Shown here piece by piece: positions 1-37,553 of a DNA stretch of 37,553 nucleotides (position 1 is its first letter; the number at the start of each line of letters is the position of its first letter). The notes under the pieces were generated by a model. That model had not been told where the DNA came from. It ran no database searches and saw only the letters and a list, made by a program, of their open reading frames with translations. The stretch comes from a virus: the IMG/VR virus record IMGVR_UViG_3300022401_000010; one strand, written 5' to 3'. Both the position numbers and the translations under genes were made by a program.

Positions 1-174
1 TTCTAATATATTTTTTCAAGAATTTTGTTTTATTCTAAACAAACAATCTAAAAGACGATTTTTCCAGTTAAAACATTCAATTCTTGATATTGAGTCTATA
101 AACTGATATTTATATACCTATTGATTTCTTACCGATTAATCTAAAAAATAATTCATGTTGAGTTAACTTTGAAT

Positions 175-293
175 TTTATAACACTATCTTTGCCATTGAT
201 AAAATTCCGACAATACTATAATTAAAATTTATCGTTCATATATATCAAGGTCCCAAATCAGAATTCAAATCTAAAAACCTTGCCGTTAAAGTG
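175..293 (+). repeat. Degenerate copy of a ~110-bp dispersed intergenic element (other copies 30718-30822, 35737-35850)
   Basis: TTCATATATATCA followed ~30 bp later by AAAACCTTGCCGTTAA, as in the other copies; 5' part is diverged. Confidence 0.55.
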
Positions 294-507
294 AAACTCA
301 ACCAATTAAAATAAAAATTAAAAAGTAGCTATTGATTATATCAACATTAACATCCAGTATTCTCACAGGTAGACAGCTATTGAAAATTTATTATTGTCAT
401 TTAGTTCGGTTTAGTTGTCAGATTATTTACACTTATTAACAAGAAATGCATTCATTGCAAAAGGGTACTCTTAGGAGATGCATGATCCAAATGTGTTAGT
501 GTTAAAG

Positions 508-789
508 TTATTCCTGGTTTAATTCTTCAAAGATTTGTTTTCCAAGATCAGTCAGCTTATACAATCTTCCAGTCTTATCATCCTCATTAATACAGAAGAT
601 AATGCCTTGACTTTTCAAATCAGATAATAATGCAGAAACTAAACTAAATCTTGCATTCATTATCTCAACAATCTCTGAAGGAGTTTTACGTGATGTTGCG
701 AGGATATTGATTATTTCTTCTCGGTTTTTACTGCGTTTGACATATGCATATGCAGCATCATATGTCCTGGTATCCTTCTCATCTGACAT
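508..789 (-). CDS. Winged-helix transcriptional regulator (MarR/ArsR-like), paralogue of 21114..21395
   Basis: TPSEI...VSALLSDLK helix-turn-helix and GRLYKLTDLG wing. Confidence 0.8.
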   Translation of the reverse strand: MSDEKDTRTYDAAYAYVKRSKNREEIINILATSRKTPSEIVEIMNARFSLVSALLSDLKSQGIIFCINEDDKTGRLYKLTDLGKQIFEELNQE

Positions 790-1117
790 ATAATTCTATA
801 TTAATTATGGATTTAATATTATGATATTTCAGATTATTTTCTATTCTATTATTATTCTATTAAGTACAAACAAATTATTTATATTTATATACAAGATTGG
901 ATATTTCTTTAAAATGTAAAATATTTCATATAACTTATTATTTAGACTAAAGTTAAGTTTAAAATTAATATAAGTTAGTTTTACAAGTGAGAAATAATTT
1001 ATTTATACATTGTGTTAAAATAAAGAATAAATGAAAACGCAAATAGTATACCTTTTTATAGAATAAAGATAATAAAATAATATAATTATTGTATACAGTA
1101 CAAAAGGAATAAATATT

Positions 1118-1309
1118 ATGGCAAATGTAAATAATACATCATCCTATATGGATGCAGATAAAAAGGAAATAATCAAAAAATCAAATTATACATACCGTGA
1201 TGCTCTTGAAGTATCCGCATATCTTATAGAAAAAGGAAAGTTCGAAAGATTCTATAAGGAAATGCAAATTGATAATTTAAAAAAAGAATTAGAAGAATTA
1301 GACGATTAA
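1118..1309 (+). CDS. Small putative ribbon-helix-helix DNA-binding protein with coiled-coil tail
   Basis: TSSYMD-ADKKEIIKK-SNYTYRDALEVSAYLI resembles a strand-helix-helix pattern; similar to 1545 and 5318 products; AAGGA upstream. Confidence 0.55.
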   Translation: MANVNNTSSYMDADKKEIIKKSNYTYRDALEVSAYLIEKGKFERFYKEMQIDNLKKELEELDD

Positions 1310-1544
1310 ACATTTATAGGTTGCGAACTGCACAAGATTTATGAGACTTATGCAGTTCTAATTATGACCTATGTTAATAATACCTTTACACCACTATCTC
1401 TTTAATTCATCATTTAAAAATATATCCCAAAACTACTTTTTTTAACCTTCCAAAATTATTATTTATTACTTTTAAATTTGATAAATTTCTATGGTTTGAA
1501 TATTATGTAATGTATTATATACAAGTAATATATAAACTATCATT

Positions 1545-1793
1545 ATGTTAGGTAATAAATCTACAATCAGTGCAAGAGTGTCTAACACTCTCAAAGAAGT
1601 GGTAGTTGATTCTGAGTATTCTCACAAAGAGGCATATGAACTTGGAGCTGGTCTAATAGCAGTTAACAAGGCAGAAGAAACCAAAACTGAATTAGAACAT
1701 GACCCAACATATGAAAAAGCAATCAGAGAGAAAAAGACAAAACTACTTAAAGACGAGAAAAAGAAACTGGAAAAAGAATTGAGAGATCTATAG
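1545..1793 (+). CDS. Small putative ribbon-helix-helix DNA-binding protein with coiled-coil tail
   Basis: STISARVSNTLKEVVVDSEYSHKEAYELGAGLI fits the CopG/Arc-like pattern. Confidence 0.6.
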   Translation: MLGNKSTISARVSNTLKEVVVDSEYSHKEAYELGAGLIAVNKAEETKTELEHDPTYEKAIREKKTKLLKDEKKKLEKELRDL

Positions 1794-1803
1794 GAGGAAT
1801 CCT

Positions 1804-2613
1804 GTGGGTCAGAAGAATTCAGACGTGATATACTTTTTAGAACAGCACAAGCAAGAAATAATTAACAATTGCAAAAAAGGAATGAGTAACAATGACGTAC
1901 GTGAATTATTGAAAACCAAATACGGAAGAGATGTAGCAGATAATACCTATAGAAAATTCAAGGCAACGCTAAAACTAAACAAGAATGATTTCCTGGAAAC
2001 CTTACTGGATGAAATCATTACCATGAAAACGGCTGGGGCCACAGATGAAAACGTTCGAAGGTGGTTAGCTGACGAACACTTATTTGAAGTTAGTCGAGCT
2101 TCATTTTCACGGTTCAAAAAGAAATACCAATTAAGGGATAAGGACAAAGACCCCAGAGCCCAAGACAAAGAAACATTAACTAATCGAGCAATATCACAAG
2201 GCCAACTACTAGACAATGACATCCACACCGATAATATAGATACAGCTATTGATACAATACTACAGCAACAGGTAACTGATATTAAAACCGGCCTTAACAA
2301 TCTTGACAAGATAACCAAGAATGCAGTGAATATTGAAATTGATTTTGCAAAGCTTGATCAGGAAATACGATTTAATGCTAATGAAAAAAGCTTAGCTAGA
2401 TATTTACTGGATTTGGCTGAATTGAAAATTCGTTATTTAGAATTATCTGTTAAAGCATTTGATGCGAAAAATAAACTATTTAAAGATGAGATGGACAGAC
2501 TCTTTAAAAACAGAGTCCTTGAGCTAGAAGATAAGAAAATTGAAATCTCACAAAAAGATTTGATGAATGAAATTGAAGTCCTTGCAAAGCAAATAGATGA
2601 TAATAATGTATGA
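1804..2613 (+). CDS. Putative terminase small subunit (two tandem HTH-like repeats plus helical oligomerisation region)
   Basis: Directly upstream of and overlapping terL; GGAGG upstream of GTG start; two ~45-aa repeats (KGMSNNDVRELL..VADNTYRKFK / AGATDENVRRWL..VSRASFSRFK). Confidence 0.6.
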   Translation: MGQKNSDVIYFLEQHKQEIINNCKKGMSNNDVRELLKTKYGRDVADNTYRKFKATLKLNKNDFLETLLDEIITMKTAGATDENVRRWLADEHLFEVSRASFSRFKKKYQLRDKDKDPRAQDKETLTNRAISQGQLLDNDIHTDNIDTAIDTILQQQVTDIKTGLNNLDKITKNAVNIEIDFAKLDQEIRFNANEKSLARYLLDLAELKIRYLELSVKAFDAKNKLFKDEMDRLFKNRVLELEDKKIEISQKDLMNEIEVLAKQIDDNNV

Positions 2614-4015
2614 TGAAAACAACCGATTCTATTTAGATGCAAGAGATAAAGCTATTCTTCAGAAATGTGTATATGAGAATCCATATATACCATTCAAACC
2701 ATTCATCAAACAAACTGAGATGATTCTAGCTACTGAAAAAGAAGTATTGATTGGTGGTGCTGCCGGAGGCAGTAAATCCACCAGCTTACTTATGAGAGCC
2801 TTATTTTATGTACAAGACGATTGCAATGAATATCATGCACTAATTTTAAGAAGAACATTATCCGATTTAAAAAGGAAAGGTGCTTTAATCCATAAGGCCA
2901 GTCAATGGCTTAACAGGAAAGAAATTCAAAGAGACCCAGCTATTAGGGTTAAGTGGGATGGTACTGAACATTCATGGACTTTTCCAAACGGCAATTCATT
3001 AACATTCGGATATTTGCGTAACATTAACGACCTCGATACTTATCAAGGTTCTGAATATCAATTCATTGGTATTGATGAGTTAACACAACTGGAGCGCTTT
3101 AAATATATCTATATGCGTTCACGTGTCAGGAAAACTAAAGACAATAAACTTCCAACTCAACTGATGGCTTCAAGTAATCCTGGTAAGCGTGGTAACAAGT
3201 GGGTGCGCGAAAGATTTATTGAAAAGATAGATGAGGACATCCAAGACAAAGACCAGATAAGATTCATATCCTCCAGTTATGTGGATAATATCTATTTAGA
3301 CCGTAAGGACTATGAAGAATATCTTATGGGATTGGATAGGGTGACACGGGAACAGTTAATGAATGGTAACTGGTATGCTACCGTTAAAGGTGAGCTATTT
3401 GATGAATCGGATTTCCACTTGATCTCTCACGATGAGTATATGAAAATTCCGATCATTAGTGTTATCAGGTATTGGGATCTTGCAGCTACTGAAGTCATAA
3501 GTGACAGCACCAGGAGAAATGATGATCCGGATTTCACCGCAGGTGTCATGCTGGCAAAAGACTTGAACGGCAATATCTATATTCTTGATTCATACGAGTT
3601 TCAATTGGAATCACGGAACTTAATTAATGAGATTATCAATACTGCTGCACGTGATAAAGCGGACACTCAATATATAGAACTTGACGGAAGTACAGGTAAA
3701 AACTTCGGCCTGTTAATCATTGATGAATTAAACAGACGTGGATTCAATACTGGTACTGGTAACTCCCGTGAGAATAAAGTTGACAGGGCCAGAAGAGTGT
3801 CAGCTGATATTCAGCTCAATGGAATATATCTGGTTGGAAAGGATAGAACAGGGTTTACTAAAAAATGGGCTATGGAATTTTTGGAAAAAATAACTGCATA
3901 TCCTAATGAATCAATACATGACGATTGTGTTGTTGCCTTTACTGGAGCATATGAAAAACTGGCTTCACAAAACCAACCTAAAAGAGTTGATGTCGATAAA
4001 TGGTATTCCACTTGA
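2606..4015 (+). CDS. terL: Terminase large subunit
   Basis: Walker A GGAAGGSKS, Walker B FIGIDE, coupling motif SSNPG, nuclease motifs RYWDLAA and HDD. ATG at 2606 preferred over the track start 2597. Confidence 0.95.
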   Translation: MYDENNRFYLDARDKAILQKCVYENPYIPFKPFIKQTEMILATEKEVLIGGAAGGSKSTSLLMRALFYVQDDCNEYHALILRRTLSDLKRKGALIHKASQWLNRKEIQRDPAIRVKWDGTEHSWTFPNGNSLTFGYLRNINDLDTYQGSEYQFIGIDELTQLERFKYIYMRSRVRKTKDNKLPTQLMASSNPGKRGNKWVRERFIEKIDEDIQDKDQIRFISSSYVDNIYLDRKDYEEYLMGLDRVTREQLMNGNWYATVKGELFDESDFHLISHDEYMKIPIISVIRYWDLAATEVISDSTRRNDDPDFTAGVMLAKDLNGNIYILDSYEFQLESRNLINEIINTAARDKADTQYIELDGSTGKNFGLLIIDELNRRGFNTGTGNSRENKVDRARRVSADIQLNGIYLVGKDRTGFTKKWAMEFLEKITAYPNESIHDDCVVAFTGAYEKLASQNQPKRVDVDKWYST

Positions 4016-4090
4016 ATAGCTATCGTTAATGTGAATATTGAACGTTAATGTTAATATTTGGACTTTATCATGGAGTTGATGTACATGAGC

Positions 4091-4635
4091 ATGGACATAT
4101 TATGGACTGGTCTATGGACTAACCATGGACTACCTTGTGGACTTGATGGACTATACTATGGACTGTTAATGGACTACTTTATGGACTAACTATGGACTAT
4201 TATATGGACTGTTTATGGACTAATCAATGGACAAAGTATGGACTAACCTATGGACTGTTTATGGACTAAGTTATGGATGGACTTAAAGTTGGACTACAAA
4301 TGGACTTATGGATGGACGGATGGACATGTGGACATAACCAAATCAGGTATACCCCCCAAGTGAATTTAATCCAAGCCCAAATTGAGCTTCTTTTTTTAGG
4401 GTGTCCATAGCTATGGACTAACTATGGACTATGTTATGGACTGTTTATGGACTAGACTATGGACTACTTTTTTCATATTTTGTGAAAAATTATTGCCTGC
4501 GAATCTAGTCAAGCGAATATAACATTGTTATCTTTCCAAAATCTACGCAATTTTCAGGGGGTACACATTTTTTTGGGTAGTCCATATGGACGGATGGATG
4601 GACTACAGTCCATTTTATGGACTAGGTTATGGACT
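4091..4635 (+). repeat. Non-coding array of ~31 direct (A/G/T)TGGAC(T) repeats with alternating 11/12-bp spacing, in three blocks, plus three inverted copies
   Basis: Counted by eye: about 22 copies 4091-4333, 5 copies 4413-4464, 4 copies 4586-4634; inverted GTCCAT at 4403, 4580, 4608. Confidence 0.95.
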
Positions 4636-4878
4636 GTTTACCGTGCAACAGTTCACTCTGTCGCGCAAAAATTCATCCCGCGAAAAAATCGATATAATAA
4701 TTTTTTTGCAATTTTACAATTGTAAAATTCTAACAGCAATACAATTTATTATTATACATAAATAATAAAATAATATAATATAATACAAATAAAATAAAAA
4801 AATAAGTTTATATTTTGCTATCATTTTATATAGTAGTAATTCTAAAAATTAATTTATATATTGGAGTGAGTGATAATC

Positions 4879-5037
4879 ATGCCAAATACTAAGCAAAAAT
4901 CATTTAGAATATCTGAAGAGTTAGCAATTGAATTTGAAGTTCATGCTAGAAAAACTCAGACAAAAGAAGTTGATCTTATAACAAGATACATAACAGAGGG
5001 ATTGAAAAGGGATAGTAATCAAACTACATTGGATTAA
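4879..5037 (+). CDS. 52-aa ribbon-helix-helix protein, absent from the ORF track
   Basis: My translation: MPNTKQKSFRISEELAIEFEVHARKTQTKEVDLITRYITEGLKRDSNQTTLD; GGAGTGAG upstream; typical Arc/CopG pattern. Confidence 0.8.
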   Translation: MPNTKQKSFRISEELAIEFEVHARKTQTKEVDLITRYITEGLKRDSNQTTLD

Positions 5038-5077
5038 AATTATTGAAAATGTGTAAAAAAATAGCGATAAGTAGTAA

Positions 5078-5105
5078 TTATGAAATGACGGCAATCATTT
5101 CATAA
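5078..5105 (+). terminator. Perfect 11-bp hairpin after the RHH gene
   Basis: TTATGAAATGA-CGGCAA-TCATTTCATAA. Confidence 0.5.
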
Positions 5106-5317
5106 CACATAAGTTTAAACTTAATTATAATTTTAGAAATTAATTATATTTAAACTTTTATATAAAAAAGTGTATTATATACATAATATTTTTTTCACAT
5201 TTCCAATTCAAGAGTGAGAATGGAAGTGTTATACATGGAAACTGAAACTGACAAGTCTTCCAGTAGAGTGATGGAAGCAAAAAACAATTTAAACAGCTTA
5301 TTATGGAAGTGTTTATA

Positions 5318-5782
5318 ATGGCTGAGAAAAAAGACTTTCATATTTTAGCTGACAGTAAAATGGCATCCAAAGCCAAAGAATTATCTGGTTTAACACACAG
5401 ACAGATTTTTGAGCTAGGTTGTCAAGCTGCTATAGAACAAAACAGGAACATTTTAGATGCTGAGATTTTAGAATTGAATGATGCAATGGATAGGGTTAAT
5501 GAATTAACTGCATCAATTAGATCAAGACTAAAAGATAAAGAGGTTCCAACAAAACCTAGTGATGATGAAAATGATCCTGAAGAATTAAGAAGAAATATTT
5601 TACCATTAGATTTGTTTAAAGAAATGGTATTGTATTATATGGATGATTTTGATATAACTAATTTAGAAGATTTAGGTAGTAAGAATAAAGAAATCTTCAG
5701 ATTCGTTTTAATTAATTTGGCTAACCACGATTTGAATATGGAAGATATAAATAGTTTATATGAGGATATTAACTCTAAATAA
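5318..5782 (+). CDS. RHH-like N-terminus, coiled coil and helical C-terminal domain; hypothetical
   Basis: KKDFHILADSKMASKAKELSGLTHRQIFELG resembles the 1118/1545 products; ATG 5318 preferred over 5303. Confidence 0.6.
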   Translation: MAEKKDFHILADSKMASKAKELSGLTHRQIFELGCQAAIEQNRNILDAEILELNDAMDRVNELTASIRSRLKDKEVPTKPSDDENDPEELRRNILPLDLFKEMVLYYMDDFDITNLEDLGSKNKEIFRFVLINLANHDLNMEDINSLYEDINSK

Positions 5783-5820
5783 CATTTATATCTTCTTTTC
5801 ACCCCACTCTTTTTTTAAAG

Positions 5821-5869
5821 TTGCAACTGTTTTTTCAGGAATTGCAATTAATTGCAACAAAATTGCAAT
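5821..5869. repeat. Mini-array of four TTGCAA palindromes; 32 bp identical to 34273-34304
   Basis: TTGCAA at 5821, 5842, 5852, 5863. Confidence 0.85.
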
Positions 5870-6128
5870 AGGCATTTGGCATGTTAAATTGTTAATGTTA
5901 ATGTAAAAATTCTTTATTATTAATGTAATTGTTTATAATTTTATATTTACTAGAATAATTTATTATTACTAGAATAAATAGTAAATAAAATAGTTATTGT
6001 ATTTCTTTTCCGTGTTAGCGTTATTGTAATTGTTTTTTTATTTTAATTTCATTAACTTTATTATTTTATTTATATAAATAATATAATAATTAATATAATA
6101 AACATATATTTCAACTGTAAAGTTAATT

Positions 6129-7445
6129 ATGGAAATGGTTAAAATGGGAATTACTTCTTTTATAAAAACTAGATTGCTCAATAACAGAGTAGAACAGTAC
6201 AATACTAAGCGTAGCTATTGGGGCGAGGATGAAAGGCAACCTAGAACTGATGGAATCAACACTGGCCTTGACTTGATTGATGCACTTCCTCCTGTAATTA
6301 ACAAGACCATAGCTAATGCAAGATATGCTGTTAAACTTGACGGTTACACTTCAGGAGTTTTGAAAAATAGAATTGATAAAGCTAATGTTAATATAGTTCT
6401 GGTGGATAAGGAAGAAAAACTTTCAGCAGAACAGAAACTAACTCTCATCCTATGGGCACGTAAGATTGACATCTCACAGGTTGCTAAAAATATTCTTCAG
6501 GCTGGAATGGTTGACGGTGAGGGATTGATTAAACCTGTTGAGCGTTGGGACCAGTCAATTGGCAAATACATTAAACCTATCTTTTTAGAAATCGGCGCCA
6601 ATGGTTACGGATTAAAGAAAGAGTTTAATGATGATAATGAGGTGCAGCTATACCTTCATGAAATGCCTAAGGATATTGTTAACGGATCACCTGAAGAGTT
6701 CAACAATTATGTTAGTGTTGAAGAGGGAACATTAACGGTTAAGTATGAACCGGAAGAGGTTATTAACTTCATGTACAATGAGATTTATTGCGAGGCGCAA
6801 AGCATTATCCTCAATTGCCTTGATGATATATACCACAAGTGCAATCTTGAAAGAAATCAAGTAGAAAGGATTAATAAGGATAATATTATTGAAGTAAAGC
6901 CTTCTTTGGATAGTAACGGCCAACCTATTGTTACAGAACTTTCAGCAACTGCAAAAGAAAATCTTTATGCTGATTACGGAACAACTGCTGATTCAAATGT
7001 AGCTATTGTTCCTCCAGGAATTGAAAGTAAAATACTTGGGGGTAACAACTACCAATCTGACTATACAAGACAAACGGAAATCTTTAGAAATAATATTTTA
7101 AGGACTTTTGTTACCCCACAGTCTCAAGCGGGTAATGAGAAATCTAATCAGAACGTGGCAGAGTACATTAACGATTCAGCTATTACAGGGTTTATTGTTA
7201 ATGTGGCCAATGACCAGAAGTGGGTGTTAAAGTATTGTAATGAATTATTAAACAGACAGTTAGAGTTAATGGGCGTTAAAGAAAATCTTAATATCTATTT
7301 TAGCTATTCAAGAGATGATGTTCTCAGATATATTATGGAACTTGATGCTAATGCTGATGAAATCTATGAGAACTATTTAAGCAACTTTGAAGCCGAACAG
7401 CCGGTAGGGGATAGAGTTCTTACAGATAGTGGTGTTGAGATATAA
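6129..7445 (+). CDS. Portal protein
   Basis: 438 aa, between terL and the protease-scaffold gene; portal-like pattern (AVKLDGYTSGVL, VAIVPPGIE, ILRTFVTP). Confidence 0.75.
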   Translation: MEMVKMGITSFIKTRLLNNRVEQYNTKRSYWGEDERQPRTDGINTGLDLIDALPPVINKTIANARYAVKLDGYTSGVLKNRIDKANVNIVLVDKEEKLSAEQKLTLILWARKIDISQVAKNILQAGMVDGEGLIKPVERWDQSIGKYIKPIFLEIGANGYGLKKEFNDDNEVQLYLHEMPKDIVNGSPEEFNNYVSVEEGTLTVKYEPEEVINFMYNEIYCEAQSIILNCLDDIYHKCNLERNQVERINKDNIIEVKPSLDSNGQPIVTELSATAKENLYADYGTTADSNVAIVPPGIESKILGGNNYQSDYTRQTEIFRNNILRTFVTPQSQAGNEKSNQNVAEYINDSAITGFIVNVANDQKWVLKYCNELLNRQLELMGVKENLNIYFSYSRDDVLRYIMELDANADEIYENYLSNFEAEQPVGDRVLTDSGVEI

Positions 7446-7487
7446 TAAATATTTATATAAATAAAATAATAAAAAATATAATAAAGT

Positions 7488-8471
7488 GTGATTATTATGA
7501 AGCATGAACTTTTTGAAGTTGGATCATATGACTATTCTGACTTGGATGAAAGGTTGACCAAACCTGTTGAATGGACTGCTGAAGATCTAAAGCTAATAGC
7601 TGAAAATTACCGTGGCGGAATTCCTTTAACTTCAGAACATGACAATATCTATGTGGGTATTGGAAATAAAATAGAGTATGAAGATGGAAAGCTATTCATT
7701 GAAGTTCCAGATGACCTTGATATGGAAGGTAAAGGCCTATCTCCTAAAGTTGATGTTTTATTGAAAGATAACGGAGATTCATTTGGAATTGATACTATGA
7801 GTTTAATAGATGTCGGTGTTACAAAGCATCCAAGAAAAATTAGATTGTTGAATTCAGATATTACTGGACAGACCGGACAGACTGGAGACCCTGAACCACC
7901 GGCACCTGCTCCGCAGCCACAACCTCAACCTCAGCCACCTGCAAAAGACACTAATGTTGCTACTACCTTATTATTAGAAAAACTTCAGGGCAAGGATGCA
8001 GAGATTGGAAAGCTTCAGGATGAAATTAATAATCTAAAAGAAGAATCTAAAAAATACGATGAAATAAAAAAAGCTATTGAAGAGAATAAGGAATTCATTG
8101 ATTCTAAAGAGGATATCTTAAAAGAATTGTCTGAGCTTAGAAAAGCTGAAAATGAAAGGAAAATAAAAGAGTACGAGGCAAAGTACAATTTTAACTATAA
8201 TGAAAACGCGCAGGATAAAGAAGTTATTGATAAGCTATTATCCGGTGATGTTGATATGGAGCTAATGGAAAAACTTGCTGAGAGAAGAATTAAAATTGAA
8301 GCTAGTAATGATGGCTCCACACCTGGCGGGAGGAATCCCGGAAACTCAGGAGATACTGGTGAGACAGGCTCAACTGGAAGTGACTCTGATGAGGATAAAC
8401 CTTCTTTCACTACTCGTGAAGAGTACAATAAAATTTTAAAAGATATGGGATTCAATAGAACTAGAATCTAG
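7488..8471 (+). CDS. Prohead protease fused to scaffold (Mu gpI-like)
   Basis: N-terminal LTSEH, GLSP and VGVTKHP motifs; Pro/Gln linker; coiled coil; low-complexity acidic tail. Confidence 0.7.
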   Translation: MIIMKHELFEVGSYDYSDLDERLTKPVEWTAEDLKLIAENYRGGIPLTSEHDNIYVGIGNKIEYEDGKLFIEVPDDLDMEGKGLSPKVDVLLKDNGDSFGIDTMSLIDVGVTKHPRKIRLLNSDITGQTGQTGDPEPPAPAPQPQPQPQPPAKDTNVATTLLLEKLQGKDAEIGKLQDEINNLKEESKKYDEIKKAIEENKEFIDSKEDILKELSELRKAENERKIKEYEAKYNFNYNENAQDKEVIDKLLSGDVDMELMEKLAERRIKIEASNDGSTPGGRNPGNSGDTGETGSTGSDSDEDKPSFTTREEYNKILKDMGFNRTRI

Positions 8472-8543
8472 CTATGATAGTGTTTTTAGTTACTTGGACA
8501 CTGGAGCTACATTTTCAATTGAATCACTCTTTAACGAATTGAG

Positions 8544-9070
8544 GGAGAGGTGTTTACTCTTTCTACCTCTCCTATTAAATTTACAGCGATACCTTGCATT
8601 GAAACCCTTAATGCCTAAACTAAGGGGGGACAAGCCCCCCTTTAGATTACCCATGATAGCGCAATGCAAGATAATTTTCATATAATTTCATTTAGACCTC
8701 GAACCGACCGGCAAGGGTCGGTTCTTAAATTTGACATACAAATTATTCCAAATCCATAACCTCGGAACAGGGGACAAGCCCCTGTTCCTTAAACTTTGAC
8801 GTAGCTATTATTGTTAAGTCTATAGTATTGGCCTTTCGCTATCGCTCAAGGCGTCCAGTCCGACCTAAAGGTCGGACGGAACATAAGGATTAAATTCTTG
8901 TTATTAAAAATGTTTTTTCTCCATTATTGAATTACGGAACCGACCGGCGAGGGTCGGTTCCTCCCTATAGTATTGCTCGCCAATTCTATTCACCCCACCT
9001 ATACCACGCCTCCCACTTCGGCCTCCCTTACGGTCGGCCTCGGGTCGGCGTGGTTATGGTGGGGCGAATT
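8544..9070. repeat. Cluster of at least seven GC-rich hairpins (REP-like)
   Basis: GAACCGACC-GGCAAG-GGTCGGTTC (8701-8724), GGAACAGGGG-ACAAG-CCCCTGTTCC (8764-8788), GTCCGACC-TAAA-GGTCGGAC (8858-8877), GGAACCGACC-GGCGAG-GGTCGGTTCC (8936-8961), GGGGGG-ACAAG-CCCCCC (~8624-8640), nested stem ~8990-9065. Confidence 0.8.
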
Positions 9071-9151
9071 GGCTCGCTTAAAACGTGGGTGTGCACAGGT
9101 GAATTGATTCACACCATTAACATTAATATTTTAATTATCAAATATTATATT

Positions 9152-9313
9152 ATGAAAAATCAAGATTTTTTAAAGTTAATAATAATATTAATAATCTTGT
9201 TTATTGTATGGCTATTTTTTTACTTCTTATTTGGCATTTATGTCTCAACAGGAATAGTGGCATTGTTTCTATTTGATCGTTGGATTACACGTTATATTCG
9301 TAATCGATATTAA
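9152..9313 (+). CDS. Small membrane protein (53 aa)
   Basis: MKNQDFLKLIIILIILFIVWLFF... hydrophobic; the track extension to 8927 runs through hairpins and looks spurious. Confidence 0.45.
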   Translation: MKNQDFLKLIIILIILFIVWLFFYFLFGIYVSTGIVALFLFDRWITRYIRNRY

Positions 9314-9532
9314 AAATTCATAACTATTTTCCCCAAGTGATGTAACCTATCAAATAATCAATGTTACTGTTAATTAAAATGAATGTATTGTAATTACTTA
9401 CAATTTAATAATGTATGTATTGCATTAACGGCAAGGTTTCTCAAAATCAATTAACTTTTCAACTATGCATATACATCAACTACTTTTAAAAAACAAGTTT
9501 CAAATAAGAAATGGTGATAGTTGATGTTATAA

Positions 9533-10339
9533 TCAAGACAGTTTGGCTTTTAGTTTTTTGTATTTTTTAAAAACATGTTCATAGCCTTTTTTATAGAATG
9601 GGCATGCTTTAATGCATTCAACACAACCTTTAGTGCAGCCAATGCATAAATCTGCAATAAACTCCACATTTTTATTTTTTCTGTTTATGATAAGTGCTTC
9701 TTGTGGGCATGCTTTAACGCAGGAATTACAGTAGTTGCAGTATCTTGAAATCCATTCATGTTTATTACAATTTAATAAAGGCAGGTTTTCAATGTTCACC
9801 AATATTGCAGCTATCTTTTGATTAGGTCCTTTTTTTGGACTTATTAATAATCCGCTTTTTCCAATTGCCCCCATTCCTGCTTTTTGAGCCAAATGAGAGA
9901 AATCAATTGTTTCCTCTCTTGGATGAGCAACCATTGTTTCAAAACCATGGGATCTTAAGTAATCTGAAATTTCATACGTGATGTTTCCAAAACTTTCATA
10001 TAATTCATTATTGAACGCTTGTGCCTTATCTCCAGCTCCTTCATCATGAATACTTTTGCTGATTTCATATGAAATCACAATTGCTGAATCAAAGTCAAAA
10101 TTCAAGCCGTGTAAAAAATAATCATTAATTCCATTCACATAGGCCACTTCGATAATTCCCAATTCCTGAAGATATTTTTCAAACTCATTAAGTAAATCAT
10201 TTGAAATTGTTGATTGAGGATTAGAAGGATTATCTAATTTATGGGTGTCTGGAAATGAAATATCTCCACAGCAGGATTTATTACCTGATTTTACTAATAC
10301 ATCCTGAACTAGTCCGTCAAAATTCCAATTGTCACTCAT
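9533..10339 (-). CDS. Epoxyqueuosine reductase/reductive dehalogenase-like 4Fe-4S protein
   Basis: HLAQKAGMGAIGKSGLLISPKKGP motif plus CNYCNSCVKACP and CIGC..GCVECIKACP; ATG overlaps the upstream TGA. Confidence 0.75.
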   Translation of the reverse strand: MSDNWNFDGLVQDVLVKSGNKSCCGDISFPDTHKLDNPSNPQSTISNDLLNEFEKYLQELGIIEVAYVNGINDYFLHGLNFDFDSAIVISYEISKSIHDEGAGDKAQAFNNELYESFGNITYEISDYLRSHGFETMVAHPREETIDFSHLAQKAGMGAIGKSGLLISPKKGPNQKIAAILVNIENLPLLNCNKHEWISRYCNYCNSCVKACPQEALIINRKNKNVEFIADLCIGCTKGCVECIKACPFYKKGYEHVFKKYKKLKAKLS

Positions 10340-10728
10340 CAGCAACACCCACATGAACAACTTGAGTTAATTTCATAACCAAATTTTTTTAGGAAAATAT
10401 TGAATTTGTAATATCTTAATTCATTTTCATTTACAAAAGATAATATTCTAATTTCATCCTTTTTGGTTAAATTTTTCAAAGTATTAAATGACCAATTTTC
10501 GTTAAGTTTGTCGGCAGATTCTTCTGAGAATTGTAGTGCGATTTGGGCAAAAGGAAAATCAAATTCATCTGCATGTCCACTATGGATTAACATTTTATCT
10601 TCTGATTTTTCAAGGATTATCATTTTATCTGTATCTGGAAGCAGCAGCGCTATTTTTGCTTTATCTTTTAATGCGGAGAATTCGTAATAATTATCATTTA
10701 CAAATGATTTCCATATTTCTAAATCCAT
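10339..10728 (-). CDS. Hypothetical protein with C-terminal CSCGCC metal-binding motif
   Basis: Operon position and Cys-rich tail; ATG 10728 preferred. Confidence 0.6.
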   Translation of the reverse strand: MDLEIWKSFVNDNYYEFSALKDKAKIALLLPDTDKMIILEKSEDKMLIHSGHADEFDFPFAQIALQFSEESADKLNENWSFNTLKNLTKKDEIRILSFVNENELRYYKFNIFLKKFGYEINSSCSCGCC

Positions 10729-10735
10729 TTTAATC

Positions 10736-11110
10736 CTACTCCATTCTTTTGTTAATTTCCTTTTTAATGATTTCAACACATTTTTCTCCCTCATCATCTA
10801 GTCTGAAAGGATCTTTGCTTGAAATGTTATGTGGTTCTAGGATTTCTCCTACTTCTATTGTTTGTTTCACGGTTATTCCTTTGTTTTTTAGAATTTTATT
10901 TACACAATTATTTGAACATCCATTTATTGCTATTATTGGGTATTTTTTTAGCATTGGATTATTTTTACCTTCTATATCTGCAGAAGTTGAACCCATACAG
11001 ATCGATATGATATTTTCGTTTTCTTTTTTACAATCTCCTACTGCAACACGTGATACTAGTCCATTGGGACTCATACCATTGCATGAGGCTAATGCTATTT
11101 TTTCAACCAT
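10736..11110 (-). CDS. DGC-domain putative zinc-binding protein
   Basis: ASCNG, ICMG, IIAINGCSNNCV motifs. Confidence 0.8.
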   Translation of the reverse strand: MVEKIALASCNGMSPNGLVSRVAVGDCKKENENIISICMGSTSADIEGKNNPMLKKYPIIAINGCSNNCVNKILKNKGITVKQTIEVGEILEPHNISSKDPFRLDDEGEKCVEIIKKEINKRME

Positions 11111-11116
11111 ACTTCA

Positions 11117-11467
11117 TCATTCCACTATATTGAATAAGTTTTCCAAGATTTCAATAATATTTTCATCAGCTAACCGGTAATAAATCCATTTTCCTTCTTT
11201 TCTTGTTAAAAGAATATTTTCTTTCTTCATCATGTTTAGATGATGTGAAATTGTGGATTGGGATCTGTCCATGGCTTCCAATATTTCACAGACACATAAT
11301 TCACCGTTTTTTAATAAATATATCATTTTTAATCTTGTAGGATCAGCTAAAGATTTCAATAATGTTGCATTGTTTTCTAGTTTTTTAGGGGAGGGAGTAT
11401 TTTTTAGTAATTCTTCAACTGAACATTCTCTGCAACAGTCCTCCTTGTTTTCAGATACCATATACAT
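11117..11467 (-). CDS. ArsR/SmtB family metal(loid)-responsive repressor
   Basis: LADPTRLKMI, ELCVCE metal site, SQSTISHHL, RKEGKWIYY. Confidence 0.9.
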   Translation of the reverse strand: MYMVSENKEDCCRECSVEELLKNTPSPKKLENNATLLKSLADPTRLKMIYLLKNGELCVCEILEAMDRSQSTISHHLNMMKKENILLTRKEGKWIYYRLADENIIEILENLFNIVE

Positions 11468-11481
11468 AATTATAATTTCGA

Positions 11482-11554
11482 CATATTTAAGAATATCGAT
11501 ATGATATTTGTAATTCCTAATTTATATATCCATATATTTAAATCTATCGATATG
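11482..11554. promoter_or_regulatory. Two candidate ArsR operator boxes
   Basis: CATATTTAAGAATATCGATATG (11482-11503) and CATATATTTAAATCTATCGATATG (11531-11554) directly upstream of arsR. Confidence 0.5.
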
Positions 11555-11835
11555 TTTTTTTCATGATAAGTTATGTAAAATTTTCAATATTTAACGTTAC
11601 ATTAAAACAATAGCTATTTATTTTAGCTTTAATCCGGAGGATTTAATTTCATATTAATGGCCTGATTGTTAGTGTTGTTTTTTCAATACCTAATGTATAT
11701 TTCAGTGCAAGATGGGCACTTTTGAAATCAGAAACATTAATGTTAATATTACTATATTTATTATATAATTTATATAAAAAGGATAATAAAATATTATTTA
11801 TGACATTGATAAAAGAATTGCAGATTAACATTGTA

Positions 11836-12987
11836 ATGAGTAATTACAATCAGAGAAGCAGTAGCTATTCATCCAACTATGATTATTTGTTCTTGGATAA
11901 TTTAATGGATAGTTCTTCTGCTGATTTATTCAGAAGTGATTTGAAAAATCTAAAGATCAAAACATTTGACGGAACAGAATGTAAAATTCTATACCTTCCA
12001 AAATATGGATCTCAACCGGCAGCTATTGTTGTGAGAATTCCAGTTGGAAAAATTTCTGAAACTACAAAGCTGATCCTTGAAGTTCATGACACCACCTTCT
12101 CAAGCACTTTATCAACAGGTGGCGAGGTGTTAATGTTTGATGCAAACTCTGATACATACTCAAACTTTTTCATGGAATACTCAGGATTAAGTATCAACAA
12201 TGACTCAACAGATGGGGGTAAATTTCTACGTGCTAGATTCGTTCCTAACATTGAGGGCACCACTCCAACATCATTATTCTCTAAATTCGCTTCTGGCCAG
12301 CCTTTAACTAATAATCGTGTTACTGTTGCAAGATTCAAAAGAGTTGGTGGTAACTTCAGCGTTAATGATAATGCAACATATCATGAAACAACAGTTGGAA
12401 CATACTCATGGCAATGGGATTATAATCTCACGGCTTATCAGGAAGATTTAAAAATAACATCTTTGATTTGGACACGTGAAGAAAAATCATACTGTATGTT
12501 TGAAGGTTCAAAAACATTAGTACAGGTTAGTTCATTTGATGCATATTCCTCAGGAACTGATGATGAAGGAGATTGGAAACAATATCATATTCATGGCCGT
12601 TTAGGTACAGGAACATCAAAATCATCAGATTATCTTGAAGGATTCAGCAGGAATAATACAACAAAGATTTATCAAAAAAATTATTCAGAAGTTGAAATTT
12701 CACCAGAATGGTATGAAACAACTGATTTTGAAAGTTACAATTATATTGACCTGAAATGGCTATTGATATTTCCATCTCCATTATTTGCAGCTAATGGAAT
12801 TCCAGAAATAACTGTAACAGAAAAACAATCCAAACATGGAATTAGATTATTCAAAGGTGAACATGAATATCCTAAAGCTTATAAAGGCAGTAAGCTATTG
12901 TGGGATGCTAATGATGAAACAATGGATAATACTGGCCTATACTTGCCGGATAAAATAATCAACAAAGATTGGGACTGGGTGTTCTAG
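11836..12987 (+). CDS. Beta-rich hypothetical protein, possibly virion-associated
   Basis: First gene of the fibre-associated cluster; Ser/Thr/aromatic-rich; ATG 11836 preferred over TTG 11722. Confidence 0.5.
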   Translation: MSNYNQRSSSYSSNYDYLFLDNLMDSSSADLFRSDLKNLKIKTFDGTECKILYLPKYGSQPAAIVVRIPVGKISETTKLILEVHDTTFSSTLSTGGEVLMFDANSDTYSNFFMEYSGLSINNDSTDGGKFLRARFVPNIEGTTPTSLFSKFASGQPLTNNRVTVARFKRVGGNFSVNDNATYHETTVGTYSWQWDYNLTAYQEDLKITSLIWTREEKSYCMFEGSKTLVQVSSFDAYSSGTDDEGDWKQYHIHGRLGTGTSKSSDYLEGFSRNNTTKIYQKNYSEVEISPEWYETTDFESYNYIDLKWLLIFPSPLFAANGIPEITVTEKQSKHGIRLFKGEHEYPKAYKGSKLLWDANDETMDNTGLYLPDKIINKDWDWVF

Positions 12988-13758
12988 ATGATTGAAGAAT
13001 ATAGAGAAACTATCGGCCATAATCGTGGCCATCCAACTGGACTTGGCCATGAGGAAAAGATGGATGTTATTGCTTGTTTACTTGATGAGGGCGAAAGGAC
13101 TTACGTTAACGATGAACATACTGCTTGGATTTCATCTAATCAATGTCGAGTCGGTGAAATGGTAACGTTAGCGGAAGAATCAACAATGGAACACACAATA
13201 GTTAAGAAAGCCAAAGAGGGAGACTTAGCATTCGGTTATCTGTTAGGTAAGGTTCAGGTAAGGTCTTCAGGACATACGTTAGTTACTGTGGCTGTGCTTG
13301 GAGATGTTTTCAGATTAAAATTAAAACGGCCAGCCCCTGCAGATATATTGCCGAACACAAGAATCTATATCGATAAGGACGGTGAATGCAATCCAACACA
13401 AGGCCATGATTTAAGACTACTTTCCATCGTCAACTTAACGGAAAATGAAGATGTGGAATACATTAGAGTCTACAGGCAAATGTCTGAAATCGAAATGTAT
13501 CCTGAATCTCAGAACTGTATTGATCTTGCTGACTGTTCCTTCGAGCAGGATGAAATAACTCATGTTGTTAATATGATCGTACCAACAGAGTCCAATATTA
13601 TGGCTCAAGCTAATTATGTTAAAGATAATGATGGCGTTACTTATTGTGAGCTTCCAGATGTAGCTATTGTCAATAATGTCCGTTTTGTGTGGGAAGACAA
13701 TAAGCTTTATATGGAGTGGGAAGGTTGTGATGATGGCGAGCAAGTATATTTTATATAA
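12988..13758 (+). CDS. Divergent capsid decoration-protein paralogue with C-terminal extension
   Basis: CLLDEG and VLGDVFRLKL match FLLDEG and VLGHLFRLKL of 27675. Confidence 0.6.
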   Translation: MIEEYRETIGHNRGHPTGLGHEEKMDVIACLLDEGERTYVNDEHTAWISSNQCRVGEMVTLAEESTMEHTIVKKAKEGDLAFGYLLGKVQVRSSGHTLVTVAVLGDVFRLKLKRPAPADILPNTRIYIDKDGECNPTQGHDLRLLSIVNLTENEDVEYIRVYRQMSEIEMYPESQNCIDLADCSFEQDEITHVVNMIVPTESNIMAQANYVKDNDGVTYCELPDVAIVNNVRFVWEDNKLYMEWEGCDDGEQVYFI

Positions 13759-13811
13759 TCAAAATAATAAAATATATAATAAAACATATAATATTATAGC
13801 GAGGATTTAAC

Positions 13812-14003
13812 ATGACCCTAAGGAAACTTGTCGGAACATTGGAAAATAAAGGACCTTACATTGACCAGGCAACAGGCCATTGGTTCTACTGGAATGGTAC
13901 CAAATATGTTGATAGTGGTTATCCTTATGCAGTTAAGCCCGTTATAGAATTTAAAATCGAAAATGGAATTCTATATTATTCAATTACTTGGGAGGCAAAA
14001 TGA
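13812..14003 (+). CDS. Small fibre-associated protein
   Basis: GPYID..TGHWFYW..YVDSG and FKIENGILY resemble motifs of phage fibre proteins; GAGG upstream. Confidence 0.5.
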   Translation: MTLRKLVGTLENKGPYIDQATGHWFYWNGTKYVDSGYPYAVKPVIEFKIENGILYYSITWEAK

Positions 14004-14173
14004 AGTACATTAAATATTTTGAAACATTCGAAGAATACGAAGATTGGATGAAAAATGAATCAAACGCTGAAGAAGTATTTGAGAGTGAAGAAAAGATTTG
14101 TGTCGATGGCCTAATCTTAAGCCATACAAATAAAAGTTTTGAAGAATCCATCGCCGAAGGTGATGATGAATGA
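14000..14173 (+). CDS. Small acidic hypothetical protein
   Basis: GGAGG then ATG at 14000; ATGA overlaps at both ends. Confidence 0.55.
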   Translation: MKYIKYFETFEEYEDWMKNESNAEEVFESEEKICVDGLILSHTNKSFEESIAEGDDE

Positions 14174-14421
14174 TATATGAATGGTTAGAAGCCAATAGGA
14201 AAGATATTGATATCTTAACATCTTTTTTAGTAACTGTAATTCCAATCATCATGTTATATTCTGAAAGCTTAGGTATTGTTGAAAATACTGTTCCCTACTG
14301 CATACTAATGATTATTTTAGGTGTAGCCAGTCACTATGCAAGTAGGATACGAGGCGATGGAGATGTTGAATACGCTAAGAAAAAAGCTAAGAAAGTTTTG
14401 GGATGTCCTCAAGAAGAATAA
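14170..14421 (+). CDS. Holin-like two-TM membrane protein
   Basis: Two hydrophobic segments and a basic C-terminus (KKKAKK). Confidence 0.5.
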   Translation: MIYEWLEANRKDIDILTSFLVTVIPIIMLYSESLGIVENTVPYCILMIILGVASHYASRIRGDGDVEYAKKKAKKVLGCPQEE

Positions 14422-14445
14422 ACTTCTCTGGAGAATATTATTAAG

Positions 14446-14709
14446 TTGATTTCTATGAAAGATTTAAAAAAGAAAATCATCATTTGTAACTTTACCAAAA
14501 CAATCTCAAGTGCAGTTTTAACCGCTGTAGCTATCAACATCATAATGGCTAATGCAACCAAGTATGCTTTAATGGAAGGACTATTGCCATTTGCTTTGGC
14601 TATTGTTATTGTACTCTTAATTGATTTATATCAATATAGATGTGAAAAAGAAGATAGGATTAATCTAAACGATTTGGAAAATAGAATCCAAAAACTGGAG
14701 AACGAATAA
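14446..14709 (+). CDS. Two-TM membrane protein with coiled-coil tail (holin/antiholin-like)
   Basis: Two hydrophobic segments then LNDLENRIQKLE. Confidence 0.45.
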   Translation: MISMKDLKKKIIICNFTKTISSAVLTAVAINIIMANATKYALMEGLLPFALAIVIVLLIDLYQYRCEKEDRINLNDLENRIQKLENE

Positions 14710-14710
14710 G

Positions 14711-15310
14711 ATGGACAAGAAGATATTAATTGCAGTTCCAACCTTTGAAAACATAAAACCACAATGCTTCAAAAGCATATATGGTTTAACAAGGCCTGAA
14801 GGCTATAGTCTGTACTTTGATTATGTTTCAGGCTATGATTGCGCTAAGGCAAGAAATCAAATAGCTAAAAACTCAATGGCTGGAAACTATGACTACGTGT
14901 TAATGGTTGACTCAGACATACAACTTCCACCTGACACTTTAATCAGATTGCTTGAATGTGAATCAGACATTGCTCTTGGCTGGTACTACAGGAAAAGAAC
15001 AAAATCAGATCAAACAATAATCTTCACATTCGGCAAGGACTTCAACGATGACAATTGCATACGTGGCCATACAATGATCCACGAGGTTCCAAGACCAATT
15101 GAAGTTAAAGGCGGTGGCCTTGGAATAGCGTTAATCAAGGTTAATATCTTTTCCAAACTCACATACCCGTATTTTAAATTCGTAACCTATCCGAATGACA
15201 CAGTCTTATCTGAAGATTTATATTTCTGCAATCTGGCTAGTGAAAATGGTTTTAATATTAAATGCAATCCTTCTGTTAAAGGAAATCATATATTTGAAAT
15301 ATTAATGTGA
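14711..15310 (+). CDS. GT-A fold (family 2-like) glycosyltransferase
   Basis: ILIAVPT, LMVDSD (DxD), GGGLG, SEDLYFC motifs. Confidence 0.85.
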   Translation: MDKKILIAVPTFENIKPQCFKSIYGLTRPEGYSLYFDYVSGYDCAKARNQIAKNSMAGNYDYVLMVDSDIQLPPDTLIRLLECESDIALGWYYRKRTKSDQTIIFTFGKDFNDDNCIRGHTMIHEVPRPIEVKGGGLGIALIKVNIFSKLTYPYFKFVTYPNDTVLSEDLYFCNLASENGFNIKCNPSVKGNHIFEILM

Positions 15311-15314
15311 TATT

Positions 15315-15947
15315 ATGGCGGATACAATTGTTTTATTGGAGGAACGCAAGGAGATTACCACATTCATATTGGATGACGGCACTAAAACCCTAGTCGATAA
15401 TGTAGTCACCCCAACAGGTAGTACTCTTGGCTATGAATACTCCAATAAATGTATGGTTGATGATATACTTTGTATTTCAGACAAATCTGCAATAGGAAAG
15501 GAATGTTTAAAGAAATACAGTGGAGATGCAACGGAAGTTCCCGTTGGCGTCCTTGTCAATGAACCGGTAGTAATGACGGCCGGTGAGAGAAAAGGAAGTG
15601 TACTTCTTTTAGGCGGACTTTACCGTTTAAAACTGGCTTCAGGCATTGTTAATATTAAAGCAGGAGACAGAATCAAATTGTCACCAACTGGAGCTATTGT
15701 TGATAATGCAGGTGAGTTTCTAGCTTTTCATCCTGTTGCAAATTCGGATGAATATAACTATATCAATTGTTTCCAAGTAAGTCTTGGAGGTAAAGGAGAG
15801 AAAGGAGACACCGGAGATACAGGTGCTGCGACTGTTATCCTCGGGTCTTATGATACTTTCGAAGAACTAATTGCAGCACATCCAACAGCTAATGAAGGAG
15901 ATGCCTTCCTAGTTGATGGAGAACTATTCGTTTGGCATAACGATTAA
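15315..15947 (+). CDS. Decoration-protein paralogue fused to a short collagen segment and a C-terminal partial knuckle domain
   Basis: Residues 1-155 clearly similar to 27675; then [13 protein letters not shown]; ends GSYDTFEELIAAHPTANEGDAFLVDGELFVWHND. Confidence 0.85.
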   Translation: MADTIVLLEERKEITTFILDDGTKTLVDNVVTPTGSTLGYEYSNKCMVDDILCISDKSAIGKECLKKYSGDATEVPVGVLVNEPVVMTAGERKGSVLLLGGLYRLKLASGIVNIKAGDRIKLSPTGAIVDNAGEFLAFHPVANSDEYNYINCFQVSLGGKGEKGDTGDTGAATVILGSYDTFEELIAAHPTANEGDAFLVDGELFVWHND

Positions 15948-15977
15948 TTTAAACTAAATAAATAGAGGTGTTTATAT

Positions 15978-16850
<873 letters not shown>

Positions 16851-16872
16851 AACTAATTCCATTAAATCCCTG

Positions 16873-16911
16873 AAGGAAGTACTGAGCTAAAACGGTACTT
16901 CCTTTTTTTTT
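16873..16911 (+). terminator. Hairpin plus T-run within the fibre operon
   Basis: AAGGAAGTAC...GTACTTCCTT 10-bp stem followed by a T tract. Confidence 0.7.
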
Positions 16912-16934
16912 AAAAGATTTTCAAAGGTGATAAC

Positions 16935-17267
16935 ATGTCATGGGTAAATGTAGGAAACATAAAAGGAGAAACAGGTGCAGACGGCACAAGTGTTAATGTA
17001 TATAAGGATACAGCACACGGTCAAATAATTTTTGTTGGTGATGATACAGAAGCGACAATTTATCTCAGTGAAATCAAAGGAGCTAAAGGTGATACCGGAG
17101 CAACTGGTCCTGCCGGTCCTGTTAATATGACTTCAACATTAGACACAACAGATACAACAAATGCAGTAACAAACAGTGCAATAGCTACAGCTATTGAAGA
17201 TGTTACTGACCAAATAGGAACAATAACATCAGCACAAACCGCAAACTTAAACTTATTAGGGAGCTGA
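16935..17267 (+). CDS. Short fibre adaptor with N-terminal WVNVGNIKG strand and C-terminal helical segment
   Basis: Short Gly-X-Y runs; C-terminal AIATAIEDVTDQIGTITSAQ; GGTGA RBS. Confidence 0.75.
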   Translation: MSWVNVGNIKGETGADGTSVNVYKDTAHGQIIFVGDDTEATIYLSEIKGAKGDTGATGPAGPVNMTSTLDTTDTTNAVTNSAIATAIEDVTDQIGTITSAQTANLNLLGS

Positions 17268-18019
17268 TGTTAATGTCAATAGCCAGTACGGTATTAACCG
17301 TTAATGAGAGATTGGCATTAGCTAGAACATTAATGAAAGAAAAATTAACCGCTAACGGAAAAAGTTTCTTAGATGATGATAATCTCAATGATCTTATTGA
17401 AAGATGGAGATGTTTATATTTTGACAGATGCAGCATAAACAACATTTCAGACTGGACAGTTAATGGGAGCTTATCTATAACTTATGATTCAACAAATAAG
17501 TGTTATAATCTCTTAACAACTTCAAATGAAAAATTTGGATATGCTACTGTTGATAGTGAATATTTTAAACTTCCAGTAGCTATTGAATATGATTTCATGT
17601 TAATGCAGGGAGCAAATGGTAGAAATAATCAATTAAGATTAGGTTTATATAATCCCTGGAGTGAGTACTCATCATCAACTCCATGCTTTGCAGTCATAGG
17701 TAATGTTGCAAAATATTCATCCAGCGCTACAGAAATAAGAAGTGGAGATATTAGAACTACTACTTCAGATTCATTAGAAGTTATTGTTAATAATTCCAAA
17801 GCATATTCAACTGGCGTATGGTATCATGCAGTTTTAACAATATCAAGCACAACTACAACATTTGTAATAACTCGTGACGGAAACACGTTTGTTTCATTAT
17901 CAGCAACAACTCCAACAGGTCTCGATACCAATTATAACGATAATCAGTTATGTTTAAGCAAATGTTACAATTCTTCAACAAATATTAAAATAAAAAATAT
18001 TAAAGTTTATGGGGTGTGA
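17267..18019 (+). CDS. Putative receptor-binding tip protein 1 (helical N-terminus, lectin-like beta domain)
   Basis: N-terminal ~45 aa shared with 18016 and 19169; beta-rich C-terminus. Confidence 0.55.
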   Translation: MLMSIASTVLTVNERLALARTLMKEKLTANGKSFLDDDNLNDLIERWRCLYFDRCSINNISDWTVNGSLSITYDSTNKCYNLLTTSNEKFGYATVDSEYFKLPVAIEYDFMLMQGANGRNNQLRLGLYNPWSEYSSSTPCFAVIGNVAKYSSSATEIRSGDIRTTTSDSLEVIVNNSKAYSTGVWYHAVLTISSTTTTFVITRDGNTFVSLSATTPTGLDTNYNDNQLCLSKCYNSSTNIKIKNIKVYGV

Positions 18020-19155
18020 AAATGTCTTATACTCAACCAGATTTATCTCAAATACTTCAAAATGAATCAACCCTTAATAATAATCTAACAACCGCTCAAA
18101 CAAGGTTAAGAAGTATATTAGACAAGGAAGAAATCGGATATACTTCAGGAGATGGTGTAATACCATTGATTAGGAAGTTACCTATCCCAGAATTGGCAAG
18201 TATAAACATATACTTTGAAAACATGTTCACAACAGGTGCGAATGTTAATGTTGAAATAACAACAAGAGACACCAACGGAGATTTAATGCCTAATGCAAAC
18301 GTGGATATGTATAGGCTTGACACTACCGCTTGGGGCCAGCCTGTAATAAATTCATTAGGAACAATAACAACTGGATCAAATGGTAAAGCTACATTAAGTG
18401 TTTCACCTCCATCAGAAAAAGGATTTTTCTATATTCAAGGAAGAAACAACAATATTGTTGGCGGCCAATATGGCGTATATTGCACTACAGCTGTTAATGT
18501 TGACGACTTAAACTACAGCAATCTGAATAGCGGATTATTCAGTGCTAACGGTAGAGGTTCAAGTTCTGGATTCAGTATAATGGAAGCTGAACCTGATGGC
18601 AATTATATGGACATATATTTGGAAGCACACAGTGGTTATTCTGGAAATTATTTCGGATTGTCATTGCCAGATTTAGGAACATATGCAACAAGCGAACTTG
18701 AAGGACATAAATTCTACGCGTTAATGTCAGATATAACTGGAACAACAGGACGATGGATGGGATTTGGAATATGTGCTAATATTGATGACTGGTCTAATTT
18801 AAGAATCGGTGCCGGTGCAAAATATAATTATGGAAATGGTAGCGGTGCCAATGGATACAGACAAGTTATGGAAAATATATCTCCATATGGAAATTCAAAC
18901 GATTCAGATGATTTAGAACCTGCTGGCATTAAATTATATCAAGTTAATTGTGATGGGTCATTCAGTCCACGTGTTTGGGATGTGTACTCAGGTGACCCTA
19001 CAGTAGAATATCCGGATTATTTTGTAAGTCACGGAACTTGGAATGTTACAATGCTTGATTTCAAAACTGGAACATATGAACCTTCAATAATATTCAATTT
19101 CCCAGATAGATATTCTTATAGGGGATTCAGAATATACGGAGCAGGAGTTATTTAA
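18016..19155 (+). CDS. Putative receptor-binding tip protein 2 (helical N-terminus, Ig-like then beta domain)
   Basis: Shared N-terminus; Ig-like VTTRDTNG..TTGSNGKATL segment. Confidence 0.55.
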   Translation: MKMSYTQPDLSQILQNESTLNNNLTTAQTRLRSILDKEEIGYTSGDGVIPLIRKLPIPELASINIYFENMFTTGANVNVEITTRDTNGDLMPNANVDMYRLDTTAWGQPVINSLGTITTGSNGKATLSVSPPSEKGFFYIQGRNNNIVGGQYGVYCTTAVNVDDLNYSNLNSGLFSANGRGSSSGFSIMEAEPDGNYMDIYLEAHSGYSGNYFGLSLPDLGTYATSELEGHKFYALMSDITGTTGRWMGFGICANIDDWSNLRIGAGAKYNYGNGSGANGYRQVMENISPYGNSNDSDDLEPAGIKLYQVNCDGSFSPRVWDVYSGDPTVEYPDYFVSHGTWNVTMLDFKTGTYEPSIIFNFPDRYSYRGFRIYGAGVI

Positions 19156-19168
19156 ACAATGTGATAAT

Positions 19169-19792
19169 ATGACTATTGCAAGCAATGTAATTGAAATCAA
19201 TACCAGATTAGGAACCGCAATATCATTAATGAGAAGTAAAATGGATGGTAACGGCTTTCCTTACTATTCCTTTGATGATCTTATTACATTAATTAATAAA
19301 TTCGAAAGAGGATGGAAAGAATATTGGTTTGATTATTGTGATACATCTGATGATCCTAGTTTAAGATATAGTTGGAGTTCTGGAACATTAACCTATGGTA
19401 CGTATGATTATTATGATGTATTATTACCATCCAGCGGCAGCATAGTTACACTGAAAGATAAACTTCCAAATCATTTCAAGTTCTCATGCACTTACTATCC
19501 AACAGACAGATGGGAATGGTTAAGATTCTATTTGAACGGAACTGAAGTCGCAAGGTATTCAGCAAGTTATGATGCCGGCAGTGGCAGTACAGCTAGACTA
19601 ACAAATTTAGGATATAACAAATGGGTAGATATTGAATTTGAATGGGATAATGGATTATTAACTATAAGAAGCGGAAGTAACTCTGGAACCTCTTCAGCTT
19701 ATAGTTTTCAGGAACCTATTCAAATGGGATTTATGGCCAATAGGGCCAATAACAGATTTAGAGATATTGACATGGAAATATTTGATGATTAA
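19169..19792 (+). CDS. Putative receptor-binding tip protein 3 (helical N-terminus, lectin-like beta domain)
   Basis: MTIASNV..INTRL..LMRSKM..NG...DDL..LI closely parallels 17267. Confidence 0.55.
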   Translation: MTIASNVIEINTRLGTAISLMRSKMDGNGFPYYSFDDLITLINKFERGWKEYWFDYCDTSDDPSLRYSWSSGTLTYGTYDYYDVLLPSSGSIVTLKDKLPNHFKFSCTYYPTDRWEWLRFYLNGTEVARYSASYDAGSGSTARLTNLGYNKWVDIEFEWDNGLLTIRSGSNSGTSSAYSFQEPIQMGFMANRANNRFRDIDMEIFDD

Positions 19793-19809
19793 AAAGATAA
19801 TGTGAGAAT

Positions 19810-21075
<1,266 letters not shown>

Positions 21076-21084
<9 letters not shown>

Positions 21085-21105
21085 TATAATAGAAGTTAAT
21101 ATAAT
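21076..21105 (+). repeat. Perfect 15-bp tandem duplication
   Basis: AGAAGTTAATATAAT twice (21076-21090, 21091-21105). Confidence 0.9.
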
Positions 21106-21113
21106 ATTAAGGG

Positions 21114-21395
21114 GTGGTAAATGTGGAATTATCGGACGAGATGCTGAAAGAGATTAGTTATGTTAAAATCTCAAGCTATCGGTTAAAGGTAATGAAATCA
21201 TTAGAGGAGGATGTTAAGATGCCTTCTCAGATTGCAAAAGATGCTGACATTAGACAAAATCATATTTCCAAAGTTCTATCTGAATTAAAAGCTCATGAAT
21301 TAGTAGAGTGTATTAATCCGGAAGTTAGAAAAGGTAGATTGTATAGACATACGGATAAAGGTGTGGATGTAGTTAAAAATCTCACTGATGAATAA
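21114..21395 (+). CDS. Winged-helix transcriptional regulator, paralogue of 508..789
   Basis: MPSQIA..ISKVLSELK, CINPEVRKGRLYRHTDKG. Confidence 0.8.
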   Translation: MVNVELSDEMLKEISYVKISSYRLKVMKSLEEDVKMPSQIAKDADIRQNHISKVLSELKAHELVECINPEVRKGRLYRHTDKGVDVVKNLTDE

Positions 21396-21420
21396 TTTCT
21401 TTTTTTAATGAGGAGGTATA

Positions 21421-22374
21421 ATGCCATTCTGTCCAAATTGTGGAAGTTATGTTTCTCCAGGAACTAACATTTGTAGTTGTGGGACTACTTTTGGTTATAA
21501 CTCAGAACCTGAAAAAGAAAAAGAACCAACAGAATTTGAGAAACAACAAAAAGAAAAAAGAAAACTTTGTAATGGTTATTACCAAGAAGCAAAGAAATTA
21601 ATGGATGACGGAAAGTATTTAGAATCTATTGAATATATTGACAAAGCACTTGAAACATCTAAATCTAGTTTTTATATTATGGCTAAAGCAAAGGCATATT
21701 ACTATGCTGGAATGTATGAGGAAGCACTACCTCTTTTCAAGCAGTCAATAGCACCTTATCAAGGAATTGATAATTATATTATATTTGAATGGATAGGCGA
21801 TACATTAAATGAATTAAATAGATTCGAGGAAGCTATTAAATCGTATAAAGAAGCTATTAATATTATTAATAAAGATTATGCTTGGACAATAAATTTTCAT
21901 AAAGAACAAAGATGGGATCCTCCTTCAGATGCATATTTAAATTCATTATTAACTAAGAAAAACGAAAGGATTTCTAACCTGAAAGATAGAATTGATTATT
22001 CAATTAAATTAAAGAATGAAATAATTAATAAAAAATCAACCATATCTGATGAAAGCGATTATGAAGAAAAAGAAGAACTTTTAATCGCTATCGGTAAAAA
22101 GAACTTAATCACCATTACTGGAACTCGTTTTCACGGCAATCACAAATTTAAAAAAGGAATGGAATTATTATTAAAAAAAGAAAAAGATAATGAATTTGAT
22201 AGTGATGCTATTGCAGTTTATTTAAATAACGTTAAAGTAGGGTATGTTGCAAATAATGAGCATACTACATGTTATTTAACTTCAAATGCTAGCGACATCC
22301 ATCAAGATATTACTCATGCTAAATACTTACTATATTTTGCCTATAACTATCATATTGCTGAGATAATAAGATAA
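21421..22374 (+). CDS. Zinc-ribbon + TPR + HIRAN domain protein
   Basis: CPNCG..CSCG; TPR-like helices; ITGTRF..EKDNEFDSDAIAVY..VGYV (HIRAN). Confidence 0.75.
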   Translation: MPFCPNCGSYVSPGTNICSCGTTFGYNSEPEKEKEPTEFEKQQKEKRKLCNGYYQEAKKLMDDGKYLESIEYIDKALETSKSSFYIMAKAKAYYYAGMYEEALPLFKQSIAPYQGIDNYIIFEWIGDTLNELNRFEEAIKSYKEAINIINKDYAWTINFHKEQRWDPPSDAYLNSLLTKKNERISNLKDRIDYSIKLKNEIINKKSTISDESDYEEKEELLIAIGKKNLITITGTRFHGNHKFKKGMELLLKKEKDNEFDSDAIAVYLNNVKVGYVANNEHTTCYLTSNASDIHQDITHAKYLLYFAYNYHIAEIIR

Positions 22375-22398
22375 TGAATTAGTTTTAAGAATAATAAC

Positions 22399-25083
22399 TT
22401 AATCCTTATTAATCATGAAATCTAATTCATGTTCAAACAATCTAATTAACTCATTGAAAGAATTAATTGGTTGTTTTTCATATTTCTCTTGTTCAACATA
22501 TAATGGGATATATGTAATCTGATTTTGTTGAGAGTTCACATCACTACACCATTCTTTCAATCGAGCAAGTTTTAATGGAACATCCAAATCAGCATTACCT
22601 TTTGTTTCAATTACATATATTTTAGTATCAGAGGTCTTAACTAAGAAATCAGGATAATATTTTGAAATTTTTCCATTTCTATCTTGATACTGAATATGAT
22701 ATTGAACTGCCAGATAATTTTTTGTATAAGAAACAATATCACTGCACCATTCTAATTTTTCAGCAAAACTTAATTCAAAACCACTATCTCCAATAATTTT
22801 ATTAAAAACAGACTTTTGAGGTACAACATATCCTTGTTCTTTAACAATAAATGGATTTGTATCAGCTACGGAATTCCAAGTCATTATTTTTGGTTCTGAA
22901 ACAATAGAGGTAGTGATATTGTTTACATAATATATGAATGTATCAAGAATTGTTTTAGAAACTTCTCTCCTGGAAACATTTTTGATAATATTAGGATCTT
23001 CTAAATCAACAGGCTCTTCAAATAAATAATTTGAAATAAAGTCTTTTAATTTACCATAAACTGTTGCATTACCTGAAACCAACTTTGTTTCTTTTAATAT
23101 AACTCCAGCGTAATATTTGAGCATTGATCTATAGTTGATAGTGTTGCCATCTTTTAATGTTAATGTTTCTCTTTTATCATCGTCAATAATGTGGACAAAA
23201 TTAATTTCTTTAAGTTTATCTTCACCGAAATTAATTATCTCAAACTTATTTACATTAAATTTGCTAACATCCATCTGTTTAAGTTTAATATAATCTTTAT
23301 AAAATGAAGGCTCCAATACTGGGATTAAAATATCTAATTCATCAATATCTTTATTTTCATTATCTAAATCAACCTCAATACGCATTGCATGTGCTGGCCC
23401 AGTAGGACCGATATGAGTTTTACCCAATTTAACCCCCTCACTTTTAATAGATTCAATAAATTCCATAAATGCCTCAGTTCCAATTATCATGAGTCTTTCT
23501 TCAGTATTTCGATACATTTTTCTTAAACCTCTTCCCAAAGTTTGTTCAGGAAGGATTTTTGATTTAGAAGTAAAAGATCTCAAACCAACAATTGTTGTCA
23601 CATTTTTAACATCCCATCCTTCTTTTAATACCAATACAGAAACAATAACTTTATATGGACTATCTAAACTATCAATTTCATTAGCTGCTTTTCTAAGTAT
23701 CTCTAATTCTTCTTTAGCTTTCTTACTTGTTCCATCTTTTAAATCGCCCTTTGCATTAGTATGAATAGTTAAAACTGAATCTTCAAATTCAGGATAGGTT
23801 CTTTCAAGATATTCTGCAACAGCATCACATTTTTTAGTATCTTCAACCATTATAAAAAGAACTGCTTTTTTACCTAAACCAATATGTTCATCATAAGCTT
23901 TTTTCCATTCATGATAACCCACATGAAGATACTCTGCATATCTTTCTTCAACTTTAACTGATTCAACTTCTTTCATATTTTCTCTACTTTCATCATCTGG
24001 AATGAAAGGTTGTTTTACAATATTTTGATGAATTGCTTCAACTAATGGATAATCAGAAACAGTTTGTGGAAAAATAAAACCTTTTGTATCTTTAGGGGTA
24101 GCGGTGAAATCAACTTGCATAGATAACTTATTTCCTTTTTGTTTAAGGTTATAATGGATATCTTCAATTGATTTAAACCACTGTAATTTACTATCATGGA
24201 TATGATGTGCCTCATCATTTAAAATCATTAACTCATCAATATCTCTTACAATATCTCCTAAATCAACATGGTCTTCTTTAACATCTTTTGCTTTCTTACC
24301 TAAGAAATAACCTGTTGTATCCTCATCTTCAAATGATGGTTCAGTATACTTACTATCATAAACTCTATGAATATTTGTTAAAAAGATATTTCCTGTTTTA
24401 TTTATTTGATTTACATTATCTTGAATATGAACATCTAATTGAAAATCAGTTTTCCAGTTCCTACTATGATACCCATCTTCAGGAACCATTGGGTCTAAAA
24501 AGAATGTTTTAAGACCTTCAAAATCAGAACGGATTCTATCCAGCACAATAATGTTTGGAGTAATAACTAAAAAATTTCTAGATAAATCTGAATTATTTTC
24601 ATAAGTTTTATGGAAAAACGACCAGACTAAAATTAAACTTAAAACTTTTGTTTTTCCACTACCAGTCGCCATCTTAACTACAAAACGAGCCCATGACTCA
24701 GGAAAATCTTCAGCTTTAATAATTCCTGAGCTATCATATTTCAATAAATCATGTTTATCTTCAACATTAGCTATTTCATGAAGATATATAATTGTTTCAA
24801 CAGATTCTCTTTGAGCAAAGTAATATTTAAATTCAAAAGGATCGTTATTTACATTTTCAATAAAATGTTCTTCTTCAAACCAGAAATGAAGTAAGGATTT
24901 AGTAGTTTCACTTGCACCTTCATAATCATTGTCTCTCCATTCTTTAACATCACGTCTAATTTTATCTACCAATGGAGGAATAAGATTGAAATTTTTTTCA
25001 ACAGTTTTTGCATCTGGAAACCATCTATTATCTGGATCTAAGACTTCATATGGAGAACTTGGAAAATCAATTGGAAGTGCCAT
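22399..25083 (-). CDS. res: Type III restriction-modification restriction subunit (SF2 helicase-like plus PD-(D/E)xK nuclease)
   Basis: MATGSGKT, DEAHH, TATP, LKEGWDV, QTLGRGLR, YPDF..IETKG. Confidence 0.9.
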   Translation of the reverse strand: MALPIDFPSSPYEVLDPDNRWFPDAKTVEKNFNLIPPLVDKIRRDVKEWRDNDYEGASETTKSLLHFWFEEEHFIENVNNDPFEFKYYFAQRESVETIIYLHEIANVEDKHDLLKYDSSGIIKAEDFPESWARFVVKMATGSGKTKVLSLILVWSFFHKTYENNSDLSRNFLVITPNIIVLDRIRSDFEGLKTFFLDPMVPEDGYHSRNWKTDFQLDVHIQDNVNQINKTGNIFLTNIHRVYDSKYTEPSFEDEDTTGYFLGKKAKDVKEDHVDLGDIVRDIDELMILNDEAHHIHDSKLQWFKSIEDIHYNLKQKGNKLSMQVDFTATPKDTKGFIFPQTVSDYPLVEAIHQNIVKQPFIPDDESRENMKEVESVKVEERYAEYLHVGYHEWKKAYDEHIGLGKKAVLFIMVEDTKKCDAVAEYLERTYPEFEDSVLTIHTNAKGDLKDGTSKKAKEELEILRKAANEIDSLDSPYKVIVSVLVLKEGWDVKNVTTIVGLRSFTSKSKILPEQTLGRGLRKMYRNTEERLMIIGTEAFMEFIESIKSEGVKLGKTHIGPTGPAHAMRIEVDLDNENKDIDELDILIPVLEPSFYKDYIKLKQMDVSKFNVNKFEIINFGEDKLKEINFVHIIDDDKRETLTLKDGNTINYRSMLKYYAGVILKETKLVSGNATVYGKLKDFISNYLFEEPVDLEDPNIIKNVSRREVSKTILDTFIYYVNNITTSIVSEPKIMTWNSVADTNPFIVKEQGYVVPQKSVFNKIIGDSGFELSFAEKLEWCSDIVSYTKNYLAVQYHIQYQDRNGKISKYYPDFLVKTSDTKIYVIETKGNADLDVPLKLARLKEWCSDVNSQQNQITYIPLYVEQEKYEKQPINSFNELIRLFEHELDFMINKD

Positions 25084-27305
25084 TATTTCCCTCCATTATT
25101 AACTTCAATTATTTTCATAGTATCATTACCAAATATATCAACAACTTTTATAGCTATTTTTGTTTTACCTTTTTGTATAGGGTAAGGAGGAGATTTTAAT
25201 AATAATGTCCTATCACTTTTTGTTCTGAAACTTTGCCATTCATTTTCAAAAATATATTTTCCAGTCCATTCTTCCTCATCATTAATTCTAATAATTTCTT
25301 TTTTACTTTCATAATCAAAATCAATAGACCAATAATCTATCCAATCTGTCCAATGATTTGTAATGGTCTCACGCCTAGGTTCTTCTTGTCCTTTTACTTT
25401 CTTTTCTTTAACTAAATTACCATTAACTATCTTTAAAACACCTCTAGCTGTAGGTTTTTTATTTTCATCTTGATTATAGAAAACAGCGAAATCTGTTAAT
25501 TCAATAGAAATATTATTATTTTCTAATTCATATTCTACATCAATATATGAGACGTCATAGAATTTCACTTGGTCTTTTTCAATAGCTCTCTTATCAAAAA
25601 CATCCTTAGGAATGTACTTTAAACTTAAATCAATAGATTTATCTTTTGCATAATCTTGAACATCTGGGAATAACCCCATTTCAAATTCAAAACCTAAGAT
25701 ATCAACTTTTGTTAATTTCTTTTCAATACATTCATTAATAACCTCTTCAACAAACAATCTTGAAACAGGCATATCAATAGGGCCAATAGAAACAAATCTA
25801 CCTAATTTATTACCTTTAAGAGTATTAAATCCTTTAATAGGTTCTGCCTTATATGCAGATAAGATTAGGGAAGTAAATTGTTTTTCTTTTTGAGCTAATA
25901 TTTTTTCTTGATTTTCGTCAAGTGCTTCAGAATTAATATCCATATAATATTGTCTTTCATACTTTCCAAGATTCAAAATTTCAAATGATCTATAATCTTT
26001 TCCAGAATCTTTTAATTCTCTTTGAATCTTAATCATTCTTTTTCGTGTAGTATGTATTGAAAATTTACCTAAATCTGAACCAATCCATTTTCTACCAAGT
26101 TTTTCTGCAACAGCTAATGTTGTTCCAGAACCACAGAAAAAGTCAGCAATTATATCATTTTCATTTGAAGCCATCTTTATAATCCTTTCAACTAATGTTT
26201 CTGGCTTTTGGGTAGGATATCCAACTTTTTCGTTACCTGAAACTACAGAAATATCATCCCAAACATCATTAATTAATTGTCCTTCAGATTCATCAAGATA
26301 TTGTTTTCTATATGGCCTTCCAGTTGAAGACCATTCCAATTTACCTTCTTCATCTAATTTAATTAGTTTATCTTTTGTCATTAACCATCTGGTTTCAGGA
26401 ATATATCCTTTATATTCATATTTTGGAGAATTACCTCCTAATGCAGGATTTGCAACGACATCGTGTCTTCTATATAAACGACCATCTGCATCTTCTTTAA
26501 ATTGTTTTTTAATATATTCTTCATCATATTCCTTATATACAGGATTGAAAATCACATTTTTACTTTTAGTATAATATAAAATAGTATCATGTGAATTTGA
26601 GATTCTTGTTTTTCCTGAAGAGCTTGTTTTTCTTTTCCAAATAAATTCGTTAGAAAAGAATTCTTTCCCGAATATTTCATCCAAAACTAACCTTAAATAT
26701 GCATTAACTCTCCAGTCGCAATGAATAAAAATAGAACCATCATCTGCTAATAAATCTCTCATTAAAGAAATTCTCTCATAAATCATTGCAATAAAACTAT
26801 CAGAACCATTTCCCCATGTATCTCTATAAGCAATTTCTTCTAAAACATTTTGTTTTTTAGTTATTGATTCATCGCCAATTTCAATATCCATTGAAAAGTC
26901 TGCACCAACATCAAAGGGAGGATCAATATAAATAAGTTTTAATCCACCTTGAGATTCAATCTCTTGTCTTAATGGACCATTTTTAAGACTACTTAAAATT
27001 AATTTATTGTCTCCCCAGATTAATTTATTAGACCATCCTTGAATCTGTCTGCCTCTTTGGTCAACATCAAAGTTAAACAAATCGGATTGTTTAAAAGATG
27101 TTGTTCCTGTCTTTCTAGGTTCATCAATACATTCTATTGTTTGAAAAGGTAAAACAACGTTTGACTTTTCATTAGTTTTTCCATCCCAAATTAATTCAAC
27201 TTTCCTATTACTATCAAAAAGTTTGAATCTATATTCATCAGGTAAAGACTCATCATCCTCAATCATTTGGATAATTTCTCTTTTTTGATTATCTGTTAAC
27301 TTCAT
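25083..27305 (-). CDS. mod: Type III restriction-modification methyltransferase subunit
   Basis: LIYIDPPF (motif IV) before DFFCGSGTT (motif I), beta-class order; TAATG overlap with res. Confidence 0.9.
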
Positions 27306-27403
27306 AAAAAATCCCTAAACACATTAATTGTTATTAATTTATGTCCATTATAAATAAAATGTTTTATTATAATTCATTTATATATAATACAAGAAACTAA
27401 TAT

Positions 27404-27448
27404 TATATTGAAGACAAAAATATCACTCCATATATTGTTTTCAATATA
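27404..27448. promoter_or_regulatory. Inverted repeat in the divergent mod / capsid-operon intergenic region
   Basis: TATATTGAAGACAA ... TTGTTTTCAATATA, 14 bp with one mismatch. Confidence 0.35.
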
Positions 27449-27674
27449 GAAATAAGTCACCTGAAACTTCACAATAATCCTTAACAACTATTTTTGGCTT
27501 ATTTCTATTCTATCCTTTAATAAAGAACTATTTCATATTTTTATCCTTATTCTGAAATCATTAATGTTAATGTTAATGTCCACATCTCTTTTAAAAAAGT
27601 AGCTATTATATAGAGATATTTATATAACATAAATAATAAATTACATAATAAAGAATTTAAGTGGAGGACATCTA

Positions 27675-28157
27675 ATGGCAGATTCAATTATTTTACTTGA
27701 AGAAAGAAAGGAAGTCACCACATTCCTTTTAGATGAAGGTGACATTACTGAAACTACTGTTACAACTCCAACTGGAGAAACACCAGGATATGAGTATTCT
27801 GGAGAAAAAATCAAAGTTGATGATGCTGTAACATTATCAGAAAATTCCAATATCGGAAAACCAACTGTTAAAAAATACACCGATGAGGATTCACAAATCA
27901 TCTTAGGCATTGCAGTTAATGATCCAGTTACTATGACTGGAGGTAGAAGAAAAACTTCTATATTAGTGTTAGGCCATTTATTCAGATTAAAATTAGCTAG
28001 TGGTTTATCAAACATTGCCGTTAATGATAGAATTGCATTAACATCTACTGGAGCTATTAAATCTGATGATGGTGAATATATTGCAATGCATCCTGTTGAA
28101 AGCTCAGACTCATACAATTACATTGAAGTATTCAGACCTTACGATATAACCGAATAG
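27675..28157 (+). CDS. Putative capsid decoration (cement) protein
   Basis: 160 aa beta-rich gene directly upstream of the MCP genes; GGAGG RBS; TATA-like TTTATATA upstream. Confidence 0.65.
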   Translation: MADSIILLEERKEVTTFLLDEGDITETTVTTPTGETPGYEYSGEKIKVDDAVTLSENSNIGKPTVKKYTDEDSQIILGIAVNDPVTMTGGRRKTSILVLGHLFRLKLASGLSNIAVNDRIALTSTGAIKSDDGEYIAMHPVESSDSYNYIEVFRPYDITE

Positions 28158-28170
28158 ATGGTGATAATGA

Positions 28171-29109
28171 ATGATAACAAAAGGAAATGATACTAAAGTT
28201 CAAAACGAGGTAATAGCTCAAACTATTACTGATGAAACCGCAAAAAGATTAAAGTTAGCAAGATTATTTCCTAAACAAGAGATTAAAGAAAACTCTGATT
28301 ACTATACTTACTTTAGACAAAACATTAATCTTGATGAGGCAATTAACAAAGGTCTTTTAGGTGAGGCAAAGGACATTGCTCCTGGTGCATCCTTACAAGA
28401 ACTTAACATTAGAAAACCAATCACTGACACTATTTCAATAGATACTGTTGGTGGTGTCTTAAACGTTAACAAAGATGTTTTCGATTCAGATATTGTTTCA
28501 TTCGAGGATTTATTAGGTGATGTAGCTACTGTAATTGCTAATCGTATTGAATTTAATATATATGATACCTTAATGAATTCAAATCAAGTTCCTCAATATA
28601 ACACAACTCAAACTGAAGACACAATGGAAGCATTCGGCCAATTCGTTATTGCAGCTCAGGAAGCATTCAAAGGTAATGCTGGAGCCGGAGCAGACTTAAC
28701 AATAATGGCTGAATCATATAAGACATTATCATATGTTAAGCAATTAGCGTACATGAATAACAAACTTGTGCAACCTGTTGAAGATATCCAAAGCTATTAT
28801 GGTATTGACAACATTGATTTCTTAGGAACAACCCAAGCTGACGGTGGATCACTTGTAGGTGATAAAGAATATATTGGTTTCGATTTAAGAAACGCTCCCC
28901 TAACTGTATTATACTCCAAATCATCCGGTACAACTACCGCACCTATAACAAGTGATGAAAACATCGCTGACTTCTATCCTATCATTGAAATCATGCGTAA
29001 GGACATATACGATGAGTTACCTCAATACACCAAATTATTTATACAAAGTAAAGTAGGAATATTATTAAATAAACCTGGTCTTGCTTTGAAAGGTACATGC
29101 AGACCTTAG
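28171..29109 (+). CDS. Major capsid protein 1 (HK97-fold inferred)
   Basis: IAPGASLQEL..TISIDTVGGVLNV..VIANRIEFNI resembles the HK97 E-loop/backbone helix pattern; size and position fit. Confidence 0.75.
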   Translation: MITKGNDTKVQNEVIAQTITDETAKRLKLARLFPKQEIKENSDYYTYFRQNINLDEAINKGLLGEAKDIAPGASLQELNIRKPITDTISIDTVGGVLNVNKDVFDSDIVSFEDLLGDVATVIANRIEFNIYDTLMNSNQVPQYNTTQTEDTMEAFGQFVIAAQEAFKGNAGAGADLTIMAESYKTLSYVKQLAYMNNKLVQPVEDIQSYYGIDNIDFLGTTQADGGSLVGDKEYIGFDLRNAPLTVLYSKSSGTTTAPITSDENIADFYPIIEIMRKDIYDELPQYTKLFIQSKVGILLNKPGLALKGTCRP

Positions 29110-29121
29110 GAGGATATATTA

Positions 29122-30048
29122 ATGTTAACTAAAGGAAATGATGCTAAAGTACAAAATGAAGTAATGGCACAGATTGTTGCAGACACTTCTGCAAAGTGGA
29201 TGAAATTCACCAGATTACTACCAAAGCAAGAAATTGAAGAAAATAGCCAATATTACACTTACATGTCTCAGAGAGTTAATATTGAGGAAGCTATTCAAAA
29301 AGGTGTGCTTGGTGAGGCCAAAGACATTGCACCGGGCGCAACCCTTCAAGAATTAAACGTTAGAAAACCAATCAGTGAAACAATCTCCATTGACACTATT
29401 GGTGGTGTCTTAAACGTTTCAGCACAAATGTTAGATTCCAATTTAATCTCCGTTAATGATATGCTCCAAGACGTGGGCATATTAATCGGAAGAAGTATTG
29501 AAAAAGCAGCTATTGATATGATCACCAATTCAAACAAAGTTGCGAAATATGATTTTGAATCTGGTGACGATACTGGTATGACCATCCTTAAAGCTCAAGA
29601 GAAATTCAAAGAATCAGCAGGAAGCTTTACCAACTTAAATAGTATGGCTGTTAGCTATAAGTCTCTCACTACATTAAAGTCTGATTTATTCTCTTCTAAC
29701 AGACAAGTCGAACCAGTAGAACATATTCAAAGCTACTATGGTGTGGACAATATAGATATTCTTGGAACTGCTGTCTGTGATGGTGGTTCTGAAATGGGCG
29801 ATAAGACCTACATTGGTATGGACTACATAAATCCAGGAATGAAATTGTTATACTCAAGGACTACAGGAACAACCGTTGCACCTTTAGGTCCTGACGGTGA
29901 GATGTATGATTTCTATCCGTTAATTGAATTTATGAGGAAAGATATTCGTGACGAACTTCCAATGTACACAAAACTCTTTATCTTGTCTTCTGTCGGTGTT
30001 TTAATGAATGCACCTAACCGTATAATTACAGGTACATTCAGGGCATAA
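29122..30048 (+). CDS. Major capsid protein 2, tandem paralogue of MCP1
   Basis: Collinear full-length similarity to 28171 (GEAKDIAPGA, IQSYYG, DFYP.IE.MRKDI.DELP.YTKLFI); GGAGG RBS. Confidence 0.75.
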   Translation: MLTKGNDAKVQNEVMAQIVADTSAKWMKFTRLLPKQEIEENSQYYTYMSQRVNIEEAIQKGVLGEAKDIAPGATLQELNVRKPISETISIDTIGGVLNVSAQMLDSNLISVNDMLQDVGILIGRSIEKAAIDMITNSNKVAKYDFESGDDTGMTILKAQEKFKESAGSFTNLNSMAVSYKSLTTLKSDLFSSNRQVEPVEHIQSYYGVDNIDILGTAVCDGGSEMGDKTYIGMDYINPGMKLLYSRTTGTTVAPLGPDGEMYDFYPLIEFMRKDIRDELPMYTKLFILSSVGVLMNAPNRIITGTFRA

Positions 30049-30209
30049 GCGAATTTCATATAAACTCCTAAATATATATCGGACCCTTTCGTTTAGAGAG
30101 CGTGTAGGGATAAAAGAATATTAAAATCTCATTTGAAGATTATGTGAAGTTTTAATTGTTTTTCTTCACGTCCATCTTCTGCTAAGAGTTTATTGACTCC
30201 AAATCCTTA

Positions 30210-30246
30210 ATAGCTGGGTCGTTCCTTCTCCCAGCTATACTATTTT
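30210..30246 (+). terminator. Hairpin plus T-run after the capsid operon
   Basis: ATAGCTGGG...CCCAGCTAT then TTTTT. Confidence 0.5.
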
Positions 30247-30315
30247 TAAAAAAATATATATTTTAACTAATAGCTACATATATAATGTTAATAATAAAAT
30301 ATTGGAGTAATTACA

Positions 30316-30714
30316 ATGAAGCTAATATTAGATACTGAAAATTCACATCCAACAACAATAACAGTTAGAGGAAAAGAAATAACACTGCTTTTAATTGAAT
30401 CCAGTATTCTAATTGATTCATCACAAGTAGCTAAAATATTTGATAAGAAAGAAAAGACTGTAGCTACTAAAGTACAGAAAGCTAAACTTGAAAAATACGA
30501 AACAGAGAATGTTAAGCTATTAAAGAATTACGGCTTGATGAATCCAGATGCAATTAAGCCTAGACCATTTTATGATCTCAGGCAAATGTTGGAAGGACCA
30601 GCACAATATTACTTCAAACAAATTGATGATCTTGATCTTATCGATGTTATTGTCAGAGTTGCAATTGGCAAGCATCGTGAGTGGATCCATAACCGTGACA
30701 TCAACAAATATTAA
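30316..30714 (+). CDS. Hypothetical DNA-binding protein (ORF6N/Rha/antirepressor-like)
   Basis: ILIDSSQVAKIFDKKEKTV resembles antirepressor N-terminal motifs; GGAG RBS. Confidence 0.4.
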   Translation: MKLILDTENSHPTTITVRGKEITLLLIESSILIDSSQVAKIFDKKEKTVATKVQKAKLEKYETENVKLLKNYGLMNPDAIKPRPFYDLRQMLEGPAQYYFKQIDDLDLIDVIVRVAIGKHREWIHNRDINKY

Positions 30715-30717
30715 TTT

Positions 30718-30822
30718 ACATTAACGGCAGCCATTATCAATTGAAAACTTATTTTTGAAACCCTTTCATATATATCACGGTTTAAATCCAGAATTGAATT
30801 TCAAAAACCCTTCCGTTAATGT
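30718..30822 (+). repeat. ~105-bp element with 10-bp terminal inverted repeats (MITE/REP-like)
   Basis: ACATTAACGG ... CCGTTAATGT; 22-bp core TGAAACCCTTTCATATATATCA identical to 35777-35798. Confidence 0.7.
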
Positions 30823-30972
30823 TAATGTTGAATCGATTATATTAACAGCTATTGTTTATCTACTAAAATTATCATATTGAAAACCTCAGATTTTAATTCT
30901 AGTAAGACATATATTTTTCCAGTAATGAAATTGCAATCGTTAATGTTGATGTGTAAAAACTACAATAAATAA

Positions 30973-31914
30973 TCAAGATGAACTATTTTTCTTTAAATAC
31001 TTTGATAATATTGATTTAGAAATTTTACACTCTTCAGAAATTTCATCTAGTGTTAAACCGAGTTTTAAATTTTTTTTAATATAAGTTACACCACCAAAAT
31101 TCTTCAATCCTAATTCAACAGTCCATTTTGAAATTTGATTATTTAGTTTTTGGGGATTAATTCCTTTATAATTCAAATAGTCATTAAAGAATTTACGTTT
31201 AATATTTAAATTCTCACATATCTCTTTAATAGACTTACCATTGACTAATTCATCAATTATAAATAAAACTCCTCCTTTTTCATCAATGATTGTATAATCA
31301 TCTTTGAAACCTCTAGCTTGTTTGACAAGTTCATGCCATGTGGAAATTCCTTGTTCATTCAAATATTCTTTGATATAACTTTGAGGAACTTTCAAATCTA
31401 ATGCTGCTTGTTTTTGTGTTTTATTTTCCTTTGCAAGTTCATATAATTTTGTAAATCCCCCATTATTGTTGATATGTCTCATTTTAAAATAATGTGCTTC
31501 AACTCTGTCTAATTCCCTAGCTAGATTTATTTGTTCCTGAATATCTGCTCTTACTTTAGAAGAGTTTCCACCATATTTGAGATTATAACCTTTTTCAGGA
31601 TTTGTTGAATCAAAATAATCAATCCAGTATTCTTCAGCTTCATCAAGATTTTCTTTGGATGTTTTCTCAATTATTCTGAATTCAAATGCTTCCTCACCAT
31701 ATTTATTAAAAGCATTTTGCAAATAGGGATTATTGTGTATATTGTTTTTTAATTCGAATTTATGATTTCTCCATCTCTTTTTGATGTCAGATGATTGGCC
31801 AATGTATCCTTTATTATTTTTCAGATTGGTGATTTTGTATATTCCACAGTTTGAATTTTCAACTTCAGATTCTAAATCTTCAAATATATCGAGTTTACGA
31901 TATTTACTCAACAT
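30973..31914 (-). CDS. GIY-YIG endonuclease with C-terminal HTH-like repeats
   Basis: CGIYKITN..GYIGQS..KKRWRNH, EEYWI, GYN motifs. Confidence 0.9.
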   Translation of the reverse strand: MLSKYRKLDIFEDLESEVENSNCGIYKITNLKNNKGYIGQSSDIKKRWRNHKFELKNNIHNNPYLQNAFNKYGEEAFEFRIIEKTSKENLDEAEEYWIDYFDSTNPEKGYNLKYGGNSSKVRADIQEQINLARELDRVEAHYFKMRHINNNGGFTKLYELAKENKTQKQAALDLKVPQSYIKEYLNEQGISTWHELVKQARGFKDDYTIIDEKGGVLFIIDELVNGKSIKEICENLNIKRKFFNDYLNYKGINPQKLNNQISKWTVELGLKNFGGVTYIKKNLKLGLTLDEISEECKISKSILSKYLKKNSSS

Positions 31915-32093
31915 AATTACACCTCTTTTAATTATTAAAGAAAATGCTATCTCTATTTAACATATCCTAAGATACATGGAATTTTAGTATCTCGGGATAG
32001 TTTTATATACAATCAATAATATATTATATGTAAGTAAATATAAATGTAACTACATTATAATGTAATAACATAATTTAATTAAAGGTGCATAAC

Positions 32094-32636
32094 ATGACAA
32101 ATGATAAATTTGATGAATTGATTCAAAAGCAAGTGCAGCGTGAAAACAAAATGAAGCAGGTACGTGAAGATTATCTGAATGAAATGAATGAACTTCCTAA
32201 AAAACAAATAACAGTTAAATTATTTCCCAATACACATAAGACATTAAAAATAATCGCTACTGCAAAAGATACAACATTAGAAACAATTGCAACTTCAATA
32301 TTAGAAGAGAGGATTGAAGGATTGGATATTGTCGAATATGTTAAAGAATCATTTGAGAATAATGATGGCTTTGATTGGTTAAAACAGACTGATATTGATA
32401 ATACTGCTTATGACATTAACGATAAGCTATTGGATAAAGGAAATCCAAGAAAAAGAATTAATGTTAAAGTAGATCCAGATACTCACAAAAAATTAAGGAT
32501 AGTGTCAGCTATTCAGGATAGATCACTAAATAAAATCGTGGGTTCCATTATTGAATACGAGATTGGAGAAATAAATAATATTGACGCATCCAAATTAATG
32601 GATGAGATACTAGAATCAATACAAGATAAAGAATAG
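32094..32636 (+). CDS. Tandem ribbon-helix-helix protein
   Basis: KQITVKLFPNTHKTLKIIA and KRINVKVDPDTHKKLRIVS repeats; ATG 32094 after GGTG. Confidence 0.75.
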   Translation: MTNDKFDELIQKQVQRENKMKQVREDYLNEMNELPKKQITVKLFPNTHKTLKIIATAKDTTLETIATSILEERIEGLDIVEYVKESFENNDGFDWLKQTDIDNTAYDINDKLLDKGNPRKRINVKVDPDTHKKLRIVSAIQDRSLNKIVGSIIEYEIGEINNIDASKLMDEILESIQDKE

Positions 32637-32667
32637 CTAACGTTAATGTTAGTGTTGGGCTTGGAGA

Positions 32668-33789
32668 TTAGATTAACTTAACTTCTTCCTTCGGAACATA
32701 CTCTATTGTATCCGTTGGTTCTTTTTCCACCTCTATTTCTTCAAGTTCAACAGGTTCTTTATCTTTAACGATAGTGTTATGTTTGCCATTGAAGAAAGTG
32801 TTAATCCTTGTTAATGACTTTGTATCTCCTAACAAGTGATTATAATCCTTAGCTAGTTCGTTATACTTTAACTTATAGCTATTGAGCTCTTGAGTGTAAG
32901 CCAGTAACATTTGCGCTTTTTCTTCAGTGTGCTTAAGTTCCATATCTGATTTTTGATTGGTAAGCTTAAGGTCAACTTCAGCAGTTAATTTATTTAATTC
33001 AGCTTCAGCATCATTTATTTTTTCCTGCAATTCCTGAAGTGCAGCGTAATGTTCTTTAGGTGGAACATACTCTTTAAAGCCGGAAAAAGATTCTACTTTT
33101 TTAGTTAATTCATCTATATGTGATTGTTGTTTTTTAATAGTTTCTTTCAATTCTTTTTCTCTTGTTTCAAAATTAGATTGGAGTTCTCTTTTTGTTTCCT
33201 CATAATTTTTATTTAAGCCGATAATATTTTCATTGAGGAGTTTATTGGTTTCGTTAATGTGATCGTTAGCAGTTTTCAATTGCTCATTGTCTTTAATCAA
33301 CTCTTCATTTCTAGCTACTACGCCATCAGATGTTTCAATCATATTTTCATATGCATTCTGCCAATATTGATGTTGACCACGTTCTGATTCCAAATCTTCT
33401 TTTAATTGTTCGATTTCATCTTTATCGTGGACTTTAGGTTGGCTTTTATTTGATTCAAGTTCTTTTCCAAGTGAATCAACTCTATCCTTTAGAGTATTTA
33501 TCATTTCATCTTTTTCCTGAATCTGTTTTTCCAAATCTTCAGCGTTACTGTCGGATGAGCTATTGAGTATTTTATTTTCAAGCTCTTTTATTCTAGACTT
33601 GTATTCATCCACTTGATCCATATCCTTGATTAAGTCAAAGTGCTGCTGTTCTGACAGGACATAGACTTTTTCACCAACACCAAATAAGCTATTGCTGAAT
33701 CCTATCCTGTTTGCATTCTTTGTATTTTTCTTGACTTCAAATTCAAGACCGAATCTTTCATCTGACTTTTTGAGTTTTTTCTCGGTCAT
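32668..33789 (-). CDS. Long coiled-coil protein with small N-terminal beta (AbrB/DUF2080-like) domain
   Basis: EVKKNTKNANRIG..GEKVYVLSE then ~270 aa of heptad-rich sequence; GGAGTG RBS before ATG 33789 (track start 33816). Confidence 0.6.
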   Translation of the reverse strand: MTEKKLKKSDERFGLEFEVKKNTKNANRIGFSNSLFGVGEKVYVLSEQQHFDLIKDMDQVDEYKSRIKELENKILNSSSDSNAEDLEKQIQEKDEMINTLKDRVDSLGKELESNKSQPKVHDKDEIEQLKEDLESERGQHQYWQNAYENMIETSDGVVARNEELIKDNEQLKTANDHINETNKLLNENIIGLNKNYEETKRELQSNFETREKELKETIKKQQSHIDELTKKVESFSGFKEYVPPKEHYAALQELQEKINDAEAELNKLTAEVDLKLTNQKSDMELKHTEEKAQMLLAYTQELNSYKLKYNELAKDYNHLLGDTKSLTRINTFFNGKHNTIVKDKEPVELEEIEVEKEPTDTIEYVPKEEVKLI

Positions 33790-33845
33790 CACATTCACTC
33801 CAATATCCTTACACATATTTTTATAATATCATATATTTTATAGTA

Positions 33846-34545
33846 TTGCAATCAATTGCAATTTTATTGCAACAATAATTGCAACAGTTGCAACTGGAAT
33901 TGCAATTCTATTTTTGAAAATTGCAACTCAAAATTATGTTGAAAATTGTTTAATTTTGAAATTTTAAAAAAAAAATAAACGATAAATGTTATTTTTCAGG
34001 GTTTATTGTTTGCTTGCAGGAATGATTAATTATTGTAATACTTGTAAGACAATACATACATTTCCTTGGTATGCCACTATAAGGTCGAAAAATGGGGGTG
34101 GTGAGTGATACAGATGTGCCGGTTGCTACTCTGCAGTTTCACAATGTAGTACAATAATTTATATACATTCGTGTAAGTATTACATATTGCAACAATTGCA
34201 ACTTTAAAATAATGAATTGCAACTTCAATTAAAATGGGGTCAAATACGGATTTTCCGACTTTTTCGATTTTGGGAATTGCAATTAATTGCAACAAAATTG
34301 CAATTCATATACCCAAAAATTGCAACTAAATTGCAATTTCTTCAAGAGGTTAAATTTGACTTTCTTAAAATTACCTTTGTTCATTTTTCTATAAGAAATA
34401 CTATAAAATATTGAACAAACTAATAATTAAAAATTGCAATTAATTGCAACTCTGATCGTGGTTTTCAGGGTGAAAATTTCAAGAGTTGCAACTGAGTTGC
34501 AATAAAGTTGCAACAAAATTGCAATAGTTGCAACTGGAATTGCAA
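33846..34545. repeat. Two blocks of phased TTGCAA palindromes (7 copies 33846-33926; 16 copies 34187-34545) around a central spacer
   Basis: Counted by eye; most neighbours are 9-12 bp apart. Confidence 0.9.
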
Positions 34546-34666
34546 CACCTATTTCGGCCATACCATATAGCATAACTAATACAAAACCTATGATTTAACA
34601 TAATAAAATAATGTAGGTAATACAACAGCAATACTGTTAGTCATATTATATAAAAATAATAATACT

Positions 34667-35497
34667 ATGATATATAAATTATATAATATGTCAAGTAATA
34701 GTATAAGCTGGACAAGTTTCTGCCAGGCTATGAACTCAATAGCATACTGGCTACTCCAGAATAAAAAACAATATAAGAAACGTGATTACTACCAAATGCT
34801 CAAACTGAAAGGTAGTTGCAAAGATATAGAGAAGCGCGCGAAAAAATTAGGTAACGATAAGCTAGTGGCAATGTATACAATGGCCGTCATTAAAGATAAC
34901 AAGTCTTTGGATTTCCTTCCCAATTATGTAACGTTAAAGAACGGAGAGGAAATCGATAAAGCGGAATACATTGACATGGCCATAAGAACTGAAAGCTACA
35001 TCAAGGCCAATAAAAGATATCCTGCAATAGTATATAGGATGTCCAAACTTCCTGACTATAAAGATACAACAATGAAGTTCTTTATCAAAACCTTCAATTA
35101 TAAAGGCAATACCATTGATGAGGCCTTAGCTATTATAGCAAACAAGAAATTATATAGTAAGTACTTTGATTCACAGAAAACTGATAAACAAACCATCAAT
35201 GATGCAAGTAAAGGTAAAGGCTCCAACTGTGTGGACTGGGGACAGGTATATTACCGTATCGCCAAAAGCTTAGGTTATGACGTGCAGTTCATCCACGTCA
35301 AGTGTCGTGTCAGCGGTACTGGCCATATCAGATTAAGGCTGAGACATAAGAAACATACAGGAGGAAACTGGATCAACCGTGACCCTGCAGCAGTAGCAGA
35401 TTCAACTTCAGGTAATGTTAGATCCATATGGTGTGAGGATGGATATGTTATAGCATACGATCCAAGTTGGATATTTACAGATTTATATTCAAGTTAA
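34667..35497 (+). CDS. Pseudomurein endoisopeptidase (PeiW/PeiP-like endolysin)
   Basis: Pseudomurein-binding repeat EYIDMAIRTESYIKANKRYP; Cys-His-Asp triad in NCVDW, GHIRL, RDPAA. Confidence 0.85.
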   Translation: MIYKLYNMSSNSISWTSFCQAMNSIAYWLLQNKKQYKKRDYYQMLKLKGSCKDIEKRAKKLGNDKLVAMYTMAVIKDNKSLDFLPNYVTLKNGEEIDKAEYIDMAIRTESYIKANKRYPAIVYRMSKLPDYKDTTMKFFIKTFNYKGNTIDEALAIIANKKLYSKYFDSQKTDKQTINDASKGKGSNCVDWGQVYYRIAKSLGYDVQFIHVKCRVSGTGHIRLRLRHKKHTGGNWINRDPAAVADSTSGNVRSIWCEDGYVIAYDPSWIFTDLYSS

Positions 35498-35507
35498 AGG
35501 TGATAAT

Positions 35508-35735
35508 ATGAATTGTGGCGAGGCAATTGAAGTTTTAAAAAAATTTCCAAAAGATAAACCGTTAATGATAATGGGATGGTACAGCATTATAGAAACAGAT
35601 GCTCCTGAAGAGATACATGAAATAGGTTATCTCAAGGAAGTGGACTTTAACACATTGGAGGTTAAAGGTGATATAAAAGACTTTGTGGCTATTGTTAGCG
35701 ATAAGTATCATGAGATAGCCAGTGAATTTCCATAA
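35508..35735 (+). CDS. Hypothetical protein
   Basis: GGTGA RBS; follows the lysin gene. Confidence 0.55.
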   Translation: MNCGEAIEVLKKFPKDKPLMIMGWYSIIETDAPEEIHEIGYLKEVDFNTLEVKGDIKDFVAIVSDKYHEIASEFP

Positions 35736-35736
35736 G

Positions 35737-35850
35737 CACTTTAACACCCGCCATCACCAATTCAAAACTTAATTTCTGAAACCCTTTCATATATATCAGG
35801 GTTTAAAATCAAAATATATTTTCCAAAACCTTGCCGTTAATGTTAAAGTG
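35737..35850 (+). repeat. ~114-bp element with 10-bp terminal inverted repeats, copy of 30718-30822
   Basis: CACTTTAACA ... TGTTAAAGTG; shared 22-bp core. Confidence 0.7.
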
Positions 35851-35987
35851 GATTCAATTAAATTAAACATGGAAAATTTACTTTTGATTAAAACATTAAT
35901 TCATTTCATTATTCGGAAGGGTAATGAAAATAGGGAAAACGAATCTGAAAAAAATAAAAAGAGAAAATAAGGAATTAAAATCCTTAT

Positions 35988-37553
35988 TTAAAGTATTCCA
36001 AGTTTTTTAGCGGTCTTTTCATCAACCTTACCGGTCACCTTAAGACCATTATCTTTTTGGAACTCCTTAAGGGATCTTTCAGTGCAACCTTTGAACTTAC
36101 CATCCACTTTCAAGTAATGGCCTTGATAAGTTAAATAGTAACCTTTATTTTTTAAAGCCCTTTGGATTTCCTTAACGGTTGCTTTATCCTTGCTTCCTTT
36201 AGATACTGTCTTGAAGGTTACAATAACCTTGATATTGGCTTTTTTAGATACCTTGTTGTAGTACTTGTTTCCTTTATAGGTTATTGTTGCCTTGAAGGTT
36301 CCTTTCTTGTTGAGTTTGGTAATCTTGAAGGTAGCCTTACCTTTACTGTTGGTAGTTGCCTTGTAGGTTTTGCCTTTGACTTTCAGGGTGACTTTTGCCT
36401 TCTTGATTGCCTTTCCAGTGTTGTCCTTTAAAACAATGGAGTATTTCTTGGTTTTAGTTGATTTCTTGAATGTTTTCTTTTTAGCAGTCAATTTAGGAGT
36501 AGCCTTCTTAACAGTAACCTTAATGTCTTTAGTTGACTTGTCATAGTTGGTATCGCCGTTGAATGTTACCTTAGCAGTGTATGCTTTAGGTGCAAGTCCT
36601 TTGGTTGATACCTTGACCTGGCCGTTCTTGTCGGTTGTGTATGTTTTGGCACCGTTTAAATCAACAGTTACTTTAACACCGCTTAAAGCTTTGCCAGTAA
36701 TGTCTTTCAATGTGATAACCAAATCCTTGTTAACATTATATGTAGTTGTTATTGCATTGCTTGTTAATTCTGTTTTAAGTTTATTAACTGTTATTGTAGC
36801 GTTTTTAGTTACGTTATTGTGATTCTTATCACCTATTGCAGTAACAGTTAAGGTATAGGTTCCTGCGTCTAAATCGGAAACGGTAATGTTGGTACCATTC
36901 ACTTTAACAACAGCTTTAGGTTGGCCAACTACAGTGGCGTTAACACCGTCAGCACCGGTGAGGGAAACAACAGTAGAACCTGAACTACTATAATCAAATA
37001 TGATATCACTGACTGTTAATGTGGAATTAACCTTATTAACAGTGATGTTTACTTCTTTAGTTACAGGGTTGTAATCATCATCAGGTATTGTTGTTACTGT
37101 TAAAGTGTAGGTTCCTGCATCTAAAACCGGAATGGAAATTACAAATCCAGTAACATTAGCTTCGCTCTCACCAATCTTAGCAGTGATTCCAGTAGCACCA
37201 GTAGTTGTCACAGTAACATTTTCGGATTCACCATAATCTAAAACAATATTATCCAATGAGATTGTTGAATTAACTTTATTAATGGTTATAGTTCCATTGT
37301 TGATAGTGACATTGTCCAGTCCAACATAGGTTGCATTTACTTGATAAACATCATATTTATCAAATTCATGTACCGCCCACCATGTACCGTTAGCACCATA
37401 GGTTGCCTCGATTTGGGTACCGTTTGGTAAGATAAATAGTAATTTACCTGGCATGACCTCACTGTAGATATTTGATTTTGCAGTGATGTTGACAGTCTTG
37501 TTAGTGGTTGTCTGGGAGGTGACATTAACATTGAATTTAGTGTTGTTTGTGAT
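35988..37553 (-). CDS. Adhesin-like surface protein (Ig-like repeats plus C-terminal peptidoglycan-binding domain), 5' end outside window
   Basis: Frame stays open to the window end (ITNNTKFNVNV..EVMPGK); Thr/Val/Lys-rich Ig-like repeats; VKEIQRAL..VDG.F..T...KEFQKDNGLKVTGKVD. Confidence 0.85.
   Translation of the reverse strand: MTNNTKFNVNVTSQTTTNKTVNITAKSNIYSEVMPGKLLFILPNGTQIEATYGANGTWWAVHEFDKYDVYQVNATYVGLDNVTINNGTITINKVNSTISLDNIVLDYGESENVTVTTTGATGITAKIGESEANVTGFVISIPVLDAGTYTLTVTTIPDDDYNPVTKEVNITVNKVNSTLTVSDIIFDYSSSGSTVVSLTGADGVNATVVGQPKAVVKVNGTNITVSDLDAGTYTLTVTAIGDKNHNNVTKNATITVNKLKTELTSNAITTTYNVNKDLVITLKDITGKALSGVKVTVDLNGAKTYTTDKNGQVKVSTKGLAPKAYTAKVTFNGDTNYDKSTKDIKVTVKKATPKLTAKKKTFKKSTKTKKYSIVLKDNTGKAIKKAKVTLKVKGKTYKATTNSKGKATFKITKLNKKGTFKATITYKGNKYYNKVSKKANIKVIVTFKTVSKGSKDKATVKEIQRALKNKGYYLTYQGHYLKVDGKFKGCTERSLKEFQKDNGLKVTGKVDEKTAKKLGIL

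Follow-up and report, generated by a model that had tools for sequence, protein, structure and literature searches.

A candidate tail-less virus with head-anchored fibres from rumen Methanobrevibacter, in an apparently episomal form

How does an element that encodes a complete head and packaging set and its own lysin deliver DNA with no recognisable tail? We asked this of a stretch of 37,553 nucleotides from IMG/VR virus record IMGVR_UViG_3300022401_000010 (hereafter the window). The original prediction, which gave the element a span of 508-35735, had read it as a tailless head-fibre virus, a capsid-forming satellite or a domesticated gene-transfer-agent (GTA)-like particle. We found that the element fills the entire window (37.5 kb). 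Once permuted, its sequence aligns collinearly, at 76-89% nucleotide identity, with a published circular genome, Caudoviricetes sp. vir323 (BK063679), and has the same gene order. Both are circular, lack an integrase and carry the same ATGGAC and TTGCAA arrays. In four further whole contigs of 34-37 kb the genes run in this order too, and host flanks are absent; the ends of one overlap by 141 nt, and another wraps across its ends. The host is rumen Methanobrevibacter, and the element is very common there: its portal was detected in 59 of 301 family genomes and in 49 of the 90 species genomes of the genus (87-94% identity), often in multiple copies, some of them broken. The virus group is thus already published, although we found no published account of a tail-less, head-fibre, two-form reading. 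That reading, to which we give as a whole somewhat better than an even chance, is of an autonomous virus of a tail-less lineage with head-anchored fibres, the window being a complete, circularly permuted 37.5-kb genome of the vir323 lineage in an episomal, plasmid-like form. vir323 (BK063679.1 / NC_133304.1) is reportedly a metagenomic genome from goat faeces with a host in the Methanobacteriales, said to come from Medvedeva et al. 2023, Nat Microbiol 8:2170. It is unclassified within Caudoviricetes.

Profiles, Atlas features and identity to vir323 bore out the predicted TerL, portal, two capsid proteins, three decoration-like paralogues, collagen-like fibres and lysin. On the plus strand, two small conserved genes (63 and 82 aa; 1118-1793; phrog_33871, 6.6e-6), found in integrated and episomal forms alike, precede the terminase genes. 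A putative small terminase subunit of 269 aa (1804-2613, plus strand) is suggested by its position, overlapping the terL start, and by a weak N-terminal HTH match (Clr5, 0.0012). The large subunit TerL (2597-4015, plus strand; Terminase_6N 1.6e-13, Terminase_3, Terminase_6C) is 93.6% identical to that of vir323 and 35% identical to those of psiM2 and psiM100. The portal (6129-7445, plus strand) gave nothing at threshold against Pfam (Phage_portal E 0.066); its Atlas features scored 0.96-0.97 to the Portal_Mu, Phage_portal and SPP1_portal clusters, and its 92.5%-identical vir323 counterpart is annotated as portal. The predicted protease-scaffold (7488-8471, plus strand) found no match among Pfam, PHROGs and PDB profiles; the vir323 annotation and a visible PQ linker followed by a coiled coil make it a putative prohead protease joined to a coiled coil of scaffold type. 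A tandem pair of HK97-type major capsid paralogues, 312 and 308 aa long (28171-30048, plus strand; 28171-29109 and 29122-30048), lies 19 kb from the portal. The two are 56% identical to each other and intact in every copy examined; the second (MCP2), 98.7% identical to its vir323 counterpart, matches Phage_capsid_4 (PF25209; 29.9 bits against a cut-off of 27). In the mechanism that we propose, the terminase would pack DNA through the Mu-like portal into an HK97-type head built of both capsid paralogues and the protease-scaffold.

A scan of every window ORF of at least 60 aa gave no match to a tape measure, tube, sheath, baseplate, adaptor, integrase, primase or replicative helicase. This confirms the predicted absences except that of any helicase, as an SF2 helicase-domain protein does exist, serving as Res in a type III restriction-modification pair. 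The same tail-less core is common to three integrated copies and four circles, and to a sister lineage whose portal is 54-56% identical. No tail gene was found in nine full-length relatives or in the sister lineage, and core genes are intact and collinear throughout these. Syntenic relatives with a full tail module had been proposed as a sign of a decayed provirus; relatives with an integrase (one of them with MCM) do exist, whereas none carries a tail module, and preservation of the tail-less core disfavours decay. The missing tail module is a trait of the lineage. The next outgroups are siphoviruses, namely the G013 provirus (portal 29% identical) and vir249 (24%), which, like psiM2 and psiM100 (Leisingerviridae), have a Pei lysin and host order in common with the window. 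These long-tailed viruses possess a major tail protein, a chaperone and genes of tape-measure size (1902 aa and annotated as such in vir249; 1364 aa and assigned by size and position in G013), together with a single capsid gene in a contiguous head operon. By contrast, the window combines the lack of a tail module with duplicated capsid genes distant from the portal.

Next, we considered where fibres might be attached. A single beta domain of about 155 aa occurs in three paralogues: a 160-aa decoration-like protein (27675-28157, plus strand), whose gene forms one operon with both capsid genes, and the N-termini of the products of 15315-15947 and 12988-13758, which are 52-63% and 28-30% identical to it, respectively (Alignment A1). 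In fold searches with the 160-aa protein, 13 of the top 15 VIA matches and most top Foldseek matches were capsid decoration or head-fibre-base proteins, at scores (Z 4-5.5, TM 0.25-0.35) below the tool's informative level, where consistency alone counts; these weak matches include 6qyy, 6qvk, 5wk1, 7vii and phi29 gp12. The monomer model was poor (pLDDT 51). The homotrimer prediction reached an ipSAE of 0.79, against 0.02 for the best control; its pLDDT was 83 or higher, and 40% or more of the contacts agreed between runs. Among solved homo-pairs, 20 of 30 attained that mark, as did 1 of 23 single chains. These models suggest that the 160-aa protein trimerises, and its trimers would decorate the head. 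In the predicted trimer the C-termini converge on the axis, at the point where collagen begins.

One paralogue of this domain opens the fibre set (15315-17267, plus strand), which comprises a 210-aa anchor in which the decoration-like domain leads into G-X-Y repeats, a 290-aa collagen-like shaft (15978-16850; Collagen 8e-27) and a 110-aa adaptor. All three are a single 359-aa protein in G127 (L043:11700-12779), and another protein, P0080, fuses anchor, collagen and the PF24243 tip domain. Three variable tip proteins of 250, 379 and 207 aa follow (17267-19792, plus strand; weak Laminin_G_3 match) in the region where the window departs from its relatives; the tip proteins at 17267-19800 are likewise diverged from those of vir323. 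At 19810-21084 (plus strand; Pfam Collagen 3e-18, PF24243 1.5e-10) lies the gene for another collagen-like fibre protein, which ends in Phage_tail_C. Because the fibre anchor is paralogous to the decoration-like protein that is predicted to trimerise and whose gene adjoins those of the capsid, the collagen-like fibres probably sit on the head. The decoration paralogue running into collagen repeats, with separate shaft, adaptor and lectin-like tips, would then make up head-anchored adhesion fibres. The remaining paralogue, a 256-aa protein (12988-13758, plus strand) in which the decoration-like domain is joined to a Cys-rich C-terminal domain, is kept in the sister lineage and would adjoin a ConA-like lectin. 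The latter is a 395-aa conserved core protein (11800-12987, plus strand), the longest of the unassigned products and the first structural gene, which begins at the ATG at 11800 and not at 11836 as first listed. A search for its remote homologues found none. Its AF2 model (pLDDT 74, pTM 0.76) resembles lectins, GH16 enzymes and the CBM2 of phage J-1 Dit in VIA (Z 10-12.7) and legume lectins in Foldseek (prob about 1.0), indicating a ConA-like lectin/glucanase sandwich.

Like phi29 gp8.5 head fibres and trimers of the lambda gpD, TW1 and P74-26 type, the window has a small all-beta domain, a predicted trimer, encoded beside capsid genes, and, as in head-fibre systems, one paralogue of the domain continues as a fibre. 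There is no sequence similarity to those proteins, and the fibre would be a collagen triple helix that several genes encode between them and that ends in lectin-like tips. In addition, phi29 retains its collar, knob and appendages. The tailless head-fibre virus of the original prediction hence survives as a strong candidate, its structural roles being read from genes.

To our knowledge, an adaptor at the least accompanies the portal in all known prokaryotic viruses that have one, and failed detection is for this reason a real possibility in so isolated a lineage. We therefore weighed an ordinary podovirus-like virus with neck and nozzle proteins too divergent to recognise, in which the shared domain anchors the fibres and lectin complex at a portal-vertex collar, like phi29 appendages. 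This we regard as unlikely, though deserving of some weight. The same domain could fix the fibres at the neck instead of the head: the vir323 annotation labels the 160-aa protein 'preneck appendage', phi29 gp12 is among its weak fold matches, and a collagen-like protein that ends in Phage_tail_C is most often a tail fibre. All families here are without remote homologues, so detection is weak. Moreover, in the sister lineage as in every copy, the portal operon is followed by a conserved block of orphan genes (395, 256, 63, 57, 83 and 87 aa). The 63- and 57-aa core proteins (13812-14173, plus strand), conserved in all copies, found no family match in profile searches; the 83- and 87-aa proteins (14170-14709, plus strand), core in every copy and shared with the sister lineage, each show on inspection two hydrophobic segments and a charged tail, a holin-like membrane topology. 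These four could make a minimal tail or ejection device. However, they amount to 290 residues, too few to provide both an adaptor and a nozzle of known type, and two of them are membrane proteins; the 395-aa protein is a lectin-type sandwich and not a nozzle or adaptor; and the 160-aa gene shares its operon with the capsids, its best fold matches being mostly shell decoration and phi29 head-fibre base. For a tail-less virus with head fibres, candidate routes for DNA across the pseudomurein wall would be a minimal structure that the small orphan core proteins build at the portal, or a portal that docks directly. Release would be by the pseudomurein endoisopeptidase Pei (34667-35497, plus strand; Peptidase_C71, PMBR), probably with the two holin-like proteins.

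We then compared episomal genomes (n=6: the window, vir323 and the four whole-contig circles) with integrated copies (n=3), a small sample. Present in 6/6 of the former and 0/3 of the latter were a phased ATGGAC repeat array of 27 copies in 600 nt (4090-4640, plus strand; repeat families D5 and D6), two ribbon-helix-helix (RHH)-type genes (4879-5782, plus strand), a 382-aa coiled-coil protein gene (32668-33816, minus strand; coiled-coil-type matches only) and a 75-aa gene that follows the lysin gene within 34667-35735 (plus strand), a stretch with a phrog_37889 match. The 52-aa RHH-type protein has weak Arc-like PHROG matches; its putative 159-aa partner, so labelled in the original prediction, had no family match in profile searches. 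TTGCAA arrays (33837-34545 and 5819-5869; repeat families D11 and D14) are likewise confined to episomal genomes, where their density is 16-18 per 600 nt. Upstream of the portal, G162 carries an integrase and MCM, and integrase homologues occur at this position in G127a, G237 and G225:C8 also. The integrase of these relatives is a tyrosine integrase, MCM helicase being present in one, and an integrase lies within 14 kb of the portal in only 4 of 23 integrated copies. As integrase and MCM are seen in integrated relatives, their absence marks the episomal form and not the lineage. Our best explanation is that the integrase module (with MCM in one case) is replaced in the episomal form by the ATGGAC array, RHH genes, TTGCAA arrays and coiled-coil protein. 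These arrays and proteins probably maintain the plasmid via host replication proteins; since no replication initiator, ParA/ParB-type partition ATPase or telomerase was found in the window, this role is deduced from the correlation of the arrays with circles (6 versus 3). P1 and N15 plasmid prophages are likewise extrachromosomal temperate replicons with repeat arrays and small DNA-binding proteins, and differ from the window in its lack of those recognisable maintenance genes.

A capsid-forming satellite that makes its own heads and lysis proteins and takes tails from a tailed Methanobrevibacter virus, as capsid-forming PICIs (cf-PICIs) do, appears improbable. Like cf-PICIs, the window has a head and packaging set without a tail module; long-tailed viruses are present in the same host family; and all five assemblies containing a circle also contain another copy of the element, so co-residence is common. 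However, cf-PICIs are about 10-15 kb and encode an integrase, a primase-replicase and head-tail connectors but neither lysis proteins nor fibres, whereas this element is of full phage size (34-37 kb), encodes its own lysin, glycosyltransferase and putative receptor-binding fibres, and has none of the detectable adaptor or connector genes that a borrowed tail would need. The design is also stable down to 54% portal identity. Furthermore, three carrier genomes (G162 and G127, complete; G081, near-complete) contained no other terminase (PF03237, PF03354), no tape measure (PhageMin_Tail, PF10145) and no detected second portal, their sole PF03237 terminases being the element's own. We give very little credence to a domesticated GTA-like system, or to plain decay of a provirus with loss of tail, integrase and replication genes, as presence in more than half of the sampled species, head genes 87-99% identical in amino acids across copies, and broken copies and remnants are set against up to five copies per genome at differing chromosomal sites besides free circles, variable cargo and homing endonucleases of the kind usual in active mobile elements, its own small-terminase candidate, shared promoter motifs, an intact collinear core and an independent circular assembly. 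For the GTA reading, the decaying copies that the element leaves count against as well.

In addition to the core, the window holds about 9 kb of cargo. A Fer4 protein, a 152-aa ORF, a DGC-domain protein and an ArsR regulator (9533-11467, minus strand; Pfam) are missing from vir323. A hot spot (21421-27305) contains a TPR-HIRAN protein and the type III restriction-modification pair (22399-27305, minus strand; Res 894 aa, ResIII 9e-17; Mod 740 aa, N6_N4_Mtase 2e-46), and holds other restriction-modification systems in G162 and vir323. A second variable spot carries an adhesin-like gene (35988-37454, minus strand; Pfam Big_3_5, PG_binding_1) and different genes in vir323, G162 and G127. In place of the window's cargo, a methyltransferase gene and four minus-strand genes of unknown function occur in vir323.

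Other genes include a 93-aa winged-helix regulator (508-789, minus strand; Pfam HTH_45, HTH_5) with a paralogue at 21114-21395, a GT-A type glycosyltransferase of 199 aa (14711-15310, plus strand; phrog_1574 1.4e-21, weak Anp1 and Glyco_transf_21, DxD motif by eye), a 132-aa Rha-like regulator (30316-30714, plus strand; phrog_518 0.004 and Phage_pRha 0.078, both weak), a GIY-YIG homing-type endonuclease with HTH repeats (30973-31914, minus strand; Pfam GIY-YIG 2.4e-10) and a 183-aa double RHH regulator (32085-32636, plus strand; phrog_7146, Arc-like families). The 'tail' labels in the vir323 annotation derive from collagen-repeat PHROG matches. Finally, a conserved GC-rich hairpin cluster with no ORF (8590-9095) is present in both forms; it has no Rfam match, its fold z-scores are -9.4 and -9.6 for the two strands, and compensatory changes occur at 17 of 122 pairs (Alignment A2).

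The window is closely related to vir323 (Caudoviricetes sp. vir323; BK063679.1 / NC_133304.1), a circular metagenomic genome of 34,179 bp from goat faeces whose host is given as Methanobacteriales and which NCBI places in Caudoviricetes, unclassified within it. The two share 93.6% (TerL), 92.5% (portal) and 98.7% (MCP2) protein identity and are collinear after permutation at 76–89% nucleotide identity (blastn), differing in cargo and fibre-tip genes. On these sequence grounds (collinearity and close hallmark genes), the window can be placed in the vir323-like Methanobrevibacter lineage, a virus group that is already published and not a new kind of element. No terminal overlap was found at the window ends, and from the relatives we infer that the window is a complete genome. 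Features of Caudoviricetes are a predicted HK97-fold major capsid protein, as a match of MCP2 to Pfam Phage_capsid_4 suggests (29.9 bits, cut-off 27; a paralogue is 56% identical), and TerL together with a portal that has Atlas features at 0.96–0.97 and a weak Pfam match (E 0.066). PDB sequence and profile searches with the portal, capsid proteins, protease and decoration domain gave no match, and two word-based homologue searches had only the window's own lineage among the best 120 hits listed. The families thus appear closed, without remote homologues, which accounts for shallow alignments and for a poor monomer model of the 160-aa decoration-like protein. A literature search, whose scope did not extend to the paper describing vir323, found no discussion of the lineage, and no description of a lineage-wide lack of the tail module, a decoration-domain fibre anchor or two lifestyle forms was found in the searchable literature.

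The portal is present in 59 of 301 host-family genomes and, within one genus, in 49 of 90 species genomes. Complete copies are 87–94% identical. Genomes have as many as five copies, and truncated copies or copies with stop codons also occur. The sources of homologues are named as Methanobrevibacter thaueri, M. gottschalkii, M. sp. YE315 and uncultured Methanobrevibacter, the M. smithii label appearing on a single record. Because roughly half of the sampled species carry it, often more than once, the element is probably the commonest virus of these Methanobrevibacter, and the M. gottschalkii/thaueri/millerae group comprises the main rumen methane producers. One decayed copy adjoins host NifS/NifU genes on a 67.8-kb ERZ1314788 contig (locus L079). 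Its portal-sized gene is cut to 285 aa, its collagen gene is truncated (114 aa), Phage_tail_C is left as a 46-aa fragment, and MCM is truncated to MCM_N and MCM_OB only.

We scanned all ORFs of at least 60 aa with Pfam and most also with PHROGs. On the plus strand, two small conserved genes precede a putative small terminase subunit (1804–2613), followed by TerL (2597–4015; Pfam Terminase_6N and 6C), a phased ATGGAC array (4090–4640), two RHH-type genes, the portal (6129–7445) and a protease-scaffold (7488–8471), after which lies a hairpin cluster of 500 nt. The same strand carries a structural operon (11800–21084), a three-gene operon for the 160-aa protein and two capsid paralogues (27675–30048), a Rha-like regulator after this capsid operon, and a Pei lysin (34667–35497). 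Cargo sits between the core blocks, mostly on the minus strand: ArsR, DGC-domain and Fer4 protein genes (9533–11467), a TPR-HIRAN protein gene (plus strand) with a type III restriction-modification pair (21421–27305), a GIY-YIG endonuclease gene and an adhesin-like gene (35988–37454). Neither tRNAs nor Rfam families were detected in the window. The two halves of the element are tied together by a promoter-like motif that recurs upstream of seven operons (repeat families D8, D10, D12 and D13). This AT-rich motif (TTTATATAA..AATAATAAA, at 1055, 6066, 7449, 11764, 13747, 27616 and 30279) looks like a common archaeal promoter of late genes.

None of the window ORFs matched a tape measure, tube, sheath, baseplate or adaptor in Pfam or PHROGs. 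The 'tail' labels of vir323 and our own PHROG matches stem from collagen repeats (phrog_819, phrog_3904) and from a 26-residue Phage_tail_C end. The largest protein without assignment, of 395 aa (11800–12987, its true start being the ATG at 11800), was among the ORFs in which a tail gene might have been hidden according to the original prediction. Its AF2 model is usable (pLDDT 74, pTM 0.76) and predicts a ConA-like lectin/glucanase sandwich, not a tail protein. VIA matches to 2a5z, the phage J-1 Dit CBM2 (5ly8), GH16 enzymes and legume lectins reach Z 10–12.7 over about 170–196 aligned residues, Foldseek returned legume lectins at a probability of 0.97–1.0, and the Atlas lead agrees; an exhaustive search of 1.84 billion representatives returned no remote relatives. 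The rest of the structural operon encodes a 256-aa decoration-like paralogue (12988–13758), proteins of 63 and 57 aa (13812–14173), two membrane proteins of 83 and 87 aa (14170–14709) with two hydrophobic segments each and, by eye, a holin-like topology, a GT-A glycosyltransferase, and the fibre proteins; the four small proteins of 57 to 87 aa are orphans. A 382-aa coiled-coil protein (32668–33816, minus strand) gave weak tape-measure PHROG matches (1e-4) and was rejected as a tape measure. Its gene is on the opposite strand, in a region of regulatory arrays, and integrated relatives with every structural gene lack it, indicating that it is not essential to the virion.

The same tail-less core was found in three integrated copies on complete chromosomes (one in genome G162, two in G127) and in four whole-contig circles. 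A sister lineage, whose portal is just 54–56% identical, also keeps it, with TerL, portal, protease-scaffold, collagen and Ig-like fibres of 735–1055 aa, a distant homologue of the 395-aa protein, a homologue of the 256-aa protein, the 63-aa protein, both membrane proteins and the glycosyltransferase. A relative with a full tail module, which would have marked the window as a decayed provirus, was thus met in none of the integrated copies, the circles or the sister lineage. By contrast, the outgroups are ordinary siphoviruses: G013 (portal 29%) carries an ORF of 1364 aa where the tape-measure gene would lie, and vir249 (portal 24%) is annotated with a major tail protein, a chaperone and a tape measure of 1902 aa. 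As the core is shared by relatives and the sister lineage whereas the outgroups are siphoviruses, gene content indicates an old and stable loss or replacement of the tail module in the lineage, and not decay of the window. A divergent short tail, matched by none of the profiles used, would be the alternative to a particle without any tail, and we consider it rather unlikely.

In describing an element with head, packaging and lysis genes but no tail, integrase or replicase, the original prediction was essentially right, except that the absence of integrase and MCM applies to the episomal form only. Its interpretation was partly right: of the three that it offered, the tail-less fibre virus is retained as a strong candidate. 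The second, a tail-borrowing satellite of the cf-PICI type, we regard as improbable. Such satellites have small genomes and head-tail connectors and depend on a helper's tail, whereas the window is a full-size genome of 37.5 kb with its own lysin and fibres, in which no connector genes were detected. In three carrier genomes (G162, G127 and G081), moreover, the PF03237 terminases are the element's own only, and PF03354 and PF10145 have no match at all, so that no other terminase or tape-measure family was found there. The third, a GTA, is very improbable, as is decay, against an intact core, mobile cargo, free circular contigs and up to five copies per genome on different contigs and sites, where a GTA would be a single vertically inherited locus.

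The 160-aa protein (27675–28157) forms one family with the N-terminal ~155 residues of the 210-aa protein (15315–15947; 52–63% identity) and of the 256-aa protein (28–30%). In the 210-aa protein, this decoration-like domain leads directly into G-X-Y repeats. Anchor, collagen shaft and adaptor end form a single 359-aa chain in G127 (decoration-domain alignment A1), and a homologous protein, P0080, fuses anchor, collagen and a tail-tip domain; these fusions indicate that the 210-, 290- and 110-aa proteins of the window are pieces of one fibre. Although the model of the 160-aa monomer is poor (pLDDT 51), two different aligners both gave their highest ranks to capsid decoration and head-fibre-base proteins, including the Borrelia BB1 outer shell, XM1, Sf11, HFTV1, phi29 gp8.5, YSD1, TW1 and lambda gpD, with weak scores (Z 4–5.5, TM 0.25–0.35) of which the consistency alone counts. 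The predicted homotrimer reached an ipSAE of 0.79 versus 0.02 for the best control, with a pLDDT of 83 or more and agreement between runs in 40% or more of contacts, a mark passed by 20 of 30 solved homo-pairs and by one of 23 single chains. The protein is thus predicted to be a homotrimer, as trimeric capsid decoration proteins are. Residues 154–157 of the three modelled chains converge on the axis, at the point where collagen starts in the paralogue. Fold matches, trimer geometry and the operon that the 160-aa gene shares with capsid genes favour fibres anchored on the head, a neck anchor being possible. Collagen and lectin fibres anchored on the head would, if so, clearly exemplify adhesion by means of the capsid in a gut virus.

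The boldest reading, a possibility when taken as a whole, is a tail-less, portal-bearing archaeal HK97 virus with trimer-nucleated, lectin-tipped collagen fibres, which would infect a pseudomurein-walled methanogen without a tail and switch between an integrative module (an integrase, in one case with MCM) and a plasmid-like iteron module. To our knowledge, such a tail-less virion design is not known among prokaryotic Duplodnaviria. A truly tail-less particle would be an exception to the rule by which prokaryotic HK97 viruses that bear a portal are head-tailed, and it would raise the question of how DNA crosses the pseudomurein wall.

Integrase and replication genes, not found in the window, occur in relatives. 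In the complete G162 chromosome, the element is integrated and permuted, in the order tyrosine integrase, small genes, MCM helicase (MCM P-loop, 5e-73), RHH gene, PIN gene, portal through lysin, TerS, TerL and HNH endonuclease. Three more copies (G127a, G237:C15 and G225:C8) have an integrase homologue upstream of the portal, and an integrase occupies this position in just 4 of the 23 integrated copies examined; ahead of its terminase genes, the sister lineage has a weak integrase match that does not reach the Pfam cut-off. Around the G162 provirus there were no clear att repeats and no tRNA nearby. The TerL–array–RHH–portal junction of the window was found in five assemblies, and in four of them the contig is the element itself (36,563, 36,922, 34,043 and 35,253 bp), without host flank. 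Contig G272:C25 has a terminal overlap of 141 nt, and G255:C24 wraps around. All six circles (window and vir323 included) carry the ATGGAC array, the arrays of TTGCAA, the two RHH genes, the 382-aa gene and the 75-aa gene, each of which is missing from all three integrated copies. We take this pattern to mean that the lineage has an integrative and a plasmid-like maintenance module, which are exchangeable, and that the window lacks integrase and replicase because it would be the episomal form. Judged from assembly evidence only, this form would be an extrachromosomal circular replicon, like plasmid prophages. These differ in having their own replication initiator and partition ATPase, neither of which was found by Pfam or PHROGs in the window, where there are only arrays, RHH and coiled-coil proteins; the replication route of the episomal form is one that we infer. 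The paired forms offer a natural experiment on lifestyle change by module swap in archaeal viruses.

Every circle-bearing assembly (G225, G272, G255, G221 and G297) has at least one further element copy on another contig. This may be due to chance or binning, or the circle could depend on an integrated copy. The ATGGAC array was rejected as a pac site, since integrated copies lack it although they share the putative small terminase subunit (77–85% identical in the two that yielded it).

The ~500-nt cluster after the scaffold gene (8590–9095) contains no ORF and consists of GC-rich perfect hairpins, with loops that are often ACAAG or GGCNAGG. It is kept at 75–85% in episomal and integrated forms, and six sequences have compensatory changes at 17 of 122 predicted pairs. 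Fold z-scores of −9.4 and −9.6 on the two strands favour neither, and Rfam gave no match to the cluster, which may represent a structured RNA or act at the DNA level, for instance as an origin or packaging signal. A separate repeat of 82–102 nt occurs in three copies, 67–81% identical (235–316, 30744–30846 and 35765–35867), two at gene-convergence points and the third at the 3' end of the 508–789 gene, the other side being uncalled. The copies share a CCTTGCCGTTAA core, which is inverted at 9409–9439 and 28010–28040, and they may be terminators or small RNAs. Their limited identity, third internal copy and gene-convergence positions led us to reject them as att sites.

In G162, an HNH endonuclease gene directly follows terL and precedes a duplicated terL 3' fragment (L041:10332–12372), 71% identical to window 3469–4011, an arrangement suggestive of homing. 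In some relatives, the cargo hot spot that follows the fibre genes holds a group II intron reverse transcriptase (RVT_N, RVT_1, GIIM), seen at two loci (L080:13382–14881 and L081:12315–13814) and a KAP NTPase in another relative. Between the fibre genes and the decoration-capsid operon there are always restriction-modification or methylase genes, which differ per genome: a type III pair in the window (21421–27305) and G127a, a C5 methylase with two Eco47II-type endonucleases in G162 (L040:8600–19500), and a lone methyltransferase in vir323 (L016:14393–15604).

Follow-up and report, generated by a model that had tools for sequence, protein, structure and literature searches.

A phased TGGACT array beside terL in a tailed virus of Methanobrevibacter, a candidate site for maintenance as an episome

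An array of about 0.58 kb built of phased TGGACT cores, which lies between the terL gene and the portal gene of a tailed virus with a Methanobrevibacter-type methanogen host, is, judging by its conservation among relatives, a strongly selected, lineage-defining cis element, and it probably serves as an episome-maintenance site, either centromere-like or an origin. We tentatively favour the former, a centromere-like site for the segregation or tethering of a non-integrating, plasmid-like lineage. The array was studied in a window of 37,553 nucleotides, the whole stretch of viral DNA that was analysed (IMG/VR record IMGVR_UViG_3300022401_000010), which also encodes a pseudomurein endoisopeptidase (34667–35497) and two HK97-type capsid paralogues. 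The array begins 44 bp past the terL stop codon, and its end is separated by 245 bp from an operon of two small genes, RHH55 and o159. The features of the array and of the DNA related to it are as follows:

1804–2613, plus strand: putative small terminase subunit (TerS, 269 aa), named by position only, its gene overlapping the terL start
2597–4015, plus strand: terL, large terminase subunit (Pfam Terminase_6N/6C; phrog_979, E = 3e-83)
4059–4333, plus strand: block 1, 23 direct TGGAC cores, mostly (T)ATGGACT, with strict 12/11 alternation at the centre (4147–4262)
4334–4402: island 1, a conserved non-repeat spacer with a G/C element (4346–4357) and a T7 run (4391–4397)
4403–4465, plus strand: block 2, one inverted and five direct cores at spacings of 11, 11, 12, 11 and 12
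4466–4579: island 2, a conserved spacer with an AT-rich start, a short palindrome and a T7 run
4580–4635, plus strand: block 3, six cores of mixed orientation (inverted at 4580 and 4608; direct at 4587, 4599, 4618 and 4630) with two dyads
4676–4706, plus strand: BRE/TATA-like element directly after block 3, near-invariant in six relatives, which we take from the archaeal BRE/TATA consensus to be a candidate promoter
4710–4729: 20-bp perfect palindrome, likely the RHH55 operator, which co-changes with RHH55 residues
4730–4865, plus strand: leader, 88% A+T, with a TATA-like box (4825–4832) and a ribosome-binding site, conserved in relatives
4879–5037, plus strand: RHH55, a 52-aa ribbon-helix-helix (RHH)-like protein, putative CopG-like autoregulator
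5318–5782, plus strand: o159, an orphan of 154 aa from its conserved start, candidate array-binding adaptor
5821–5868: four TTGCAA motifs between o159 and the portal promoter
32668–34545: second lineage-specific module, with a 382-aa coiled-coil protein, a 72-aa ORF and 23 TTGCAA motifs

The window contains 45 copies of the hexamer ATGGAC, where 15.9 ± 4.1 would be expected, and none of 100 shuffles reached that count. Between 4091 and 4635 there are 31 of these 45 copies; the first-pass annotation had counted about 31 direct copies, but the actual split is 28 direct and three inverted (4403, 4580 and 4608). When the 5-mer core TGGAC was counted instead, 35 cores, 32 direct and three inverted, were found between 4059 and 4635. 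The three blocks and three inverted copies described earlier are all present, and the alternation of 12 and 11 bp claimed for the starts from 4146 to 4261 is exact in the window and proved to be a conserved rule: across 12 homologous arrays, 181 neighbouring pairs of spacings alternate and only two repeat the same value. In the autocorrelation analysis that had been proposed, the spacing of the cores peaked at 23 bp, indicating that the true unit is a 23-bp dimer with two cores. The first-pass annotation took the mean pitch of 11.5 bp to imply a helical protein filament, which is a possibility only, the actual period being 23 bp. A coding repeat is excluded because 23 is not a multiple of 3 and because strains differ by 23-bp indels, and by this evidence the array region is non-coding.

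The islands that separate the blocks share several elements. The cores flanking them are 74 bp (island 1) and 120 bp (island 2) apart, each island ends in its T7 run followed by an inverted core, and island 2 carries at 4557–4566 an inverted copy of the G/C element of island 1. Together, the inverted core at the end of island 1 and the first core of block 2 make up a 16-bp dyad. The conserved elements of island 1 recur in alignments of 6 and of 13 relatives. A structured RNA or a hairpin origin is unsupported, since in single-strand folding both islands (z = +0.6 for island 1 and −0.9 for island 2), and likewise the region after the array, did no better than shuffled sequences.

The closest record to the window is Caudoviricetes sp. 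vir323 (34,179 bp, recorded as circular, host Methanobacteriales, from a goat faecal enrichment), whose TerL is 93.6% identical. A search of IMG/VR matched no record beyond vir323, and psiM2 and psiM100 are remoter TerL relatives. Arrays were compared in vir323, in the genomes G211:C25, G175:C4, G202:C162, G232:C24 and G183:C21/C136, and in seven metagenome contigs located through the neighbouring gene o159. The order of block 1, island, block 2, island and block 3 is common to all of them, and the TGGACT core is the same in every array collected. Over 12 sequences, mean pairwise identity was 0.99 for the cores (slightly biased upward, as core columns were defined from the consensus), 0.82 for the islands and 0.71 for the linkers, which bears out the earlier remark that the linkers vary while the cores are kept. 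Since the neighbouring genes are 76–81% identical in DNA, the linkers drift at about the rate of these genes, and the cores and their phasing are held.

As a rule, the core count differs between relatives in block 1 only, and 23-bp indels are found between them. The island-1 distance was 74 bp in 12 of 13 arrays and 75 bp in the remaining one, and the island-2 distance was 120 bp, apart from 110 bp in the G175c4 lineage and 119 bp in L070. The layout of block 2 was identical in 10 of the 13 tabulated arrays, the variants being L067 with an extra core (11, 11, 12, 11, 5, 7), L070 with two extra cores, and G232c24 with one change of the fifth core in the alignment. For block 3, the relatives show the pattern inverted, 19, 9 (inverted), 10, 12. 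When the genus was surveyed, the phased pattern was found in 5 of 103 genomes, solely on contigs of array-bearing viruses, and a reversed control pattern was found 0 times; all seven metagenome loci with enough upstream DNA carried the array.

A search for TerL in 314 genomes of the family detected the gene in 82 of them, including 63 of the 103 genomes of the genus and often in several copies, and only five of the terL-positive genomes had the array. At about 25 other loci, the block of o63, o82, the 269-aa gene and terL is conserved (TerL 89–91% and putative TerS 78–85% identical), and homology stops at the terL stop codon. Three of the loci, one in G169:C1 and two in G173:C1, were extended and turned out to be complete integrated proviruses, with the portal gene towards one end, terL at the other, and structural genes 80–96% identical to those of the window. 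A tyrosine integrase is located at the far, portal-side end of the provirus. In G173b, direct repeats of 127 bp flank the provirus, one of them 45 bp past terL and the other beside the integrase, and in G169 the slot also contains an MCM helicase and a PIN toxin pair. Neither RHH55 nor o159 was found in the three proviruses, nor was the array within the 60–80 kb around them in which it was sought, and the attachment repeat of the integrating relatives left no trace in the window. The terL–portal interval of the window, 2.1 kb long, contains the array, RHH55, o159 and the four TTGCAA motifs, and by comparison of gene order it is the slot in which the sister viruses carry attP, integrase and replication genes. 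Homologues, which the first-pass annotation had proposed to check for an array at this locus, fall into two groups: all the non-integrating ones have it, whereas all the integrating ones lack it.

The genes limited to the array-bearing lineage are RHH55, o159 and those for the 382-aa coiled-coil protein, the 72-aa ORF and a 75-aa ORF. Among the window ORFs scanned with Pfam, there was no integrase, helicase, primase, polymerase, Rep or partition NTPase. As contigs, the array-bearing genomes measure 34–37.5 kb and have no host flanks; G211:C25 has a terminal overlap of 141 bp, and G232:C24 is an exact circular permutation. We infer episomal carriage from such contigs with caution, because lytic virion DNA can also yield circular or virus-sized contigs: the authors of the MSTV1 study pointed out that these can stem from the terminally redundant virion DNA of a purely lytic virus (PMC11375127). 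According to a 2026 preprint, psiM2 is able to persist as an episome (10.64898/2026.10.07.757236), and plasmid-like carriage is therefore plausible in this virus group. It appears that a cassette of about 2 kb, composed of the array and two small genes, lets a 35-kb virus stay outside the chromosome.

By exclusion and linkage, o159 is the best candidate for the array binder. It occurs in the same five array genomes of the genus and in one fragment. From its N-terminus, an RHH-like segment leads into a long helix and, after an acidic/proline linker, a conserved helical domain at the C-terminus, which is well predicted and has no known fold; the model of o159 has a pLDDT of 80. Residues 12–50 align weakly with many RHH domains (Z about 4), the strand residues D11, F12 and H13 are invariant, and the N-terminal 45 residues are similar to two other proteins of the virus, o63 and o82. 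A homodimer through helix 47–83 was predicted with a score of 0.74, compared to 0.00 for the best control. In calibration, the mark was reached by 20 out of 30 homodimers of solved structure and by 1 out of 23 monomers; contact agreement between runs was at least 98% and pLDDT at least 82. The dimer model pairs the central helices, and the RHH sheet is absent from it; we take the prediction as support for homodimer formation by o159, not as proof. No Pfam or PHROG family and no PDB sequence match were obtained for o159, Foldseek against the PDB returned nothing (best E 2.6), and with VIA-align no match exceeded Z 4.8. Among 1.84 billion proteins, a profile search revealed no remote relatives: the family comprises nine representatives at 50% identity and 117 clusters at 90% identity, every named source is Methanobrevibacter, and the most divergent homologues are 55–64% identical. 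PLSDB plasmids contained no match, and among phage records only vir323 did.

The first-pass annotation described the palindrome at 4710–4729 and the small gene with its start at ATG 4879 correctly. It had also named this RHH gene as a protein to try on the array; sequence covariation favours the palindrome as the probable site of RHH55, and for the array our data favour the product of the following gene, o159. RHH55 shows a strand-helix-helix sequence pattern, is restricted to array-bearing genomes, and has no Pfam, PHROG or PDB sequence match; one neighbour cluster in the ESM Atlas is CopG/RHH_1, at a score of 0.91 that serves as a lead only. In G202c162 and in the G175c4 lineage, the predicted DNA-facing strand residues of RHH55 are altered (S to T; R to K) and the palindrome is altered or lost, while the TGGACT cores there are invariant. 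This fits a role of RHH55 as a CopG-like autoregulator that would act on the palindrome.

In two metatranscriptome runs, the RHH55–o159 unit (about 4859–5857) was assembled as a separate contig of ~1 kb, which starts at ~4859, about 25 nt past the TATA-like box (4825–4832). Its depth was 68 and 34, compared to 3–12 for other virus contigs; such depths are crude, transcript ends, strand and level cannot be read from them, and DNA carry-over is possible. They give a hint that the operon may be more active in gut samples than any other part of the genome, which would be expected of maintenance or immunity genes in a carried element. The array stretches without cover in runs X16–X18 are no evidence either way.

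Long arrays of 4–11-bp repeats bound by RHH proteins are a hallmark of plasmid centromeres, as in R1, TP228, pB171 and pSM19035, and by analogy the array would work most like these RHH-type centromeres. It lies immediately upstream of the RHH55–o159 operon, as they do with respect to theirs, but the scanned window ORFs contain no ParA/ParF, ParM or TubZ NTPase by Pfam, the operon being RHH55 and o159 only, and because this defining feature is absent we do not file the array as an RHH-type plasmid centromere. In parC of R1, bound by ParR, and in parC of pSK41, direct repeats of ~10–11 bp flank a non-repeat core upstream of the operon of a small RHH protein, and cooperative coating leads to a superhelical or ring-shaped segrosome. 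The array shares with them the phased direct repeats in blocks upstream of an RHH-like gene operon. However, R1 has 10 repeats and the actin-like ParM, whereas here there are 30–40 cores with 11/12 alternation and no NTPase gene. Also unlike R1, the array has inverted copies and two conserved islands, belongs to a tailed virus with an archaeal host, and has as its putative binder an orphan protein to which a C-terminal domain is added. In parH of TP228 (bound by ParG), parC1–parC2 of pB171 (ParB) and the sites of omega of pSM19035, 7–18 copies of a 4–7-bp motif are bound by one RHH dimer each, and the centromere-binding protein also autoregulates. These systems resemble the array in their many short motifs, direct and inverted, although these motifs adjoin one another or are spaced by 8 bp and have a Walker-type ParA as partner, whereas the cores here are one turn apart, paired in 23 bp, and without a ParA. 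EBV oriP, in which a family of repeats and a dyad symmetry element are bound by EBNA1, has no motor NTPase and is tethered to host structures. Its likeness to the array, a bipartite build with a tandem array of variable copy number and a nearby dyad element, is an analogy only, since oriP belongs to another domain of life, its repeats are 30 bp long, and its binding protein has a different fold.

The centromere-like reading is favoured because there are 30–40 sites at one-helical-turn spacing and in mixed orientations, because the copy number of block 1 floats, and because the candidate binder is RHH-like and o159 is built like an adaptor. In the course of events that we propose, the lineage has lost the attachment site and integrase slot, as the gene order in the sister viruses shows, and has the array, RHH55 and o159 there instead. 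Dimers of o159 would then sit on each TGGACT core through the N-terminal RHH-like segment; two cores 11 bp apart would make up the 23-bp unit, and 15–20 such units, coated cooperatively, would form one nucleoprotein filament. The C-terminal domain of o159 would contact a host partner, such as a ParA/MinD-type ATPase, chromatin or the division apparatus, and this contact would distribute the episomes at division. RHH55, bound to the palindrome, may autoregulate the RHH55–o159 operon in the manner of CopG, a step that the covariation partly supports, and the dyad-bearing blocks 2 and 3, by the T-runs and the 88% A+T tract, may double as a replicator. In its most specific form, this proposal is of a motor-less bipartite element, with a variable repeat family and fixed dyad blocks in a layout like that of EBV oriP, which o159 as an orphan RHH/coiled-coil adaptor coats and attaches to a host structure, and that keeps an archaeal tailed virus as a plasmid, which we consider possible though rather doubtful.

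An iteron-type origin that is at the same time a copy-control site is possible too, if somewhat unlikely. Here, o159 would act as a small initiator on the 23-bp units, opening the AT-rich DNA next to them and bringing in MCM and primase from the host, with RHH55 as a CopG-like regulator. The period of 23 bp with two cores per unit matches the ~22-bp phasing of the iterons of RK2 oriV, P1 oriR/incA, F oriS and R6K gamma (~22–23 bp), and these origins also have AT-rich DNA beside the repeats, further clusters of repeats that control copy number, and inverted copies close to the neighbouring gene's promoter; in the window, direct repeats and dyads are accompanied by T-runs and by the 88% A+T tract at 4730–4865. 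The small RHH gene precedes a second gene within one transcript-like contig, a layout similar to copG–rep. As the lineage lacks the MCM of the integrating relative and no replicase was found by Pfam in the scanned ORFs, a host-dependent origin must lie somewhere in the DNA specific to this lineage. However, iterons are 17–22-bp sites for winged-helix Rep proteins at 3–9 per cluster, whereas here a 6–7-bp core occurs twice per 23 bp in 15–20 units and there is no Rep family protein; the 30–40 cores are far above what origins use, and strains differ freely in the number of cores in block 1. In orf56–orf904 of pRN1 and copG–repB of pMV158, an RHH protein of ~50 aa with a palindrome at its own promoter is co-transcribed with a downstream maintenance gene, much as here, but that gene encodes a large replicase, whereas o159 is a 154-aa protein without a recognised enzymatic domain or known initiator family, and we know of no RHH protein that acts as an initiator. 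The TTGCAA region at 33846–34545 is an equally good origin candidate.

Host origin boxes also argue against an origin at the array. The host oriC repeats beside cdc6 are TACACTTGAAAT; allowing up to two mismatches, they had six matches in the window against 9.7 expected, none of them in the array. An Orc1/Cdc6-dependent origin at the array was rejected, as host ORB matches are not enriched. A single ORB-like 10-mer upstream of the portal gene was rejected as a part of the module, since it also occurs in an array-less provirus.

Transcriptional silencing or insulation is an unlikely role. An RHH repressor, RHH55 and/or o159, would spread or loop from the array over the terL and portal operons, and the T-runs would end the terL transcript. 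RHH proteins are classical repressors, the array is flanked by two late operons and closely precedes the RHH55 promoter, each island has a T7 run, and the RHH55–o159 unit is highly represented among metatranscriptome contigs, as a lysogeny-type repressor would be. Yet operators normally number 2–6 and overlap promoters, whereas here 35 phased sites fill a promoter-poor 0.58 kb, the TTGCAA family better fits an operator role, and the integrating sisters regulate the same late operons without such an array. Roles other than those discussed in this paper are, taken together, unlikely as well.

The remaining option, a pac site at which an oligomer of the small terminase subunit wraps the phased array and directs the first headful cut, is very improbable. 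Repeats have precedents in pac of SPP1, where phased repeats wrap the TerS ring, and in pac of P1 with its hexamer clusters, and the array adjoins the terminase genes; short repeated motifs near terminase genes and protein-wrapped DNA are what it has in common with pacL/pacR of SPP1 and the hexamers of P1. Those sites, however, co-occur with their own terminase, whereas the array is missing from about 25 loci with a near-identical terminase and from the 60–80 kb around the three proviruses, and none of the 98 remaining genomes of the genus has the phased pattern; a role in TerS recognition is therefore unlikely. The putative TerS is 77–83% identical to that of the window in array-bearing viruses, against 78–85% in array-less ones, and columns diagnostic of the presence of the array number only 2 of 128 variable ones in TerS, 3 of 110 in TerL and none in o63, leaving the proteins of the packaging block nearly without residues that track the array, which is linked instead to RHH55 and o159. 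In psiM2, the portal gene directly follows terL. The small chance left to this option stems from the 269-aa protein being named TerS by position only: its Pfam matches are weak (Clr5 HTH, E = 0.0012; Mu gp27, E = 0.027), and it has no similarity to TerS of psiM2 and no PDB match. Related viruses appear to package by headful, as described for MSTV1 (PMC11375127). The first-pass annotation had left a pac site, a centromere-like site and an iteron origin side by side; the pac site has lost support, and the other two have gained it, because the array fills the integration slot and is linked to two small genes on non-integrated contigs.

Our literature search found no description of the array or its module, nor of such an element in archaeal tailed viruses. 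If the centromere-like reading is true, the array would be, as far as we could find, the first centromere-like element for an archaeal tailed virus or a methanogen episome, and the sister viruses would have undergone a natural swap of integrase and MCM for array and adaptor. Methane in human and ruminant guts is produced mainly by Methanobrevibacter species, for which there are very few genetic tools and almost no characterised extrachromosomal replicons, and if the role of the cassette holds it would be a candidate maintenance module for shuttle vectors. The sister lineages, with near-identical structural and packaging genes and alternative lifestyle modules, would offer a natural experiment on integrative versus plasmid-like lysogeny, and structural studies of the binding protein gain a precise geometric limit from the strict 11/12 alternation that the strains share.

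Several other elements of the window were considered. Its type III R-M system is not tied to the array, the R-M cassette being absent from the other array-bearing genomes. GC skew was rejected as a locator of the origin, since it tracks gene orientation. An Rfam scan of the window found no RNA family, and a bacterial promoter and terminator scan is uninformative for an archaeal virus.

The TTGCAA repeats form a second family, with 27 copies, that is specific to the array-bearing lineage. It is found ahead of the genes for the portal, the Pei lysin and the 382-aa protein, and has more the look of a set of operators. The gene for the 382-aa coiled-coil protein lies on the minus strand (32668–33816); no family or fold was assigned to the proteins of this second module, and the ESM Atlas gave no lead for the 382-aa protein. 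The 23 motifs of the module are grouped in three clusters within 33846–34545, a region that has an A/T tract of its own and could be the origin or centromere instead of the array.

The window carries a second family of phased repeats, TTGCAA, with 27 copies at a spacing of about 10-11 bp. Like the TGGACT array that follows terL, this family is confined to the non-integrating lineage; the portal operon, the gene for the 382-aa coiled-coil protein and that for the Pei lysin all have copies upstream of them.

5821-5868, TTGCAA repeat cluster
33846-33926, TTGCAA repeat cluster
34187-34545, TTGCAA repeats

The TTGCAA repeats are possibly an operator set, an origin or a single-protein partition site; for the last of these readings, pSK1 Par is the comparison system. 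About 10 bp upstream of the portal start lies a further short element, which, read on the opposite strand, is identical to the host oriC mini-ORB core.

6108-6117, ORB-like 10-mer (and the corresponding site of five relatives and of G169, a genome of the genus with an integrated relative)

This 10-mer is conserved among the array-bearing genomes; as for the integrated proviruses, it was present as a one-letter variant in one and absent from two others.

The stretch between terL and the array is itself repetitive.

4013-4056, 19-bp repeat (two and a third copies), after the terL stop and ahead of the first core

The nearest recorded relative, vir323, shares the window sequence from 4049 onward (blastn match, 4048-4900), but its first core is located just 18 bp past the terL stop. 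A different arrangement was observed in assembled contigs from two metatranscriptome runs (X5 and X16), in which sequence like that of the window up to 9195 is followed by 32 other letters and then by sequence like that from 4687 onward. This junction suggests that some relative carries the RHH55 promoter and gene cassette (encoding the ribbon-helix-helix-like protein) elsewhere, with no array upstream of it; it could also be a low-complexity artefact.

A strand-helix-helix-like motif is common to two small proteins, o63 and o82, and the N-terminus of the array-linked orphan protein o159, and the three look like paralogues.

1118-1309, o63
1545-1793, o82
5318-5450, N-terminus of o159

Both o63 and o82 are retained in the two lineages, immediately 5ʹ of the putative TerS, and could be the true DNA-recognition partners of the terminase.

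Integrated members of the virus family were found in 63 of the 103 genomes of the genus, often in 2-5 copies each, with terL invariably at one end of the provirus.

L006-L035, integrated relatives
G169:C1 547-591 kb, integrated relative
G173:C1 400-450 kb and 1783-1827 kb, integrated relatives
L037:1333-2586, HNH endonuclease gene downstream of the integrated terL in G169
about L037:3832-4374, terL 3ʹ fragment, also downstream of it

Provirus G173b is flanked on both sides by 127-bp direct repeats, and its tyrosine integrase lies at the opposite end from terL. The terL 3ʹ fragment in G169 (181 aa, 66% identity), together with the HNH gene, may be left over from homing or from a previous integration into that site.

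The window also contains the following genes.

22399-27305, type III restriction-modification cassette (Res, 894 aa; Mod, 740 aa)
30973-31914, GIY-YIG homing-endonuclease-like gene with several HTH domains
35988-37553, adhesin-like ORF with Ig-like repeats and a peptidoglycan-binding domain, incomplete, running off the window end

The restriction-modification cassette is also present in G173b at 76-82% identity, and its absence from the other array-bearing genomes marks it as mobile cargo. The GIY-YIG gene occurs in the window and vir323 only. Relative to the virus map, the window is circularly permuted; it has a small gap at the adhesin-like ORF and lacks a terminal overlap.
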